From: Planctomycetota bacterium | GTDB taxonomy: Bacteria > Planctomycetota > GCA-002687715 > CAIWVZ01 | Direction of reading: 5' to 3' | Length of the DNA: 64,000 nt | NCBI GenBank assembly: GCA_044222185.1 | Contig: JBGANV010000002.1 | Location: 448,001-512,000, forward strand | In this document: positions 1 through 64,000 of the stretch, one piece after another | Layout of the letters: each line of letters starts with the position of its first letter | Numbering within the stretch: position 1 is the stretch's first letter | Made by a program: the position numbers and the translations under genes | Notes under the pieces: model-generated | Database searches by the model: none | What the model saw: only the letters and a program-made list of their open reading frames with translations | What the model was told of the DNA's origin: nothing

Positions 1-276
1 CTCGACGAACCGTTCGCCGGCCTCGATCCCGTGGCACGGGACGAACTCGTCCGCGGCGTCATCGGCGAACTTCGCGCCGAGTCACGAACGATCCTCGTCG
101 CGACGCACGACCTCGACGTCGCTGCGCGCCTTGCGGATCGCGTCGCATTCCTCGGCCAGGGACGGATTCAGCGCCTCGCGACCATGGACGAGATCACGAA
201 CGACGACGAGTCCACCGCCGCATCGCAGGCACTGCGAAGCGCATTCGAGCTGGCGACGACCGGAGCCCCGTCATGA
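1..276 (+). CDS. ABC transporter ATP-binding protein, 5'-truncated C-terminal part
   Basis: Frame 1 from base 1 reads LDEPFAGLDPVAR (Walker B/D-loop) and later ILVATHDL (H-loop); stop overlaps the next start (ATGA at 273-276). Confidence 0.9.
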   Translation, partial: LDEPFAGLDPVARDELVRGVIGELRAESRTILVATHDLDVAARLADRVAFLGQGRIQRLATMDEITNDDESTAASQALRSAFELATTGAPS

Positions 277-2222
277 GCCCCACGTTCACGTTCCTGTGGA
301 AGGAGTCACGCGAGAACCGCGCCACGCTGATCGCCATCGCGGCACTGATGCTCGTCGCCGTCACGGCGTTGTTCGTCGTCGCCAACCCGGCCACGCTCGC
401 CGGCAGCTCGGTGCCGTTCCTCGTGGCCGCCCTCGGCGTGCTCGCCGTGTCGCTGACGCTTGCGCCCAGCGTCGTACCGGCCGAAGCTTCCGGAGACGGT
501 GCGCGCTTCCTCTCGCGGCTGCCCATCAGTCCTGGGACCGTACTTCGCGGCAAGATGCTGTTCCTCGCGTGCTGCGCGCTCGGGGCCGCAACCGTCGGCT
601 TCGCCGTCGGACGCGTCGCCCAGGATCTCTTCCTCGCGAAACCCGACCCGCTCGTGGCTTCGTGGAACGATCTCGCTCTGCTCGCCCTTCCGTTCTTCAT
701 CCTCGGCTCGTGGATGCTGGCCATCTCCTGCTGGGTACCGCGGGCACTCGTCGTCATCCCGGCGATCGTCGTCATTGCGGTCGTCGTGGGGCTGCCCGTG
801 CATCTCGCTCTCGACGCTCGCGGACTCGTCGTCGGACGGGAGCGGTGGATCGTCGTCTGGGCGATCGCTGCCATCACGCCGGTGATCCTCACGGCAATCT
901 CCTGGTTCGGAGGAACGGGACGTGGAGACATCAAGCGGGGCGCACGGCGAGGAGTCGCCACGTTGTTCGTGTGCACCATTCCCGTTTGGGGCTGGGCCGG
1001 TTTGACCCGTTACGCGTTCGAAGTCTGCGATCCCCTGGGCCCGAGCGTGGGCATCGATGGAGCGTTCGTGTCGCCGGACTTCAAGCGGGCATTCCTCACC
1101 GTGATCACGGGCGAGGGCATGGGGATCACGTACTGCGTCGAGGCGGATCTCGAACGTGGGACCTGGCGTCAGGTCGGAGAACCAGGCGCTTCGTATCGAT
1201 CGATCGCCGCGATCGAGTTGCTCGACGGGTGGGACACGTTCGGCCCGCGAGCCCACGTGGTCCAGATGTCGAATCGTGGCGAGATCGGGATCGTCGACAC
1301 GAAGACCGCGGCACTCGTGCGCGTCCTGCCACCCAACAAACCCAGCATCACGATTCCTGACCTGCTTCGCGCCGACCTCCGCGGGTCGGCGCGCTTTCGT
1401 GATGCGGCGGGACACCGCGTCTGGAGCTGGGCGAATGGATTCGAACGTGAGCGGGACGATGGCTCCGTCGAGTTTCTATCCGTTCGAGATGACGCCGGCT
1501 CCGTGCGCTTTCCGATGTTCGGAGGGTGGATGAGGCCGCTGCAGCCGGGGACCCCTTCGCGCACGGCGGGGCGGAGATCCGCGTGGTTCGACCCGGTCCG
1601 ATTCGCCTACGTGCAAGACGACGTCCAGGGCCGCCGAACGACGTGGGGCGGTCTCGTCGGCGGCCGTTGGCTCCATCGATTCGTGGGTGACGACAAGCGC
1701 GTCGAGGAGTGGGCACTCGTCGATCCGACGACCGGCGCGCAGGCGACCGCGCACGGCATCGGACGCGACGATGAAGTCCTCAGCGTCGTGGACTCGAGCC
1801 GCGTCCTCGTGCAGTCCGGACCGACGTCCGCGACCGACGATCCGCGGCACGAGCTCGTCGACCCCGCGACAGGGGCCGCGGTCGTGCTCCGGGACTCGGC
1901 CGGTCGACCGTTCCGCGGAACCTTCGCCGCGGCGGGCCTGGACCGGCTCCGCCCGATTCATGCTCCGACGGGCGGAATCCTCATGCACGTGAACACGTCT
2001 GACGGCATCCGGCTGGCCCGCCTCGATTTCGACGGCGTGGTGCTCGTTGCCGGAGGCGCGGCCGTCGTCGCCGACGGACCAGGAGGTGACGGGTGGAGGC
2101 TGCGGCCGCTCGCCTGCGACTCGCAGGATTCGGTGATCGTGCTCGTGGACGGGCGCCAGATCTTCCGTCTGCACTTCGGCGATGATCGCTGCGAGCTCCT
2201 CTGGCCCCGTCGCCGAGAGTGA
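273..2222 (+). CDS. ABC-2 type permease-like membrane protein with large C-terminal soluble (probably beta-rich) domain
   Basis: N-terminal FLWKESRE start, about 7 hydrophobic segments, EASGDGARFLSRLPIS...GK motif typical of ABC-2 permeases; coupled to the ABC ATPase. Confidence 0.7.
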   Translation: MSPTFTFLWKESRENRATLIAIAALMLVAVTALFVVANPATLAGSSVPFLVAALGVLAVSLTLAPSVVPAEASGDGARFLSRLPISPGTVLRGKMLFLACCALGAATVGFAVGRVAQDLFLAKPDPLVASWNDLALLALPFFILGSWMLAISCWVPRALVVIPAIVVIAVVVGLPVHLALDARGLVVGRERWIVVWAIAAITPVILTAISWFGGTGRGDIKRGARRGVATLFVCTIPVWGWAGLTRYAFEVCDPLGPSVGIDGAFVSPDFKRAFLTVITGEGMGITYCVEADLERGTWRQVGEPGASYRSIAAIELLDGWDTFGPRAHVVQMSNRGEIGIVDTKTAALVRVLPPNKPSITIPDLLRADLRGSARFRDAAGHRVWSWANGFERERDDGSVEFLSVRDDAGSVRFPMFGGWMRPLQPGTPSRTAGRRSAWFDPVRFAYVQDDVQGRRTTWGGLVGGRWLHRFVGDDKRVEEWALVDPTTGAQATAHGIGRDDEVLSVVDSSRVLVQSGPTSATDDPRHELVDPATGAAVVLRDSAGRPFRGTFAAAGLDRLRPIHAPTGGILMHVNTSDGIRLARLDFDGVVLVAGGAAVVADGPGGDGWRLRPLACDSQDSVIVLVDGRQIFRLHFGDDRCELLWPRRRE

Positions 2223-2348
2223 GCCCGGACCCCGGTCGCAGCGCGGCCTCCTTTTGGCACCGGTGCTGGGCAGGATTCCGCCGCCCCCGTTTGACGCCGT
2301 GTGCATTCCAGGCGATGCTCGCGCGCGGTCGTCGAAAGGGAGGCACGA

Positions 2349-3635
2349 ATGCGTTTGTTCATCGGTTACGTCATGGGGTTCGCGATCGCGGCTCCGATCG
2401 TCTGCCAGGCACCGAAGTACGAGAAACTGGAGGCAGAGGCGCTGGAGAAGATCCGAGCGACCTGGATCGACACCGCGAAGAAGGCGATGGAAGCGAACCA
2501 CGAGCGCCTCGGGCTGCGCGCGCTCGACGAGGCGCATCTGGCGGGAGCGACGCCGGAGGCCGTGAAGGACCTGGAGCCGCAGACCCTCAAAGCGAGGCGC
2601 CTGGAAGTCCCAAAGGACGCGCCGGGTGCGGCCGATCTGCTGAAGGCCGCGCGCATCGCGGACGGCGCGGCGGTGCAGCCGCTCCTTGCCCTTCAACCAC
2701 CGGCTGCGGCGGGACAGCGCTTCAACGAGCACCTCGTCCGCGGGCTCCTGGCCGAGCCAGGGAATGCCAAGCTCACCGCGCTGTACCAGAAGCGCACGGC
2801 GGCGGCGCTGGCGTCCAAGGATTGGTCCGCGCTGCGGTCCCTGGTGATGCGGGCCGCTGAGGTCGACCCCGATGGCTACAAGGCGGGGAAGTACAAGTCG
2901 GCGGAACAAACGCTCGTCAAGAACGGCGGCCTCGTCGTGCAGGGGCAGGAGCATCCCATGCAGGCCTATGTCGTCCTGCCGGACGATTGGACGCCGAAGA
3001 AGACCTGGCCCCTGTTCGTGTCGATTGCCGGCGCGAACTGTGCGTACGACTCGCTGCTCGCGGAACTCACCAAGAAGGCGGCGAAGAAGCCCTACATCCT
3101 CGTCGTGGCGATGACTCTGTCGAATGCGAACGAGCTGCCGTTCGGGAAAGTGCCCTACCCCAAGATCATGGTCGATCGGTTCGGCGACATGCAGACTCGA
3201 CCGGCGCGCATGACCTGGGACATCACCGGGCTCGAGAGCGTGCTCGCCGAAATCCGACGGCGGTACGCGGGCGAAGAGCCGTTCTTCATGACGGCGTACT
3301 CCGGTGGCGGCTTCTTCCTGCATTACTGGATCCAGCATCACGCCGACCAGCTCGTCGGGGCGTGCTGCGCGTCGACCAACTACGACGCGTGGATCGAGTT
3401 CGAGGCCACGAACCCATCCAACGGTGGATGCCCGATCCTCATCGTCACCGGGTCGAAGGACGAGGCGGGCCCACCCCGCATCTTTCCCCAGTGCGATCAG
3501 GCCGAGAAGCGATTGAAGGAGATGGGCTTCACCCAGGTCGAACGCAAACATCTGCCCAACCGAGATCACGAGGCATATTTCGAGTTCGGGCTGGAGCTCC
3601 TCGACAAGATCCGAGCGTCGGCGAAGAAGAAATGA
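2349..3635 (+). CDS. Secreted alpha/beta-hydrolase-fold protein (esterase/peptidase-like)
   Basis: ATG at 2349 after GGAGG; signal peptide MRLFIGYVMGFAIAAPIVC; YVVLPDDW..KKTWPLFV motif, nucleophile elbow AYSGGG, downstream GSKD and DHE candidates for Asp/His. Confidence 0.7.
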   Translation: MRLFIGYVMGFAIAAPIVCQAPKYEKLEAEALEKIRATWIDTAKKAMEANHERLGLRALDEAHLAGATPEAVKDLEPQTLKARRLEVPKDAPGAADLLKAARIADGAAVQPLLALQPPAAAGQRFNEHLVRGLLAEPGNAKLTALYQKRTAAALASKDWSALRSLVMRAAEVDPDGYKAGKYKSAEQTLVKNGGLVVQGQEHPMQAYVVLPDDWTPKKTWPLFVSIAGANCAYDSLLAELTKKAAKKPYILVVAMTLSNANELPFGKVPYPKIMVDRFGDMQTRPARMTWDITGLESVLAEIRRRYAGEEPFFMTAYSGGGFFLHYWIQHHADQLVGACCASTNYDAWIEFEATNPSNGGCPILIVTGSKDEAGPPRIFPQCDQAEKRLKEMGFTQVERKHLPNRDHEAYFEFGLELLDKIRASAKKK

Positions 3636-3665
3636 TCCGATCCGTCGCCCCCTCGCGGGCTCGGC

Positions 3666-3708
3666 TTGACACGCCCATCAGTCCGTGATTATATAAGCCA
3701 TGACTTAT
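3666..3708 (+). promoter_or_regulatory. Sigma70-like promoter and inverted-repeat operator for the ArsR operon
   Basis: TTGACA at 3666-3671, AT-rich TTATATAA at 3689-3696, and ATAAG-N6-CTTAT inverted repeat (3693-3708) overlapping the ArsR ATG at 3700; no RBS, consistent with a leaderless autoregulated transcript. Confidence 0.65.
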
Positions 3709-4020
3709 GAACAGACGCTCGCCGCGTTGGCCGACGGCACGCGGCGGCGACTCTTCGAACGCCTGGGCCGACGCGATCACACCGTGGGTGAACTGGCGAG
3801 CGAGCTGGGGATCTCCCAGCCCGCCGTGTCGCAGCACCTGCGCGTGCTCGAGGAAGCGAGCCTGGTCCTGAACCGCCCCGAGGGCGCGCGCCGGTACTAC
3901 CGGGCAAGTCCCGAGGGTCTGGCCGAGCTTCGTCGTTACCTCGAGTCCCAGTGGGATCAGGTCCTCGGCGCGTTTGCGGAGCAGAAACCCAAGGTGAAGT
4001 CGAAAGGCCGCAAGCGATGA
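3700..4020 (+). CDS. ArsR/SmtB family transcriptional regulator
   Basis: ALADGTRRRLFERL...TVGELASELGISQPAVSQHLRVLEEASLV...EGARRYY winged-HTH signature. Confidence 0.95.
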   Translation: MTYEQTLAALADGTRRRLFERLGRRDHTVGELASELGISQPAVSQHLRVLEEASLVLNRPEGARRYYRASPEGLAELRRYLESQWDQVLGAFAEQKPKVKSKGRKR

Positions 4021-4595
4021 TTGCCGACCCGAGTCGGGAGACCCTTCCTCCGATCGTGCGCGAAGTGCGCGTGGCGTGGGACCCAGCGACGGCGTTTGCG
4101 AAGTTCACGCGCGACTTCGCGGCGTGGTGGCCCAGCGCGACGCATTCCGTGGGCGGCGATCGGGTCGAGCGCATCGTGTTCGAACCGCGCATGGGCGGAC
4201 TGATCTTCGAGCAGCACGTCGACGGGCGCCGGTTCCAGTGGGGAAGGGTTTGCGGGTGGGATCCGCCGCGAAGCGTCCGATTCTCGTGGCACCCATCCCG
4301 CGACGAGTCGACGGCGCAGGACGTTCTCGTCGAGTTCCTGCCGGCGGACGAAGGGACGACCGTTCGTCTGACGTCCGACGGCTGGGAGCGCTTCGACGCG
4401 GACCCGCGACAGGCACGCCGCGGACGCAAGGGCTACGACATGGGCTGGGGTTACATCCTGAACCTGTGGGCAGGCAAGCGAACGCTCGGCATGCGCATGC
4501 TCGACGGACTTGTCGTGATCCTGACGGCGTTGCAGAAGCTTCGCGGCGGGCGCGCCGCGACGATCGCCAAGGCGCGTGGTGAGCTGACGAGCTGA
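4017..4595 (+). CDS. SRPBCC/AHSA1 (START-like) domain protein
   Basis: ATGA overlap with ArsR; AFAKFTRDFAAWWP, FEPRMGG, WDPPRSVRFSW, GTTVRLT..GWE, GW motifs. Confidence 0.9.
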   Translation: MIADPSRETLPPIVREVRVAWDPATAFAKFTRDFAAWWPSATHSVGGDRVERIVFEPRMGGLIFEQHVDGRRFQWGRVCGWDPPRSVRFSWHPSRDESTAQDVLVEFLPADEGTTVRLTSDGWERFDADPRQARRGRKGYDMGWGYILNLWAGKRTLGMRMLDGLVVILTALQKLRGGRAATIAKARGELTS

Positions 4596-4668
4596 GGCTC
4601 GCGCGCCGGCCGACCGTTCTTGCGCCGTGGGTGTCGTACACTGCGCGTCTTCCCTCCGGAGACAGCGC

Positions 4669-5127
4669 ATGCCGACGACCACACGAAACCCCGGCGACAT
4701 CTATCCGTCCTTGACGTACGACGATGCCGCCGCCGCCATCGATTGGCTCTGCCGCGCGTTCGGATTCGAGAAGAGGCTCGTCGTCCCGGGCCCGGATGGA
4801 ACGATCAAGCACTCCGAGCTTTCGCTGGGTGGTGCCGTCGTCATGGTGGGCTCGCCCAGACCGGCGGCCGGTCGAGTGAGCCCACGCAGTCTGGGAGGCG
4901 TGTGTCAGGCTCTCTGCGTCCACGTCGACGATGCGGACGCGCATTTCGCGCGCGCCAAGGCGGCCGGGGCTCAGATCCTCCAACCCGTCAAGGACGAGGA
5001 CTACGGATCGCGCGGCTACATGGCGAAGGACCTGGAAGACCACCAGTGGTACTTCGGCACCTATCGTCCGGGCGAACACTGGACGGAAACCCCGGTGGAC
5101 GGAGCGCCGCTCGAACCGCAGCGATAG
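4669..5127 (+). CDS. VOC (glyoxalase/bleomycin resistance, PhnB-like) family protein
   Basis: IYPSLTYDDAAAAIDWLCRAFGF...HSEL...VHVDDADAHFARAKAAGA...DEDYGSRGYMAKDLEDHQWYFG. Confidence 0.92.
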   Translation: MPTTTRNPGDIYPSLTYDDAAAAIDWLCRAFGFEKRLVVPGPDGTIKHSELSLGGAVVMVGSPRPAAGRVSPRSLGGVCQALCVHVDDADAHFARAKAAGAQILQPVKDEDYGSRGYMAKDLEDHQWYFGTYRPGEHWTETPVDGAPLEPQR

Positions 5128-5368
5128 CGAGGATGAGCGGGCCGCCACCCCAGTCCGAACGACTCTGGCTTCTACTGGACGGAGACCCTGGGCGACGGAG
5201 CGCCGCTCGAACCGCAGCGCATCGAGGACGAGCGGCCGGATCGCTGGACGACCGCAGCGAAGCGGAGGCGTCCGGTCCGTCCGACGTCGGGACGCAGCCG
5301 GCACACGAGGATCAAGCGCCCGCGATTGCGTAAGCGCGCGACGACCGCGCCATCACCCCAGTCCGAAC
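5078..5368. repeat. Imperfect direct repeats between convergent genes
   Basis: ~65-bp unit ACTGGACGGA.ACCC.GG..GACGGAGCGCCGCTCGAACCGCAGCG... at 5078-5144 and 5174-5238, degenerate third copy near 5244-5268; exact 15-mer CACCCCAGTCCGAAC at 5146-5160 and 5354-5368. Confidence 0.75.
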
Positions 5369-7410
5369 AACTTCTGCGTGTCGATGTGACGCACCCCGGC
5401 GCCGTTGGCGGTCGCCACCTCGACCATGTTCTCGGTTCCACCCGGCCCGTCACCGACGGCCCCGTTCCACAACGCGATGAGGACGACCGACGCCGCTGGG
5501 TCCGACAAACCATGGTGCAGGGTCCAGAGGTTGTTGCGATTCCAGATCGTGTACTGGGGTTTGTTCACGAGCCATGCGGGGAGGATCTTCGAGTCGCTGA
5601 GGATTCTCGGAGGTGAACAACGACAGATTGCGTCGAACCGTTCGACCCACCCGGGGCCCGAGTCGGCCACGGACTGCCGGATGTAGCTGTTGCGGTCGAG
5701 CGCGAGGAGAACCGTGGTCGGTATGCCGACCTCGCCGCAGACCTCGTGGAAGAGGATGTCGCCGCCGCTCGCTCCTCCCGAGAATCCGTGCACCGTCTGC
5801 CCTGCGGCTTTCGCCGTGCGCACGACCGCTTCGACCTGCTCCCGGATCGCGGAGCGGGCGACCCCCTCCATCGCGGCCGGGAATCTGGGCACCTTCCTTC
5901 CGGGTGCGTCGATGCGATGACCCGTGAAGACGATGTGGAGCTTGAGCTGTTGGGCGGCGGTGACCGGAATCGTTGCCGCGAGATCCACCGGTTCGGCACC
6001 GAGGCCTTTGAGTCCCGCGCGAGCCCGGTCAACCCGGACTCCGAGGTGAACGAAGATCGAGAGCTGGCGTGCGGCAGCAGACGGGTTGAAGCCCCGCGGC
6101 GCACTTTGGCCCGCCGGCGGTCTGGCGAGGTGCGCCGCGGCGGTGCGGTAGAGCGATCGCACGGACTCCGGCGTGGCGTCGCCGAAGGCTGCCGCCGCGT
6201 CGCCCCGGCTGAGCTCGATCCAGTCGTCGTTCGGATCCAGGGCGTGCGCGTGATCGAGCCCGACGGCGACGACGGCGGCGAGACGCTGGGCATCCTCGAG
6301 AATCTGCGTGGTTGCCGTCTGCGCAGCGTCGTCTCCGCCGTTGAGACTCGCCCAGAGGTCGGCCTGAGCGGCCGCAAGTCCCGCACGCAGTGAGAGCAGC
6401 GCCACGGCGTTGAGCGCCGCGAAGTAGTTGTTGAGGTTGGTCTTCGCACCCTCCGCGTAGGAATCGAGGGCTCGTTGCAGGCGGGCCGACTCGAGCGCGA
6501 GTCGCTGACGCTCGGGAAGCGTGGCGGCGGTTGCCCATTCGAGGATCCAGTCCGCCTTCTCGTTACTGCCCCGCAGCGCGAGGGTCTCGGATCGCTCCGC
6601 CGGTGTCAACGGCGACTGCAGCAGCCGCTCGAGGACGGCGTCCGATGCCGCGCGATCGCCTATCTTCTGGTCGATGGTCGCGAGCCGTTGAAGCGTCTCG
6701 ACGTCAGTCGGCCGGCGATCGCGAATCATCGTGTAGGTGCGCCGGGCATTGACGAGGTCGTTGATCTTGAACTGCGTTTCGGCCACGTGTCTCAGGCCGG
6801 GAATCGCCCAGCTCAGATCCGAAAGCTCGTCGGCAAACAGCGAGAGTCGAACCGTGTCGCGCGAGGTACGGGCATCCGCGACCTCGTCGAAAAAACTCGA
6901 ATCCGGGCGCACGTGGGCGGTTGGATCGAAGGACCCGAGCTCGGGCATCAGATCGTGAACCGGACTGTCCGTGCGTTCCGCCTGGACCGTCGCGAGGATC
7001 ACGTCCGCCAGATCGTCGACAGATCGGGCGGGTTCGACCGGCGAGTAGTCGAGGTAGCGGTCCGTGCGCAGGTCGAAAGGGACGTCGTCGCCCTTGCAGC
7101 GAATCAGAACCGTCGCGCGGTTGCGGAGCGCGTGGCGGATGCCCAGCTCGTAGTAGACGTTCGCGTTGTGGATCGACACGTCGGCGATGACGAGATCTGC
7201 GAGGAGCAGCTCCTGGAACATGTCACGCCGAATGCTGCCAGCTTGGAGGATCGGGATCGTCGTCGCGGCGAACACGCGCTGGGCCGACGCGCGCTCGAAC
7301 TTCCGAATCGCGGGCTGGATGAGCAGTGACTCGACCGCATCGAAGTCGACCTCGAGCTTCTGATCCGACGTCTTGCGGGATCCAAACGGGCGGACGATGA
7401 AGACGTGCAT
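5353..7410 (-). CDS. Multidomain protein: nucleoside 2-deoxyribosyltransferase/TIR-like N-terminus, TPR-like (MAP3K TRAF-binding/DUF4071-like) middle, SLOG-like C-terminus
   Basis: Start MHVFIVRPFG at 7410, one nt after the patatin stop; ADLVIADVSIHNANVYYELGIRHA..PFD motif; helical middle with NYFAALNA; C-terminal VFTGHRIDAPGR..PRFP, GGASGGDILFHE, LIALWNG..GDGPGGT typical of SLOG folds. Confidence 0.75.
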   Translation of the reverse strand: MHVFIVRPFGSRKTSDQKLEVDFDAVESLLIQPAIRKFERASAQRVFAATTIPILQAGSIRRDMFQELLLADLVIADVSIHNANVYYELGIRHALRNRATVLIRCKGDDVPFDLRTDRYLDYSPVEPARSVDDLADVILATVQAERTDSPVHDLMPELGSFDPTAHVRPDSSFFDEVADARTSRDTVRLSLFADELSDLSWAIPGLRHVAETQFKINDLVNARRTYTMIRDRRPTDVETLQRLATIDQKIGDRAASDAVLERLLQSPLTPAERSETLALRGSNEKADWILEWATAATLPERQRLALESARLQRALDSYAEGAKTNLNNYFAALNAVALLSLRAGLAAAQADLWASLNGGDDAAQTATTQILEDAQRLAAVVAVGLDHAHALDPNDDWIELSRGDAAAAFGDATPESVRSLYRTAAAHLARPPAGQSAPRGFNPSAAARQLSIFVHLGVRVDRARAGLKGLGAEPVDLAATIPVTAAQQLKLHIVFTGHRIDAPGRKVPRFPAAMEGVARSAIREQVEAVVRTAKAAGQTVHGFSGGASGGDILFHEVCGEVGIPTTVLLALDRNSYIRQSVADSGPGWVERFDAICRCSPPRILSDSKILPAWLVNKPQYTIWNRNNLWTLHHGLSDPAASVVLIALWNGAVGDGPGGTENMVEVATANGAGVRHIDTQKLFGLG

Positions 7411-7411
7411 G

Positions 7412-8590
7412 TCAGGGCTTCCCGAGGAACGAACCGAAGTGGGCGGGGTCGACCTGGGCGGCGAGCCGTTGCCCCACGTGTCGGAGGTCGTCCATGTGCT
7501 CGGTCGAATCGAGCTTGGCAATCTTCTCGGGGTTGATGTCGGGTCGCGCACCGATCTCCTTCAGTCCGGCGTTCGAGAGTTCGACGTCGTAGCGAATGTA
7601 TGTGAACGCGCGGCCTTGGTCCTTCGAAAGAGGAAGGACGGCGCCGAAGTCATCGCGGATGACGAGGTCCCCGACTTCGCGGTCGAGAGGGCGCCCATAG
7701 GTGCAACGTCCGATCGTGCGGCAGGCGAGATCCTGGTCGAACGCCGCCTGGTTCATGAGAGCCAGAAGTGTGTTGAGTGCATCGGCAGCGACGTTGTGAT
7801 CGGGGTCGTCGCCCGGAGCTCCGATGTGGGGTGCGCAGCCGGTGCCGATCGAAACGACGAGGAGGTTCTTCTCTCCGCGCGGCCACTCGAGGCGGTACAT
7901 GGGCTCGGTCGCCATGCGGTACATGACGAAGGCCGGGTTGTTGTAGGCGGTCGTGCCGCCGTCGACGAACCGGAAGGTCTTTCTCGTATCCCGCGGATCC
8001 CAGCTCACCGCCTCAGGCGGGAAGTAGATCGGCGCCGCAGTGCTCGCGCGGACGATCTGCCAGAGCGGAACCTGGAGATTGCAATCGGGCCGGTCGGGCG
8101 CGTTGTACTTCGCGGACGGGTTCGTCGAGAGCAGCCACGCCGAGTCGGTGGAGTGATTGCGCGTCACCACGAGCATCAGGCATTGGAGGTCTTGCGGGTG
8201 CAGGGTCGTGCGGGGTCCGAACACCTCCTGCAACTTCTCCTGAAGTCCGTCCTTCTCGTAGAGGCTCTTCCACCGTTCGAACAGGCTCCGCTTCTGGAAC
8301 ACCGCCTTGCCGAACTCCGCATAGAAGTCGCGCATGGCGGTCACCGACATGCCTCGCGCGAAGCCCGCCGCGAGGATCGCCCCCGTGCTCGTTCCAGCGA
8401 TGTAATCGAAGAAGTCGCACAGGCGTGTCTGCGGACCCCAGTTGTCCTGGATCAGCTTCTCGATGCGCATGAGCACTTCGAGCGTGAGCACTCCGCGAAT
8501 GCCGCCGCCGTCGAGTGCGAGCATCCGCCGCGGGCGCGGCGTGCTGTAACGGTCGGCAAGATGACCCCAGAGCTTCCAGTCCGTCTTCAT
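7412..8590 (-). CDS. Patatin-like phospholipase
   Basis: LALDGGGIRG oxyanion motif, GTSTG catalytic Ser, ASTAAPIYF, VDGG catalytic Asp, LLVVSIGTG; ATG at 8590 with GAGGGAG RBS. Confidence 0.93.
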   Translation of the reverse strand: MKTDWKLWGHLADRYSTPRPRRMLALDGGGIRGVLTLEVLMRIEKLIQDNWGPQTRLCDFFDYIAGTSTGAILAAGFARGMSVTAMRDFYAEFGKAVFQKRSLFERWKSLYEKDGLQEKLQEVFGPRTTLHPQDLQCLMLVVTRNHSTDSAWLLSTNPSAKYNAPDRPDCNLQVPLWQIVRASTAAPIYFPPEAVSWDPRDTRKTFRFVDGGTTAYNNPAFVMYRMATEPMYRLEWPRGEKNLLVVSIGTGCAPHIGAPGDDPDHNVAADALNTLLALMNQAAFDQDLACRTIGRCTYGRPLDREVGDLVIRDDFGAVLPLSKDQGRAFTYIRYDVELSNAGLKEIGARPDINPEKIAKLDSTEHMDDLRHVGQRLAAQVDPAHFGSFLGKP

Positions 8591-8721
8591 CGTCGTGACT
8601 CCCTCTTGTGCGCGCTCCGTGCATTCGTGGGAGAACCGGGTCGAAACCTGGAATGCTGCGGCGCGGCGAGGTCGTGATCCTACACGAGCACTGGGGGAGT
8701 CCGCGCCGGATCCCGCCCGCG

Positions 8722-9915
8722 TCACCGTCGCTCCGGCCCCATCGTCTCGACGGAGCCGGCGATCTCGGTCTCGGCTTTTTGCGGGCGCGAGCCGGCGCCG
8801 AGGCGGGGGCCCGAGATCCACGATGCGAGCGCGACGACGGCGAAGATCAGACTCATGATCCAGAAGCGGAGCACGACCTTCGTCTCGGCGACGCCCTGAT
8901 GCTGGAACCCGTGGTGCGCGGGAGCGCGGTAGAGGATCCGCTTGCCGATGCGAAGGATCCCGATCTGCTCCTGAATGAGGACGGAGAGCGCCTCGTAGAC
9001 GAAGATGGCGCCGACGATCAGGAACAGGAGCTCCTGTTTCGTGAGGACGGCCAGGGCCGCCAACGTCCCCCCGAGCGAAAGGGACCCGGTGTCACCCATG
9101 ATCACCTGGGCGGGGTAGCCGTTGAACCAGAGGAACCCGGTGGCAGCGCCGAGAAGCCCCGTGCAGTAGATCGCCAACTCCTCCATCCACGCATGGGCGG
9201 CCATGTCGCCGACGCCGCCGAGCATGTTCTTGCCGAGGATGATCCCGATGGCGCCGTAGACCGCGACCCCGAACGCCGCCGGCACGATGGCGAGGCCGTC
9301 GAGTCCATCGGCGAAGTTCACCGCGTTGCTGATCGCCATGAAGGCGACGAGGATCAGAATGCCGTACCCGAGGAACCCCAGGTCGGGGTGGAAGCCGAGG
9401 ATGGGCGTCGCCAGCGGGATGAAGAGCTTCGTGCGCTCGTCAGGCGAGAACGGCGACGTGCCGACGTTCAGGATCATCAACGCGAAGAAGAGACCGAACA
9501 GTGCCTGCGAGACCAGCTTGAACCGCCGGCCCAAGCCTCCGTCGGAGTGCTTGCGTCGCATCTTCAGGATGTCGTCCATGGCGCCGAGGCCGGCGAAGAA
9601 GCTCGTCGAGAGGAGGAGCAGGGGCGTGGGCCGGCTCCACAGATCGCACCAGAACAACGCGGAAAGCACGATGCCGAGAACGATGATGATGCCGCCCATG
9701 GTCGGCGTGCCGCTCTTGCTCGACGCGTATGCGTCCACGTACTCGCGAGGTCGATCGCGCAATCCGCGACGATAGAGCCCGGCGATCACGCGCGGTCCCA
9801 AGAGCCACACCACGAGGAACGCGGTGATGAACGCGGCGATGCAGCGAATCGAGGTGAGGGGCGCGATCTTCGCGTGCTGGCTCTCCATCACCAGCTTGTA
9901 GAGCATGTAGATCAC
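8722..9915 (-). CDS. mraY: Phospho-N-acetylmuramoyl-pentapeptide transferase
   Basis: KSGTPTMGG, DD in MDDILK, SNAVNFADGLDGL, FNGYPAQVIMGDTGSL and APAHHGF motifs; about 10 TM segments; GTG start overlaps upstream TGA (GTGA). Confidence 0.96.
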   Translation of the reverse strand: MIYMLYKLVMESQHAKIAPLTSIRCIAAFITAFLVVWLLGPRVIAGLYRRGLRDRPREYVDAYASSKSGTPTMGGIIIVLGIVLSALFWCDLWSRPTPLLLLSTSFFAGLGAMDDILKMRRKHSDGGLGRRFKLVSQALFGLFFALMILNVGTSPFSPDERTKLFIPLATPILGFHPDLGFLGYGILILVAFMAISNAVNFADGLDGLAIVPAAFGVAVYGAIGIILGKNMLGGVGDMAAHAWMEELAIYCTGLLGAATGFLWFNGYPAQVIMGDTGSLSLGGTLAALAVLTKQELLFLIVGAIFVYEALSVLIQEQIGILRIGKRILYRAPAHHGFQHQGVAETKVVLRFWIMSLIFAVVALASWISGPRLGAGSRPQKAETEIAGSVETMGPERR

Positions 9916-12900
9916 GCCGGCTCTCCCATGGTCGCGGAGACCTGATCGAACTTGCGCCGCACGCGGAGGAGGTCTTCCTTGAGCTTGAACCGCGGCGTGA
10001 ACGAGTCGCAGGTGACGAGCACGTCATCCACCAGTTCGAGCAAGGCGCGTGCATCGAGGACGACGCCGCGCTTGTGGAGTTCTTCGTAGGCGCAGACGAC
10101 GGCGTCGCGCACTTGCCAGTTCGGGTGATAGTGCAGCTTCTTCAACACGGGCAGGATCGCGGGCTCTCGCGCCAGCAGGCCGATGGCGCGGACGGCATTC
10201 AGCGCCGTCTCGAAGCAGCGCGACTCGGTGAGGCCGATCAGCGCCGCGAGCGCCTTGTGCCGCGTCGCGTCGCTGAGGAACGGCGCGAGGTTGCCGAGGA
10301 CACGCGCGGCGCCCGCGCGCACCTCGAAGTAGGGATCGTTGAGCGCGGTCACGAGGGCGTTTGCCGTCACTTCGTCGGGGTCTCCGAGCTGCCCCAAGGC
10401 GACGACCGCGTTGCGTCTCACGAATCCCGGCTCGCGGAAATCCGCTCCAAGGAAGCGGAGGTAGAACGGCATCGCTTCGCGATTGGTCACGAGCTGCGCG
10501 AGCTTGGGTCGGGTCACGCGGAGCTGGAGCAGCCCCGCGAGCTTGCAGCCGATGTTGCGCTCCTGCCAGCGCGGCCGACTGAGCAGCTGCGTCACGCGCT
10601 TGTTCAGGTTGAACGTGAGCGCGAGCTGGGGGTTCTTCTCGACCCACTTCAGCAACTCACCTGCCGAGAGCCACTGGGGAACGACGGGCCGCACCTCGCG
10701 TGGCCGAGTCGGCTCGTGATCGTGGCTCTTGCGGTTGAAGCGAGCCAGCAGCTCCTCGATCTGCTCCGACTCCATGAGGAACGCCGTCCCCGCGAACGCG
10801 AACCCACCGAAGAAGCACGGCGTGAGAAGCTGGAGCGCGCGGTTGACGATCGTGCCGACGCCACCGGGGAACGATTCGAAGTGCCGTACCGCCGCCAGGC
10901 TCATGGCTGCGGCGATCGCCGCCGCGCAGGTCGCGAACGACGTCTGGAAGATCGTCGGCCAGAGATCCTTGAACCGGAATGCCGCGTCCTCTTCCCGCAA
11001 GTCGCGGTTGAGCAGCCACAGCCGGACGACCGCCGCGATGCTGAACGTCACGGTCGACGAAAGCGCGATGCCCGCGAACCCGAACGGAGTCTTCACGAGT
11101 GCCAGCGAGAGCGACACGTTGATGACGAGCGCCACGAGATTCGTCAGCGTCCCCGCGCCCATCTGATTGCGCGCCGCGAAGAACCGACCGGAGAGTGCCA
11201 CGAGGCCCCACCCCGGCAGTCCGATGGAGTAGGCCTGCAAGGCGGTCATCACGTAGGGCGCGCGCTCGGCCGTGAGCTTCCCGTATTGGAGCAACCCGCG
11301 AACGATCGGCTCGGCGAGGATCACCATGGCGACGGCCATGGGGACGAGGAGGAAGATCGTCCAGTTGATGCCGTTCACGATCATGCGCCGCGTCCACGCC
11401 TTGTCGCGGACCGCCATGCCTTCGCTGAGTTCCTTCAGCACGACCGTGTTGATCGTCTGCGCCACGAGGGCGAACGGAAGCAGGAACAACTGCCTGCCGA
11501 AGTCGAGCGCGCTGATCATCCCGTCCGACAGCGCGGACGCGATGCTGACGTCCACGATCTCGCCGGCCTTCGAGATCGTGGTGTCCGCCAGGATGTTCGG
11601 CGTGACGCGCCCCACGCGGCGGATGCCCGGCGTGCGCATGTCGAGACCGCGGGGGAATCGCAGTCCGTGGCCCTTGCGGATCTCCGGTCCGAACAGCGGC
11701 GGGAGCTGCACGAGGATCTGCCCCACGCCGCCTGCGAGCACGCCCCACCCGAGCGCCTGGATGCCGAAGCGGTCGTAGAACGACACGCCGGCGATCATGC
11801 CCACGCTGAACATGATCGACGCGTTCGCCGGCAGGGCGAACCGATTGAACGCCTTCAGCACGGCGGCGATGACGGCCGCGGCGGAGATGAGGATCAGGTA
11901 CGGGAACATGATCCGCGTGAGCTTGACCGCGTCGTCGACCATGCCCTTCGCGCGGAACCCCGGAGCGATGGAGTCGATCCACAGCGGCGTCGTGAGGATC
12001 GCGCCGACGGTGACGACGGCGCTCCCGAGGAGGGTGAGCTTCATCACGGTCGAGAAGAGGCGGTTCGCCTCGTCCCTGCGACCCGAGCGGAAGAGCTGAA
12101 CGAACGTCGGCAGGAACGCGCTGTCGACGGCCACCTCGGCGAACACGGCGCGGAAGAAGTTGCTGACCCGCAACCCGAACGTCATGAGGTCGGTCGCCTG
12201 ACCGAGGCCGAGCGTGCCGCCGGAGATCGCCACGCGGGCGAATCCCATCATGCGCGACGTCATGGTGCCGAACGCCGTCGCGAAGAGCTTCTTGCCCACG
12301 GCCATGGGGCGATCTTCGCGTTCGACCTCACGGTCCAGCACGCGGAACGTGAAGCGGTTCGGACCGATGGAGACGACGTCCTCCGGCGAAAGACGCGTGC
12401 GTTGCGCCACGGGCTTGCCGTTGATCGAGACCTGTCCGCGGCGCGGCACGATCCAGAACTCGGCGACGCCGCCGACGCGCGCCTCCTGCAGGAACGCCCG
12501 TTCGCCGTCGCCCCGATCGAGCAGGCGCACGTCCGCGAGCGCGCCCGCCGAGATGACGTTGTTGTTGAACCGCAGCTCGTGCGTGATTCCCGCTTCGTCG
12601 AGCAGCAATCCGACCTTCGCCGTGACGATGCGCTTGTAGATCACGGGCTCGCCGCCCGCGAGCGACTCGAGGACGTCGGCGTTGCGGCCCAAGGCCTCGG
12701 GGATGACCATGCGATGAGCCTGGCGGCCCATCTGGAGCAGGAGCTCCTCGTCGTCGAGGAGGTCGACGATGCGACGCCCCAGCTGATCGCCGTAGACGCG
12801 CGTGACGACACGGCCCTCCTCGTCCGCCGGCTCTTCGTAGAAGATCTCGGCGGCGCCCGCGTCGGCGAAGGCGAGCGCGTTCTCGAGCTGATGCTGCCCG

Positions 12901-13820
12901 GGCGCATCCGACTTCGGGATCAGGATCGAGGGCTTCCCGATGGCGCCCAGCTCCATGATCGTTCCCGCACCCGACCGCGCGACGACGAGGTCGGCGAGCG
13001 CGTAGACGTCCTCGATGTCCTCGATGAACCGCTTGCAGACGTAGCGGCCCGGGATCTCGGGCGCGAGGCCCATCTGCTTCAACCGTTCGCAGGTGTCGTC
13101 GAAGGCGTTGTATTCGGGGCTGTTGAAGAGCCCCGTCGAGTGGATGATCGCGACCTTCTCGTGGCGGAGCAGCGTCTTCAGCGCTTCCACGATGCCGCGG
13201 TTGATCGAGCGCGAGCCCATGCTTCCGCCGACGACGAACACGCACTTGGATTCGGGTGCGATGCCGTATTTCAACCGCGCCGCGTCGCGGGACGCCGTGC
13301 CGATGCGGCTGCGAACGGGATACCCGGTGTGGATCGCCTTCGGAGGCGGCAGTTCGCGGAGCGTGCGCTCGAACGTGATGCCCACGCGGGTGGCGAAACC
13401 TGCCAGCAGACGGTTGGCCGCCCCCGGTCGGGCGTTCTGTTCGTGGACGAAGATCCGCCGCTTGAGGATCGCCGCCGCGAGCACGGGCGGCACGGAAACG
13501 TACCCACCCGTTGCGACCACGAGATTGGGGCGGAACCGGACGATGATCCACAGCGATTGGAGGATTCCCGCGAGCACTCGCACGAGCATCGTCGCGAATC
13601 GGATCGGTCGCCGCGGCGACACGTGCTGCGCGGTGAGCACGCCCTTGAACGCGATGCCGTGTTGCTCGACGCGTTTCTCGTATCCGCCGGCGGAACCGAC
13701 GTAGAGAATGCGAGCCGACGGATCACGGCGCCGGATCTCGCCGATCATGGCGAGATTCGGTGTGACGTGTCCGCCCGTGCCACCGCCCGTGAAGAGGTAG
13801 CGTCTCCCCGTTTGGGTCAC
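9912..13820 (-). CDS. murG-murJ: MurG glycosyltransferase - FHA-like domain - MurJ/MviN lipid II flippase - HEAT-repeat fusion protein
   Basis: One uninterrupted frame. MurG motifs FTGGGTGGH, TGGYVS.P, HEQNA.PG.ANR, GGSMGS, RSGAGT..E...GKPSILIP...HQ..NA; FHA-like SINGKPV...LSPEDVVSIGPNRFTF; MurJ motifs SRMMGFAR, NFFRAVFAE..VDSAFLP, RIMFPYL, multiple TMs; HEAT-like VRRNAVVALG, DPYFEVRAGAARVLG, NWQVRDAVV. Start placed at GTG 13820 (ORF track extends to 13967). Confidence 0.88.
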   Translation of the reverse strand: MTQTGRRYLFTGGGTGGHVTPNLAMIGEIRRRDPSARILYVGSAGGYEKRVEQHGIAFKGVLTAQHVSPRRPIRFATMLVRVLAGILQSLWIIVRFRPNLVVATGGYVSVPPVLAAAILKRRIFVHEQNARPGAANRLLAGFATRVGITFERTLRELPPPKAIHTGYPVRSRIGTASRDAARLKYGIAPESKCVFVVGGSMGSRSINRGIVEALKTLLRHEKVAIIHSTGLFNSPEYNAFDDTCERLKQMGLAPEIPGRYVCKRFIEDIEDVYALADLVVARSGAGTIMELGAIGKPSILIPKSDAPGQHQLENALAFADAGAAEIFYEEPADEEGRVVTRVYGDQLGRRIVDLLDDEELLLQMGRQAHRMVIPEALGRNADVLESLAGGEPVIYKRIVTAKVGLLLDEAGITHELRFNNNVISAGALADVRLLDRGDGERAFLQEARVGGVAEFWIVPRRGQVSINGKPVAQRTRLSPEDVVSIGPNRFTFRVLDREVEREDRPMAVGKKLFATAFGTMTSRMMGFARVAISGGTLGLGQATDLMTFGLRVSNFFRAVFAEVAVDSAFLPTFVQLFRSGRRDEANRLFSTVMKLTLLGSAVVTVGAILTTPLWIDSIAPGFRAKGMVDDAVKLTRIMFPYLILISAAAVIAAVLKAFNRFALPANASIMFSVGMIAGVSFYDRFGIQALGWGVLAGGVGQILVQLPPLFGPEIRKGHGLRFPRGLDMRTPGIRRVGRVTPNILADTTISKAGEIVDVSIASALSDGMISALDFGRQLFLLPFALVAQTINTVVLKELSEGMAVRDKAWTRRMIVNGINWTIFLLVPMAVAMVILAEPIVRGLLQYGKLTAERAPYVMTALQAYSIGLPGWGLVALSGRFFAARNQMGAGTLTNLVALVINVSLSLALVKTPFGFAGIALSSTVTFSIAAVVRLWLLNRDLREEDAAFRFKDLWPTIFQTSFATCAAAIAAAMSLAAVRHFESFPGGVGTIVNRALQLLTPCFFGGFAFAGTAFLMESEQIEELLARFNRKSHDHEPTRPREVRPVVPQWLSAGELLKWVEKNPQLALTFNLNKRVTQLLSRPRWQERNIGCKLAGLLQLRVTRPKLAQLVTNREAMPFYLRFLGADFREPGFVRRNAVVALGQLGDPDEVTANALVTALNDPYFEVRAGAARVLGNLAPFLSDATRHKALAALIGLTESRCFETALNAVRAIGLLAREPAILPVLKKLHYHPNWQVRDAVVCAYEELHKRGVVLDARALLELVDDVLVTCDSFTPRFKLKEDLLRVRRKFDQVSATMGEPA

Positions 13821-14088
13821 GAACCTGTTGACCTTTCGTTCCCGCGCGGACACCGCCAGGGCCGCGCTCCACTTCACCGTTCCCCACCGCCAGGGAAGGC
13901 GAATTCGAGAGCCGAAACGCACGCGAACGGCCGGGCAGAGAGTAGACGCCGCACCCCTGGGAAACAACGCGCCTGCAGGTGGGAAATCACGGCCCTTGCC
14001 TCATTCGTTCGATCGGGTGTAATCGCCACGATCCAGGCCCAACTGATCTGTCGCATCAGAGTCCCGGCTTGCGACGGAGTCCGCTCCC

Positions 14089-16752
14089 ATGAGATGGAAG
14101 TTCCTGACGCCAGCGTTCCTGTCGTTGTTCGTGGCACCGCTCCAGGCGCAGATCCCACCGTCCGTCCAGCTGCAGGCGGCGCAGGCGTGGTCGGGAACCG
14201 CGGGAAGCGCGAACGCCGGGTGGTCCATCGCGTCCGGCGGTGGCGTGATCCTGACGGGATCGCCGGGTGGCAGTCCGCCGGGACCCGGCGTCAACTCCTG
14301 GACAGGCGGGCCGCCGCCCCTCGGCCCGACGGGCGCGGGGACCGTGCAAGTGCGCGCGAGCGTCGGCGGTCAGGTGCTCAACACGTTGCTCGGTGAAGCC
14401 GGGGGCGATCGCTTCGGCTTCGTCGTGTGCAACATCGGGGACGTGGATGGGGATACGGCCCCAGACTTCGCCATCGGAGCTCCGTTCGGCGGCGGAGGTA
14501 CGGGCCGCGTCTATGTCTATGCGAATGCCGACCTTCAGGGGCCTTTCACGCCTTCGCCCTTGTTCGTGTTGTCGGGGTTCCTTCCCAACGATCGCTTCGG
14601 GGTGTCGGTGTGTGGGATCGGTGACATCACCGGCGACGGCCTCGACGAGTTCGTCGTTGGCGCGCCCAAGGCTGGGCTCTTCCACGTGGGCCAGGCCTAC
14701 GTCTTCAGTCCCCAACCCGGAGGAGCTCAGCTTCTCGCCCCGGTGATGAATGGCGAGGCGGTCCAACCCGTGTTCGGCGGAAGTCTGGCGGCGGTGGGGG
14801 ATCTGGACGGTGACGGTCGCTCGGAGATCGCCATCGGCGCATCGGGATCGGGCGACACGCCACAGGCGACGACGGGAGCGGGTCGCGTGTACATCTTCCG
14901 GGGGTCGAACCGGACGTTGCTCGGCCAGATCAACGGACCCGTCACCGGAGGCCTGTTCGGGTACAGCATCTCTCGCCTCGGCGACGTCAGCGTCCCCGCT
15001 GACGGAATCCCCGACTTCGCGGTTGGAGCGCCCCGTTCGGGATCCCTGACCGCGGACGATTCGGGGCGGGTGTTCATCTACTCGGGCGCGACACGTGCCC
15101 TGATGAGAACCTTCAGTCAGGCGACACCGGGCGACTTGCTCGGCGCCGCGGTCGTCGGGACGGGGAACGCCGACGCGGACGCGCAGCTCGAGGTGGCCAT
15201 CGGGTCGCCGGGTTCGGGCCTCGACGGACGCCCCGGTCGCGTGCTCCTCGTTGGCGCCAGCGATGGCGTCGTGAAATCCACCGTGTCCGGCGAACGGCCG
15301 AACGACCGGATGGGAATGAGCATCGGCGTCCTCGACGACATCAATTTCGACGGTCGCCCGGAGCTGCTCGCGGGAAGCCCGAACCACGACATGGCGGAGA
15401 ACGTGGCCAATCGCATGGACGATGGCCGCGGGATGGTCTTCGTCTTGCCTCGAACCCTCTACGTCTCCGCCACCGCGGGGCCTGGCGGGAACGGCTCCTA
15501 CGCGACGCCTTACGCCTCGATCGGGATGGCGATTGCGTCGGCGCGCCACGGCGACACGATCTTCGTCGGGCCGGGAACCTACGCCGAATCGCTGTTTCTC
15601 AACGTCAACGTCCGCCTCGTGGGGGCGGGCACGACCCCGACGATCATCGATCCGGGCCCCAACGCACTGTTAGGCGCCCTCTCCGTCGGCATGGGCACCG
15701 ACGACACGTGCCTCCTGGAAGGGTTGACCTTCCGACAGGTCCTCGCCACGGCCGGCGGGGCGACGATCCGGAACTGCCGCATCGGGCGGCTGAACGTCGT
15801 GCGCGGTTACCTGGGATCGACCTACGTCGACCGCGTCGACATCGTTCGGCTCGATCATTGCACGATCGACACGTTGCACGTCGAGGGCCCGATCCTTCCA
15901 ACGTCGCTGGGAGACCCCTATCCGCTCCAGGTCCAGATGGACCACTGCAGCATGCGCCCCATGGGCACGGGTCTCGCGCCCATCTTCACGCGTCTCGCGG
16001 AACTGACCCTGACCAATTCCATCATCTGGGACCCGACGTCGTCGGTCGACATCCTCGCGCCGACGGGGAGCCCGGTGACGACGCCCGGCCCCGAGGGGTC
16101 CCTCGTCCGGTCGCGGTATTGCGTGATGGCCTACAACACCGTCGGGTTCGATCCGACCAACGTCGTGGGCGATCCGAAGTTCGCGAACGCGTCGGCGGGG
16201 GATCTTCGACTGCGCATCGACTCGCCCGCCATCGACGCCGGCGATCCCGCGGCCCCGTTGGACCCCGACGGATCGCGAAGCGACGTCGGCGCGTCGTACG
16301 CTCCTCCCGACCACCTGCCGGGGTCGGCGGACCGCGTCTACCTTGCGACGGCGCTGAACGCGTTGCCGCTCGGCGCGGCCGGGTCGGACATCCATCCCGC
16401 CCAGCCCGGCAACGCGGCGACCTTCTCGGTCTGGACGACGAACACGGCCCTCCTCGGAAGTCCCATGCTCGTCCTGGCGCAGGGATACCCGGCTCTCAAT
16501 TCGATTCCGCCGACGCCGGGGCTTCCCGCGTTCATCCGACTGAATCCCTACGTGCTGCCGTACTTCGTCCTCTTCGGCACGGCGTCGCCGATCGGGCTTC
16601 CGGTCCTGTCGGGGACGCCGACGACCTTCGCGCTGGGCATCCCGCCCGGGCTCGCGGGGATCACCATTCGGGTCCAGGCCTTCGCCGTGTCACCGCTGGC
16701 GCTGGCAGCCGGCATCGCCGCATCTTCGGCCCACGAGTTCGTCGTCAACTGA
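14089..16752 (+). CDS. Secreted FG-GAP (integrin-alpha propeller) + beta-helix protein with conserved C-terminal domain
   Basis: Signal peptide ending APLQA-Q; repeated FG...GDxDGDGxxDxAIGAP; YVSATAGPGGNGSYATPY..I..AI...GDTIFVGPGTY beta-helix cap; DLRLRIDSPAIDAG motif; C-terminal PPGLAG..IRVQ...SAHEFVVN. Confidence 0.85.
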   Translation: MRWKFLTPAFLSLFVAPLQAQIPPSVQLQAAQAWSGTAGSANAGWSIASGGGVILTGSPGGSPPGPGVNSWTGGPPPLGPTGAGTVQVRASVGGQVLNTLLGEAGGDRFGFVVCNIGDVDGDTAPDFAIGAPFGGGGTGRVYVYANADLQGPFTPSPLFVLSGFLPNDRFGVSVCGIGDITGDGLDEFVVGAPKAGLFHVGQAYVFSPQPGGAQLLAPVMNGEAVQPVFGGSLAAVGDLDGDGRSEIAIGASGSGDTPQATTGAGRVYIFRGSNRTLLGQINGPVTGGLFGYSISRLGDVSVPADGIPDFAVGAPRSGSLTADDSGRVFIYSGATRALMRTFSQATPGDLLGAAVVGTGNADADAQLEVAIGSPGSGLDGRPGRVLLVGASDGVVKSTVSGERPNDRMGMSIGVLDDINFDGRPELLAGSPNHDMAENVANRMDDGRGMVFVLPRTLYVSATAGPGGNGSYATPYASIGMAIASARHGDTIFVGPGTYAESLFLNVNVRLVGAGTTPTIIDPGPNALLGALSVGMGTDDTCLLEGLTFRQVLATAGGATIRNCRIGRLNVVRGYLGSTYVDRVDIVRLDHCTIDTLHVEGPILPTSLGDPYPLQVQMDHCSMRPMGTGLAPIFTRLAELTLTNSIIWDPTSSVDILAPTGSPVTTPGPEGSLVRSRYCVMAYNTVGFDPTNVVGDPKFANASAGDLRLRIDSPAIDAGDPAAPLDPDGSRSDVGASYAPPDHLPGSADRVYLATALNALPLGAAGSDIHPAQPGNAATFSVWTTNTALLGSPMLVLAQGYPALNSIPPTPGLPAFIRLNPYVLPYFVLFGTASPIGLPVLSGTPTTFALGIPPGLAGITIRVQAFAVSPLALAAGIAASSAHEFVVN

Positions 16753-16781
16753 CGTCCGGTCCGCCAATGGAGGGTGAAACG

Positions 16782-19700
16782 ATGAACGCCACGTGTCGCA
16801 TCGGTTGCATCGTCGCAGCCTGCTTCCTGTCGTGCGCGACGTGCGTCATGGCGCAGTTCGAAGACTGCAGTCCGGCGGCGACGCTCGTCTTTCCGGGGAT
16901 CAACCCGGGTCCGCCGTTCGGAGGCGACGGCACCTCTTTCACCAATTCGGGCATGAGCGCGTCGGTCGGGTTCAGCAGTCCGTGCGGCGCCACGAACGAC
17001 GACGGGTGGTTCCGTTATGTGGCGACGCGCACGGGGACGACGGTCATCGACACGGCGACGCCGCTCGGGTTCAGCGTCCTCGCCCTCGGCGACACCGTCA
17101 TCGACGTCCACACCGCCTGCAGCCAGGCGGCTCATCTCGCCTGCAATGGCGGGCTCGTCCAAAGTGGCGGGTTGAAGGCCCGCGTGTCGTTCCAGGCCAC
17201 GGCCGGAGTGACGTACTACGTGCGGATCTCGTCGCCGTCGATCGCGGCGGCCGACTTCTACTTGACGATCGCGGAACACCCGGCCGTCGTGAACGACGAG
17301 CCGTATGCACCGCTGACGCTGCTCGCGGGGCTGAACCCGGGCGGCGGCGCCGGGAACGGAGGCTTCTATGCCATGGCCGGCGCCACCCCCACGCCGTCCC
17401 TGGATGCCATATGCCCGATTTCGCCCGCCGTCCCGGTCCCCCCGCCGCCCTCGAACGACGTGTGGTTCACGTTCACCGCGACGACGACGGAAACGACCGT
17501 CTTCGACACCTGCGAGGGAGTCATGCCCCTCGGCGGCGCCGCCACGCTCACGCTGTTCTCTCTCGGGGGTGCCACCACCTCGTACGTCGCCTGCAACCAG
17601 GATGCGTGTCCGGGCTGCGGCGGCGGGGCGCGCCTCACGGCATCGCTCAACGCGGGCACCACCTACCTCCTGCGCGTGGCCTCGGCTCCCGTCGCGCCGC
17701 CCGTCCCGTTCCGGGTGCGCGTCACGGGCTCGGGGGTGAGCAACGGGCCGGCCTTCTCGCCCTTCGAAGGCAGGACGATCGTCGCTCCTCCCGCGGCGTC
17801 GCACGCGGACGTCAACTGGACCGTGCTCGGGGATGCGAACCAGGACGGAACGCCCGACCTCGTCGTCGGCATCCCGGGTGATGCAACCAATGGATGGGGG
17901 GCTGGCCGCGTCGTGGTGCTGTCGGGGTCGAACGGGGCACAGCTGAGTGCGTTCGCCAATGCGCCGGCCGGGGCTCGGCTGGGGGCTTCGGTCTGCTGCG
18001 TGGGCGACGTGGGGAACGACGGCGTCCCCGACTTCGCCGTCAGCGCGCCTTTCCTCGCGGGGGCGACGCCCGCAGTGGCTGGGGAGGTGTTCATCGTCTC
18101 CGCGACGGGTCAGCAGATCGGAACCTGGGCTACGTTCGCCAAAGCCCCATTCGCCTACGGTGGAGTCTGGGGTTCGGGCCTCGCGGCTGTCGGCGACTGG
18201 GACCTCGACGGTGTCATGAATCTCTGCGTGACGGATTGGGGCGAGGCCGGCACGTCCGTTCGAACGCCTCTCTACGTCATTGGCGATCGCAACGGCGACG
18301 GCGTGGACGACGTGGCGCGCTTCCGGATTCCGTCGGGGTCCGCGAGCGCCTTCCTCGCGACGCAAAGCGGGACGGTCGAGAGCATCCCGTACCTCTTCCT
18401 CGGATCCCCGTGGCCCGTCACGATCCCGAACACGCTCGTCGGATTTCCGACGCAGGTTTGTGCCGCGGGGCGCATCGACTCGGATGCGATCTCCGATTAC
18501 CTGCTGGGGATTCCCGGTGACAACACCACGGGGTCGCTCGCCGGCAAGGTCGTCGTGGTATCGGGGGCGACCCATGCCTTCGTCACGCAGTTCCTCGGCG
18601 CGAACGCCGGTGACCGGTTCGGCACCGCCGTCGCCGCGGTTGGCGACTTCAATTTCGACGGGGTGCCCGATTTCGCGATCGGCGCGCCGTACGACGACAC
18701 GAACGGAAACGATGCGGGCAGCGTCACCGTCGTCTCCAGCAGCACCGGCCAGGTGATCCAGAAGTTCTTCGGCGACCTTCCCGGTGATCGCTTCGGCTGG
18801 TCGCTGCATCGCGCGGATGCGCCGGCGCGCCCCGGTCGAACGCGGCTGTTCGCGTCGGCGAACCCCGTTCTCGCGCAGCGGGCGCCGTACGGACGCTTCC
18901 TGGGCTCGGATCGAACGGTCGTTCAGGGCGACAGCGCGAACGACGAATGCGGTTACTCGGTGGCCATCGTTCCCGACGCGGATGGCGACGGACGGAGCGA
19001 CCTCATCGTCGGCATCCGGAAGGAAGAGGTTGGAAGCCTGACGGACGCAGGCGTCGCGCGGCTCGTTTCGGGAAGCACCGGCGCGACGATCCGCCAGTGG
19101 AACGGAACGGCCTCCTTCGAGCAGTTCGGCCAGACGGTCGTGCTGGTCGGGGACATCGATCATGACGGGACGCGGGACGTGGCCTTCGGAGCACCCCACG
19201 CGTCCCCGGCGGGATCCGGGTCCAACTCGGGCCAGGTCAAGGTCGTCTCGGGCGCGACGGGGCAGCTTCTCAGGACGTTCAACGGACTCGCCGCGGGAGG
19301 CTGGTTCGGCTTCGACATCGCCGATGCGGGCGACGTCGATGGCGACGGAACGGCCGACATCGTTTCCGGCGCCCAGTTCCACGATCTGCCGGGTCTGACG
19401 GACGCGGGGGTGGTGCGGGTGCATTCGGGCGCGACGGGCGCCGTGATCCACCAATGGAACGGGACGGTCGCCGGGGGGAAGCTGGGTATCTCGCTTGCAG
19501 GCGTCGGCGACGTGGACGGAGACGGGAGAGCCGACGTGGCCGTCGGAGCCAGTTCCGACGGCACGTTTGGCACCGCCGCCGGCCGGGTCTTCGTGTTCTC
19601 CGGTGCGACCGGCGCGATGATCCGCGATCTTCACCCCGCGGGCGCGAACGCCGAGTTCGGATACAGCCTCGCTCCGGCGGGCGACCTCGACCGCGACGGT

Positions 19701-20585
19701 CGCCCGGACATCCTCGTCGGGGCCAGGGGTTACTCGCAAAGCCTGGGGAAGGTCTACGTGATCTCGGGTGCGACCGGCGCCGTGGTGCGCGTGGTGCAAG
19801 GAAGCGCGGTCGGTGACCGGTTCGGCTTTTCGCTCGCCTCCGGGATGGACGTGAACGCGGACGACTTCCCGGACTTCGTCGTCGGGGCGCCATTCGACGA
19901 CGACGTGGCGGTCGATGCCGGGGCCGTCCATCTGGTGTCTGGCTTCGACGGGCGGAGTCTCGCGAAGTACCGGGGATCGGCCGCGGCGGACAACATGGGC
20001 CTCTTCGTCGCGCTCGGCGGTGACGTCGACGGCGATGGGATCCCGGATGCGGCCGGTGGGTCGCCGTTCAACGATCAGAACGGCAGCAGTTCCGGGCGGG
20101 CCCAACTATTCCGTGGACCGCTCTCGCCGCGCTTCCCTGGCACCGCCGACGACTTCATCACCCTCGCCTCCGTGTCGAATGGTCCATTCCGCGTGGGAAG
20201 GGAGCGGGACGTCGTCAGTCTCGTCGCCGGCAACCTCCTCACGGTCTGGTGGGGTTCACCCACGAGCCGCTTCGACTTCCAGCCGTTCTTCCTCGCCGCG
20301 GAGAGCTTCGTGCCGGGCCAACGGCCGGCCGTACCCTCGTGCTATCCCGCGGCGCCGTGCTTCTCGGGCCTGCAGTTCGCACCGCTCCCGCAGAACGTCT
20401 TGATGGGACCCGTCGGTGGTCCGTTCGGCTTTCCGCTGCTCTTCCCGGGCGGCAATCAGGCGAACTTCCTCGTCCCACCCGGGCTCGGCGGGCTGAGGGT
20501 GCTGTTGCAGCCAGTGGTACTCTCGGGCCTCGCGCTCAACGGGTCCTACGCGGCGGCGAATGCGATCGTGCTCGATCTGAACTGA
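16782..20585 (+). CDS. Large secreted protein: two PPC-like beta-sandwich domains, many FG-GAP repeats, conserved C-terminal domain
   Basis: ATG at 16782 after GGAGGG; signal peptide ending CVMA-Q; two D.WF.(Y/F)...(I/F)DT...ACN...GxTYxxR(I/V) units; more than 10 FG-GAP/DxDGDG repeats. The ORF-track extension to 15708 overlaps the previous gene and is rejected. Confidence 0.85.
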   Translation: MNATCRIGCIVAACFLSCATCVMAQFEDCSPAATLVFPGINPGPPFGGDGTSFTNSGMSASVGFSSPCGATNDDGWFRYVATRTGTTVIDTATPLGFSVLALGDTVIDVHTACSQAAHLACNGGLVQSGGLKARVSFQATAGVTYYVRISSPSIAAADFYLTIAEHPAVVNDEPYAPLTLLAGLNPGGGAGNGGFYAMAGATPTPSLDAICPISPAVPVPPPPSNDVWFTFTATTTETTVFDTCEGVMPLGGAATLTLFSLGGATTSYVACNQDACPGCGGGARLTASLNAGTTYLLRVASAPVAPPVPFRVRVTGSGVSNGPAFSPFEGRTIVAPPAASHADVNWTVLGDANQDGTPDLVVGIPGDATNGWGAGRVVVLSGSNGAQLSAFANAPAGARLGASVCCVGDVGNDGVPDFAVSAPFLAGATPAVAGEVFIVSATGQQIGTWATFAKAPFAYGGVWGSGLAAVGDWDLDGVMNLCVTDWGEAGTSVRTPLYVIGDRNGDGVDDVARFRIPSGSASAFLATQSGTVESIPYLFLGSPWPVTIPNTLVGFPTQVCAAGRIDSDAISDYLLGIPGDNTTGSLAGKVVVVSGATHAFVTQFLGANAGDRFGTAVAAVGDFNFDGVPDFAIGAPYDDTNGNDAGSVTVVSSSTGQVIQKFFGDLPGDRFGWSLHRADAPARPGRTRLFASANPVLAQRAPYGRFLGSDRTVVQGDSANDECGYSVAIVPDADGDGRSDLIVGIRKEEVGSLTDAGVARLVSGSTGATIRQWNGTASFEQFGQTVVLVGDIDHDGTRDVAFGAPHASPAGSGSNSGQVKVVSGATGQLLRTFNGLAAGGWFGFDIADAGDVDGDGTADIVSGAQFHDLPGLTDAGVVRVHSGATGAVIHQWNGTVAGGKLGISLAGVGDVDGDGRADVAVGASSDGTFGTAAGRVFVFSGATGAMIRDLHPAGANAEFGYSLAPAGDLDRDGRPDILVGARGYSQSLGKVYVISGATGAVVRVVQGSAVGDRFGFSLASGMDVNADDFPDFVVGAPFDDDVAVDAGAVHLVSGFDGRSLAKYRGSAAADNMGLFVALGGDVDGDGIPDAAGGSPFNDQNGSSSGRAQLFRGPLSPRFPGTADDFITLASVSNGPFRVGRERDVVSLVAGNLLTVWWGSPTSRFDFQPFFLAAESFVPGQRPAVPSCYPAAPCFSGLQFAPLPQNVLMGPVGGPFGFPLLFPGGNQANFLVPPGLGGLRVLLQPVVLSGLALNGSYAAANAIVLDLN

Positions 20586-20591
20586 GGCCGG

Positions 20592-23348
20592 ATGGAATCG
20601 CAAGACGACCGCACGCTCCCCATGGGGTCCGACTCGGCGAAGGCCGAGGCGCGGCCAGCGCCGGGCGCGGTCACGTCCGAGGTCTTCGGCTCGGGGCGGT
20701 ACCGCGCCATCCGCGTCCTCGGGCGGGGTGCGCAGGGGACCGTCTACCTCGCCGAGGACACCGTCCTCAATCGACGCATCGCGTTGAAGGTCATCTCGCT
20801 CGGCGGAGAGATGTCCGCGGACGGCATCGCGCGCTTTCGCCGCGAGGCCGACCTCGCGGGCCGGTTGAGCCATCCCGGGATCTGCACCGTGCTGGACGTC
20901 GGTCTCGAGGCGAGACTTGCCTACATCGCCATGCAGTACGTCGAGGGCGAGACGCTCCAGCAACGTCTCGCCGTCGCGCGCTCGGACGCGACCACGCGGG
21001 AGGAACCGGGGTTGCACATCTCGAAGTTCGGGCCCGACGTTGCGGGCGACGATCCGAAGCGAGCTACCGCGTCCCGTCCCCGCGTCGACGTCGACGTCCA
21101 GAGGACGGTCCGGTTGATCGAGGACGTCGCGCGCGCGCTGCACGCCGCACACGAGGTCGGGATCGTTCACAGGGACATCAAGCCCGCCAACATCATGGTG
21201 GGGGCGGACGACAGGGCGGTCGTGCTGGATTTCGGTCTCGCGCGCGACGTCGTGGATGGCGAGACGATCACCCAGCCAGGGTTCCAGCTCGGAACGCCTT
21301 ATTACATGTCGCCGGAGCAACTCATGCTGGGACACGTGCGCCTCGACCGGCGCACCGACGTCTATTCCCTCGGCGTCACGCTGTACGAGTGTCTGACGCT
21401 CGACAGGCCTTTCGACGCGCCGACGCGTGAAGGGCTGTGGCAGGCGATCCAGCATCAGGACGCGACGGACGCGCGGCGGCGGAATCGCTCGATCTCGTCG
21501 GATCTGTGGAAGGTCGTCCAGGTCGCGATCGAGAAGGATCGCGATCGCCGATATCAGACCGCTCTGCAATTCGCCGACGACCTCCGTCGCGTGCGCCAGG
21601 GTGAGCCGATCCTCGCCCGCCCCGTGGGCCCGTTCGGCCGTCTCGTGCGGTGGACGCGCCGCCGGCCGGCGCTCGCCGCCGCGTGGCTGGGTGTCCTCAC
21701 ATCTCTCAGCGCGGGCCTCGCGACGTCGCTGACGCTTCTCGCGCAACGAACGCGGGAGACCAAGCGCGCGAACGAGATGACGGCCGTGGCGCTGTCCCGC
21801 CTCAGCGATTCCGAGAGCCTGGCCGACCTCGGCCTTGCGCGCCAACTCGTCATCGAGGAGCCGCGACTGTGGCCCGCGCACCCACGCCTCGTGCCCGCGA
21901 TCGACGATTGGATCCACCGCGCGCGCTCGCTCGTGGAGAGGCGGGATCGCTATCGAGCAGACTTGGCCCGGATCCGCGAGTCGGCCATCCCACTGGACCC
22001 GATCCGGCGGCAAGCCGAGCGGGAACGAGCCCAGCTGTTGCTCGCGACCAGCGCGGTGCGATCGAAGGAGGCCGAGACGATCGCGTCCGAGCGCGCCGCG
22101 ATCGCATCCGGGGCGCCGACGATCGACGTTCCGATCGGCAATCGCGACGCCGCGCTGCTCCAGCTCGACGCGTCGATCGAGGACTGTCGGATTGCCAGCG
22201 AACGCCTGCGCGCCGCCGCGGACGAGCCGTCCGAGTGGGCGTTCGCCGATCCGTCCGTCGCGTGGCGGCACGAAGTGCTCACGACGTTGGTCCGCGAGAT
22301 GTCCTCGATCGCGGACCCAGGTGACGGGGCCGGCCTTTTGCGGCGCGTGGAGGCGCGGCGCCGGATCGCCGCGGAGCTGCGACACGTCACGCTCGACGGG
22401 CCGGCCGAGGATTGGCGGCGCGCGATCGCGATGATCGGCGATCCGCGAGTCCTTCCGGTCTATGGCGGGCTCGAGATCACGCCGCAGCTCGGCCTCATCC
22501 CCGTCGGCGTGGACCCCGGGAGTCGTCTGTACGAGTTCGCGCACGTCGCGAGCGGCGCGCCGGCCGTGCGCGGACCCGACGGGCGACTCGTCGTTTCCCC
22601 CGACTCGGGGATCGTCCTGGTGCTCGTCCCCGGCGGCGAATTCAACATCGGCAGCCGGCTCCCCGCCGGCGAGTTCGTCGAAGGCGATCCGAACGTCGAT
22701 CCCGAACGGCAACCGTTCGACCTGCCGGTCCAGGGCGTCACCCTTCCAGCGTTCTTCGTTTCCAAGTGGGAGATGACACAAGCCCAATGGAAGCGACTGA
22801 CGGGAAGGAACCCGTCGTTGAATCGTGGGCTCGCCAACGGCCGCCTCTTCACGCTGACGTGTCCCGTCGACAACGTCAGCGGCGCGGAGGCGCTGGAGGT
22901 CGCGCGCATGGTCGATCTGGACCTTCCGTCGGAGGCCGAGTGGGAATTCGCCACGCGCGCGGGCACGCGGACGGTCTGGTACACGGGCGATCGCGTCGAA
23001 CTCGTCCAGGCGGCCGCCAACCTCATGGGCTCGACGGAGGGTGGGCCCGACCGGTTCGTGCAGATTGCGCCGATCGGGAGCTTCGCGCCGAACGCGTTCG
23101 GCCTGTACGACGTTTACGGGAACGTCCGCGAATGGTGCCGCGACATTCGCGATGCCGACACGAACGGAAATCGAGACGGCGAGGGGCGCTCGGCTCGCGC
23201 CGTCGGGTTTGGAGTGATGCGCGGAGGTGGATTCAGTGACTCGCCGGCGTCGGCGCGATCGGCCGCCCGGTACTGGCACCCCTTCGACTCCGCGTATTGC
23301 CCGGCGGGTGTGCGGCCGGTCCGCCGGCTCCGCCCCGATTCCGAGTAG
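20592..23348 (+). CDS. Ser/Thr protein kinase with C-terminal FGE-sulfatase (SUMF1/EgtB/PvdO) domain
   Basis: LGRGAQGTVY, IALK, HRDIKPAN, DFGLA, GTPYYMSPEQ, TM segment, then SKWEMTQAQW, LPSEAEWEFATRAG, PNAFGLYDVYGNVREWC, RGGGF. Confidence 0.93.
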   Translation: MESQDDRTLPMGSDSAKAEARPAPGAVTSEVFGSGRYRAIRVLGRGAQGTVYLAEDTVLNRRIALKVISLGGEMSADGIARFRREADLAGRLSHPGICTVLDVGLEARLAYIAMQYVEGETLQQRLAVARSDATTREEPGLHISKFGPDVAGDDPKRATASRPRVDVDVQRTVRLIEDVARALHAAHEVGIVHRDIKPANIMVGADDRAVVLDFGLARDVVDGETITQPGFQLGTPYYMSPEQLMLGHVRLDRRTDVYSLGVTLYECLTLDRPFDAPTREGLWQAIQHQDATDARRRNRSISSDLWKVVQVAIEKDRDRRYQTALQFADDLRRVRQGEPILARPVGPFGRLVRWTRRRPALAAAWLGVLTSLSAGLATSLTLLAQRTRETKRANEMTAVALSRLSDSESLADLGLARQLVIEEPRLWPAHPRLVPAIDDWIHRARSLVERRDRYRADLARIRESAIPLDPIRRQAERERAQLLLATSAVRSKEAETIASERAAIASGAPTIDVPIGNRDAALLQLDASIEDCRIASERLRAAADEPSEWAFADPSVAWRHEVLTTLVREMSSIADPGDGAGLLRRVEARRRIAAELRHVTLDGPAEDWRRAIAMIGDPRVLPVYGGLEITPQLGLIPVGVDPGSRLYEFAHVASGAPAVRGPDGRLVVSPDSGIVLVLVPGGEFNIGSRLPAGEFVEGDPNVDPERQPFDLPVQGVTLPAFFVSKWEMTQAQWKRLTGRNPSLNRGLANGRLFTLTCPVDNVSGAEALEVARMVDLDLPSEAEWEFATRAGTRTVWYTGDRVELVQAAANLMGSTEGGPDRFVQIAPIGSFAPNAFGLYDVYGNVREWCRDIRDADTNGNRDGEGRSARAVGFGVMRGGGFSDSPASARSAARYWHPFDSAYCPAGVRPVRRLRPDSE

Positions 23349-23471
23349 GGGCCGGACTGGGGTTTGGCCACGCCGCGACGCCCCGGCGGAGCCCTCGGCA
23401 GTGTGACGCGCCTCGGACTTGGCTCCTCCTTGCTCGCCGAACGCTCGCCGTCGTGGGATGATCTGCGCCTC

Positions 23472-24302
23472 ATGCCCGACACCCCGCGCCAGAACCGGCT
23501 CTTCGCATCCGACGGCAAGTGCTTCGACGTCGCCATCGACCATGGCTTCTTCAACGAGGCCGCCTTCCTCGACGGCATCGTGGACATGCCGGCGGCGATC
23601 GCCACGGTCGTGGCGGCGCGCCCCGACGCCATTCAACTCAGCCCCGGACAAGCCGCGCATCTGGGACGGATCCGCGGACCCAAACCGGCACTCGTCCTGC
23701 GCACCGACGTGGCGAACGTCTACGGCCGCCCGCTGCCCGATACGCTCTTCAGCGAACTCGTCGACGAGGCCGTGGAGACCGCGGTCCGGGCCGATGCCGC
23801 CTGCGTCGTCGTGAACCTCCTGCGGCTTCCGGGCGAGCCCGAGCTGCACCGGGCCTGCCTCCGCAACATCTCTCGCCTCAAACCTTCGTGTGAGCGGTAT
23901 GGCATGCCGCTGATGGTCGAGCCCCTCGTCATGAAGGGCGAGGCGGTGTCCGGGTACGGGGTCGATGGCGATCCGCGGCTGATCGTCCCGCTCGTGCGGC
24001 AGGCGGTCGAGATGGGCGCCGACGTGATCAAGGCCGACCCGACGGACCGCGTCTCGGACTTCACCGAGGTGGTGCGGGTGGCGGGCGGCGTTCCCGTGCT
24101 CGTGCGGGGCGGCGGTCGAGCGTCGGACGCGGACATCCTCGCGCGGACGCACGCGCTCATGGCGACGGGCGCGCGGGGGATCGTCTATGGGCGGAACGTC
24201 ATCCAGCACCCCAAGCCCGCGGCGATGACGCGCGCCCTGATGGCGATCGTGCACGACGGCGCGTCGCCCGAGCGCGCGGGCCAGATCCTGGCGGCCGGGT
24301 GA
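23472..24302 (+). CDS. Class I aldolase, DhnA/LsrF family
   Basis: VAIDHG, YGMPLMVE, EMGADVIKAD (Schiff-base Lys), VLVRGGG, GARGIVYGRNVIQHPKP. Confidence 0.9.
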   Translation: MPDTPRQNRLFASDGKCFDVAIDHGFFNEAAFLDGIVDMPAAIATVVAARPDAIQLSPGQAAHLGRIRGPKPALVLRTDVANVYGRPLPDTLFSELVDEAVETAVRADAACVVVNLLRLPGEPELHRACLRNISRLKPSCERYGMPLMVEPLVMKGEAVSGYGVDGDPRLIVPLVRQAVEMGADVIKADPTDRVSDFTEVVRVAGGVPVLVRGGGRASDADILARTHALMATGARGIVYGRNVIQHPKPAAMTRALMAIVHDGASPERAGQILAAG

Positions 24303-24306
24303 TGCC

Positions 24307-25455
24307 ATGACCGACCGGCGCACCATCAATCTCGCCATCATCGGGTGCGGCCTCATGGGGCGCGAGCTCGCCTCGGCGGCGGCGCGCTTCTCCCATCTCG
24401 TGAACCTGCCGTTCCGGCCCCGGGTGACCGTCGCCTGCGATTCCAATCCCGAAACGCTGGCGTCGTTCGTTTCCGCGTACCCGGACGTCCGACCGCTGGC
24501 CGACTGGCGCGCGGCGGTGGCGGCGCCGGACGTGGACGCGGTTTACATCGCGGTTCCCCATCGCCTCCATGCGGAGATGTACATCGCGGCGCTCGAGGCC
24601 GGGAAACACCTATTCGGCGAAAAGCCGTTCGGGATCGACGCCCGGGCCAACGCCGCCATCCTGGAGGTCGCCGCCCGCCGTCCCGCTCAGGTCGTCGTGT
24701 GCTCGTCCGAGTTCCCGTTCTTCCCGGGCGCCCAGCGCATCGTTCGCGCGGCGCAGGCGGGCGAATTTGGCCGGATCCTCGAGGTGCGGGCCGGGCTCCT
24801 CCATTCGTCCGACATGGATCCTCAGAAACCCGGGAACTGGAAGCGCGACGCGCGCCAGAACGGAGAGGCCGGTTGCATGGCCGACCTCGGGCTTCATGCA
24901 CTTCACGTCCCCCTGCGGCTCGGCTGGGGACCCCGCGACGTGCGCGCCGTGCTCTCGAAGGTCGTCGCTCAGCGTCCGGATGGGCGCGGCGGGATGGTCG
25001 CCTGCGACACCTGGGACAACGCCACCCTCCTCTGCACCGCCGGCCCGCCTGCCGAGCCGTTCCCGCTCACCGTCGAGATGAAACGCATGGCCCCGGGACA
25101 CATGAACACCTGGTTCCTCGAGGTCTTTGGCACGAGCGTGTCGATGCGGTTCTCCACACGCCACCCGCGCACTCTCGAAACCCTGCGTTACGCCCGCGGC
25201 CGCGAGCAGGCCTGGGAGGTCGCCGATCTCGGCTACGCATCCGCCTACCCGGCCATCACGGGCTCGATCTTCGAGTTCGGGTTCCCCGACGCGCTCCTCC
25301 AGATGCTCGCCGCGTTCTGCGACGAGATCGCCCACGGTCGCTCCTCCATGAAGCAGCCGTTCCACTGCGCCACGCCGCAAGAGACTGCCGCCACGCACCG
25401 CATCTACGACGCGGCGCTGCACTCGTGGCGGGATGGGGTCGTCGTTCCCCTGTGA
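24307..25455 (+). CDS. Gfo/Idh/MocA family oxidoreductase
   Basis: LAIIGCGLMG Rossmann motif, DAVYIAVPHRLH, AGKHLFGEKP, G.MADLGLH. Confidence 0.92.
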   Translation: MTDRRTINLAIIGCGLMGRELASAAARFSHLVNLPFRPRVTVACDSNPETLASFVSAYPDVRPLADWRAAVAAPDVDAVYIAVPHRLHAEMYIAALEAGKHLFGEKPFGIDARANAAILEVAARRPAQVVVCSSEFPFFPGAQRIVRAAQAGEFGRILEVRAGLLHSSDMDPQKPGNWKRDARQNGEAGCMADLGLHALHVPLRLGWGPRDVRAVLSKVVAQRPDGRGGMVACDTWDNATLLCTAGPPAEPFPLTVEMKRMAPGHMNTWFLEVFGTSVSMRFSTRHPRTLETLRYARGREQAWEVADLGYASAYPAITGSIFEFGFPDALLQMLAAFCDEIAHGRSSMKQPFHCATPQETAATHRIYDAALHSWRDGVVVPL

Positions 25456-25823
25456 TTCACGGCGGGGCGGTGCCGTCCTACGCCCCTCGTCGTTCGATCG
25501 CCGCGCCGGAGCGCCACGTCCTCCGCCGGTTCGGCGGGCACTGGCCGGATCGCCGCGCGTCTCGCGCGCGCCGACGGGGGTGGCTGGTGGTGCGGTCCGA
25601 GATCACTCACGCCCCGTTCGATCCTCGAAGGGCCCTCAGCGCATCGACACCCTCCGGCCCGGACGCCGCGCTGCGCCTCGCTCGTCGGGCGATCCTTCCG
25701 CTCGTCCTCACTCGCTTCGCTATCTGCAGTCGAGCGGCGCTCCCTCGCGATCGCGCGATCGACGCGCGGGGCACCGGCTTCTGAGATACTCTCTCGCGGA
25801 ATCCTTGACCGTCGGAGATCCAA

Positions 25824-27041
25824 TTGACCGAGATCCGTCGAACGATCGAGCGAGCGCTCGCGGCCGGTGACGGCATCCTGCGACTGTCGCCCGCGTGGGT
25901 GCCGCGTGCGTTCCTGAAGCCGGGTGGGCGGCTGGGGCTCGACCCGCGCGATCTCTACCCCTTCGGCACCGAGCGCGGCGGCATCGACGAGCGCTGGCTC
26001 GCGTCGACGGTGACGGCGGACAACCCCGGCGCGCCGCCGGACGAAGGGCTGAGTTACGTCGTCCATCACGGTGAGCGGGTGACGCTGCGCGACGCGCTCA
26101 CGCACCGCGGACCGAGCCTCGTCGGAGATGCGGCAAGTCGGCCCGAGGGCGGGTGGCCCGTCCTCGCGAAGCTCTTCGACAACCAGGGGCCGATCCCGCT
26201 CCATCTCCATCAGGATGACGCGCTGGCGTCGCTCGTGGGACGTCGCGGCAAGCCCGAGGGCTACTTCTTTCCAGCCGAGCTCAACGCCGATCGCGGGGCC
26301 TATCCCGTGACGCACTTCGGGTTGCGCGAGGGCGTCACGCGCGACGACGTGCGCCGATGCCTCGCCCGGTGGTCGAGCGGTGACGCCAGCATCGTCGCGC
26401 TCTCTGAGCCGCATGCGCTGCAGCCGGGCACGGGCTGGATCGTTCCGCCGCGGATCCTGCACGCGCCCGGAACGCTCGTCACGTTCGAGGTGCAGCGGGC
26501 GTCGGACGTCTTCTCGCTCTTTCAGGCGCAGATCGAAGGCCGTCCCGTTCCGCGCGATCTTCTCGTGAAGGACGTCCCGGCGGGTCGGCGCGACGACCTG
26601 GACTGGATCGTGGCGATGATCGATTGGCCCGCGAACACGGACCGGCACTTCGCGCGCGGACACTTCCTCGAAGCGAGGCGCGACGATCGTCGCAGCGGTG
26701 ACGGATGGACCGATCGTTGGGTGATCTATGGTCGGATCGCAGGCGAAGACCTCTTCTGCGCCAAGGAGCTGCGGATCGATCCAGGCGTGCGGGCGACGAT
26801 CCGCGACCCCGCGGCCCACGGCGTGTTCGTCGTCCACGGCGAGGGTCGCATCGGCCCACTGACGCTGAGGCGTCGTGACAGCGTTCGTTTCGGCGAGCCG
26901 ACGGAGGACGAGGTCTTCGTCACCGCCGCCCTCGCGCAGCGCGGCGCCGTCATCGAAAACACGTCCGCCACGGAGCCGCTCGTCCTCATCCGCTGGTTCG
27001 GTCCTGAGGCCAGCCCGGATGCGCCGACGCCAGGGTCGTAG
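25824..27041 (+). CDS. Class I mannose-6-phosphate isomerase-like cupin (sugar isomerase)
   Basis: ERWLAS, PVLAKLFD...PIPLHLHQ, GKPEGYFF, ILHAPG, EVQRASD metal-binding cupin pattern; TTG start uncertain. Confidence 0.75.
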   Translation: MTEIRRTIERALAAGDGILRLSPAWVPRAFLKPGGRLGLDPRDLYPFGTERGGIDERWLASTVTADNPGAPPDEGLSYVVHHGERVTLRDALTHRGPSLVGDAASRPEGGWPVLAKLFDNQGPIPLHLHQDDALASLVGRRGKPEGYFFPAELNADRGAYPVTHFGLREGVTRDDVRRCLARWSSGDASIVALSEPHALQPGTGWIVPPRILHAPGTLVTFEVQRASDVFSLFQAQIEGRPVPRDLLVKDVPAGRRDDLDWIVAMIDWPANTDRHFARGHFLEARRDDRRSGDGWTDRWVIYGRIAGEDLFCAKELRIDPGVRATIRDPAAHGVFVVHGEGRIGPLTLRRRDSVRFGEPTEDEVFVTAALAQRGAVIENTSATEPLVLIRWFGPEASPDAPTPGS

Positions 27042-27214
27042 CGCGCGCAAGAATCGATCGAGCGACGTGCGCGAAGAGCCTCCTCGCACCTCAGAGTCCG
27101 GCCTCCACATCCGCCACCACCGCCGCTCGGCGCCACGCGAAGTGACGACTGCCGCGGACCTGATTTGACTCGGGTCGCGTTCGCTGCCACGCTGGGCCGC
27201 AACTGGAGTGAACC

Positions 27215-30200
27215 ATGCTCAGAGTGCGGTCCATCGTCGCGTGCCTCGTCGTTCTCATCGCGCGTCAGGCCACGGCTCAGGCGTCGCCGACGCCACCGTC
27301 CGCCGATCGCGCGCTCCTGCTCGTGGCGGAGAACCTTGCCAAGGGATCGGGCAACTGGTTTGCCTACGCGCGGTTCTCGCAGACGCGGCACGTGATCCAG
27401 AAGGGCGACCGGCTCGAGTACGACGTGATGCTGCCGGGCTCGGCCAACCCCGAGCTGAAGGGCGGCGTGGATCTCGATCTGAAGAACGCCAACATCCCGC
27501 GGGCGCTCGATGGACGGCCGTGGATCCGTGACTCGGGGCTCATTGACGAGAAGGGCCTGAAGATCCACGGCGATGCCATCCTCGAGCCTGCGAAGGACCA
27601 CTGGTACCACCGCAGCTTCGACTTGTCGGTAGCGGCAGGCACGGAGGTCCGCGCGTGGACCGCGTCCTTCGAGGGCGACGCCACGGGCCGCTACGTCCAA
27701 CTTCTGTCGAACGTCCGCATCACCCACGACGGCAGGACCGTCGCCGCGGGGTTCCCCGACGGCAAGCCGCTCGACGTGGTCGCCGACAACACGGACGGCT
27801 ACAGCCGCCACGTCATCGCCTACGACATCGCCCGGGAGGACTCGATCACCGACGCCCGCGTCGCCGAGCTGATCAAGAAGGCCGAAGCGCGCAACAAGAT
27901 CCTGGAGGAACGCCGCAAGTTCCGCAGCGAGATGGACGTCGCGCGCGACATCGCCGACGCCACGGGCAACGCCAAGCTCAAGCAGGAGATCGACGACGCC
28001 GCGAAGTTGGAAGACGGCGGCGCCTTCGATGCGGGCGACGACGAGAAGTACGTCGCGTCACTCCACGATGCGCGGCATCGGCTCGCACATGCGCATCCCA
28101 TGATGCGGGAGTTCACGGGTCACCTCGTCGGTCACGCACACATCGACCTGCAATGGCTTTGGTCCTGGGACGAGACCGTCGAGAAGATCATCCCCGAGAC
28201 TTTCGGCCAGGCCGTGAAGTTCATGGACGAGTTTCCCGCGTTCACGTTCTCGCAGAGCTCCGCGGCGCTCTACGCAGTCACCGAGCGACGCTGGCCCGAG
28301 CTCTTCGCCAAGATGAAGAAGTACGTGGCGGACGGTCGGTGGGAGATCGTCGGCGGTCGCTGGAGCGAAGGCGACAACAACATGATCTCGGCCGAGTCGC
28401 ATGCGCGACAGTTCCTCTATGGCCAGCGCTACTTCATGAAGACGTTCGGCCACCCGGCGAAGGTCGGCTGGGAGCCCGACACGTTCGGTCACGCGTGGAC
28501 GATGCCGCAGGTGCTGCGCAAGTCCGGCATCAACTCCTATTACTTCTGCCGCGCAGGCAAGAAGATCCCGCTGTTCCGGTGGGAGAGCCCGGACGGCTCG
28601 CAGGTCCTCGCGTTCGACGAGCCCGCCACGGGCGGCTGGTACAACGACGTCGTCGACGACGAGAAGGTCAAGGAGCTCGCGCGGTTCGCGAAGGAGACGG
28701 GCGCGAAGGACCACCTGATGGTCTACGGCGTCGGCAACCACGGCGGCGGACCCACGCGCGAGCACATCATGGCGGCGTTGGGGATGGACGGCCGCGGGCT
28801 GTGGCCCACGATCCGGTTCTCCACGGCGACGGCCTTCTTCGACAAGCTCGAAGAGGTGGCGACGAAGCTCAAGGCGCCCGTCGTGCGTGACGAGCTCAAC
28901 CCGATCTTCGAGGGCTGTTACACGACACACTCCCGCGTGAAGAAGTGGAACCGCGACTCGGAGGTCATGCTCGAAGCGGCGGAGGCGTTCTCCGCGCTCG
29001 CGACCGGTCCCGGCGCGGCATATCCGCGGGCAGCCTTCGAGGACATGTGGCGCGACGTCTTGTGGAGTCATCACCACGACACGCTGCCGGGCTCGTTCGT
29101 CCACGCATCCGCGTTGTACAGCGCGAAGATCTACGAGTCGCTGCTCGCGCGCGGCGAGGCCATCCGCCGGCGTGCGGAGGCGGCGCTCGCGCGACGGGTC
29201 GACGTCCCCGGTGAAGGCGTGCCCGTGGTCGTCGTGAATCCCGTGGCGTGGCCGCGGACGGACGTCGTCGACGTTTCGGTGGAACTGCCGGCCCCGGCTG
29301 ACGGCGTGACGGTGGTCGGTGCGAGCGGCGAGGTTCCGGTGCAGGTCAACGGTCGCCGCGTCGACGGGGACGTGGTGACGTTCGATCTCTGCTTCGAAGC
29401 GAAGGACGTTCCAGGGCTCGGTGCGGCAGCGTACCGCGTACGCGCGGGCGCCGCTGCGGCGCCCGTTGCGAGCCAGCCGTCGGCGTCGTCGCCGACGACT
29501 TACCAGCTGCTTCACGAGAAGCCCCACGGCATGAGCGCGTGGCAGATCGGCGAATACGACAAGACGACCGACGTGAAGGCGCCCACGACCACCGAGTCGA
29601 TCGAGGCCGGACCGCTGCGCTGGCGCACGCGCCGCGTGATGCATGCGGGGCGTTCGACGATCACCGAGGATCAACTCACGCAGCCAGGCAAGCCCGGCTA
29701 CGCCTGCGACGTGTCGATCGAATGGCTCGAGATCGGCGACAACAAGACCGGCAGCAACATGCTGAAGGCCATGTTCGATACGGGAGTCACGGCGTCGAAG
29801 GCGACGTTCGAGATCCCGTTCGGCGCCATCGCGCGTGACACGAACGGCCACGAGCAGCCCGCGCTGCGCTACGTCGATCTCTCCGACGACACGCACGGCG
29901 TCACGGTCCTGAACGATTGCAAGCACGGGCATGACGTGCAGGACGGGAAGATTCGCGTGACGCTGCTGCGGTCTTCCTATGACCCCGATCCGACGCCCGA
30001 CGTCGGCATGCACCACGTCCGTCTGGCGATGGTTCCTCACGGGGGCCCGTTCGATGCGGCCGCCGCCACGCGCGCCGCGGCCGAGTTCAACAAGCCCATG
30101 CGCGCGTTCGTACGGCGCGATGCTCCCGTGAAGGACGCCCCGGCGACGTCGCTCGGAGTCTCGTGCGCGGCGCCGAACGTCATCATCACCTCGTTGAAGC

Positions 30201-30424
30201 GCGCCGAGGACTCGGACGACTTCATCCTTCGCGCCTACGAGTGCTCGGGAGCGCCCGTCGATGCCCAGATCGAGCTCGGCTTCGATGTGGCGGAGCTGCA
30301 CGAGACGGACTTGATCGAGCGCAACGTCGAACCGGCGCCAGGTTCCGTCAGCTTCGTTCCGCGCCGGATTCGCGCCGCGTTCCGCCCCTGGGAGATCCGG
30401 ACGTTCCGCCTGAAGCCGAAGTGA
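27215..30424 (+). CDS. Secreted glycoside hydrolase family 38 (alpha-mannosidase) with extra N-terminal domain
   Basis: Signal peptide ending ATA-Q; GHAHIDLQWLW, WEIVGGRWSEGDNN, RQFLYGQRYF, WEPDTFGH, YGVGNHGGGPT, HHHDTLPGS; C-terminal LKRAED...LRAYE and EIRTF. Confidence 0.95.
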   Translation: MLRVRSIVACLVVLIARQATAQASPTPPSADRALLLVAENLAKGSGNWFAYARFSQTRHVIQKGDRLEYDVMLPGSANPELKGGVDLDLKNANIPRALDGRPWIRDSGLIDEKGLKIHGDAILEPAKDHWYHRSFDLSVAAGTEVRAWTASFEGDATGRYVQLLSNVRITHDGRTVAAGFPDGKPLDVVADNTDGYSRHVIAYDIAREDSITDARVAELIKKAEARNKILEERRKFRSEMDVARDIADATGNAKLKQEIDDAAKLEDGGAFDAGDDEKYVASLHDARHRLAHAHPMMREFTGHLVGHAHIDLQWLWSWDETVEKIIPETFGQAVKFMDEFPAFTFSQSSAALYAVTERRWPELFAKMKKYVADGRWEIVGGRWSEGDNNMISAESHARQFLYGQRYFMKTFGHPAKVGWEPDTFGHAWTMPQVLRKSGINSYYFCRAGKKIPLFRWESPDGSQVLAFDEPATGGWYNDVVDDEKVKELARFAKETGAKDHLMVYGVGNHGGGPTREHIMAALGMDGRGLWPTIRFSTATAFFDKLEEVATKLKAPVVRDELNPIFEGCYTTHSRVKKWNRDSEVMLEAAEAFSALATGPGAAYPRAAFEDMWRDVLWSHHHDTLPGSFVHASALYSAKIYESLLARGEAIRRRAEAALARRVDVPGEGVPVVVVNPVAWPRTDVVDVSVELPAPADGVTVVGASGEVPVQVNGRRVDGDVVTFDLCFEAKDVPGLGAAAYRVRAGAAAAPVASQPSASSPTTYQLLHEKPHGMSAWQIGEYDKTTDVKAPTTTESIEAGPLRWRTRRVMHAGRSTITEDQLTQPGKPGYACDVSIEWLEIGDNKTGSNMLKAMFDTGVTASKATFEIPFGAIARDTNGHEQPALRYVDLSDDTHGVTVLNDCKHGHDVQDGKIRVTLLRSSYDPDPTPDVGMHHVRLAMVPHGGPFDAAAATRAAAEFNKPMRAFVRRDAPVKDAPATSLGVSCAAPNVIITSLKRAEDSDDFILRAYECSGAPVDAQIELGFDVAELHETDLIERNVEPAPGSVSFVPRRIRAAFRPWEIRTFRLKPK

Positions 30425-30450
30425 CGCGAGCTCAGCCGCGGTCGTCGGCG

Positions 30451-31416
30451 CTATGGAGCGCGGCGCGCGCGTTCCATGAACGCTCGCACGTCGGCGAGCG
30501 GCGGCACGCCGTTGGAAGCGCCCGGCGCCTGGATGCCCAGCGCCGCCACGGCATTGCCGAGCGAAACGGCCGCCCGGGTGTCGAGCCCCTCCCGCAGTCC
30601 GGCGATGAAGCCGGCGCACCAGCAGTCGCCGGCGCCCGTGGCATCGACGACCGCGGGGACGGGCCATGGCGGGACGATGGTCGCCTCCTTTCCACGCTCG
30701 TGGACGAACGCGCCCCGCTCGCCGAGCTTCACCACGACGTGTCGCGCGCCGAGGCGATGGAGCGCGATCGCAGCGTCGCCGACGTCGGAGCATCGGGTGA
30801 TCTTCAGCGCCTCGGGCAGCGACGGCACGAAGTAGTCGATGTGTGGAAGCGCGGGCGCGACGCGCCGGTCCCAGTCGGCCGGAGTCGCCGATTCCAGGTG
30901 CACGGTGTCGAGGAGCGTGGTCGCGCCCTGCGCACGAGCGTCGGCGAGGAGTGCGGCCGTCGGATCGCCGTCGAGCGAGTCCATCAGCATCGTGCCTGCG
31001 ACGAAGACGAAGCGACGCCCGTGCAGGGTGTGCGTGGGGACGTCCGTGCGTGAGAGGGCTGCATTCGCTCCACGGGTGTGGATGAAGCTGCGCTCTCCGT
31101 TGGATGCCACGGCGACGAAGGAGAACGACGTGGGCAGCCGCGCATCCCGCACGACCCCGCGCACGTCGAGGCCGTGCTTCGTCAGCTCGCGCAGGACGAA
31201 GTCCCCAAATCCGTCCGTGCCGATGCGGGTGATGACGTCGCACCCCACACCGAGGCGTGCCAACGCGGTGGCGGCGTTGACGGCACAGCCACCGGTCGCG
31301 AGCGTCAACTCGTCGAACAACCGCAGGCCACCGGGCTCCGGGAACACATCCACCGGCCGCGCGATGGCATCGGCAACCGCGATACCGATCACGAGCACGT
31401 CGTGCATGGCGGCCAT
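30451..31416 (-). CDS. PfkB family carbohydrate kinase
   Basis: GGCAVNAATALARLG, GTDGFG, GERSF, VVKLGERG, VVDATGAGDCWCAGF; start at 31416 or 31407. Confidence 0.95.
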   Translation of the reverse strand: MAAMHDVLVIGIAVADAIARPVDVFPEPGGLRLFDELTLATGGCAVNAATALARLGVGCDVITRIGTDGFGDFVLRELTKHGLDVRGVVRDARLPTSFSFVAVASNGERSFIHTRGANAALSRTDVPTHTLHGRRFVFVAGTMLMDSLDGDPTAALLADARAQGATTLLDTVHLESATPADWDRRVAPALPHIDYFVPSLPEALKITRCSDVGDAAIALHRLGARHVVVKLGERGAFVHERGKEATIVPPWPVPAVVDATGAGDCWCAGFIAGLREGLDTRAAVSLGNAVAALGIQAPGASNGVPPLADVRAFMERARRAP

Positions 31417-31477
31417 GGTATCCGGCGTCGCGCGCGGGCGCGGCTGAGGCGTCCAAGTGATCCGCGACGCCGTCGGA

Positions 31478-33199
31478 TCAGAGCGTGATCTCGTGTGCGT
31501 CGGTCGCCGCGTAGATCCCGTTCGCCGCCCAGGGCGCGGCGCAGAACCCCTGGATGCGGAGCGTGTTCCCGGAGACACCCGGCGGAACTGGCGCATACAG
31601 CGCGATGCCCGCTGGCGTCAGGCCAGGCGCGGGGAACGGCAACGGGGTCAGCGAGCCCGCGATCGTGATCGAGACGTTCAGGTTCATCTGCACGCCGGGG
31701 ATGCCCAGGTTCGGCGGCGGTGCGCCCGTGGTGAAGACCTCAGCCAGGACCACGGGCTGCGCGCTCACGAACGTCCCGAGCGGCGAGTGCATGCGGATCG
31801 AAAGCTGTTGGCCCGTGGTCGCAGGATGCGACGGCGAGTTCGGATCCCCGGCACCTGACACCTGTGTGTAGAGGTGAAGGCGTTCACCGGTTCCGGGTAG
31901 CGTCGCATTGGGGACTTCGTCGACTCCCATGTCGACGACTCCAACGACGCGCGGGCCGCCGTCCAGGTCCGTCGCCGGGAGTCCGAAGGCGCCGCTCGTG
32001 CCCGCGTTGCGGCACGGGGACGACGGAGCGAGGTGGAAGTCGCCGCCGGCCGGGTCGATCCACGACGGATCCGTCGCGCGGTTCGTCGGGTTCGCCGCGA
32101 ACGCACCGGATCCGATGTCGGAGTACGTGACGTTGGGCGCCGCCGCACCGGCGAAGCCGAGGTCGGGACCCAGGTTTCCCCAGAGGATGCAGTTGGTGAC
32201 GGCGACGCCCGCGCCTGGGCTCGTGAACAACCCCGCGCCGCCCCCCGATGAGTTCCCGTAGAAGACGTTGTTGGTGAGCGCCGCGCTTCCGCCGTTGGCC
32301 GAAACCACGAAGGCCCCTCCGCCGAGCATCAGCGCCGAGTTGCCGGCGAACACGGAGCCCGAGAGCAGGAGGCCCGCGGCCTCGGAATAGAGTCCGCCGC
32401 CCAGTGTCCAGTTCAGATAGAAGCCCGCCGTGTTCTGGATGAATCGGCACCCGGTGACCGTCGGCGACGTGGCGGCGAGGAATGCGAGGCCGCCGCCGGG
32501 GCCGACGCCCGCGTTGTTCTGGAACGTGCAGCGCACGAGCGTGGGCGAACAGCCCGCGGAAGCTCCGAGGTTCCGGACCATCATGCCGCCACCGCCGGGG
32601 AGGTTGTTGTTGGTCCCGCCGTTGGCCGTGTTGCCGAGGATCGCGCACTCGTCGAAGAGCGCATAGCAGGTCCCCGAGCCGGTCGTCTCGACGTAGATCC
32701 CGCCGCCGGATTGGTCCGCGATGTTCCCGCTGATCGTGCAGTGCGAAACCGTGGGCGAAGCATTCGTCGACGCGCGACACTCCAGGCCACCTCCGCTCGC
32801 GGAGCTCGCGAAGTTCCCCGTGATCGTGCAGTTCATGATCGTCGGCGACGAGTTCTGGCAAGTCACTCCGCCACCGCCGCCGGCGATGCGGAAGCCATTC
32901 AGCACGGTCGTGGCGGCCTCGCCCGAAACGAACTGGACCACTCGCTGGCCCGGCGCGCCCAGGATCGTCGTCACGGAGGCGCCGCCCGAGCTTTGAACCG
33001 TGACGGCCTTTCCGAGGAAGTTGATGCCGCCCGAGTACGTCCCAGGCGCGACGAGGATCGTGGCGCCGGGCAAGGCTGCGCCGATGGCGGATTGGATCGT
33101 GGGGTACGTTCCGGGAACGTTCAGGGTCTGGGCAGCCGCCGTCCCGAGGACCAGCGATGCCGCGACGACGATGACGAGTGTCTTCACGTGGATCTCCAT
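31478..33199 (-). CDS. Secreted right-handed beta-helix protein with choice-of-anchor-Q-like module and conserved C-terminal domain
   Basis: Signal peptide ending TAAA-Q; VPGTYPTIQSAI...VAPGTY; repeated CTIxGN..GGG; DFHLAPSSPCRNAG..DLDGGPRVVGVVDMGVDE; ends PPGVSG..LRIQ...TDAHEITL. True start may be GTG at 33187. Confidence 0.85.
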   Translation of the reverse strand: MEIHVKTLVIVVAASLVLGTAAAQTLNVPGTYPTIQSAIGAALPGATILVAPGTYSGGINFLGKAVTVQSSGGASVTTILGAPGQRVVQFVSGEAATTVLNGFRIAGGGGGVTCQNSSPTIMNCTITGNFASSASGGGLECRASTNASPTVSHCTISGNIADQSGGGIYVETTGSGTCYALFDECAILGNTANGGTNNNLPGGGGMMVRNLGASAGCSPTLVRCTFQNNAGVGPGGGLAFLAATSPTVTGCRFIQNTAGFYLNWTLGGGLYSEAAGLLLSGSVFAGNSALMLGGGAFVVSANGGSAALTNNVFYGNSSGGGAGLFTSPGAGVAVTNCILWGNLGPDLGFAGAAAPNVTYSDIGSGAFAANPTNRATDPSWIDPAGGDFHLAPSSPCRNAGTSGAFGLPATDLDGGPRVVGVVDMGVDEVPNATLPGTGERLHLYTQVSGAGDPNSPSHPATTGQQLSIRMHSPLGTFVSAQPVVLAEVFTTGAPPPNLGIPGVQMNLNVSITIAGSLTPLPFPAPGLTPAGIALYAPVPPGVSGNTLRIQGFCAAPWAANGIYAATDAHEITL

Positions 33200-33508
33200 G
33201 TCACGCCTGGAACGACCGATCCGATCGGATCGACCAAGCTGCGAGCATAGGGACCACGCCGGTTCGGCGCAACGAGAACGAATCCCGCCGGAATGCGGTG
33301 TCGGCGAGTGTCGAGCCGCACGGCCCAACGGCCGCCGCAGCCTGGCCCGTCTCGTTCTTTACATCCGCCCTGGTCGGGTGTACGGTCGGCGCTCACCCCG
33401 CTTGTTCCGCAGCTTCCCCGAAGCGTTCGTCAAGCATCCCGTCGCGCATGTCGAGGTCCGACGCGGATCCGGTCGCCGCTTGATGGCGACCGTGTCAGGA
33501 GATCGAAA

Positions 33509-35179
33509 ATGATGAAGCGTTCCGCGTGCCTGGGCGCGTTGGCCTGGGTCAGCCTGTCGACCGTCAGTGTCCTGGCTCAATCCAATGCCATCACAGGTCG
33601 TGACATCGGCATCGAGAGGTTTGGTTCGTTGAGTGCGGGCAACCGCGGAGTCGGCGCATTTCCAAACGGCGCGTCGGCATTCGGTATCGGCACGACCTCG
33701 TGCAACCCCGGCACGGACCCGATCCCGTTCGAGCCGGCGATGAGCGTCAATCACTGCTTCATCCACTACATCCTTGCGCGGGAGTCGGGCGGCCGCCTCG
33801 TTCAGATCTCCGATCGCAGCTACGTGAAGCACACCTTCGGCTCGTCGAACGATCCGAGCATCTGTGGCGGGACGTGCGTCAATCAGGCGACGTCGCCGAT
33901 CCTCGAGCCCGGCTGCAACGACGCGTACGCGGCGTCGCAGGCCATGGACAACTTCAACCTGGGCCCGCCGGATGAGATCGATCCCTGGCTCGGCACGTGG
34001 TCGCAGATCTGCTCGCGTTTCGATCAGGGTGACCCCGTCGTGGGATCGGCCCAGCAGTGCGACAACGTCCGCAGCCTGACGCAGACCCAGGCGAACACGC
34101 TCAACAACTCGCTCAACCACCAGCCGCGCGTCTACGACTCGGACCTGAACGTCGCGGGCGCCACGTTCTGGTACCAGGCCGGGTATCTGGCGCCGAAGGA
34201 GTTCGAGGCGAACCGCGGCAACAACATCGGATCGCGGCAGTTCACGCCGACGTGGACCGGCAGCAACTGGAACTTCGGCGGCGGATCACAGCAGCCGGGA
34301 CTGCCAGGCACGATCCTCCAGCGTTGGACCGGAGCGACGATCTCGTCTGCGGTGAATCAGAACGGAGCCAATCCTCCGGATGACGGCCGGTACTTCGTCG
34401 CCGTGAAGGTCACGGGGCCGTCGAGTGGGTTCTTCCACTACGAGTACGCCGTGCACAATCGCGACAACAAACGGGGAATGGGCAGCTTCCGCGTGCCGAT
34501 CTGCTCGGGAGCGCGCGTCACCAACTTCGGCTTCCACGACGTGGATCGCGACGCCAACGACGATTGGACCGCGACGGCCTCGGGCAGCCAGATCTCGTTT
34601 TCCACGACGGGGAATCCGCTGCGCTGGAACTCGATCTTCAACTTCTGGTTCGACTGCGACGCGGCTCCCGTCGCGGGCGGCGCATTGCAGCTCGATCAGT
34701 TCGATCCAGGAGCAGGCCTGCCGACGGTCACCGTGATCAGCACGGCACCGCTTGCGCTCTACAACGTGTGGCTCGGCGCGGGCTGCTCGCTCGGAACGGC
34801 GCCGACGCTCTTCGCCATCGGCTCACCCGATCATGCAACGCTCGGGAATGCGACGTTCGGCGCGGCCAGCGCCAACAACGCTCCGGGTGCGTTGGTCTAC
34901 CTGTTCGGGAGCACGGTCGACGGCACGCTGGTGGCGTCGCCGTGCAGCGTGTTCCTCGGCCCGGATCTCTTCAGCGTGAGTCTCATCGCGACGACGAACG
35001 CGAGCGGCCTCGGCGTCGCGACGTTCTCGCTGCCGGTGCCGAGCGATCCGGCGGCCGAAGGCGTGCACGTGAACATCCAGACGGCGGAATCGGACCCGAA
35101 CGGCGCCGTCAACGGCGTCTTCGATCTGTCGAACGGGCTCCGCGTCCGAGTCGGCAGCGCCCTCCTCGGCTGTCCGTAG
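33509..35179 (+). CDS. Secreted Cys-containing hypothetical protein with conserved C-terminal domain
   Basis: AGGAG RBS; signal peptide ending VLA-Q; GTTSCNPG, VKHTF, GCNDAY, HYEYAVHN, FNFWFDCD; ends PSDPAAEG...Q...DP...DLSNGLRVRVG. Confidence 0.8.
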   Translation: MMKRSACLGALAWVSLSTVSVLAQSNAITGRDIGIERFGSLSAGNRGVGAFPNGASAFGIGTTSCNPGTDPIPFEPAMSVNHCFIHYILARESGGRLVQISDRSYVKHTFGSSNDPSICGGTCVNQATSPILEPGCNDAYAASQAMDNFNLGPPDEIDPWLGTWSQICSRFDQGDPVVGSAQQCDNVRSLTQTQANTLNNSLNHQPRVYDSDLNVAGATFWYQAGYLAPKEFEANRGNNIGSRQFTPTWTGSNWNFGGGSQQPGLPGTILQRWTGATISSAVNQNGANPPDDGRYFVAVKVTGPSSGFFHYEYAVHNRDNKRGMGSFRVPICSGARVTNFGFHDVDRDANDDWTATASGSQISFSTTGNPLRWNSIFNFWFDCDAAPVAGGALQLDQFDPGAGLPTVTVISTAPLALYNVWLGAGCSLGTAPTLFAIGSPDHATLGNATFGAASANNAPGALVYLFGSTVDGTLVASPCSVFLGPDLFSVSLIATTNASGLGVATFSLPVPSDPAAEGVHVNIQTAESDPNGAVNGVFDLSNGLRVRVGSALLGCP

Positions 35180-35233
35180 GCATCCAGCACGCGGCGCGCC
35201 AGGCGTGCCGTCGAACCGAGCGGCCATGCTCCC

Positions 35234-36952
35234 ATGCCCGATCGCCGCGACTTCCTGAAGACCGGACTGTCCGCCGTGGGCCTGGGCTTGCTGGCCCAGG
35301 CCGGCCGGGCGGCGCAGGCGCTCGGGCTCCGGCGTCCCATCGATCCCGGAGCCGTCGCCGCTCGGCCGAGGCCGCTTTCGTCGAATCCGTTCCTCGGCCT
35401 TCCCGCCAACCCGCCGTCGATCGTCGTCAGCGGGTTGCCGTTCGAGCCCTGGTTCACGGCCGACGACTTCCCGGACCCGCAATCCATTCCATTCCACGCG
35501 AGCTGGTCCGGGACGATCCCGCCACCGACGGAGACCGTGGACGTGGCCATCGTCGGCGGGGGAATCTCCGGCCTGGCGTCGGCGTACTTCCTGCGCAAGC
35601 ACCGCCCGGTGCTGTTCGACCTCCGCCCGCGATTCGGCGGCAACGCGCAGGGTGAGAAGTGGCGCGGGACGCGGTTCTCGCTCGGGAGCGCGTACTTCAT
35701 CGCACCGGACGAGGGCAGTTTCCTCGAAGACCTGTACCACGCGCTCGGTCTGCACGAGACGCGCGTCGAGAGCTTCCCACCGGACCCGGTGGAGGTTTCC
35801 GGGGTGATCCGGCCCGACTTCTGGAGCGGTGCCGGCGCCTCGCCCGCCGAGCAGCTCGCGTTCAACGCCTACGCCGCCGTCGTGACGAACATGGCGAACA
35901 ACGCCTATCCCGAGATTCCGCTCTCGAAGGATCCCGCGGCCGCTGCGTCGGTGCGTGCCCTCGACCAACGGACGTTCCGCCAGGACGTCGAGCTGCAGAT
36001 GGGGATGCCGCTCACGCCGCTGCTCGCGACGGGAATCCAGGCGTACTTCTACTCATCGTTCGGCGTGGGGATGGAGGCGATCTCCGCCGCAGCCGGATGG
36101 AATTTCGTGGCAGCGGAGGAGTTCGGCCGGTGGGTCCTGCCCGGCGGCAACGCGGGGATGGCGGACGCATTCTGGAAGAAGCTCCGAGCGGTGGAGGAGC
36201 AGGTCCCGACGGCGCCCATGCTGCGGGCCGGATGCCGCGTCGTCGACGTCCGCACGGAGGGCAAGCACGTCAAGGTCACCTGGATCGATCCGGCGGGGGC
36301 GACTCGCGCTCTGTTGGCGCGATACGTCGTGATGGCCGGGTCGAAGCACGTGTGCAAGCACGTGATCCACGACCTCGCGAACCTCGACAACGACAAATAC
36401 GAGGCCATGCAGCAGGTCGCCACGTCGGCCTACGTCGTCGCGAACGTCCTCCTGGACGCGCCGTCCGCGGCGCCCGGGTACGACCTGTTCCTCGCAGGCG
36501 ACGGTGACTTCCCCATGACGGAGAACGCCGCGGAACTGGCGTCGCGTCCCATCGACGTCGTCGACGGCAACTTTGCCCTGAACCCCAATCATCCGCGCAG
36601 CGTCTTGACGCTCTATTGGCCGTTGCCGTGGGCGACGGCGCGGTTCGGCCTGTTGCTCAACGATCCCTACACGCGATATGCGGAGACCCTCGCACCGCGG
36701 CTGACCGCGGTCCTGGGATTGCTCGACGTCCCCACGTCGGCCGTCAAGCAGATCCGTCTGTCGCGCTGGGGTCACGCCATGCCGATCGCGAGGCCGAACT
36801 TCATCGCTGACGGCATTCCCGAGCGGCTTCTGCGTCCGTTCCAGGATCGCGTCTTCTTCGTGAACCAGGACGACTGGGCGCTCCCGGCCATCGAAAACTC
36901 CCTGCTCGACGCGAAGAGCGTGACCGATCAGATCGCGGCGTCGTTGAGCTGA
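35234..36952 (+). CDS. Tat-exported FAD-dependent oxidoreductase (amine oxidase-like)
   Basis: Twin-arginine motif DRRDFLK; VAIVGGGISGLASAY dinucleotide motif; FGGNA, LGSAYF, RWGHAMP. Confidence 0.85.
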   Translation: MPDRRDFLKTGLSAVGLGLLAQAGRAAQALGLRRPIDPGAVAARPRPLSSNPFLGLPANPPSIVVSGLPFEPWFTADDFPDPQSIPFHASWSGTIPPPTETVDVAIVGGGISGLASAYFLRKHRPVLFDLRPRFGGNAQGEKWRGTRFSLGSAYFIAPDEGSFLEDLYHALGLHETRVESFPPDPVEVSGVIRPDFWSGAGASPAEQLAFNAYAAVVTNMANNAYPEIPLSKDPAAAASVRALDQRTFRQDVELQMGMPLTPLLATGIQAYFYSSFGVGMEAISAAAGWNFVAAEEFGRWVLPGGNAGMADAFWKKLRAVEEQVPTAPMLRAGCRVVDVRTEGKHVKVTWIDPAGATRALLARYVVMAGSKHVCKHVIHDLANLDNDKYEAMQQVATSAYVVANVLLDAPSAAPGYDLFLAGDGDFPMTENAAELASRPIDVVDGNFALNPNHPRSVLTLYWPLPWATARFGLLLNDPYTRYAETLAPRLTAVLGLLDVPTSAVKQIRLSRWGHAMPIARPNFIADGIPERLLRPFQDRVFFVNQDDWALPAIENSLLDAKSVTDQIAASLS

Positions 36953-37293
36953 CGCCGAACGGATCGTCGGTCCGCCGCGGCCTTCCGTGCCGGCACTTCG
37001 ATCCCGAGTTCGCGCAGCAGGCGTGCTCGCGTCGGGCGGGCGCTCGCGATTCTCTCCTTGTCCGGTCGCGCGAGCCGCTTCATGCGGATCTCGACGCGCT
37101 GGGCGAGGCCGCGCTCGCCGATGCGGCAGTGGTACAGCAGCGTGAGGGGCCCGCGCCCCCGCAGGAACTTGGCCCCGAGGCCGTTCGCGTGGGCCGCCAG
37201 GCGCCGCTCGACGTCGGGACTGATTCCCGTGTAGATCTCGTCGCCGGCGGTGCGGATCAGGTAGACGAACCAGGGTTTCATCGCGTCGGCCAT
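36928..37293 (-). CDS. GIY-YIG nuclease family protein (UPF0213/YazA-like)
   Basis: WFVYLIRTAGDEIYTGISPDVERRLAAH..GLGAKFLRGRGP...E..MKRL..K. Confidence 0.9.
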   Translation of the reverse strand: MADAMKPWFVYLIRTAGDEIYTGISPDVERRLAAHANGLGAKFLRGRGPLTLLYHCRIGERGLAQRVEIRMKRLARPDKERIASARPTRARLLRELGIEVPARKAAADRRSVRRQLNDAAI

Positions 37294-37433
37294 GATCACG
37301 CCGCCCGTCATCGCGTTCCAGGCGGGCGTCGCCCGCCCGAAGCTCGCCTCGAAGTCCGTGTCATGTTCGAGGCCCCGGTGACGCTCAGCGATGGGATCTG
37401 TCCCTTTGGTTCCGATTTGGCTGGAGGTGTGCC

Positions 37434-38198
37434 ATGAGCGGCGAGAACGACGGCTACTTCTGTCGACTGCGGCGGTTCTGGTTCCCGGACTGGCCGACCG
37501 GGCTGTGGTTCCTCTTCGGCCTGATGCCGGCGCTCTTCTTCCAGACGGTCATCCACGAAGGCTGGCACGTCGTGTTCGCCAAGTTCAAAGTCGACGTCTT
37601 TGCGCCGTTTCCGCTCTGTCAGAAGGGCGGGCACATCCGCAACGGGCTCACGATCTACGACCTCGGCGTGCACGCGTTCCCCGCGGCGCCCCAGATCATG
37701 GAACTCGTGATGCTGGTCGGCCTGTTCTTCCTCCTCTTCTTCTGGCCGTTTCGCAGTCGCGCGCTCCGTTACGTGTTCCGGCTGTGGTTCTTCGCCGTGT
37801 GCGTCGACTTCTGCTTCAACACGTTCGCCTCGCTCTTCGGCAACCCGCGTCCCGACACGGACTGGACCAAGTTCCAGGCGGACCTGAAGTGGGGTGACGG
37901 CGGGATGGCCGTGTTCACCTGGATCCTGTGGATCGTGTTCGTCCTCAGCCATTTCGTCTGGGTCAACTGGTCGCGATGGCATCGCAACGAACCCGAGCGC
38001 GCCACGTTCTTCTCCTACCGCTGGATGGCGATCCCGTTGTTCCTTCTCTCCATGACGGCGCTGATCTTCACGTGGACCGTCAGCGACAAGCGGATCGACA
38101 AGGGATGCGCGTACGCGATCCTCGCCATGGTCGGGCAGATCCTCTCGGCGCTCTGGTTCGTGGCGTATTTCATCTGGTGCAGCGCGCGGAAGGCGTGA
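37434..38198 (+). CDS. Integral membrane protein with HExxH motif (possible M50-like zinc protease)
   Basis: GGAGG RBS; about 6 TM segments; QTVIHEGWH at the end of the first TM, AAP motif and later PDTDW. Confidence 0.6.
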   Translation: MSGENDGYFCRLRRFWFPDWPTGLWFLFGLMPALFFQTVIHEGWHVVFAKFKVDVFAPFPLCQKGGHIRNGLTIYDLGVHAFPAAPQIMELVMLVGLFFLLFFWPFRSRALRYVFRLWFFAVCVDFCFNTFASLFGNPRPDTDWTKFQADLKWGDGGMAVFTWILWIVFVLSHFVWVNWSRWHRNEPERATFFSYRWMAIPLFLLSMTALIFTWTVSDKRIDKGCAYAILAMVGQILSALWFVAYFIWCSARKA

Positions 38199-38206
38199 GG
38201 GCCGAT

Positions 38207-39781
38207 CTATCGGGGGTTCGGCGGAGCATTCATCTGATCGAGGCGCGTCGCGGCGAGACGACGCACCTGCACGTCTCCCTCGTTCTGCGGCTTCGTGTCC
38301 AGGATCGCACGAAGCTGCGAGCGCGCGCCGTCGCGGTCGCCGAGGATCATCAGGACCGTCGCGAGATCCATGCGCGCGCCCGTGAACTCGGGGTTCAGGG
38401 TCGTCGCGCGGCGAAGGCATGCCTCCGCCTGCGGCCACCGCTCGACGTAGCGGTGAGCGTTGCCGAGATACAGCTGGAGCTCGCCGGTCTGGGTCAATCC
38501 CCACCGCTCGGCCGTGGAAAGGTGGGCGAGCGCTGAATCGACGAGCGCCCCGCGCTCCGCGCGCGGGAGGTCGCGAGCCTGGCGAACGAGTGCCTTGCCG
38601 GTCCGCGTCTCCCACTGAACGAACGCGCTGTGCCCGGCGAACAGCAGCCATAGGACGATCGACGCCGCCGTCAGGACACCTGCGCGCGTCCACGCCCCGT
38701 CACGACGCAGCGTGAGCGATTGGAGGCGGAAGTCCGACGCGCCTACGAGGCGAACGGCCGTGATGCCGAGGAACGCCGTCACCGAGGCCAGGCCGATAGC
38801 CAGGAGGAACGGCACGACGTCGTACAGATCGCGGAACGCGTAGAGCGCGAGGCAGAAGACGGCGGCGAGCGTGACCTCACCCGGCCAGCTCAAGTCGTAC
38901 GTTCGTTTGGGAGGGCGCCGCGATGACGCAGGCTTTGCAACGGCCGGCGCACCGAATCCGAAGCTCAGTGCCTCCTTCGGGCAAGCCGTGACGCAGTCGA
39001 GGCACTTCATGCATCCGCTGTCGACGACCATCCCGTACGCCGCCACTTCCTCGTGGACCCGCACGTTGCTCGTGCAGACCGCCGTGCAATGGCCGCAGCC
39101 CTCGCAGGCGTCGTTGACGCGGATCTTCCCCGGCGCGATGCGATCGGCGACGCCGAAGATCGCTCCGTACGGACAACCGTATGTGCAGAACCCCTTGGCC
39201 CCGAGGAACCAGACGATGAGGAACCCGTCGACGAGGATCGTGAGCAGTGCGATCCCGGGTCCCGGAAACGTCCGCCAGAACGAATCGGTCGTGAAGTGAG
39301 CCGCGAACGCGGGCGCCGCGCGTGACGCCCACGCGCGCTCGATCGTCGGCCACGCGAACATGTAGAGCGCGGCGCCCATCGGCACGAGCATCAACAGCCG
39401 CGACCGGAACGGCCGCGGGCGCAGCCGCAGCTTGCCCAGGACCCACGCGCACAGGTCCTGGTACGCGACCACGTGACACGCCCACCCGCAGAAGAACCGC
39501 CCGAAGATCAGCGTCGACACGATCAGGAGCGCGAAGACGATGAATCCCGCGTTCACGTATCCGAGCTCGAGCGTTTGCATCGCCTCCGACGGCTCGAGCG
39601 GCGTGAGTGTGGTGCCCGCGATCTTCCAGTGGGCGACGTGGGCGAGCACCGCGATGTGGACGGCGACGAGGACCAGGGCACGCACTCGCCCGCGCTTCGA
39701 AGGCGCGACGGGACCACAGCGCGTGGCATGAGGGATGTTCGTCGGGAGCTCCACGGCGCAGAGGATACGATCCCGCGGCAT
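38207..39781 (-). CDS. Membrane 4Fe-4S binding protein (NapH/YccM-like polyferredoxin) with C-terminal TPR
   Basis: FGRFFCGWACH, FCTYGCPYG, CEGCGHCTAVC, CMKCLDCVTACP; several TMs; C-terminal LGNAH...AEACLRRATTLNPEFTGARMDLA TPR. Start uncertain. Confidence 0.88.
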   Translation of the reverse strand: MPRDRILCAVELPTNIPHATRCGPVAPSKRGRVRALVLVAVHIAVLAHVAHWKIAGTTLTPLEPSEAMQTLELGYVNAGFIVFALLIVSTLIFGRFFCGWACHVVAYQDLCAWVLGKLRLRPRPFRSRLLMLVPMGAALYMFAWPTIERAWASRAAPAFAAHFTTDSFWRTFPGPGIALLTILVDGFLIVWFLGAKGFCTYGCPYGAIFGVADRIAPGKIRVNDACEGCGHCTAVCTSNVRVHEEVAAYGMVVDSGCMKCLDCVTACPKEALSFGFGAPAVAKPASSRRPPKRTYDLSWPGEVTLAAVFCLALYAFRDLYDVVPFLLAIGLASVTAFLGITAVRLVGASDFRLQSLTLRRDGAWTRAGVLTAASIVLWLLFAGHSAFVQWETRTGKALVRQARDLPRAERGALVDSALAHLSTAERWGLTQTGELQLYLGNAHRYVERWPQAEACLRRATTLNPEFTGARMDLATVLMILGDRDGARSQLRAILDTKPQNEGDVQVRRLAATRLDQMNAPPNPR

Positions 39782-40107
39782 CGCGTCCGGCTTGGCGTGG
39801 GGGAGTGCGCGCCGCGATGGCGGGTTTCGCCGGAGACCCGTGTCGATTTGGGCGCGTTTTCGACCAACCGATCGGAGCGAGTCGGAAGGGCGCCGATCGG
39901 GCACGGTGCGGGCATGACGGGGCGTGCCCGTCGCCAGGGCGGGTCCGTGTCTCGATGATCTGGACTTCGTCGAGTCAAATGCCGTGCGCCTCGACTCCGT
40001 TGCATTGACCGCGCAGATTTCGATCCATAGGCTGCGGCGGATCAGAGTAGGCGTGAGCGCGGATTGGCGGAACAGCCGCGCGATGCAACTCCGAGCAGGA
40101 GCTCGCA

Positions 40108-42738
40108 GTGTTCATACATCGGTCTCGTTCGTGCAGCGTGTACGTTCCGTTCGTCCTGGCGATGTCGGTGATCGTTAACGATGGCCGTCCGCAACAGTCG
40201 CGCGTTCTCCTGGATACGTCCGTGATCGTCTGTGACACGACGTGTCAGATCCGGACGGTCCTCGATCTGGACGGCGACGGTGATCCCGACGCTCTGAGCT
40301 TCTTCAACGGAGTGCTCGCGGGACTCGAGAACGACGGTACGGGCGCGTTCACACAGCGCTGGAGCCTCGCGACGAGTCCCTTCACCTCGATCATCCCCCG
40401 CTTCGTGCGACGGGCGCGATTCGATGGCGACAACCGCGACGATTTCATCCTGGTCGAAGCGGTCACCGTTCGTGGTTTCAGGTCGAATGGAGCGTCGTCG
40501 GCGCCGACGGAGGTGTGGTCGGTCAACGTGGACCAGGTCGCGCTCGGCGCTGCGGTGGCGGACTTCAACGCGGATGGGCTCGATGATGTGGCGATCGCGA
40601 CTTTCGCGACCGCATTCGTCTGGATCTCCGCGCCGATCGGTCCACCGACCGTCGCCGCCACGCGACCCTTGCCGGCGCAAACGTTCTCCGAGGTCGATCA
40701 CCTGCTGGCCACCGACGCCACCGGTGACGGCGTGCCCGACCTGATCTTCGCGAACGTCAGGCTGCAATCGGCGCTCGAACCCGTACCCGGCCTCGCGGTT
40801 CACGTCTACCCGTTCACGGGATCCGGCTTCGCCGCAGAGAGCGTGTGGGTTGTGCCTCTGGCGGCATTCGCACCGCCCGACGCCTTCGGGATCGCGGCCG
40901 GAGACATCGACGGAGACCTCGACACCGACGTGGTGGTCTTCGAAGCGCACGAGTTCTCCGTGCTGCGCCGCACCGGGCCGGGAACGTTCAACCTGGAGCC
41001 ACGGGTCCTCGGCGGTCCCGCGACGGGCCTCGCCGACATCGACGCCGACGGAGACTTGGACGGAATCTGCTGCGGCGGCGGCGGGCCGTTTCCGGCGAAC
41101 CAGGTCCCGGGCCAATTCGAGCTCTCGACGAACGACGGGTCCGGCCGATTCGGGCTCGCGTTCTCGATCCCGGCGTTGGGTTCCGCGGGGATCGCGGGCG
41201 CCGTCGACCTCGATCGCGATGGAGACGTGGACCTCATCGCCGGTCGGTGCGCCTACTTCGCCACGGGACCGATCCTCGAGTCACTGGAACGCGCTCCGGT
41301 GGACCCGGGCGTGAGCCAGCTCACTACGTCCGCTGACCTCGTCGACGTCGACGGAGACGGCGATCTGGACATCCACCGCTCGCTCGGACGCTGGCTCCGG
41401 AACCTCGGAAACGGCGTGACCGAGTCGGTGGTGCGCACCGTGCCGCCAGTAGCGGCCGGGAGCTACTGGAGCGAACCGGGGGTCCCCGGCGACTTCGATG
41501 GCGACGGCGATGCGGATCTGCTCGTGATCCGGCGAGAGGTCGGCACGAACGCTTACCAGCAACTCCACATGTTCGTGAACGCCGGCGACGGGACGTTCAC
41601 CATGGCGCCGCCAGCTGGTGACACGACGCTCGTCGTGACGGCGCCACTCTTCAACATCGTGACGCCCATGCCATTCACGCCGGCAAACACGCGCGCCGTC
41701 GACATGGACGGTGACGGCGACCTGGATCTCCTCGTCTGGGACGAGAAGACGGCGATCTTCAAGAACGAGGGCGGGGGCACCTTCACGAGGGATCTCGACG
41801 TGAACGGGCGCGTGTTCGACGTGGGCGATGCGACGGGTGATGGAATCCCAGAACTCCTCACCGCTCGCGGCGGCGTGACGAACGGCAGCTTTTACGGCGT
41901 CTACGTCTGGGTCGGCAGCGGCGAAGGCGTGTTCCAGCATCCCCTCGCGAACTCGAGTCTGATGTTCACGTCCGTGGGCGCCCGCTTCACCGACCTCGAC
42001 GGCGATGGCGACCTCGACGTACTCGCGGACCTCCCCGTGACACTCAGTGTGAATCTCGGCGCCGGACAGTTCGTCGCAGGCATGGCGCTGCCCCAAGCCA
42101 CCGACCCGACGCAGGCGTCCACCGCTCGCGACCTCGACGGTGATGGGCTTCCCGAACTGCTCCTCTCCAGCTCGATGGAGATCTACACCCGTGCCTCTGC
42201 CTCGGCACCATTCACCGGTCCGACGCCGCATGTCCTCGCTGACTTCGCCCCGACCGTCACGCCGATGGAGGACGTGGACGGCGATGGCGACGTCGACGTA
42301 ATTGCATCGCGCGTCACTCGCGGACGACGCTGGTTGGGTGACGCGGGCGGCCGGCGGTGGGAGTACGGAACCGGGCTCGCCGGAACGGGAGGCATCGTCC
42401 CGCGGATCGGGGATGTGGGTCCCTTCCGCGCCGGGTCGTCGGGGTCGATCCGCATCAGCGCCGGTCTTGGCGACGCTGCCGGTGTGATGGTCCTCGGCTT
42501 CTCCCAGATCGCGACCCCGATCGTCGGCGGAACCCTCCTCGCGACGCCGGACATCCTGCTCGAGGTTCGGCTGAGTGGGGCTTCCGGCATGGCTGGAGCC
42601 GGTCGAGTCGCCATCCCGTGGACGTTGCCACCCTGGAGCGCAGGTCTGCACATCTTCAAACAGGCCGGTTTCGCCGATCCATCCGCCCCTCAGGGCATCT
42701 CGTTGACGAACGGTCTCGCGATCATGATCGGCGGCTGA
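40108..42738 (+). CDS. FG-GAP/VCBS repeat protein with conserved C-terminal domain
   Basis: About 13 DxDGDGDxD Ca-binding repeats; ends YGTGLAGTGG...PPWSAG..FKQAGFADPSAPQGISLTNGLAIMIGG; start and signal peptide uncertain. Confidence 0.82.
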   Translation: MFIHRSRSCSVYVPFVLAMSVIVNDGRPQQSRVLLDTSVIVCDTTCQIRTVLDLDGDGDPDALSFFNGVLAGLENDGTGAFTQRWSLATSPFTSIIPRFVRRARFDGDNRDDFILVEAVTVRGFRSNGASSAPTEVWSVNVDQVALGAAVADFNADGLDDVAIATFATAFVWISAPIGPPTVAATRPLPAQTFSEVDHLLATDATGDGVPDLIFANVRLQSALEPVPGLAVHVYPFTGSGFAAESVWVVPLAAFAPPDAFGIAAGDIDGDLDTDVVVFEAHEFSVLRRTGPGTFNLEPRVLGGPATGLADIDADGDLDGICCGGGGPFPANQVPGQFELSTNDGSGRFGLAFSIPALGSAGIAGAVDLDRDGDVDLIAGRCAYFATGPILESLERAPVDPGVSQLTTSADLVDVDGDGDLDIHRSLGRWLRNLGNGVTESVVRTVPPVAAGSYWSEPGVPGDFDGDGDADLLVIRREVGTNAYQQLHMFVNAGDGTFTMAPPAGDTTLVVTAPLFNIVTPMPFTPANTRAVDMDGDGDLDLLVWDEKTAIFKNEGGGTFTRDLDVNGRVFDVGDATGDGIPELLTARGGVTNGSFYGVYVWVGSGEGVFQHPLANSSLMFTSVGARFTDLDGDGDLDVLADLPVTLSVNLGAGQFVAGMALPQATDPTQASTARDLDGDGLPELLLSSSMEIYTRASASAPFTGPTPHVLADFAPTVTPMEDVDGDGDVDVIASRVTRGRRWLGDAGGRRWEYGTGLAGTGGIVPRIGDVGPFRAGSSGSIRISAGLGDAAGVMVLGFSQIATPIVGGTLLATPDILLEVRLSGASGMAGAGRVAIPWTLPPWSAGLHIFKQAGFADPSAPQGISLTNGLAIMIGG

Positions 42739-43026
42739 TCGATCCGACCGATGCAGGCGTGACCCCGACCTCCGCCAACGTCGGGCAGCTGACGGTGGCG
42801 GGCGACCCGGTGCGGGGTCGTCCCGGCCCCGCGGCGCAGCCCGGCCAACTTAGGAGCCCTGGAGGTGATTCTCGCCGCGGGCTGGGGCAGAGCGGCGATC
42901 CGGCAGGGATGGAACTGCCCCGATCAACCAGCCCTTGCGAGTACGATCGCGCCTCGACAGCGCCGCCCCACGCCCTGTCGGGCCCCGCTGCTGCCACCAT
43001 CGCCGTTCGACCAAAGGAGACCCTTC

Positions 43027-44013
43027 ATGCGTCCTATCCGCACCGCGATCATCGTCTGCGTCGTTGCTGCGTCCGTGCTGGCTCAGTGCGGCTCGGCGAG
43101 TCTCTCGACCCTCTATGCCGCAAACAACGGCGGTTCCACCGGGTGGGGCGTGTTCTTCGACGTCGCGATCGCGAGCCCGCTCGGGATCAACATCTGCGCG
43201 TTCGACACGAACACCGGGAACACGGCCGTCGGCACCCCGTTCACGATCAGCGTCTACGTCACGCCGGCCAGCTACGTCAATGTGCACGGCGCGCCGTCGG
43301 CGTGGCGGCTCGTGGCGACGGGTGCGGGGAGCGCCGCCGGAAACAACCTGCCATCGCTCGCGACGCTGGCGCAGCCCATGTACTTGCCGGCCGGGAACTA
43401 CGGCATCGCGCTCTATCACTACGGAGCGTCGCCTCGCTACACCAACGGCACGGGGGCGAATCAGATCTACGGCAACACCGACCTGACGATCACCACGGGG
43501 CTCGTGCGATCGACGTTCTTCGGGACGCCGACCGTGGGCTCGATCTTCACGCCGCGCGTCTGGAACGGGGGGATCTACTACGAGACCTGCTCGCCGAGCA
43601 GCGCAGCAGGCTTCGGGTTCATGGCGAGCGGCTGCGCCGGAACGATGGCCGCAGCCACGATCGACACCGTGTCACGGCCCCAGCTCGGCGGTCTCTTCTC
43701 GGTGAACGTGACCAACCTTCCGCTGTCCTACGCCGACCTCATCATCGGGCTGAGCAACACGACGTCGCCGTTCGGGCCGCTTCCGCTCGGTCTGGCGCCG
43801 TTCGGGCTTTCGGGTTGCTCCGCTTACGTGAGTCCCGACCTGATCTTTCCCGTGGGCGGGGCCGCCAACACCGCAAACTTTTCGGTCGGGTTGCCACCGG
43901 ATCCCGCGCTGCAGTGCCTGCAGTTCTTCATGCAGGCGATCGTGTATGACCCGGCGGCCAACACGCTCGGCTTCGTGATGTCGGATGCCGGGGCCGGCGT
44001 CATGGGGTTGTGA
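43027..44013 (+). CDS. Secreted hypothetical protein with conserved C-terminal domain
   Basis: AAAGGAGA RBS; signal peptide ending VLA-Q; beta-sandwich-like N-terminal domain; ends SGCAG...GCSAYVSPD...PPDPAL...Q.IVYDPAANTLGFVMSDA. Confidence 0.85.
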   Translation: MRPIRTAIIVCVVAASVLAQCGSASLSTLYAANNGGSTGWGVFFDVAIASPLGINICAFDTNTGNTAVGTPFTISVYVTPASYVNVHGAPSAWRLVATGAGSAAGNNLPSLATLAQPMYLPAGNYGIALYHYGASPRYTNGTGANQIYGNTDLTITTGLVRSTFFGTPTVGSIFTPRVWNGGIYYETCSPSSAAGFGFMASGCAGTMAAATIDTVSRPQLGGLFSVNVTNLPLSYADLIIGLSNTTSPFGPLPLGLAPFGLSGCSAYVSPDLIFPVGGAANTANFSVGLPPDPALQCLQFFMQAIVYDPAANTLGFVMSDAGAGVMGL

Positions 44014-44116
44014 AACGTCACCGCGCGATGCGTCGCCGAGCACGTGCGTGGGTGGATCTCCACGGCGCCGCGCAGGGGTTTTCCCTGCGCAGCGTCGGCG
44101 TCGATGACGACGCCGC

Positions 44117-45139
44117 TCAGAGCCCCGACGGCGAGACGCCGTTGGTGAGGCTGAATCCACCCGGTGCGAGAGGATCGAGCGCACCGGCCTGCGCGTAGAC
44201 GCTGAAGTAGAACGCGGGAGGAATCGGGAGCGTCAGGAACGCACGACCGTTCGGGTCCGGGTTCGCCTGGAAGATCAGGTCGAGCGTATTGAGCAGCGTG
44301 CATCCGTTTCCAAGCGGCAGCGTGATCGGGTTGAGACCGATGGCGAACACGACGGGCGCGTTGAGCGGAACGTTGCCGGCCTGAAGGATCAGGTTCCCGC
44401 CGAGACCTCCCGCCGTGTCGGCGTTCTGCACGAGAACTGGCGGCGTCGCTGCCGCGCCGGGGCAACCCGCGCCGTAACCGTAGTGGATCCGCATGACGTA
44501 GAACGTCGTCGCCGCGGACGCCGTGCCCGGGGGGTAGACCGACTGTGAACGTCCGACGCCGTACGTCGCGGCGCTCGAGACGACCGTCTCGGGATACTGT
44601 GCCGTCGTCGGATCGAGGCTTCCTGGATGGCTGAAGAGGAACGCCAGGTCACCACCCAGCCAGAGGTAGGGGTTCTGTAAGTCGAAGTAGAACTCGGCCC
44701 AGGGATTGGGAGCCGGTGCTGGCGGGTTGACGTTCGTGAAGACGCCCGCGTCGAGCGTCATGGGCCCCGAGCGCACTTGCTGCGGCGGGACCGAGAAGTT
44801 GGCGAAGAACCCCGCACCCCACGTCCCCGTGGGGATCGCAGATCCGACCCAGATGTCGTAGTTGGTCCAGGTGATGCTCGCTGGAGGCCATGCGGCCGCG
44901 TTGCTCGTGAACACCTGGAAGCGGAGGCTCACGCCCGTGATGACCGAGCCCACGGGGATGCCGGCAAGCTCGGAGGCATTCACGCCGTACTGGTACGTGC
45001 GTGGATTCCCGGCGTTCCGAACGATCGAGTTGAGTTGGCTCGTCCCACGCGCGTTCGCGTTCGCATTGGGAACCACGATGGATTGCGCCACGAGCGTGCC
45101 GCACAGCACGGCGGTGGTGATCAGGATTCGGCTGCGCAT
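44117..45139 (-). CDS. Secreted hypothetical protein with conserved C-terminal domain
   Basis: Signal peptide MRSRILITTAVLCGTLVA-Q; ends YGAGCPG...GCTLL...LPIPPA...AQAGALDPLAPGGFSLTNGV. Confidence 0.82.
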   Translation of the reverse strand: MRSRILITTAVLCGTLVAQSIVVPNANANARGTSQLNSIVRNAGNPRTYQYGVNASELAGIPVGSVITGVSLRFQVFTSNAAAWPPASITWTNYDIWVGSAIPTGTWGAGFFANFSVPPQQVRSGPMTLDAGVFTNVNPPAPAPNPWAEFYFDLQNPYLWLGGDLAFLFSHPGSLDPTTAQYPETVVSSAATYGVGRSQSVYPPGTASAATTFYVMRIHYGYGAGCPGAAATPPVLVQNADTAGGLGGNLILQAGNVPLNAPVVFAIGLNPITLPLGNGCTLLNTLDLIFQANPDPNGRAFLTLPIPPAFYFSVYAQAGALDPLAPGGFSLTNGVSPSGL

Positions 45140-45407
45140 TTCCGGAAACTCGAATGAGATGAAGAGGTGTTGGTCGTCGCGCGGGATCCTACACCGAACG
45201 AAGGGCGGGGGGGGGTGTCGACGCACGTTCCTCCCGAACGCGCTCAGCAGGTTCGACGGTGGCTCTCCGAAATCCACGGTGTCGTCGCGCGACGAGGGCG
45301 ACCCGCGTGTCGGTCCTTCGGTGGGGGAACGCAGGCTCCTTCCCACGGTCCGCGGCGAACCGGCGCGGAGTCACTCCTGGTGCGATTTCAGCTGAATCGA
45401 GTGGCCG

Positions 45408-45827
45408 TCACTTCCCCGGCGACACGGAGAGCCGCTTGATCGAGCCCGCGATGAGGACCTTCAGCGTCGGCAGGTGCACGTCCGCCAGGCGCTTCACGTA
45501 GAGGCACGATGCACCCGTCTTCACCTTGCCGAGCTTCTTCAGAAGATCCGGGGAGTCGTTCAGGCCCGCGATGATGTAGATCGAAAGCGTGCCTTTGCGG
45601 GGTGAGAACCCGACCTTCATCCACTCCGACTCACGGCCGCCAGCCGAGCGATGGACGTAGGTGCCGAAGCCCACCATGTCCTTGCCCCACATGCGTGGTT
45701 CGGATTTCGACGCCGCCTGCATCATCTTCGCGAGGGCGAGGCAGTCGGCTCGCTGCTCGTCGTCCGCGATGGACGCGAGGAATTCGGCAGGCGCAGCGCT
45801 CGTACGCTTGGTCTTCAACTTGGCCAT
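45408..45827 (-). CDS. DUF1801 (YdhG-like) protein
   Basis: KTKRT...FLASI, PRMWG..MVGFGTY, VGFSPRK..LSIY, LGKVKTGASCLYVKRLADV. Confidence 0.9.
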   Translation of the reverse strand: MAKLKTKRTSAAPAEFLASIADDEQRADCLALAKMMQAASKSEPRMWGKDMVGFGTYVHRSAGGRESEWMKVGFSPRKGTLSIYIIAGLNDSPDLLKKLGKVKTGASCLYVKRLADVHLPTLKVLIAGSIKRLSVSPGK

Positions 45828-45922
45828 GGCTCGTGAAACTCCGTCGCGGCGTGGTCAGGTGGCGAGGCTACCACGGAAGTCGGTGCCTCCAGTGACCTCC
45901 GCACGCGGTACATTCGTAGCCC

Positions 45923-48175
45923 GTGGACACGCGAAGCCAGGACCTGCGCGCCGCGCTGAAGAAGCACTTCGGCTACGACGCGTTTCGACCGCACCAGGAG
46001 GAGATCGTTCGCGACTTCCTCTCGGGGCGCGACGTCCTGGCCCTGTTGCCGACGGGCGGTGGCAAATCCCTCTGCTTCCAGCTGCCCGCGTTGATCAGCG
46101 ACGGCCTGACCCTGGTGATCTCGCCCCTGATCGCGCTGATGAAGGACCAGGTCGATGCGCTGACGACCGCCGGCATCCCCGCCACGTTCCTGAATTCCAC
46201 CATCGACGGCGTGGAAACCTACGAGCGCTGCCGCGGGCTCGAGACGGGTGAGTACAAACTGCTGTACGTCGCTCCCGAGCGGCTCGTCATGCCAGGTTTC
46301 TTCGACGAGCTCGCGCAGTGGGGATTCTCGCGGCTTGCCGTCGACGAGGCGCACTGCGTCAGCGAGTGGGGACACGACTTCCGCCCCGAGTATCGCCGCA
46401 TCGCGGAGGTGCGCGACCACTTCCCCGACGTACCGATGCTCGCCCTCACCGCCACGGCCACGCGTCGCGTGCGTCAGGACATCGTCGGGGGCTTGCGGCT
46501 TCGTGATCCGCGGATCTCGATCGCGAGCTTCAACCGACCGAATCTCATCTATCGGGTCGAGCCCAAGCGCGAGACGTTCCAGAAGCTGCTGGCCTTCGTG
46601 AAGGAACATCCTGACGAGTCGGGGATCGTCTACTGCCAGTCGCGCAAGACCGTGGAGGCCGTCGCTGCCGGGCTGAAGGACGAGGGGATCGCCGCGGCGC
46701 CCTATCACGCGGGCTTGGAGGCGGATCTTCGATCGTCGACCCAGGACCGATTCATCGCGGACGAGATCCAGGTCGTTTGCGCGACGATCGCGTTCGGCAT
46801 GGGCATCAACAAGCCGGACGTGCGATTCGTCGTGCATTACGACCTGCCGAAGAACCTGGAGGGCTACTACCAGGAGACGGGTCGCGCGGGTCGCGACGGG
46901 CTGCCGTCCGACTGCCTGCTGTACTTCAGCGCTGGCGACGCGGCGAAGTACCGAGCCTTCATCGAAGAGAAGGAGTCGGAGGAGGAGCGGGCCGTCGCAC
47001 GCCGCCAGCTACGCCAGATGGTCGACTACGCCGGCGCCGGGGATTGTCGGCGCCGCCTGCTCCTCGGGTACTTCGGCGAGTCGTTCGAGGAGTTGAACTG
47101 CGGAGCGTGCGACAACTGCTCGACTCCCGGCGAGACCTACGACGGCACCATCCACGCCCAGAAGCTCCTCTCGTGCGTCTACCGCATCCGCGAACGCGAC
47201 GGCTGGGACATGGGCGTGAACCACGTCGTCGAAGTGCTCACCGGTGCCGATACGGAGAAGGTCCGCAGCAAGGGTCACCAGTCGCTGTCGACGTACGGAA
47301 TCGGGAGTGACGTCCCCCGCGACGAATGGAAGGCGATTGCCCGCCAGCTCGTCCAGAGGGGCTTCCTGGTGGAATCGGACGATCAGTTCGCCACGATCGC
47401 CCTGACGCCGCTCGGCCGCGATGTCCTCGTCAAGCGAACGCCCGTGATCCTGGCGAAGGTGCGCGCCGCGGCGACCGCCGATGCGGTCCCGTTTCCGTCC
47501 GCATCCGAGCGACGCAAATCCAAGGTCGGCGACATCCCGTGCGACGAGGCCCTCTTCAACCGCCTCCGCCACCTGCGCAAGACCATCGCCTCCGAGCGCG
47601 GCGTCCCGCCGTACATCGTGTTCACCGATGCCGCGCTGCGGGACATGGCGAGGCGTTTCCCGACGGACCAGGCGGCATTCGCCCAGGTGTCGGGCGTGGG
47701 CGAGTCCAAGCTTCGCACGTTCGGTGTGCTCTTCACCTCGCACATCCGGAGCTACATCGACGAGACCGGGCAGCGGGCGCCCGGCGATCCCGGCCGCGCC
47801 AAGCCACCCGCGGCGCCGCGCGAGGCACAACCAGCACGCGAGAAGCGTGCCGCCCGTTCCGTCGACACGGTGAACGAGACGGCTCGCCTCATCCACCTGG
47901 GGCTGACGCCCGACCAGGTGGCGGCTCAGCGCGGGCTCACCGCGCCCACGATCTGGAAGCACGTCGAGATTGCGCTCCAACGGGGCGCACAGATCGATCT
48001 GTCTCACTTCATCACGGAGGCGGACCTCGGCGCCGCCAACGCGGCGTTCGACGCCTCTGACGGCACCGGCGTGCGCGCGGCGTTCGAGGCGGCAGAGGGC
48101 GCGCTCCCATACGAGCTGCTCAACATCGCCAGGGCGCTGCGGGAGCGGCGCGCGACCGGGGGGCCGCAGGTTTGA
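45923..48175 (+). CDS. recQ: ATP-dependent DNA helicase RecQ
   Basis: PTGGGKSLCFQLP, DEAHCVSEWGHDFRPEY, LTATAT, ATIAFGMGINKPDVRFV, QETGRAGRDG, Zn site CRR...CGACDNC, RQC, HRDC (VPPYIVFTDAAL) and C-terminal HTH. Confidence 0.97.
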   Translation: MDTRSQDLRAALKKHFGYDAFRPHQEEIVRDFLSGRDVLALLPTGGGKSLCFQLPALISDGLTLVISPLIALMKDQVDALTTAGIPATFLNSTIDGVETYERCRGLETGEYKLLYVAPERLVMPGFFDELAQWGFSRLAVDEAHCVSEWGHDFRPEYRRIAEVRDHFPDVPMLALTATATRRVRQDIVGGLRLRDPRISIASFNRPNLIYRVEPKRETFQKLLAFVKEHPDESGIVYCQSRKTVEAVAAGLKDEGIAAAPYHAGLEADLRSSTQDRFIADEIQVVCATIAFGMGINKPDVRFVVHYDLPKNLEGYYQETGRAGRDGLPSDCLLYFSAGDAAKYRAFIEEKESEEERAVARRQLRQMVDYAGAGDCRRRLLLGYFGESFEELNCGACDNCSTPGETYDGTIHAQKLLSCVYRIRERDGWDMGVNHVVEVLTGADTEKVRSKGHQSLSTYGIGSDVPRDEWKAIARQLVQRGFLVESDDQFATIALTPLGRDVLVKRTPVILAKVRAAATADAVPFPSASERRKSKVGDIPCDEALFNRLRHLRKTIASERGVPPYIVFTDAALRDMARRFPTDQAAFAQVSGVGESKLRTFGVLFTSHIRSYIDETGQRAPGDPGRAKPPAAPREAQPAREKRAARSVDTVNETARLIHLGLTPDQVAAQRGLTAPTIWKHVEIALQRGAQIDLSHFITEADLGAANAAFDASDGTGVRAAFEAAEGALPYELLNIARALRERRATGGPQV

Positions 48176-48478
48176 GGTCGCGATCGGGCGCCGCGAAGAG
48201 GGCGATCGGCCTCAGACAGCTTGCGGGGCGCCGCACCGGGGGCTGAGGGCGTCCCCCCACCTCGACCCGCAGAGCACCGCGGTCGCCACCGGGCTTTCTG
48301 GTTCCGGTCCAGCGACATACCAGATCCCGTGGCATGACGGATCCGACGCACCAGATGGTGTACACAGCCGAGCGAGCCCCTCGCAGCCAGCGCGCCCTCG
48401 GGCGATGAACGCCTGGGGCCCGATCGAGGTCCCACCCACGACCTGTTGAGCCGTCCACGGAGGTGGCGACCGAAGAAA

Positions 48479-49498
48479 ATGGGGTTGACCGAGGCCGCGC
48501 CGGACATCAACATCTCGCCCGTGTCGCCTCTGAAGGAGGTTTACGAGCGTTACCTGGCCGAAGAGGCCGCGATTCGGATGCCCGACGTCAGCTTCGCGGA
48601 TCGGGGACGCTTCCACTTCTGCGTCCTGCAAAGCGCCGTCGCCTGGAGCCGACACCCCAAGTCCGACTTCCGCCTCGCCCGCGGCAAGCACACGTTCGTG
48701 CTCAACTTCGAGGGGCCCATCGAGGGGAAGATGATGACGATGTTCTCCTTCCACTCGGCCGTCGAGACGGGGGAGTACCGATTCACCGGACTGAACCTCG
48801 CCAAGGCACCGCCAGGACTCAGCCCCATCGGCAAGGCAGCGCTCGAGCGGCTGAGCGACCTCTTCGAAGCTGCGTTGCCACAAGCTCAGAAAGACGAGGG
48901 CGTTGTGACGGTCGTAGTCCGCAAGGCGCCGACCATCGACTTCCTCCCCATCGTCGACGAAGCGCGCCGTGTGCTCGACGAGGGCAACCAGGAGTTCCAG
49001 CCCGTCGACTTCTCGCAGGTCGTCGTCCCCACGGAGGCCGCGAGCCTCTTCGTCGGGAAGACCAACGTCAGCCCGGCACCGCGACCCAAGGTGAAGTTCG
49101 TGCCGCCGCCGGTGGTCGTGCCGGTCGTGAAGCACGACCCGGAGGGCGAGGACTCGGACGACGAGAGCGACAGCGAAGAGAACGAAGCGAACGAGTCCGA
49201 GGCTGAGACGGAGTCGCAGTCGAGCAAGGCCAAGCCCGCGGCGGCCACTGCGAAGGCGACTCCCGTCCGATCGGCATCCAAGCCGGTTTCGAAGACGCCG
49301 CTGACCAAGGCGCAGCCGGCCAAGCACCCGACTTCGCCGACGGCCGGCCCGCCCCGGAAGACGCCCGAGCCGGAACGCAGCGTCAACAAGTCCCCGACGA
49401 AGGCCCCGACCACACCCAAGCCCGCTGCCGCGAAGGTGGTCGCCAAGGGCAAGCCCGCGCCTCCGCCCGCCAAGCCGAAGCCGAAGGGCAAGAAGTGA
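48479..49498 (+). CDS. Hypothetical protein: globular N-terminus, acidic tract, long Lys/Pro/Ala-rich tail
   Basis: Strong GC3 bias in this frame; EDSDDESDSEENEANESEAETES followed by KAKPAAATAK...PAKPKPKGKK; stop overlaps next start (GTGA). Start uncertain. Confidence 0.7.
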   Translation: MGLTEAAPDINISPVSPLKEVYERYLAEEAAIRMPDVSFADRGRFHFCVLQSAVAWSRHPKSDFRLARGKHTFVLNFEGPIEGKMMTMFSFHSAVETGEYRFTGLNLAKAPPGLSPIGKAALERLSDLFEAALPQAQKDEGVVTVVVRKAPTIDFLPIVDEARRVLDEGNQEFQPVDFSQVVVPTEAASLFVGKTNVSPAPRPKVKFVPPPVVVPVVKHDPEGEDSDDESDSEENEANESEAETESQSSKAKPAAATAKATPVRSASKPVSKTPLTKAQPAKHPTSPTAGPPRKTPEPERSVNKSPTKAPTTPKPAAAKVVAKGKPAPPPAKPKPKGKK

Positions 49499-49881
49499 AG
49501 GCACCCGGTCGGCGCGGCCCCACGGCGCGGGTCACGCACCTCCAGCTGTTCGCCCACGATCCGCGTGCGACGGTTGCGTTCCACACGAAGCTCTTCGGTT
49601 GCAAGCCCGTGCGGGCCACGCGCGACCATGCCTATGCCGAGTTCCGGCTCGGCGATGTGACGCTCGCGATCGCCGCACTACCGGCAGCGCAAGGCAAGGC
49701 TGCTCGCTCGACCATGAGCGCCCTGGTGGTCGTGTCGATTCCCGACTTCGACGCTCATCTGCGCCGCGCGCGCCGCGCGAAGTTCGCGATCGAATCGTTG
49801 ATCGCCGCGCCGCCGGGCGAGCGCTCGTTCACCGTTCGCGATCCCGCGGGCCAGCTCTTCGAGCTGACTGAGCGGGTTTGA
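49495..49881 (+). CDS. VOC family protein
   Basis: VTHLQLFAHD...AFHTKLFG...YAEFRLG...GERSFTVRDPAGQLFEL. Confidence 0.85.
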   Translation: MKAPGRRGPTARVTHLQLFAHDPRATVAFHTKLFGCKPVRATRDHAYAEFRLGDVTLAIAALPAAQGKAARSTMSALVVVSIPDFDAHLRRARRAKFAIESLIAAPPGERSFTVRDPAGQLFELTERV

Positions 49882-50020
49882 TCGCCAACGCCCGGTTCCA
49901 CGCCGCGGCACTTGCAGCGGACCGACCCCCTCCCTAATCTGCACGCCGCCTCACGGGAAGTTGGTTGAGGTTTCAGGTCGCGCAGCCGTCGCGCTGTGGC
50001 GGAACATGGAGATGGAGACG

Positions 50021-50944
50021 ATGAGGCGATTCACAGACCTGTTCGCGGTCGGGGCCATCGTGTTGCTGGGCGGGTGCGCTGGCGCCGAGCTCACTCCCAA
50101 GGAACCTGAGATCCTCTCGGACGCGTCGCCGATGCTCCGGTACACGACGGATCAGTTCCAACTCGACCTGAACGAATACGAGGCCGTGGATCAGACGCCG
50201 GCGAAGCGCCAGGAGATCCGTGATCGCATGACGCGGCGTGTGATGGCGATCATCACGGACAACTTCAGCCACTTCGAGGCGGAGTTCTTCACAGGGCGCG
50301 CGTTCGGAGAGACGGGATTCGACATCGCCGGGCTGGGGCTCGACGCCGCGATCACGATCGTCGGTGGCGAGCGGACGAAGACCGTGCTGGGCGCCATCGC
50401 GACGGCCGTCGGAGGCGTGCGGCTGTCGATCGACAAGAACTTCTTCCGCGAGAAGACGTCCGAGACGTTGTTGGCAAAAATGCGCGGGCAGCGCGCCACG
50501 AAGGAAACGGAGATCGAGAAGAAGCTGCAGCTGGGCGACGGTGAGTACTCGATCTACGAAGCGTGGGGTGATCTCGTCGAGCTCTTCTATGCGGGCACCA
50601 TCCACTCGGCCCTGATCGGGCTGGCCGAGGACGCGGGGGAGAAGGCGAAGGAGGCCGTGCGCGAGAAGACCGCCGTCGTGGAAGCTCGGCCGGGGATGCT
50701 CATTGCTGCCGATTCGCGGGCGACCGTCCGCAAGAAGGCTGGTTTGAGCCGTTGGTTCCGCACGTTGACCCCGGAGCAACGCCGCACCGCCATCAACGCC
50801 CTGAAGTCGGCGCGAGCGAACAACGACACGCCGGCCGCCGATCTACTCGAAATCTGGGCCGAGCTGATGGACGAGACGAACACGAAGGATGCCGTCGAGG
50901 CGGCACGCGCCAGGCTGACGAGTGCAGGGCTCGCAGTTCCCTGA
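50021..50944 (+). CDS. Hypothetical lipoprotein
   Basis: GGAG RBS; MRRFTDLFAVGAIVLLGG-C lipobox; helical body with LSIDKNFFREKT and Gly-rich hydrophobic hairpin. Confidence 0.75.
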   Translation: MRRFTDLFAVGAIVLLGGCAGAELTPKEPEILSDASPMLRYTTDQFQLDLNEYEAVDQTPAKRQEIRDRMTRRVMAIITDNFSHFEAEFFTGRAFGETGFDIAGLGLDAAITIVGGERTKTVLGAIATAVGGVRLSIDKNFFREKTSETLLAKMRGQRATKETEIEKKLQLGDGEYSIYEAWGDLVELFYAGTIHSALIGLAEDAGEKAKEAVREKTAVVEARPGMLIAADSRATVRKKAGLSRWFRTLTPEQRRTAINALKSARANNDTPAADLLEIWAELMDETNTKDAVEAARARLTSAGLAVP

Positions 50945-50960
50945 TCGGAAGGACCGCACG

Positions 50961-51284
50961 ATGCCCAAACGAAAACAGTTCCCCACGAACCTGACCATCG
51001 CCGAAATCCGGGACCTTCTCGAGAACTTCGAGTCGGGCGGCCGCACCATCACGTACCTGGGCTACGAGAGCATCGGGTCGGGCGACGCGGTTGAGCACAT
51101 GAACGTCGTCGACGGTGTCGCACTGGAGGCGATGCCACGGGAGTTCGATCTGGTGGCGACGTCCGAGAAAGGCGTGGGCGACCTCATCAGCGAGCGAACC
51201 ACGGCCGGGGATCGTCTCGACCTCGTCACGTGGATCTACATCAAGGACGCCGAGAAGATGGTGGCGTTGTTTCGCAAGCCGTAA
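50961..51284 (+). CDS. Small hypothetical protein
   Basis: AAGGA RBS 16 nt after the lipoprotein stop; coding-like composition; no motif recognised. Confidence 0.65.
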   Translation: MPKRKQFPTNLTIAEIRDLLENFESGGRTITYLGYESIGSGDAVEHMNVVDGVALEAMPREFDLVATSEKGVGDLISERTTAGDRLDLVTWIYIKDAEKMVALFRKP

Positions 51285-51296
51285 TCCCAGCCAACC

Positions 51297-52286
51297 CTAC
51301 GGCCCCCGCTCTCCGAGCGGATCTTCGCCGTCATCTGGCGGGGCGACTTCGCCGCGACTCGCGCGAGCCGCGGCGGCGGCGGCCTGCTCGAGCGTCCACT
51401 TGTCTTCGATCACACGTCGTCGGCTCAGGCGACGGCGCGTGGCGAGGACGACGACGCACAGCAGTGCGAGTGCGACGGCGCCCTGAACGGCCACGTCGAA
51501 CATCCAGGCGCGGTCGGCGCGGAGTTCGGCGCGCCACAGATTCCCTTGCGCGGCGAGCGAGCGGGACGTCACGGCGGTCATCGCCGAGTCGAGGCTCATC
51601 CCCGCGAGGAGCGCGTTCGTGATCTTCCGCACGTCGGCACCGCCGTAGGTTCGGGCGATGAACCTCACGAACGAATCGGCTTGGGCGTAGGCCTTGCTTG
51701 CGGCGCCTTCGCCCTCGGGGAATGCCGTGGTGAGTTCGTCGAAATCCAAGAGCCACCCGAACGTGGCGGCGGGTCGAAGGTCGGGCGTGTCGAGAGGGCG
51801 TGCGCGACCGGCGATCCATTGCGCGAGCCCCTCCTCCCACCACCGCGGGATGGCTGCCGCGCCGGCACCGTGAGCGTCCGCGAGCGCGATGTGCACCAAC
51901 TCGTGTGCGAGGAGGCCGTCGACGCGGTCGTACTCCTCTCCTGACAGATCCCGACGGATGAAGATGAGGCGTCGCGAAGGGACGGCGAGCCCACCCGCCC
52001 AGTCGGGTGGCTCCGTCTGCGCTCGGCGTCGCACTTCGTCGCGCATCTCGCTCCGGCTTGCGACGATCACGACCGTCACCGGCGACGTCACCGACGTCCC
52101 GAGCATGAGCGTGACCCGGTCGCGTGCCGCGTCCGCGCCGCTGAGGAGTTTCACGGCCAGTGGCCGTGCGGCCGGGGCGAACACGACCCGACACCAGGGC
52201 TTGGCGAGCTCCTGCCAATCCTGCGCGGGCGTCGCCACGGCCGAGGCGACGATGAGGAGGACCGAACGCAGCAGGCGCAAAGCCAT
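51297..52286 (-). CDS. Peptidase MA-like (gluzincin) metallohydrolase, membrane anchored
   Basis: Signal peptide ending TPA-Q; LLAHELVH...IPRWWEEGLAQW, AYAQA; C-terminal TM followed by RRRLSRRR. Confidence 0.85.
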   Translation of the reverse strand: MALRLLRSVLLIVASAVATPAQDWQELAKPWCRVVFAPAARPLAVKLLSGADAARDRVTLMLGTSVTSPVTVVIVASRSEMRDEVRRRAQTEPPDWAGGLAVPSRRLIFIRRDLSGEEYDRVDGLLAHELVHIALADAHGAGAAAIPRWWEEGLAQWIAGRARPLDTPDLRPAATFGWLLDFDELTTAFPEGEGAASKAYAQADSFVRFIARTYGGADVRKITNALLAGMSLDSAMTAVTSRSLAAQGNLWRAELRADRAWMFDVAVQGAVALALLCVVVLATRRRLSRRRVIEDKWTLEQAAAAAARASRGEVAPPDDGEDPLGERGP

Positions 52287-52341
52287 CGTCCGGCATGATA
52301 GGTCGCGCCGCGTCATCGCCAGCGCCAGTCGGATTGCCTGG

Positions 52342-55300
52342 TCACGGCGCCTCGAAGAGCCGGGCGAATCCCGGGCGAGCACGGAGCGGAGCCAGCTGCG
52401 GATCGAACGTCCGGATCGACTCCACGGCGCATCGCAGATCTCGCAGCTTCTCCCTGACGACGTCGGTATCCGAGCCCGCGGCCCTCCGATCGACGAGAGT
52501 CTTCTCCATGTCGCGGATCGCGGCGCGCAGGATGCTCACCTCCATCGCGACGCAGCGTTCGCCGACCAGAGCGGCATCCTGATCCGGTTTCGAGCCCGCG
52601 GCGAGGACTCGTGAGGCCGCGATGCTTCCCGCGTGGAAGAACGCGCGGAGGGTGACGGGAAGTCGTGGCTCCTCCGCCCCGTCGCGGTCGAGCACCACCT
52701 TGAAGTGGGGGAGCGACTCGGCCGGCCGCTCGCCGACCGCGGCGCGCATGGCGACGATCGCGTGATCGGTCGCGGAGGCGGGCGACTCCTTCGCGAGGGC
52801 CCGGGTTCGAGCCAGGACCTCGACGAGGGCGTCGATGCGCCCATCGCTCGTGAATTTCTTGATCGCGGCATCCGAGGCATTTCGATCGGCGGCCGCGTCC
52901 GCTGCGAGGGGCGTTGCCTCGTCCAGCCGATCGGCGCGCCACAGGCAATGCGCGAGCTGGATCCGGGCACGCAGGCACTCGGCGTGAATCTCCTGGATCG
53001 CGTCCTTGGGCGTCGACGGCGCCTCCTCGAGTCCCGTGAGCTCCTGAACCGCGGCGCGCAGCGCGATCTCGGCAGCGGCGAGGTGCCCCATCTCCATCTC
53101 CTCACTTCCTTGCAGGGAGAGGGCGAACCCCACACGCGCGATCGCGCCAAGTCGCCGCGCCTCTGGTTCGATCGAGGCGGCGCGACGTCGCTCCTCGACT
53201 GCCCGTGCCAGCAGCGCGGACGCCTGGTCGAAGTGCCCCGCCTCATGCGCCGCGCGCGCGAGGTCGCGCGTCGCCGTCGCCGCGTCGGCCGCGGCGTTCG
53301 CGTCGGCCGGCGCCAGTTGCGCCGCCGCGCCGTGTGCGGCCAGCGCGCCCTCGGCATGACGCTCGGCCTCATCGACTCGGCCGAGTTCGCGTGCGCATTC
53401 CGCGGCGTCGGCCAACACCCAGCCAAGCCGCGTGGCGAACGCAGCGGACTTGGGGACTTCCGCGCAAAGACGGCGAAGAGCCTCGATGGGTGCTGCGAGC
53501 GTCTCGAGCGCGGCGGCAACGTCGCCCCGCTCACCCTGGACCCGCGCGACGGTTCGCTGCGAGAGCGCACGATCGAGGCGCCACGCCGTGTTGCGAGGGT
53601 CGAGGCGTCCCAGCCGCTCGCGGAATTCGCAGACCTCCTGGAACGAGCGGAAGGCTTCGTCTCGCTTTCCCGACTGCTCCTGGAGAACGCCGAGCACGTT
53701 CAGCGCGTGCCCCATCTGATAGAGGCGGCGTGAGTTCACCGGATCTTCGAAGAGAAGCCTCCGCAGCACGGCGACCGCCTGCTCCGACGACTTCAACGCC
53801 TCGGCCGGCTGGTCGCTTTCACGAAGGGCAAGCGCCAGCCCGTGGCTGCCCGTGGCCAGGAGCTCGGCCCACTCGCGATTCTCCGGCTCCGCTTCCGTCA
53901 ACGCCTGGAAGATCGATAGCCCTTCGCGTCGCGCGCGGATGGCGGCCGGTGGGTCACCGTTGACGCGGAGGGATTCCCCCAGGTTTTGAAGCGTGATGCC
54001 GAGCTCACGTCGCCACTGCGGTCGCGAGTCCGTGGCCGACAAGGTCCGCCATCTCTCCGCAGCCTCGCGGTATTGGACGAGTGCTTCCTCGTTCCGGCGC
54101 GCTGCCTTGAGGGTGTTGCCGTACATCGTGAGGCCGGCGGCGAGGAGGCGCGCGTGTTCAGGTTCCCGAGGGTCGATCTCCAGGAGCCGGCGTCGGATCG
54201 TGAGCGACTTTTCGGTCGTCGCCACGGCCGCGGCGTTCTCGCCGCGGATCATCTGCGCTCCAGCGATTGCATTCAGGGTCGACGCCAACTCGCGCATCGC
54301 GGCGACGTCGTCCGGACGGCGCTCGACGAGAGTCTGCAGGATCGACGCGGACTCATCGAACTTGCGCGTGGCTTCGGCGCTGTCACCCTCCGCGGCGACG
54401 ACCTCGCCGAGGTTCCGCAGGAGAAGCGAACGACGCAGCGCGTCCGGCACGTCATCCAGGTCGAGCGGGCGATCGGCGTAGTAATCGCCGGCCTTGCGCG
54501 CGACCTTCGCGAGCAGTTCGAGCTTGCCAACTTCCGTGAGGCGGCTCTTCAGGTCGACGAGCATGAACGAAATGAGGTCTTCGGCGTTGCCTCGGATTCG
54601 TCTCGCTTCGCCCAGTGCGGCGGTCTCGCCAGCGAGGGCTTCCTGCGTGCGGCTCAACGAATGGAGGCTGACGATGAGTCCCGCGGCGAGCGCCAGGAAT
54701 GCCACGCACAAGCTGGCGGCGATGGCGGGGTTGCGCTGCGTCCAGCGCTGCAGACGTACGGCGACCGTGGCGGGCCTCGCGCGAACCGGTTCGAACGAGC
54801 GCGCGCGGCGCAGATCCTCGGCGAACGCCGCCGCGTCCTGATATCGGCGCGCCGGGTTCTTGTCGAGCGCCGTGAGGATGACCGCAGAGAGCTCGGGAGT
54901 GATCGCCGGGTTCAGGCGCCGCGGATCTTCGGGTTCCGTCGTGCGAATGGCGCGGAGGAGCGCTTCGAGCGTCGCACCCTCGAAGGGACGACGGAGCGAT
55001 GTCATCTCGTAGAGCGTGACGCCCATCGACCAGACGTCGGTGCGCCGATCGATCTCGGTCGCACCAGCGGCCTGCTCGGGCGACATGTATGCCGGCGTGC
55101 CGACGAACGTCCCCGTGCCGGTGAGCGACGCATCGGTGCTCTGGGCGTCGCGAGCGAGGCCGAAGTCGAGGATCACCGGCTGACCCGACTTCTCGAGCAT
55201 GAGGTTGCCCGGCTTGATGTCGCGATGGACGAGCCCGGCCTCATGCGCGACGTGGAGCGCGCGGGCGGCGTTCTCGACGATCTCGACTTCGGCGAAGACG

Positions 55301-55830
55301 CTCTGTCGTCGCTGGCTCGTCCCCGTGGACGTCGTGCCGGCGGTGGCCGTCGTCTCGCGGGCCTCGCGGATGCGATCGGCGACCGTTCGGCCTGCCACGA
55401 GGCGCATGGCGATGAACGGCACTCCGTCGACGGCACCGGCTTCGTACACCGTGCAGATCCCAGGGTGATCCAGTCGCGCGGCGGCCGCAGCCTCACGCTC
55501 GAAACGAAGACGCGTCCACGCATCGGCGGCGTAGGCCCCGGTCAGGAGCTTCAACGCGACACGCCGGCCGAGGCGCAAGTCGTTCGCCTCATACACGACA
55601 CCTTGTCCACCGCGACCGAGTTCGCGAAGCAGTGCGTAGGAGCCGAAGCGGGCGGATGGGGATGCCTGCGCCGAGACGGGATGCGGTGAGTGCGTGCCGT
55701 CGACCTCTGCGTGCCCGACGACGAACGTGACGTCCGGCGAGGTCGGCGGAGTCGGGTCGGGCAGCCGCGGCGCTCCGTCGCCGGGGCGTCCGGGGACGGT
55801 GCCGTCCTCATCCGGCGTCGCAGTGCACAT
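52342..55830 (-). CDS. Ser/Thr protein kinase with TM segment and TPR repeats
   Basis: LGRGGQGVVY, VALK, HRDIKPGN, DFGLA, GTPAYMSPEQ, TDVWSMG; long TPR array with DP.N..W...LA units. Confidence 0.93.
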   Translation of the reverse strand: MCTATPDEDGTVPGRPGDGAPRLPDPTPPTSPDVTFVVGHAEVDGTHSPHPVSAQASPSARFGSYALLRELGRGGQGVVYEANDLRLGRRVALKLLTGAYAADAWTRLRFEREAAAAARLDHPGICTVYEAGAVDGVPFIAMRLVAGRTVADRIREARETTATAGTTSTGTSQRRQSVFAEVEIVENAARALHVAHEAGLVHRDIKPGNLMLEKSGQPVILDFGLARDAQSTDASLTGTGTFVGTPAYMSPEQAAGATEIDRRTDVWSMGVTLYEMTSLRRPFEGATLEALLRAIRTTEPEDPRRLNPAITPELSAVILTALDKNPARRYQDAAAFAEDLRRARSFEPVRARPATVAVRLQRWTQRNPAIAASLCVAFLALAAGLIVSLHSLSRTQEALAGETAALGEARRIRGNAEDLISFMLVDLKSRLTEVGKLELLAKVARKAGDYYADRPLDLDDVPDALRRSLLLRNLGEVVAAEGDSAEATRKFDESASILQTLVERRPDDVAAMRELASTLNAIAGAQMIRGENAAAVATTEKSLTIRRRLLEIDPREPEHARLLAAGLTMYGNTLKAARRNEEALVQYREAAERWRTLSATDSRPQWRRELGITLQNLGESLRVNGDPPAAIRARREGLSIFQALTEAEPENREWAELLATGSHGLALALRESDQPAEALKSSEQAVAVLRRLLFEDPVNSRRLYQMGHALNVLGVLQEQSGKRDEAFRSFQEVCEFRERLGRLDPRNTAWRLDRALSQRTVARVQGERGDVAAALETLAAPIEALRRLCAEVPKSAAFATRLGWVLADAAECARELGRVDEAERHAEGALAAHGAAAQLAPADANAAADAATATRDLARAAHEAGHFDQASALLARAVEERRRAASIEPEARRLGAIARVGFALSLQGSEEMEMGHLAAAEIALRAAVQELTGLEEAPSTPKDAIQEIHAECLRARIQLAHCLWRADRLDEATPLAADAAADRNASDAAIKKFTSDGRIDALVEVLARTRALAKESPASATDHAIVAMRAAVGERPAESLPHFKVVLDRDGAEEPRLPVTLRAFFHAGSIAASRVLAAGSKPDQDAALVGERCVAMEVSILRAAIRDMEKTLVDRRAAGSDTDVVREKLRDLRCAVESIRTFDPQLAPLRARPGFARLFEAP

Positions 55831-55906
55831 GGATGCAGGATACCCCGACGAGCGGGTTCGCCGAAACCCGCGGCACGGCGCGGCTCATGGCGCACTCACA
55901 CGCGTC

Positions 55907-57265
55907 CTACAGGTCGATGCGTCGATCGAACACCATGGACGTGTCGAGTTTCGCATCGAGCGTCTCGACGACGGTCCAGAGGTCGGGGACGGTCATCCCC
56001 CGGTAGATCTCCTTGCCCCCGCTGCGGACGACCACGTCCTTCGTCGGGTCGAACATCCGGGGATTCAGGAGGACGGTGATGCCTTTGGTGCCTTCGGCGG
56101 TTCCTTCGACCTCGAGCGTCACGGTGTTGTCCGCGATCGTCGCCCGGATCGTCTGGCGATCGGCGGGCTGGTCGCAGCGCAGCCAATAGAAGAAACGCTT
56201 CTGGAGGCGCGACGATGGGTCCGCGGCCGTGGGCCTCGGGAACGGTGACGTGGCGTACTCCCACACGAGCGTCGGTGGGAACGTCTTGCGCTTCTGCTTC
56301 TGGATGAACTTCAACGCCGCCGCCGGCTCGCCCGGGGGAAACGCGTGCGGCAGCTTGGGGTAGGTGGTGAAGTGGATCTCGCCGTAGCCCGTCGGGTCGC
56401 GCTGCTTGAGGTCGGTGAGCATGTCCTGCACGTAGAGGTACGTCCCCGGCATGCAGTTCCGATCGGCCAGCCCGATGAAGTACCACATGGCCAGGTTGCG
56501 TGCGTTGGGGATGAGCCCGTGCTGGAGCTCCGTCACGTCCTCCTTGCGCGGGAGCTGCGCCTTGGGCGATGCCATCACGACTCCTGCGCAGGGGCACGAT
56601 CCCGCCAGAAGGTCCGGATGGCGGCCGGCCATGAACCACGACCCCGTCCCGCCCATGCTGAAGCCCATGCAGTAGACCCGATCCGGGTCCACGTCGAACT
56701 GTGCCTTCGCGATCTCGATGAGTGTGAGAATGAACCGCTCACCGTGCACCGTGTTCCACGTGTCGTCGACGAGTCGGATGCCCTGCGGATACATGCCGAT
56801 GGAATCCGGCAGCACCCACGTCCCCGCGGGCTCGTCGGCGGACCCGGCGCCTTCGCCGCCACCGTGAAGTCCGATGACGAGCGGCTTCTTCTTGCCCGAT
56901 CCCTTGAGGATGAATTTCGCCTCGCCGTACGGCGTCGTGATCGTCTTCTTCGCAGTCCCGTCGAACTTGGGGCCGAGCCTCGCTGCCTGCGACCACAGGA
57001 TCTGGACGACATCGCCCAGCGATCCTTCGGGCAGGGGCCCGAACTCCTTGCACTTCGCCATCAGCTGCGCGCGCTCGGCAGCGGGCCATTCCTCGAACGC
57101 CGTCTTCGGGCGCGCCTTCCAGAATGCCTGGGCGATCTGGTGGATCTGATCGCGCTGCGTCTGGGTGAGAGGCAACGTCGCCTTCGGCCGTGACGTCTGG
57201 CCGGCGGCCAGTTGCAGAGCCATGAACATCCCGAGCCCGATGGCGATCGCAGAGCGTCGTTTCAC
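55907..57265 (-). CDS. Secreted alpha/beta hydrolase (esterase/peptidase-like)
   Basis: GTG start at 57265, signal peptide ending AAG-Q; PLVIGLHGGG, VDPDRVYCMGFSMGG nucleophile elbow, GLAD and PHAF; C-terminal beta domain. Confidence 0.85.
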   Translation of the reverse strand: MKRRSAIAIGLGMFMALQLAAGQTSRPKATLPLTQTQRDQIHQIAQAFWKARPKTAFEEWPAAERAQLMAKCKEFGPLPEGSLGDVVQILWSQAARLGPKFDGTAKKTITTPYGEAKFILKGSGKKKPLVIGLHGGGEGAGSADEPAGTWVLPDSIGMYPQGIRLVDDTWNTVHGERFILTLIEIAKAQFDVDPDRVYCMGFSMGGTGSWFMAGRHPDLLAGSCPCAGVVMASPKAQLPRKEDVTELQHGLIPNARNLAMWYFIGLADRNCMPGTYLYVQDMLTDLKQRDPTGYGEIHFTTYPKLPHAFPPGEPAAALKFIQKQKRKTFPPTLVWEYATSPFPRPTAADPSSRLQKRFFYWLRCDQPADRQTIRATIADNTVTLEVEGTAEGTKGITVLLNPRMFDPTKDVVVRSGGKEIYRGMTVPDLWTVVETLDAKLDTSMVFDRRIDL

Positions 57266-57396
57266 GGCGGAGAGTCTACGCGGCGAGGTGCCGTCACGGC
57301 GGCATTCCGCGAGGTCAGTTTGCTTCCGGTGCCGCCCGAGCTCCGCTCCGATCTCGGCGGTGGCGCGACCGTCGAGGCGACTGCGGTCGATCCATC

Positions 57397-60338
57397 TCAG
57401 AACACCAGCTTGAACGGAGTGTTGGAATGCCCCGTGACCTGCAGGGTCTGCGGGTCGTAGGTCACCGTCACGGCGCGGAGCGGAAGACGCAGGAACTGCG
57501 GCGGCACGCCCCCTGAGCCGAGCACGAACTGCGACGCCCCGCCCCCGTCGAACGTGCCGACGAACGGGGGCGCCTGGAAGAGGAACTCGGTCAGGAGTTC
57601 GTTGGGACCGACCTCGAGCCCATTCCATGCGATCGTCGGGTACTCGGCTCCGAACGACATCGCCGTGAAGTACGCCGCGCCGGGTACGCCGAGCGAGTTC
57701 GCGATGCGAATCGACCCCGAACCCGACGGCTGCGTGAGCGCCACCGAGCAGGCGAGCACGTCGATCGAGACGGGTTGAGTCGTCGTCGATCCGCACGGGT
57801 TCGTGACGACGACGTCATAGGAGCCGGCGTCACCCTGGACGACCGACGCGATGGTCAACGTGGCCGAGGTTGCGCCCGCGATGGGCACCTGATTCTTGCG
57901 CCACTGATACGTGAGCACTGGCGCTCCGGCTGCGTCGACCGATCGGCTCGCCGGATGGTTGAGGTTGAACGGCGCCGCCGACGGGATCTTGAGGATCGCG
58001 GGCGTGCCCGGTGCGGTCCAGCGCGCGATGGCATTGGCGGGCGCGCCGGAGACTTCGGTGAAGCCGCCGGCGACGAAGAGTGACGGCCCGGTGCCATCGT
58101 CGAACGGTGCGAGGGCGCGGACGCGTTGCCCGACGGACGCGACGACCCCGGCCGCGAGCGGCTCCCACGCCGAGCCGGTCAGCCGGGCCACGTGGTTGAG
58201 TCCGCGGTTGTTGCTCGACGTTGCGCTGCCTCCGGCATGAAGCGCGGGCCCGCGGCCGTCGTCGTAGACCGCCAGGGCGTCGATCGTGCTCTCGGCCGAT
58301 GGAGGCCCGGGGGAGTACCAGCCGTCACCCACGCTCTGCCACGCTCCGTTGCGCACCGGGCGATCCGCGCAGCGGGCGTCCCGCCGGCGGTCTGGAATCC
58401 GCCCGCCACGTGGAGCCCCGGGCCGCTCCCGTCATCGAAGACCCTCATCGCGCGCACCGCCGGGATCGAGCTGGTGCTGAAGATGCCGCTGCCGACCGCG
58501 CTCATCGACGAACCGTTCCAGCGCGCGATGTTCAACGCGGGGACGCCGCCCGCGACACCGAACGAACCGCCCACGTAGAGCTCCGGCCCGGATCCGTCGT
58601 CGAACACGGCCATCGTCGACACCGTCGTCCAGAGGCTCGCGCCGGAGAAGCCGGAACCGACCGGCTGCCACGCATCGCCCGTCCAAACCGCCATGCGCTC
58701 GGCCGGGACTCCACCGGCGATCGAGAACTGACCGCCAGCGTACAGCTTCGGTCCGGACCCGGAGTCGTAGACCGCGAGCGACATCACCGGGCCGTTGAAT
58801 CCGCCGCCGACGCTCGACCAGGACGCTCCGTTCCATCGCGCGATCCCGGCCGCGGGCACGCCCCCCATCGTCGAAAACGAACCGCCCGCATAGAGCTTCA
58901 GACCCGAGCCGTCATCGAACGCCACGAGACAGTTCACGCCCGCTTGATTGGACTGCGTGTACGGGCCGACTCCACTCCCGAGCGGTCGCCAATTTCTGCC
59001 GTCCCAGCTCGCCACTCCGAAAGCGGGCGAGTCACCAGCGTTGTCGAAGCGCCCGCCCGCGTACAGAAGCGGACCCGCTCCGAAGTCGGCGACCGCCAAC
59101 GCGTCGATCGTGCCGATGACTCCCCCCGTCACGCGCGTGACCACGCCGGCCGAGACCCGGGACAACTCGCACGGGGCGTGGAACGGAGTGAGGCTCGGTT
59201 GCCAGCCGACCGTGTAGAACGCGGGGCCGCGCCCGTCGTCGAAGGCCGCCATCGCAAATGGAAAATGCGCGAGGGTCAGGGCACCAGGCGGAGTCAGCCA
59301 TGAGGTCCCGTTCCAGCTCAGCAGATGTGCGCCGTCGAGCGCTGCGACATCCCCGCCGGCGTAGAGGCGTGTGGACGTTCCGTCATTGAACGACAGCGGA
59401 GTTCGGACGACCGGGGACCCGGAGGCGACGGGCGTGCCCATGGCGCTCCATCCCGTCGCGTTCCAACGTGCGACACTTCGGGCCTGGATTCCGCCGGCGC
59501 TGGTGAACGATCCGCCTGCCGAGAGCGCAGGTCCCGTGCCGTCGTCGTGAGTTGCCAGTGCATTCACGGCAACGTTCGTGCCCACGCCCAGGCTGCTCCA
59601 CGCAGACCCGTTCCATCGCGCGAGGTTCGAGGTGTTCACCGCTCCGGCGCTGTCGAAGAGGCCACCAGCAAAGAGGGCCGGCCCGGAGCCATCGTCGAAC
59701 ACCGCGAGGGCCCTGACGTCGCCATGCGAAGCGTTGGAGGTCAATCCGCCACCGACTGCGGACCAACTGGTCCCGTTCCACTTCGCGATGGAGTTGCAGG
59801 TCACGCCTCCGGCCGTGGTGAACGAGCCCCCGGCGTAGAGGGCCGCGCCGGTGCCGTCGTCGAACACGGCGAGGGTGCGCACCCAGCCGCCCGAGATGCC
59901 GGAGCCCAGGGGCGCGAAGGTCGTGCCGTTCCACCGAGCGACGTTCGCCGCCGCCACGCCACCCGCCGACCCGAAGCTCCCGCCGACGAACAGCGAAGAC
60001 CCTGACCCGTCATCGTGACTTGCGAGCGCCAGCACTGGGCCGCCGACACCCGCTGTCGTGCTGCCTGTGGGAACCACGGGGGAGAATGCTCCACCGTCGA
60101 ACCTCACGAGACACGGCGACGCGACGGGGCCGGCGCCCGTGAAATCGCCACCGATGTAGAGATTCGTGCTCGCTCCATCGGACCACGTCGCCATGGCGAG
60201 GCCCTGCCACTCGAGCGCGCCGACGGACCCCACGGCCGTCGACCAGTTCTGACCGCACTGGGCCCAGGCCCTGCAGGTCGCGAGCGCCGTGACGACGGCA
60301 AGACGAAACATGTGGGTGAAGTCACGGGGCTCGCCCAT
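57397..60338 (-). pseudogene. Secreted 14-repeat beta-propeller + Ig-like + C-terminal domain protein, split by a single-base frameshift at ~58354 (pseudogene or sequence error)
   Basis: AGGAG RBS and signal peptide ending AWA-Q; repeats V.AL.VFDDG.G..LYAGG.F..AGG....IARWNG continue across ORFs 58179..60452 and 57397..58356; adding one G restores RIARWRNGAWQ; then TYQWRKN...DAGSYDVVVTNPCG Ig motif. Confidence 0.85.
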
Positions 60339-61235
60339 GGTGTCGCTCCTGGTCCTCGGGCCGGTGTGATGGCGGCGTCCGAGCGGTCGACCGGTTTGCA
60401 AACACGATGCCATCCGCCGGCGGAGCTCCGTGGCAGTCGAATCCAGCTGCATGGCGCACGGAAGCGGTTCCTGAGCCCGCCCCCAGCGTTACCGAGACGT
60501 AGCCGGCACGCGTGGGCGTCACCGCCCGCGCAACATGCCAGTACAGATGCCAGCGGATCTCCAGTGGGGCGCGAGGCTCCGCGTCGCCCCACTCACGAGG
60601 TTGCGGCGCGGCGCCGGAACCGCGGAGCGGCGGCGGATGCACCACCTCCCGATCGACCGCCACCGGCGCGGCGGCCACATCGAGCCACGACCTCGCCAGT
60701 TCCCTCTGCCGTCCTTGCGTGCTCGTCCGCGAGAACGCTGGACCGGCAATGCGCGCGTGTCCTCGCACGGACCAGCGTCTCGTCATCATCGCTCCATGTC
60801 GCTGCGCCGATCGCTGCGCAGCCGGATGCCTGCGTCGTGAGCACCGATTCCCCGCGCCACCTGAGCCCGGGCGGAGGCGGGGCGCGCAATCGCCGCAGAC
60901 GGGGCGCCATGACGAAGCCGAGCCCCGCCCCCCGGCGTCGTCTCGCACGTGATGGCGCGCGTGCGGGCGATGTCCGCGCCGACCTGGGCGGCAGGGTTCC
61001 ACCTGTCGCCGCCGACTGTGCAGGGCGACCGACGCCGATATGCTCTGGCGATGTCGGGCGGCGCGGCAGAGCCCGTGGGCGATCGTTGCGCCGCACGGCG
61101 ATTCGCTCGAGGCGTGCGCGACGACGCATCGGCCGTGTCCTCGAGCAAGTGCCCAGGCGTGCGAAGCGGCACCGTGTTGCATACGTGGGCGTGTCGCGTG
61201 TGCGGCCGTCGAATCGGAATGTCGGGAGATCAGAC

Positions 61236-64000
61236 GTGGAGAAGGCACTACGTGCGGCGTTCGTGGCGGCGTGGATTCTTGCTTCGTTCGCTCCGGCTCA
61301 GACGATCTGGTGGGTGCAGCCTGGCGGCACCAGCGCCGGGAGCGGGACGCAGACCGATCCATTCAACCAGATCCAGCTCGCGATCAACGCGTCGACCAAC
61401 GGAGACACGATCCGTGCGATGCCCGGAGTGTATTTCGAGCACATCAACTACATCGGTCGCAGCGTCACCATCGAGAGTACCGACGGTGCCTTCTACACGA
61501 CGATCGATGGTCAAGGGTCGGGCCCGGTGGTTCGGATCCAGAACGGCGAGTCCAACGCCGTGCTGGATGGATTCACGGTGACGAATGGGCACAACAGCCA
61601 TGGGGCGGGGATCTACTGCTACGGGTCGAACGTGACCGTTCGCAATTGCATCGTGCGCGACAACGGACCTTACGGTGAGGGTCCCGGTCTTTATGCCTAC
61701 GGCGGGTCGACGCGAATCACCGATACCAGCTTCGAGAACAACGATTCCGGTGGGAATGTGGGCGGAGCCATCGCGGGGTATTACGGGCCCATGACCGTCG
61801 AGCGGTCGACGTTCATCAACAATCGCTGCCCCAACGCTTACGGCGGCGCGATCTACTCCAACTCGGAGTTCGTCGACGTTCGTGACTGCACGTTCGTCGG
61901 AAACCAAGCGTACTACGGTGGGGCGATCTGGCTCTATGCGTCCATGAACTCGCTTCTCCGCGACAACCTCTTCGAACTGAACACGGCTGCGACCGGCGGA
62001 GCGATCCTGCTGACAAATGGGCAAGTCAACACGATCGAACGGTGCCGATTCCGTCAGAACACTGCGTCCTCGGATGGCGGCGCCATCTCCATAAGCGGAT
62101 CAATTCAATCCATATCGAAATCGGATATGTCTGGTAACACCGCTGGTGGCAGCGGTGGTGCGATCTACAACCAAGGAGTCATTTCCGTGATGTCGGGCAC
62201 CCGCATCCTCGACAACCACGCCGGTGGAAATGGCGGTGGAATCTACAACTGTAGCGGCTGCCTTTACATGTTTCGCTCATGCGCCGTCGCCCGCAATACT
62301 GCGAGCGGTGTCGGTGGCGGCTTGTTCTGGTGCGGCGGGTGTTATTCGTCGGCGTTCACCGGGATCACATTCGTCGGTAACACGGCTTCGTCGGGTGGGG
62401 CCACGCATATCAACTGCTGTTCGGCTCCCCCGTTCGCCAACAGCGTATTCTGGTCGGACATGCCGAGTGAATTCGGCGGCTACATCCCGTGCTTGACCAA
62501 TTGTGCCGTGCAGGGAGGAGCCGGATGTGGCTCCAGCTTGATGGCGTTGGATCCTGAGTTCGTGAATGCACCCTTCGACTTCCACCTCCGGTCGACGTCG
62601 CCCCTGATCGGCGCCGGCGCCAACGCCTACGTGGCTTCGGGCGAAACCGACATCGACGGTGGGCCGCGCATCAACGGCGCGACGGTGGACATCGGCGCGG
62701 ACGAATACAACGCGATCGTGCTCTCGGCACCGGCCGTGGCGCAGATCGGGTCGCCCCTTTCGTTCCAGTTCGCCACGTACCCGGCGCAGCCGGGCGCGGC
62801 GTATCTCGTGGACGTGTCCGTGACGGGCGACACCCCAGGCATCCAGTTGCCGGGAAGCCTCGGCACGATCCCGCTCAACCCCCCGTTCCTCTTCCTGTCC
62901 TATGGCGCATACGCACCCGGGGTCTTCGTCAACTTCCTGGCGGCGCTCGACGGCGGCGGGGTCGGCGGGCCCGTGCTGAACATTCCAGATGAGCCCCTGC
63001 TCATCGGGACGGTGCTTTACGGCGCGGGGTTGACCCTCGATTTCGTCGGCCCGACGGCGCCCGTCGGCACTCTCAGCAATGGCGTCCAGACCGTCGTCAA
63101 GGATCACCTGCCGATCATCCAGAGTGTGGTGCCCAACACTGCGCCAGTGAGCGGCAACGCCCCGATCACGCTCCATGGAAGCTACTTCCAACCGGGCGCA
63201 ACCGTCACCGTTGGAGGCGTCGCACCTCAAAACGTGACGGTCGTGGATGCCAACACCATCACGTTCACGGCGAACGGCCAGGGCCAGGGACCGCGAGACG
63301 TGGTGGTGTTCAACCCCGACCAGCAGGTTCACGTCCTGGCGGGCGGGCTCACCTACATTCCCGATCTGGTCCTCTATCAGGTGAATCCGTCGGTGACCGC
63401 GCCCGGAAACCCGGTCACGCTCAGCGGTGACGGATTCCAGTCGGCGCTGACTCTCGTCGTTGGTGGCGTCCCTGTGATTCCGACGAACGTCACGCAGTCG
63501 TCCGTCGACTTCGCCATGCCCATCGGATCCGCGTGCGACGGGTCGCTCGTCGTCCACAACCCGAGCAACCAGACGCAGTCGATCGCGTTCAATCCCTCGC
63601 CGCAGATCACGTCGACGTCGGGAACCACGATTCCGGCGGGAACCGGCGGGGCGTTCACCATCTACGGAAACCAGTTCCACCCCGGCACGGTCGTCACGCT
63701 GGGCGGCCAGCCCGCGATGGTCACGAACAGCTCGACGGGTTTCATTTCCGCCACGGCCCCGCCCGGCCCGGCGGGATTCGCGCCGATCGTCGTCACGTCG
63801 GCGACCGGCTGCACGGCGACGACGAACTTCTACTACCTGGGAAGTCCGCCCATCCTGACCTCCGTGACGTTGCCCAACGGGCCGATCGCCGGCGGTACGG
63901 CCATCACGCTCACGGGGGCCAACTTCCTTCCCGGGGCGAGCGTCACCATCGGAGGCGCCGCCGCGACCGCGGTCGTCGTCGTGAGCCCGACGACGATCAC
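61236..64000 (+). CDS. Secreted beta-helix (Pmp-like GGAI/FxxN repeats) + choice-of-anchor-Q-like + IPT/TIG repeat protein, 3'-truncated
   Basis: Not in the ORF track because it lacks a stop. GTG at 61236 after GGGAG reads MEKALRAAFVAAWILASFAPA-QTIWWVQPG...; FENN..GGAI, FINN..GGAIY, FVGN..GGAIW, FRQN..GGAI; DFHLRSTSPLIGAG..DIDGGPR..VDIGADE; IPT-like P.I.SV.P...GG..ITL.G.NF..GA.V.IGG; frame stays open to 64000. Confidence 0.88.
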   Translation, partial: MEKALRAAFVAAWILASFAPAQTIWWVQPGGTSAGSGTQTDPFNQIQLAINASTNGDTIRAMPGVYFEHINYIGRSVTIESTDGAFYTTIDGQGSGPVVRIQNGESNAVLDGFTVTNGHNSHGAGIYCYGSNVTVRNCIVRDNGPYGEGPGLYAYGGSTRITDTSFENNDSGGNVGGAIAGYYGPMTVERSTFINNRCPNAYGGAIYSNSEFVDVRDCTFVGNQAYYGGAIWLYASMNSLLRDNLFELNTAATGGAILLTNGQVNTIERCRFRQNTASSDGGAISISGSIQSISKSDMSGNTAGGSGGAIYNQGVISVMSGTRILDNHAGGNGGGIYNCSGCLYMFRSCAVARNTASGVGGGLFWCGGCYSSAFTGITFVGNTASSGGATHINCCSAPPFANSVFWSDMPSEFGGYIPCLTNCAVQGGAGCGSSLMALDPEFVNAPFDFHLRSTSPLIGAGANAYVASGETDIDGGPRINGATVDIGADEYNAIVLSAPAVAQIGSPLSFQFATYPAQPGAAYLVDVSVTGDTPGIQLPGSLGTIPLNPPFLFLSYGAYAPGVFVNFLAALDGGGVGGPVLNIPDEPLLIGTVLYGAGLTLDFVGPTAPVGTLSNGVQTVVKDHLPIIQSVVPNTAPVSGNAPITLHGSYFQPGATVTVGGVAPQNVTVVDANTITFTANGQGQGPRDVVVFNPDQQVHVLAGGLTYIPDLVLYQVNPSVTAPGNPVTLSGDGFQSALTLVVGGVPVIPTNVTQSSVDFAMPIGSACDGSLVVHNPSNQTQSIAFNPSPQITSTSGTTIPAGTGGAFTIYGNQFHPGTVVTLGGQPAMVTNSSTGFISATAPPGPAGFAPIVVTSATGCTATTNFYYLGSPPILTSVTLPNGPIAGGTAITLTGANFLPGASVTIGGAAATAVVVVSPTTI

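What the first reader, a model, noticed from the sequence alone, without database searches (positions are those of the whole stretch)
8722..13820. MurG-FHA-MurJ-HEAT single-chain fusion translationally coupled to mraY: a compact lipid II synthesis and flipping unit
Seen: one stop-free frame of ~1300 codons carries MurG motifs (about 13820-12650), an FHA-like domain (about 12610-12330), a full MurJ/MviN membrane domain (about 12305-10750) and HEAT-like repeats (about 10580-9950). Its TGA overlaps the GTG of mraY, and no other dcw genes (murD/E/F, ftsW) flank it. Established: MraY makes lipid I, MurG makes lipid II and MurJ flips it; these are normally separate genes. Inference: the three consecutive membrane steps may be physically channelled, with cytoplasmic interaction domains for regulation or scaffolding. 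I do not know of a described MurG-MurJ fusion.
Basis: partly seen in the sequence, partly recalled or inferred. Interest (0 to 1): 0.88.

Follow-up and report, generated by a model that had tools for sequence, protein, structure and literature searches.

The report
Fused lipid II synthase-flippase gene
One long gene in an uncultured planctomycete joins the enzyme that makes the cell-wall building block lipid II to the protein that flips it across the membrane, and sits directly in front of the gene for the preceding enzyme, so three normally separate membrane steps appear to be tied together.

Summary
Window 9912-13820 (- strand) is one stop-free gene of 1302 codons. It encodes MurG, a 110-residue FHA-fold domain, a full MurJ and a 270-residue HEAT-type solenoid. 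Its TGA overlaps the GTG of mraY (GTGA, 9915-9912). It holds the only murG and murJ found in a 93.8%-complete genome.

It is not an artefact. The same single-frame architecture is full length in 17 of 23 species genomes of one uncultured class of Planctomycetota. Contigs from two other studies bridge all four junctions without indels, and 34 of 40 variants are synonymous. It was not seen in 144 Planctomycetota genomes of other classes.

The main new point concerns the C-terminal solenoid, which is a specific family rather than generic HEAT. It also occurs alone, as MurG-HEAT (Thermodesulfobacteriota, Acidobacteriota, Myxococcota) and as a reversed MurJ-MurG-HEAT (Acidobacteriota). In 109 of 109 loci with downstream sequence, mraY follows it directly.

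My reading is a tethered MraY-MurG-MurJ unit with the HEAT domain as the MraY-side adaptor. This is inferred: the predicted MraY-HEAT complex got only weak support. The FHA domain lacks the phosphothreonine-binding residues, and the MurJ Arg270 equivalent is not conserved. Full-text searches found no description. I rate it a new variant of natural Mur fusions.

The parts
9912..13820 (-). Single gene for MurG - FHA-like - MurJ - HEAT (1302 codons plus TGA). The open frame extends up to 13967; an alternative GTG lies at 13877.
   Evidence: The family alignment is nearly gapless from residue 51 to about 1340 of the 1351-residue frame. Contigs of other runs show no indels.
12699..13808 (-). MurG module (GT28, residues 54-423 of the 1351-residue frame).
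   Evidence: Pfam and NCBIfam. Aligns to P. aeruginosa and E. coli MurG structures 3s2u and 1f0k. Motifs GGTGGH, GGYVS, HEQN, GGSxG, SGAGT..MEL and HQ..N are invariant or nearly so in 25 of 25 family members.
12282..12662 (-). FHA-fold domain (residues 436-562) without canonical phosphothreonine-binding residues.
   Evidence: Profile against PDB sequences hits FHA domains: 3hx1 2.8e-4, Ki-67 3.5e-3, EmbR 7.8e-3. Yop-YscD_cpl is matched in 6 of 12 members, best 2e-6. AF2 model pLDDT 84.7. All Foldseek rows shown are FHA domains or proteins that contain one; 3po8 E 6.4e-6, TM 0.75. Residue counts.
10746..12293 (-). MurJ module (residues 559-1074), aligned along the full length of MurJ.
   Evidence: TIGR01695 268.4 bits, above its cut-off. 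Aligns to residues 5-498 of the 511-residue MurJ chain 7waw. Equivalents of R18, R24, D39, R52 and E57 are present in 25 of 25 members. The Arg270 equivalent is not conserved.
9915..10736 (-). C-terminal HEAT-type alpha-solenoid (residues 1078-1351), a member of a specific family tied to MurG and MraY.
   Evidence: HEAT_2 1.2e-21. AF2 pLDDT 90.8, all helical. Foldseek hits are HEAT and armadillo repeat proteins. hhalign to the C-termini of P0030 (prob 99.1) and P0102 (prob 99.4).
9912..9915 (-). GTGA: stop of the fusion overlapping the start of mraY.
   Evidence: A 4-nt ATGA or GTGA overlap is present in 9 of 12 loci of the class; the other three have gaps of 1, 3 and 7 nt.
8722..9915 (-). mraY (397 codons plus stop).
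   Evidence: TIGR00445 241.3 bits, above its cut-off. It is the only mraY above cut-off in the genome.

Best explanation
A single conserved gene makes a polypeptide of roughly 140 kDa (estimated from 1302 residues) that carries four modules:
- the peripheral lipid II synthase MurG;
- a rigid FHA-fold spacer;
- the 14-helix lipid II flippase MurJ;
- a cytoplasmic HEAT-type solenoid.

mraY is translated from the same message by stop/start overlap.

Shown:
- The gene is real, is the only murG and murJ found in the genome, and is conserved across a whole class of Planctomycetota.
- The MurG motifs and most of the MurJ cavity residues are kept.
- The topology is consistent. If MurJ here has both termini in the cytoplasm, as I recall for E. 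coli MurJ, then MurG, the FHA domain and the HEAT domain all lie on the cytoplasmic side.
- About 7 residues separate the last FHA strand from the first MurJ-aligned residue. This ties MurG next to TM1, which with TM8 forms the lateral portal through which lipid II is thought to enter.

Inferred:
- The fusion keeps MurG at the entry of MurJ, so that new lipid II is captured at once and in 1:1 stoichiometry.
- The HEAT solenoid is the adaptor that holds MraY, or something acting with MraY, so that lipid I is made beside MurG.
- The FHA domain acts as a structural spacer or protein-docking module, not as a classical phosphothreonine reader.

My confidence by part: about 0.95 that this is a real conserved single-chain fusion; about 0.6 that MraY, MurG and MurJ are functionally coupled; about 0.4 that the HEAT domain binds MraY.
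For: Architecture:
- Domain matches.
- The fusion is the only murG-like hit above 61 bits and the only murJ hit in the 7.08 Mb, 93.8%-complete genome.

Conservation:
- 21 of 23 species genomes of the class (a single order with four families) have a match. 17 are full length in one frame, 4 are cut by contig ends, and two of those four still span the MurG-MurJ joint.
- 27 full-length clusters at 43-65% identity in the protein collection.
- The alignment is nearly gapless, and the FHA and HEAT parts are conserved about as well as the enzymes.

Independent assemblies:
- Contigs of 4 runs from 2 other studies bridge all four junctions. No indels are listed. 34 of 40 listed variants are synonymous and none creates a stop.

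mraY:
- mraY follows directly in 12 of 12 loci of the class. A 4-nt overlap is present in 9 of 12.

HEAT family and its link to mraY:
- The HEAT domain is homologous to the C-termini of MurG-HEAT and MurJ-MurG-HEAT proteins.
- mraY lies directly downstream, on the same strand, of the HEAT-encoding end in:
  - 9 of 9 other Planctomycetota loci with a stand-alone HEAT gene;
  - 6 of 6 Acidobacteriota MurJ-MurG-HEAT loci with downstream sequence;
  - 5 of 5 and 77 of 77 MurG-HEAT loci with downstream sequence.
- murJ follows mraY in 13 of those 78 loci and precedes murG in 2.
- The genome's remaining dcw-like cluster (bPBP, two Mur ligases, SEDS) has no mraY or murG hit.

Predicted MraY + HEAT complex:
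- ipSAE 0.52, 0.52 and 0.55 in three runs. The best of 3 controls scored 0.00.
- Partner pLDDT at least 82; the runs agree in at least 73% of contacts.
- Tool verdict: weak support. A pass at 0.60 or under was reached by 7 of 80 solved complexes and by both of the 2 (of 110) mismatched pairs that passed.

Portal: entry of lipid II through the portal between TM1 and TM8 is taken from passages of PMC6465408.
Against: - No binding, activity or transcript was measured.
- The complex prediction is only weak support. By the tool's own calibration such a pass is more often wrong than right unless the prior was good.
- The murG module scores 207.3 bits, below NCBIfam's equivalog cut-off of 250.25.
- MurJ substrate triad:
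  - The Arg270 (E. coli) / Arg255 (T. africanus) equivalent is not conserved. The aligned column is V, T, I, L or Q. The neighbouring column is Arg in only 10 of 25 members, the window included, and Met or Leu in 15.
  - The window has Val at the Asp25 position, where 23 of 25 members have Glu or Asp.
- The canonical FHA Arg, Ser, His and Asn positions read Arg in 1 of 25, Ser in 4 of 25, His in 0 of 25 (Ala in 23) and Asn in 0 of 25 (Gly in 25). Regulation through phosphothreonine in the classical way is therefore unlikely.
- Gene neighbourhood among related genomes is not independent evidence. It also fits mere co-expression.
- In E. coli the passage of lipid I and II between separate MraY, MurG and MurJ was explained by affinity gradients alone (PMC9046198, abstract and discussion).
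- In Planctopirus limnophila, murJ, mraY and other peptidoglycan genes are dispensable in the laboratory (PMC10632474, passages).
Confidence: 0.6

Rival explanations
1. Co-expression only. The fusion and the overlap with mraY fix 1:1(:1) stoichiometry and stability, as proposed for other Mur chimeras, with no direct hand-over of lipid I or II. The HEAT and FHA domains are structural ballast or serve localisation.
For: The Mur chimera survey lists several fusions of non-consecutive enzymes (MurG-MurC, MurC-Ddl, MurD-FtsW) and argues for stoichiometry and stability (PMC10214165, passages). The affinity-gradient model needs no complex (PMC9046198). The complex prediction gave only weak support.
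Against: Here the fused and adjacent enzymes are consecutive. The same trio recurs in different orders and degrees of fusion in several phyla. Linkers are short and conserved, and the accessory domains are conserved about as well as the enzymes.
Confidence: 0.25
2. The HEAT solenoid docks a partner other than MraY. Candidates are the Mur ligases that supply UDP-MurNAc-pentapeptide, a SEDS/bPBP synthase, or a cytoskeletal or polar landmark. Its position before mraY would then reflect operon history only.
For: HEAT and armadillo solenoids are general protein-binding modules (fold matches). The title and abstract of PMC6420597 describe MurG as a scaffold for cytoplasmic Mur enzymes (search listing). 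In two Planctomycetota genomes the stand-alone HEAT gene lies between ftsW and mraY.
Against: mraY is the one constant neighbour in 109 of 109 loci, while ftsW, murJ and the other neighbours vary. MraY + HEAT scored 0.52 against 0.00 for the controls (weak support).
Confidence: 0.2
3. The polyprotein is cut after translation, or an internal start is used, so that the cell holds separate MurG(-FHA) and MurJ(-HEAT) proteins.
For: Nothing direct. No protein or RNA data were available: no RNA holder was listed.
Against: No stop, frameshift or spacer appears in 17 full-length genomes. The joints are short, conserved and without indels.
Confidence: 0.08
4. Assembly or sequencing artefact, or a decaying pseudogene.
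For: None found.
Against: Class-wide conservation. Contigs from other studies bridge all four junctions. 34 of 40 variants are synonymous. It is the only murG and murJ found in the genome.
Confidence: 0.01

Closest known systems
Natural Mur chimeras (MurE-MurF, MurC-Ddl, MurC-MurB, MurG-MurC, MurD-FtsW, MraY-MurG), surveyed in PMC10214165 (passages read)
   Same: Two peptidoglycan-precursor enzymes encoded as one polypeptide and conserved within particular phyla. The same arguments about stoichiometry, assembly and substrate passage apply.
   Different: No MurG-MurJ chimera is listed there; that survey excluded unidentified species. This one joins a peripheral enzyme to a 14-helix transporter and carries two non-enzymatic domains (FHA fold, HEAT solenoid). 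Its partner gene mraY is coupled by overlap rather than fused.
MurG-HEAT proteins (about 650-720 aa) of Syntrophobacteraceae, Acidobacteriota and Myxococcota, including cultured Desulfacinum infernum DSM 9756, and the reversed MurJ-MurG-HEAT (about 1160-1220 aa) of Acidobacteriota. These are database entries with automatic names only.
   Same: Homologous HEAT domain (hhalign prob 99.1 and 99.4) with shared sequence blocks. mraY lies directly downstream. MurG sits in the same polypeptide.
   Different: They have no FHA domain. MurJ is absent, is a separate neighbouring gene, or is fused on the other side of MurG. In the window's family, FHA-MurJ lies between MurG and the HEAT domain.
Mycobacterial MviN (MurJ, Rv3910) with its cytoplasmic pseudokinase domain, bound by the FHA domain of FhaA (PDB 3oun title; PMC11898655 passages)
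   Same: A MurJ flippase with an extra cytoplasmic domain, working with an FHA-fold domain. FhaA FHA structures (3po8, 3oun) are among the best fold matches of the window's middle domain.
   Different: There the FHA domain is on a separate protein and reads a phosphothreonine. Here it is fused in front of MurJ and lacks the canonical binding residues. There is no pseudokinase domain here.
YscD/EscD-type FHA domains (Pfam Yop-YscD_cpl)
   Same: This is the Pfam family that most members of the middle domain match best (6 of 12, best E 2e-6). From memory, these are FHA folds beside a membrane anchor that lack phosphopeptide-binding residues.
   Different: All scores are below Pfam's gathering threshold of 33.2 bits for the window protein. 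There is no link to secretion systems here.

Membership tests
MurG (GT28; TIGR01133) | Two GT28 halves (Glyco_transf_28 and Glyco_tran_28_C) above Pfam thresholds | tested here: met
   106.6 bits (cut-off 26.2) and 89.4 bits (cut-off 22).
MurG (GT28; TIGR01133) | NCBIfam equivalog cut-off | tested here: not met
   207.3 bits against 250.25. In the control search only 9 of 14 reference genomes pass. It is the best GT28 hit in the genome by 150 bits.
MurG (GT28; TIGR01133) | Glycine-rich loops and donor-binding motifs (their roles are recalled from the E. coli MurG literature, not read here) | tested here: met
   GGTGGH, GGYVS, HEQN, GGSxG, SGAGT..MEL and HQ..N align to 1f0k and 3s2u. They are invariant or nearly so in 25 family members.
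MurJ (MOP flippase; TIGR01695) | Equivalog cut-off and full-length match | tested here: met
   268.4 bits against 235.55, model positions 4-505 of 506. Aligns to residues 5-498 of the 511-residue chain 7waw.
MurJ (MOP flippase; TIGR01695) | Cavity residues Arg18, Arg24, Asp39 (essential per PMC6465408) and Arg52 (recalled) | tested here: met
   Present in 25 of 25 family members.
MurJ (MOP flippase; TIGR01695) | Second arginine of the substrate triad (Arg270 in E. coli, Arg255 in T. africanus) | tested here: not met
   The aligned column (826) is V, T, I, L or Q. The neighbouring column 825 is Arg in 10 of 25 members (window included) and Met or Leu in 15. A one-residue alignment shift cannot be excluded.
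FHA domain | Beta-sandwich FHA fold | tested here: met
   AF2 model pLDDT 84.7 with eight strands called. All Foldseek rows shown are FHA domains or proteins that contain one; best 3po8 E 6.4e-6, TM 0.75 on the target. The family profile hits FHA chains at 2.8e-4 to 7.8e-3.
FHA domain | Pfam gathering threshold (FHA or Yop-YscD_cpl) | tested here: not met
   Window protein 15.6 bits against 33.2. 6 of 12 members match Yop-YscD_cpl at E of 1 or less, best 2e-6. 1 of 12 matches FHA.
FHA domain | Phosphothreonine-binding Arg, Ser, His and Asn (roles recalled; columns taken from the Ki-67 alignment) | tested here: not met
   Arg column: Arg in 1 of 25. Ser column: Ser in 4 of 25. His column: Ala in 23 of 25. 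Asn column: Gly in 25 of 25.
HEAT repeats | Pfam HEAT_2 threshold and alpha-solenoid fold | tested here: met
   77.2 bits against 27.7 when scanned alone. Model pLDDT 90.8 with 15 helices. Fold matches are HEAT and armadillo repeat proteins.
MraY (TIGR00445) | Equivalog cut-off | tested here: met
   241.3 bits against 192.05. It is the single copy above cut-off in the genome.
Natural Mur chimera (fused peptidoglycan-precursor enzymes) | One reading frame without stop across both enzymes, conserved in related species | tested here: met
   17 full-length single-frame copies in 23 species genomes. Contigs from other studies bridge the junctions.
Natural Mur chimera (fused peptidoglycan-precursor enzymes) | A single polypeptide is actually made and both activities are present | not testable with these tools
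   No RNA or protein data were available. No RNA holder was listed.

The most novel reading that the evidence does not exclude
The C-terminal solenoid defines an unrecognised accessory factor of lipid-linked peptidoglycan precursor synthesis, spread over several phyla. It would be an adaptor that physically docks MraY to MurG and, where fused or adjacent, to MurJ, forming a membrane metabolon for lipid I synthesis, lipid II synthesis and flipping. The planctomycete MurG-FHA-MurJ-HEAT protein would be its most condensed natural form, a ready-made single chain for capturing the MurG-to-MurJ hand-over structurally.
Probability: 0.35. Interest if true: 0.85.

Novelty: new variant of a known kind. 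Interest (0 to 1): 0.72.

Why it matters
How lipid I and lipid II pass between MraY, MurG and MurJ is still argued. One view is free diffusion along affinity gradients; the other is a physical complex.

A natural, class-wide fusion of the synthase to the flippase, with mraY coupled by overlap, says that selection favours keeping these steps together in at least some lineages. So does an independent fusion in reversed order in another phylum.

It offers a single-chain object for cryo-EM and for reconstituted synthesis-and-flipping assays.

The HEAT family found here always lies just before mraY, and cultured hosts carry it (Desulfacinum). It is a concrete, testable candidate for a missing adaptor in an antibiotic-target pathway.

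It also shows how an uncultured class of Planctomycetota has taken mraY and murG out of the dcw cluster.

Tried and rejected
- Artefact or pseudogene: rejected.
- A classical phosphothreonine-reading FHA domain: rejected on the residue counts.
- A MurG-FHA protein in another class of Planctomycetota (G070, a match running to query residue 553 through 2 TGA): it proved to be murG followed by murC.
- MurG-HEAT in family f49 of Planctomycetota (open frames of 657-678 aa): the upstream part is an M48 peptidase gene in another frame, and the HEAT gene stands alone.
- Shorter proteins carrying the middle domain: none at E of 0.01 or less among 2603 word-sharing candidates. This search needs shared 5-residue words, so it says little about distant relatives.
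- Protein atlas for the middle domain: FHA clusters at 0.79, below the 0.9 that the tool treats as more than a lead.
- Fold search of the HEAT model: only designed or generic HEAT and armadillo repeats, no functional lead.
- RNA evidence: no RNA holder was listed, so expression and transcript structure remain untested.
- Joints, table 5 (three skips in run X5 with sides of 20-22 letters): I treat these as other organisms or repeats, as the tool warns. They were not followed up.
- No trees of the HEAT or MurG domains were built. The order of the fusion events is left open.
- Amj or other alternative flippases were not searched for in the genome.
- Papers' supplements were not opened. The supplementary figure and tables of PMC10214165 could list rarer chimeras that I did not see.
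- Literature: no natural MurG-MurJ fusion and no HEAT link to MraY or MurG was found (0 papers contain 'MurG-MurJ' or 'MurJ-MurG'). In the rows listed, no paper had 'HEAT repeat(s)' together with the other terms. The library lacks most subscription journals.

Full report
**What is there**

The window has about 67% G+C. On the minus strand an open frame runs from 13967 to 9912, 1351 codons.

The family alignment is conserved only from residue 51 onward. The codon at residue 46 is GTC, which cannot start a gene. The GTG at 13820 (residue 50) matches the N-termini of the relatives. A public gene call begins at the GTG at 13877 (1321 aa).

Pfam and NCBIfam place the following:
- the two GT28 halves of MurG at residues 58-381;
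- MurJ at 559-1074 (268.4 bits, over the equivalog cut-off);
- HEAT repeats in the last 270 residues.

The next gene is mraY at 8722-9915 (241.3 bits, over its cut-off). Its GTG shares three bases with the fusion's TGA.

The neighbours are a patatin-like phospholipase and a TPR-S protein downstream. Two FG-GAP proteins lie upstream on the other strand. There are no dcw genes.

**The middle domain**

In the window protein only a sub-threshold Yop-YscD_cpl match appears (E 0.02).

Three further tests support an FHA fold:
- A profile of 12 family members finds FHA domains among solved structures: Slr1951 2.8e-4, Ki-67 3.5e-3, EmbR 7.8e-3.
- 6 of 12 members match Yop-YscD_cpl, best 2e-6.
- The AlphaFold model (pLDDT 84.7, all beta) retrieves only FHA domains or proteins that contain one in the rows shown. 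The best are FhaA of M. tuberculosis (3po8, E 6.4e-6, TM 0.75 on the target) and 3oun, the FhaA FHA domain bound to the intracellular domain of Rv3910, the mycobacterial MurJ.

So the fold is FHA. The positions that bind phosphothreonine in canonical FHA domains are not kept, however. Their roles are recalled; the columns come from the Ki-67 alignment. In 25 family members:
- the Arg column has Arg once;
- the Ser column has Ser four times;
- the His column is Ala in 23;
- the Asn column is Gly in all 25.

I read it as a degenerate FHA fold used as a rigid spacer or docking module.

**Is the gene real?**

It holds the only murJ match in the genome. It is also the only murG-like match above 61 bits. 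The genome is 7.08 Mb in 16 contigs and 93.8% complete.

The class to which the genome belongs holds 23 species genomes in one order and four families:
- 21 have a match.
- 17 carry the whole architecture in one open frame at 43-59% identity.
- 4 are cut by contig ends, and two of these still span the MurG-MurJ joint.
- 2 genomes, 86% and 90% complete, have none.

The large protein collection holds 27 full-length clusters at 43-65% identity. Those that carry an organism name are labelled Planctomycetota bacterium. Two more distant clusters (P0108, P0254; 34% identity along the whole length) have the same domain order.

The 25-sequence alignment is almost free of gaps. The FHA and HEAT parts are conserved about as well as the enzymes.

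Contigs of four runs from two other studies carry near-identical DNA. Single pieces bridge the MurG/FHA, FHA/MurJ, MurJ/HEAT and fusion/mraY junctions, and no insertion or deletion is listed. Of 40 listed variants, 34 are synonymous and none makes a stop.

Among 144 Planctomycetota genomes of other classes, no listed match spans both enzymes. The 111 unlisted matches are the weakest ones.

**Are the enzymes intact?**

MurG aligns to the P. aeruginosa and E. coli structures. Its glycine loops and donor-site motifs are invariant or nearly so in the family. The NCBIfam equivalog score (207.3) is nevertheless below the cut-off (250.25).

MurJ aligns along its whole length to solved MurJ chains. 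Equivalents of Arg18, Arg24, Asp39, Arg52 and Glu57 are present in 25 of 25 members.

Two departures must be told:
- The second arginine of the proposed substrate triad has no conserved counterpart. This is Arg270 in E. coli and Arg255 in T. africanus, called essential in PMC6465408 (passages). The aligned column is V, T, I, L or Q. The column before it is Arg in 10 of 25 members, the window included, and Met or Leu in 15.
- The window has Val where 23 of 25 relatives have Glu or Asp, at the Asp25 position.

**The C-terminal solenoid is a specific family tied to MurG and MraY**

The model is a confident all-helical solenoid (pLDDT 90.8). It resembles HEAT and armadillo repeat proteins in general.

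A search that started from one odd hit showed more. That hit was P0030, whose domains run in the order MurJ, then MurG. The search found a family of about 1160-aa MurJ-MurG-X proteins in Acidobacteriota and many MurG-X proteins of about 650-720 aa.

Profile comparison shows that X is homologous to the window's C-terminal domain: probability 99.1 and 99.4, E 5e-19 and 8e-22, with shared blocks such as RNxGxKLxG, GFxRRN, DPYFEVR and TxxxFxPxF.

A profile search of 1.84 billion representatives gave 132 proteins at E of 1e-30 or less. This count includes some giant multi-repeat HEAT proteins. Ten sampled single-domain hits were MurJ-MurG-HEAT (1), MurG-HEAT (5) and truncated MurG-HEAT (4).

Named records place MurG-HEAT in Syntrophobacteraceae, Acidobacteriota and a Myxococcota MAG. 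The Syntrophobacteraceae include the cultured Desulfacinum infernum DSM 9756 and D. hydrothermale DSM 13146.

In Planctomycetota outside the class, 9 of 144 genomes have a stand-alone homologue of about 230-270 aa.

**The constant neighbour**

Wherever downstream sequence exists, mraY follows the HEAT-encoding end directly on the same strand:

| Architecture and group | Loci with mraY downstream |
|---|---|
| MurG-FHA-MurJ-HEAT, this class | 12 of 12 |
| Stand-alone HEAT, other Planctomycetota | 9 of 9 |
| MurJ-MurG-HEAT, Acidobacteriota | 6 of 6 |
| MurG-HEAT, found with P0102 | 5 of 5 |
| MurG-HEAT, found with P0181 | 77 of 77 |

- In two of the nine stand-alone loci the order is ftsW, HEAT, mraY.
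- For the Acidobacteriota fusion a seventh examined locus ends at the contig edge, and four short loci were not examined.
- The 78th locus is cut by its contig end.
- That is 109 of 109, though many of these genomes are kin and are not independent.
- In 13 of the 78 loci murJ comes right after mraY, and in 2 it precedes murG.
- Within the class, the stop and start overlap by four bases in 9 of 12 loci. They are 1, 3 or 7 bases apart in the other three.

As I recall the canonical dcw order, mraY lies upstream of murD, ftsW and murG, so murG-then-mraY is not the usual arrangement. In this genome the remnant cluster on another contig (bPBP, two Mur ligases, SEDS) has neither an mraY nor a murG hit.

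**How it most likely works**

The topology fits. The MurJ module matches the solved MurJ chains over their whole length. I recall that E. coli MurJ has both termini in the cytoplasm. That places MurG, the FHA domain and the HEAT domain on the cytoplasmic face.

The linkers are short and conserved:
- About 13 residues link MurG to the first FHA strand.
- About 7 residues link the last FHA strand to the first MurJ-aligned residue.
- About 25-30 less conserved residues link MurJ to the solenoid.

MurG is thus held next to TM1 of MurJ. With TM8, TM1 forms the portal through which lipid II is thought to enter (PMC6465408).

I infer three things:
- The chain keeps the lipid II synthase at the mouth of the flippase.
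- Overlapping translation supplies MraY in step.
- The solenoid is the piece that holds MraY, or something acting with it.

The one direct test I could run was a predicted MraY-HEAT complex with family alignments:
- It scored 0.52, 0.52 and 0.55, against 0.00 for the best of three controls.
- Partner pLDDT was at least 82, and the runs agreed in at least 73% of contacts.
- The tool rates this weak support. A pass at 0.60 or under was reached by 7 of 80 solved complexes and by both mismatched pairs that passed.

Binding is therefore a hypothesis with a reasonable prior. It is not a result.

**Against over-reading**

- Work on the separate E. coli proteins explains precursor passage by affinity gradients, without a complex (PMC9046198, abstract and discussion).
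- Other Mur chimeras join non-consecutive enzymes, which argues for stoichiometry or stability as sufficient reasons to fuse (PMC10214165).
- In Planctopirus limnophila, murJ and mraY can be deleted (PMC10632474).
- No transcript or protein evidence exists for this gene.

**Novelty**

Full-text searches found no paper with the terms MurG-MurJ or MurJ-MurG (0 occurrences). In the rows listed, none linked HEAT repeats with MraY, MurG or the dcw cluster. None described such a fusion in Planctomycetes.

The survey of Mur chimeras does not list it, but it left out unidentified species, and I did not see its supplements. The proteins sit in public databases under automatic names such as MurJ or glycosyltransferase.

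I file it as a new variant of a known kind, natural fusions of peptidoglycan-precursor enzymes. Alongside it comes a broader, apparently undescribed HEAT family that always precedes mraY.

Noticed in passing
window 7412-8821 (-) and 5353-7551 (-): A patatin-like phospholipase gene (Pfam 1.9e-27) starts right after mraY on the same strand, followed by a TPR-S protein. The longest patatin frame overlaps the end of mraY by about 100 bases, so its true start is probably further down. Whether it belongs to the same operon, or is conserved in relatives, was not checked.
   Followed up: no
window 14089-16752 (+) and 15708-20585 (+): Two large FG-GAP repeat proteins (887 and 1625 codons as longest frames, partly overlapping in different frames) are transcribed divergently from the fusion gene.
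   Followed up: no
own genome G000: C7:132848-138016, C10:145352-147213, C4:136433-139913: A remnant dcw-like cluster (bPBP, two Mur ligases, SEDS) with no mraY or murG hit. There is also a second bPBP-SEDS pair and a block of three Mur-ligase genes elsewhere.
   Followed up: partly
L020 / L030 (G027:C74) and L029 (G066:C66): In two genomes of another family of Planctomycetota a 224-229-aa stand-alone homologue of the HEAT domain lies between ftsW and mraY. In G027 a Mur-ligase C-terminal domain lies upstream of ftsW.
   Followed up: partly
window 11490-11495 (residues 825-826) and 12231-12233 (residue 579): The MurJ module departs from the proposed Arg24-Asp25-Arg255 substrate triad. There is no conserved arginine at the Arg270/255 position in the family, and the window has Val at the Asp25 position.
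   Followed up: partly
own genome G000: C7:714667-715473, C1:2052895-2053488, C7:827158-827616: Three weak GT28-like matches (60, 44 and 34 bits), one of them inside an open frame of 1178 aa. These are probably other glycosyltransferases and were not examined.
   Followed up: no
L101-L135 (Acidobacteriota loci): An unfused three-gene cluster, murG-HEAT then mraY then murJ, occurs in 13 loci. The order murJ then murG-HEAT then mraY occurs in a Desulfobacterales MAG and a Myxococcota MAG. These look like stages between separate genes and the two kinds of fusion.
   Followed up: partly
proteins P0108 and P0254 (1310 aa): A divergent branch with the same MurG-middle-MurJ-HEAT order: 34% identity to the window protein along the whole length, and a middle domain only weakly like the FHA profile (hhalign prob 87).
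   Followed up: partly

Follow-up and report, generated by a model that had tools for sequence, protein, structure and literature searches.

A probable general-purpose attachment or sorting tail on exported proteins of Planctomycetota: a very large domain family without an apparent earlier description

The exported proteins of one set of Planctomycetota lineages carry a tail domain that forms a very large and real family, absent from the libraries searched and apparently undescribed. It is a folded module on a large and diverse exported repertoire, mostly terminal, clade-restricted and found in the slot of known anchors. As judged from sequence comparisons, the family has the behaviour expected of an all-purpose tail for attachment or sorting and, since the domain takes the slot where relatives in other bacteria carry known surface-attachment tags, it probably fastens exported proteins to the cell surface by an undescribed route. 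Our preferred reading, to which we assign a probability of about one half, is that the domain is an uncleaved, non-covalent surface tether on proteins probably exported by a type II secretion system (T2SS).

A literature search over titles and the openings of abstracts, with supplements outside and subscription journals mostly outside its range, returned no description of the domain. The main text of a study of CAZymes and signal peptides in planctomycetes mentions neither T9SS nor dockerin (PMC11131199), and secretion and S-layer go unmentioned in the accessible text of a study of Saltatorellota (bioRxiv 10.1101/817700).

RESULTS AND DISCUSSION

Tail domains encoded in the window

The window is the whole stretch of 64,000 nucleotides that was analysed. 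An earlier note, made from these letters, had claimed that at least eight of its genes with unrelated passengers end in a shared Pro/Gly-rich domain lacking a TM helix or basic tail. Profiles bear this out for seven of the eight that it lists, with scores of 59–165 bits (Table 1). In these seven the domain is C-terminal, Pro/Gly-rich and about 120–145 aa long, and the passengers do differ (FG-GAP, beta-helix or no match in Pfam). The absence of a TM helix or basic tail also holds for the domain family (mean Lys+Arg of 0.5 over the last 10 residues). The eighth gene, 60338(-), is frameshifted just before the tail: its ORF loses frame near 58356, and the subtype C tail is encoded by the frame that follows (57397-58356). 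At 58353 an extra base is present in one contig (depth 5) that comes from another study; a sequencing run that is possibly the source agrees with the window at this position, without the extra base.

Table 1. Genes of the window that carry the tail domain
Gene	Strand	Product	Subtype	Domain	Bits	Remarks
14089..16752	+	exported FG-GAP protein, 887 aa	A	16315-16740	113	C-terminal
16782..20585	+	exported FG-GAP protein, 1267 aa	A	20133-20573	116	C-terminal
31478..33199	-	exported beta-helix protein, 573 aa	A	31487-31900	165	C-terminal; weak choice-of-anchor-Q
33509..35179	+	exported protein, family not known, 556 aa	B	34772-35155	59	
40108..42738	+	FG-GAP_3 protein, ~870 aa	B	42364-42732	81	C-terminal; alternative start possible at 40138
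43027..44013	+	exported protein without Pfam match, 328 aa	B	43621-44007	67	
44117..45139	-	exported protein without Pfam match, 340 aa	B	44129-44476	70	
57397..60338	-	exported beta-propeller and Ig protein	C	57469-57723 (profile core)	78	frameshifted near 58356
61236..64000	+	exported beta-helix protein, 1115 aa	D	62745-63059	78	internal; gene continues beyond window end

Other parts of the earlier description fared less well. Its end coordinate rests on 61236(+), where a choice-of-anchor-Q module is followed by the subtype D domain (residues 504-608 of 1115) and then by NF058597 repeats, so that the domain is not terminal. A choice-of-anchor-Q module had been placed before the domain in three proteins; it is found in 61236 (28.8 bits, cut-off 25) and weakly in 33199 (22.1), but at 14089 there is no HMM support and the likeness is by eye only. 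The proposed end motif, paraphrased as a regular expression, fits only 6 of 391 domain proteins.

Divergent subtypes of one family

Pairwise comparison of the eight tails with phmmer separated three groups, A (14089, 16782 and 33199), B (33509, 40108, 43027 and 45139) and C (57397(-)), the best match between groups having E = 5e-4. Profile–profile comparison with hhalign connects A with B (96%, E 3e-9) and B with C (87%, E 4e-6); no link was returned between A and C. The tails therefore align, as had been proposed, at the level of profiles, but pairwise they are divergent subtypes rather than one easily aligned family.

Profiles were iterated against all six-frame ORFs of the genome with the groups kept apart at E 1e-5, a threshold at which A, B and C share no ORF. 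Group A converged at 24 ORFs and C at 60, while B had reached 212 and was still growing slowly; reversed-sequence decoys gave 0 matches to the profiles. Subtypes D, E, G and K were added by seeding from other tails (hhalign: B-D 98%, B-E 96%, B-G 91%, C-K 98%, E-G 98%), giving seven subtypes in total, among which the inserts differ. Family F (16 proteins), tried as a further subtype, was left out because hhalign gave no link. Members of subtype B are 11–53% identical to a reference member. Close paralog pairs carry the same subtype in 185 cases and different subtypes in 9.

Census and position of the domain in the genome

The genome (7.08 Mb, 94% complete) was searched using genes from our own gene caller (n = 4,946) and signal peptides assigned by our own heuristic rather than by SignalP. 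The domain is present in at least 376 ORFs, corresponding to 372 of the 4,946 called genes or about 1 gene in 13, and domain genes make up 11.6% of coding residues. In a more sensitive profile run the number rose to 382 genes (E 1e-5) or 391 (E 1e-2), and 0 decoys matched. These figures are lower bounds, because many more look-alike tails are visible in the genome. A profile search aimed at longer proteins gave 6 matches.

In the genome-wide count, a step proposed in the earlier note, most copies are terminal and most of the proteins look exported: the domain ends within 35 residues of the stop in 343 of the 376 ORFs (about 91%; more than 35 residues lie beyond it in the other 33), and the signal-peptide heuristic is positive for 346 of 366 domain genes versus 1,797 of 4,161 other genes. 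The domain is thus neither mostly internal nor mostly on proteins without a signal-peptide-like start. In 329 domain genes the likely cleavage site of the signal peptide shows a small residue and then Gln; a search for a glutaminyl cyclase of PF05096 gave no match.

The passengers are varied, 344 of them falling into 124 clusters, 95 of which are singletons. Among 391 proteins, the domain is C-terminal in 317, N-terminal in 27, internal in 25 and alone in 22, the last number being inflated by miscalled starts and fragments. Four conserved standalone paralogs (mutual identity 67–86%) consist of signal peptide and domain only, and two proteins look like three tandem copies, two of the three copies being profile-scored and the third seen by eye. 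A homolog with a C-terminal domain exists for only 1 of the 27 N-terminal-domain passengers. It follows that the position of the domain is not freely swapped, and these 27 proteins may be special cases.

Known families, fold and composition

Comparison with the sorting domains of Pfam and NCBIfam, another step proposed in the earlier note, gave no known-family match: 40 subtype B and 32 subtype A/C/D domains had no shared match in these libraries. The lone match at E <0.01 (MTHFR_2) concerned one member and was judged spurious. At E up to 0.1, none of these 72 domains (40 of subtype B, 32 of A/C/D) matched TIGR04183, PF18962, TIGR04131 or FlgD_ig; the same libraries did detect a T9SS-type tail on a homologous passenger (locus L096, see below). 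Likewise, there was no Pfam match to dockerin (PF00404) among the domains searched. A sequence search of the PDB returned no match (best E 0.64), and neighbours in the ESM Atlas were only unnamed clusters, Planctomycetota being the commonest phylum.

AlphaFold models of subtypes B and C are confident Ig/FN3-like beta-sandwiches (pLDDT 94.8 and 95.6, respectively), with an extra beta-hairpin after the third strand in B and a helix in C. Their best fold matches are macroglobulin (MG), Ig and FN3 domains at no more than 18% identity, among them TEP1r (2pn5, Z 9.1, rmsd 3.3, 103 aligned), 7s62 (Z 8.9) and CD109 (Z 8.8), and for the subtype C model 7khf (Z 7.9, rmsd 2.8, 90 aligned). Such Z values are near background for these folds and so indicate a common fold only, not a family or function. 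T9SS tail chains were absent from the best 50 VIA-align rows. Foldseek gave nothing at E up to 0.001; its best rows were lipid-binding ML-domain proteins (E about 2e-3, TM 0.40–0.47).

The domain is about 115–145 aa long, with low charge and high Pro/Gly content (Lys 0.1–0.5%, large hydrophobic residues 32–35%). The composition and the weak ML-domain rows are a hint at most of lipid binding. Of the two subtype B cysteines (n = 216), both are present in 69 members, neither in 122 and a single one in 25; being mostly paired or absent, they are consistent with a disulfide formed outside the cytoplasm.

The standalone paralogs and apparent triple-tandem proteins, together with this low-charge, Pro/Gly-rich and hydrophobic composition, could be taken to mean that the domain self-assembles into an S-layer- or fimbria-like coat, built from standalone and tandem copies and bearing the passengers as fused decorations. 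The low identity within subtype B and the different inserts of the seven subtypes are hard to fit to one lattice, and we hold this to be the least probable of the readings considered.

Distribution across genomes

Of 301 Planctomycetota genomes sampled, 60 contain subtype B; 55 of these have at least six of up to 14 scored matches and 5 have one. The larger families compared are all-or-none: every sampled genome carries it in some (3/3, 5/5, 6/6, 7/7 and 6/6) versus none in others (0/15, 0/15, 0/10 and 0/10), with the qualification that the profiles were built from this genome and negative genomes may carry subtypes that they miss. Subtype A was detected in 27 of the 301 and subtype C in 22, in each case only inside the 60 subtype B genomes. 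A search of one genome outside Planctomycetota, run without a positive control, gave no domain match.

In the wide library, clustered at 50% identity, the domain family has 28,185 representatives with E up to 0.001. Among the best 149 true representatives, 148 have the domain ending within 10 residues of the C-terminus. P0036, an apparent 11-copy match, proved to be an unrelated repeat protein. In 60 representatives from outside this genome, FG-GAP, kelch, RCC1, DUF7948/SBBP, S8, M10 and trypsin domains are among the passengers, many of which have no Pfam match.

Exchange of tails on homologous passengers

The passenger of 33509 has homologs that carry other tails. Among 49 homologous loci compared by tail, 27 (the window gene included) match the domain profiles and 13 more fall below threshold but are similar by eye. 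A dockerin-like tail is found on three: L135 passes Dockerin_1 (24.6, cut-off 22.9), and the other two tails are 40–43% identical to that of L135; the same search gave EF-hand matches. One homolog, L096 from a Gemmatimonadota record, bears a T9SS-type/FlgD-Ig tail (TIGR04183 24.9, cut-off 23; FlgD_ig 39.1, cut-off 27). Another Ig-type tail is present on three of the remaining loci and no tail on two. In the passenger homolog search itself, the best 120 of 514 matches showed no Pfam tail.

Where it is expanded, the dockerin-like tail also keeps to genomes other than those with the domain. Dockerin-like tail matches occur in 20 of the 301 genomes and are expanded in 15, none of which is among the 60 domain genomes; 2 of those 60 have a single dockerin-like match, and the genome studied here has none to the dockerin-like profile. 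This exclusivity is a pattern and not a statistical test, because the genomes are related in families and are not independent samples. The exchange with tails of the T9SS and dockerin-like types suggests that each lineage of Planctomycetota took up a single general tail for shared cargo, so that their way of displaying proteins becomes a testable question.

These observations bear on the idea that the domain is an accessory, CBM-like ligand binder that fixes released enzymes or adhesins to prey, a matrix or some other external substrate and plays no part in sorting or cell attachment, or else serves periplasmic retention. The generic Ig/FN3 fold, the tolerance of different positions and the presence of lectin-like domains and of S8, M10 and trypsin-type proteases among the passengers would all suit such a function. 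It accounts poorly, however, for the finding that hundreds of unrelated passengers each bear a single copy, for the all-or-none occurrence by family and for the filling of a known-anchor slot on homologous passengers, and we regard it as improbable.

Secretion machinery and candidate partners

The earlier note had proposed a lineage-specific export or surface-attachment signal analogous to the T9SS CTD. The first half of this agrees with the data: the domain is unnamed, lineage-restricted, borne by exported proteins, mostly C-terminal and exchanged with T9SS-type and dockerin-like tails. Working in the manner of a cleaved T9SS C-terminal signal is so far not supported, given the N-terminal, internal, tandem and standalone copies and the failure to detect SprA, a true PorU or PorV, or an exosortase. 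SprA (TIGR04189, PF14349) had no match in this 94%-complete genome, where no control genome matched either, and no SprA-sized barrel stood out among the genome's listed barrels; the T9SS tail model was equally silent in the genome and in the controls. Exosortase (PF09721) was not found in the genome, its control matching in 1 of 14 genomes.

Two candidates resemble T9SS components. A PorU-like C25 protease scores 150 (cut-off 420), and a FadL/PorV-like barrel, far under its family cut-off, is encoded between two domain genes. When single-protein queries were profiled across genomes, as the earlier note had suggested for finding outer-membrane machinery, neither tracked the domain: the C25 protease was found in 20 of 40 domain-rich versus 11 of 35 domain-free genomes and the barrel in 3 of 40 versus 6 of 35, so that both were rejected as partners. 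A large Gly-rich lipoprotein family, searched with a narrow five-sequence profile, occurs in 15 of 40 domain-rich versus 1 of 40 other genomes. The genome also has a T2SS-type operon with GspE and GspF above cut-off and two GspD-like and one GspG-like protein just below. GspD does not discriminate, GspD-like secretins being present in all 80 genomes tested, whether or not these carry the domain; the T2SS is therefore available but not implicated. None of the candidates tried (C25, FadL/PorV-like barrel, lipoprotein family, GspD) was identified as a binding partner.

We considered whether the domain could be a signal for export that a dedicated translocon in the outer membrane recognises, and that is afterwards removed or replaced by an anchor in the manner of the T9SS type A domain, with machinery that is undescribed or too divergent to be detected. 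Its C-terminal position in 343 of 376 ORFs and in 148 of the 149 best wide-library representatives, its Ig-like fold and its standing in for a T9SS-type tail on a homologous passenger are what this would predict. The genome's gingipain-like protein (Propeptide_C25 and Peptidase_C25) ends in a subtype C tail, and according to the relevant passage of a T9SS review its Bacteroidota counterpart RgpB has a tail cleaved by PorU; the same source quotes 157 T9SS cargoes for C. hutchinsonii (PMC11611037), a number that the copies counted here exceed. On the other side stand the missing SprA match (controls silent), the missing exosortase, two look-alike components that do not co-occur with the domain and, above all, the N-terminal, internal, tandem-only and standalone forms, which are not expected if the tag is cleaved and lost. 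This reading is kept alive by the marked preference for the C-terminus and by the single C-terminal homolog among the 27 N-terminal passengers, but we consider it unlikely.

An uncleaved surface tether as the preferred reading

Because the domain also occurs in N-terminal, tandem and standalone forms, we favour a tether that stays uncleaved over an export signal that is cleaved, and 'surface attachment' would seem to fit the domain better than 'export signal' where only sequences are compared. In the mechanism that we propose, the Ig/FN3-like beta-sandwich would be the module by which one set of uncultured Planctomycetota lineages generally attaches its exported proteome. Export would start with a Sec-type signal peptide, and the protein would fold in the periplasm, where the cysteines of subtype B may pair. 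The outer membrane would be crossed, most simply, via the genome-encoded T2SS, and the uncleaved domain would then retain the protein at the surface by binding an outer-membrane lipid, glycan or scaffold non-covalently. Contact is likely to be made by the hydrophobic insert that follows the third strand and differs by subtype (hairpin in B, helix in C). We infer the surface location, the passage through the T2SS, the lack of cleavage and the non-covalent binding through this insert.

More tentatively, and with doubts on our part, the domain might be the address tag of an undescribed system for sorting and display that has a receptor or translocon of its own, the tag being carried by 7–10% of genes in several uncultured Planctomycetota lineages, the at least seven subtypes being parallel codes for destinations or partners. 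A dedicated receptor or translocon, if it exists, would be a new secretion or anchoring system. With a profile of the domain, the surface proteome could be predicted immediately for lineages of which little but metagenomes is known.

Comparison with known systems

PEP-CTERM/exosortase signals resemble the tail domain in reaching hundreds of copies per genome, in being lineage-restricted and in their placement after choice-of-anchor modules (NF041518). Unlike them, the tail is a folded domain without TM helix or basic tail, in a genome where exosortase was not found. The T9SS type A CTD (TIGR04183, PF18962; FlgD_ig PF13860-like) is likewise a terminal Ig-like domain on many unrelated signal-peptide proteins, and at L096 it occupies the same slot as the tail domain on a homologous passenger. 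The two have no sequence match, however; the tail domain is longer (115–145 aa versus 72 positions in the T9SS model), is not strictly terminal and comes from a genome in which T9SS core genes were not detected.

Dockerins are small calcium-binding helical modules that act as non-covalent, uncleaved anchors. The tail domain differs from them in being a beta-sandwich without a calcium-binding motif, and no cohesin-like partner was identified. What it shares with dockerin tails (PF00404) is the use of one tail across a whole exported repertoire within Planctomycetota, in expanded sets of genomes that do not overlap, and the two replace one another on one passenger family.

Alternative C-terminal tails

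In a different set of Planctomycetota, the expanded tail is a Cys-rich, dockerin-like one (17/17 scored, with 123-444 first-look candidates; dockerin-like-tail genomes G023, G056, G081, G106, G128, G147, G166, G183, G200, G216, G232, G248, G263, G278 and G293). When its example loci (L133-L135) were compared with Pfam and NCBIfam, no match was found for two of the three, and this tail is possibly a second undescribed tail system. A third tail, of Ig type, is carried at loci L131, L136 and L141, in other families, by the same passenger (the family of the 33509(+) protein of the window); in two of these loci it is NPCBM_assoc-like. In G000, the genome holding the window, 16 exported proteins (16 genes) end in yet another domain of ~125 amino acids (family F), which is unrelated to the main domain, the unnamed Ig/FN3-like beta-sandwich; a weak internal copy of the latter is also present in two of the 16.

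Properties and genomic context of main-domain proteins

Throughout the G000 genome, main-domain proteins are strongly depleted, across their whole length, in Lys (0.6% versus 2.9%) and in Glu (1.6% versus 5.5%). Gln commonly follows their signal-peptide cut, and it does so in 726 of 4,161 other G000 genes as well; a search of G000 for glutaminyl cyclase (PF05096) found none. Standalone paralogs occur at four dispersed sites; they show 67-86% identity to the first member and share the invariant stretch WQEYAPWDN, which was not observed in the remaining main-domain members. They are good targets for biochemistry.

Within the window, main-domain genes are interspersed with two large Ser/Thr kinase genes. 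On contig C14, the reading frame of a membrane-helix-containing Ser/Thr kinase continues into an apparent second signal peptide and a main-domain protein, an arrangement representing either read-through of two genes or a genuine fusion. The window also contains a single 1321-aa ORF, in which profile matches were obtained for a MurG-like domain (207 bits, below the cut-off of 250), MurJ (268 versus a cut-off of 236) and, weakly, a C-terminal CpcE-type repeat; the adjoining gene resembles MraY, as judged by eye.

Coordinates of the features discussed
Feature	Location	Strand
MurG-like/MurJ/C-terminal part ORF	window 9915-13877	-
Kinase, C-terminal PvdO/GldK-like domain	window 20592-23348	+
Kinase	window 52342-55830	-
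Kinase/main-domain ORF	G000 C14:150280-153954	
Family F examples	G000 C16:148767-151175; C2:298108-299688	
Standalone paralogs L149-L152	G000 C1:2248095, C6:570979, C10:62931, C6:761579	
PorU-like C25 protease	L098:6849-9524 (G000 C1:2008849)	
Gly-rich lipoproteins (~800-880 aa)	G000 C2:256992-264075, C1:1252332, C8:71635, C6:360265	

Proteins conserved within the order

The T9SS core was not detected, despite a conserved PorU-like C25 protease; 12 of 14 same-order genomes retain it over almost its entire length. A family of Gly-rich lipoproteins with a C-terminal region in common, present in 13 of the 14, is a possible surface scaffold.
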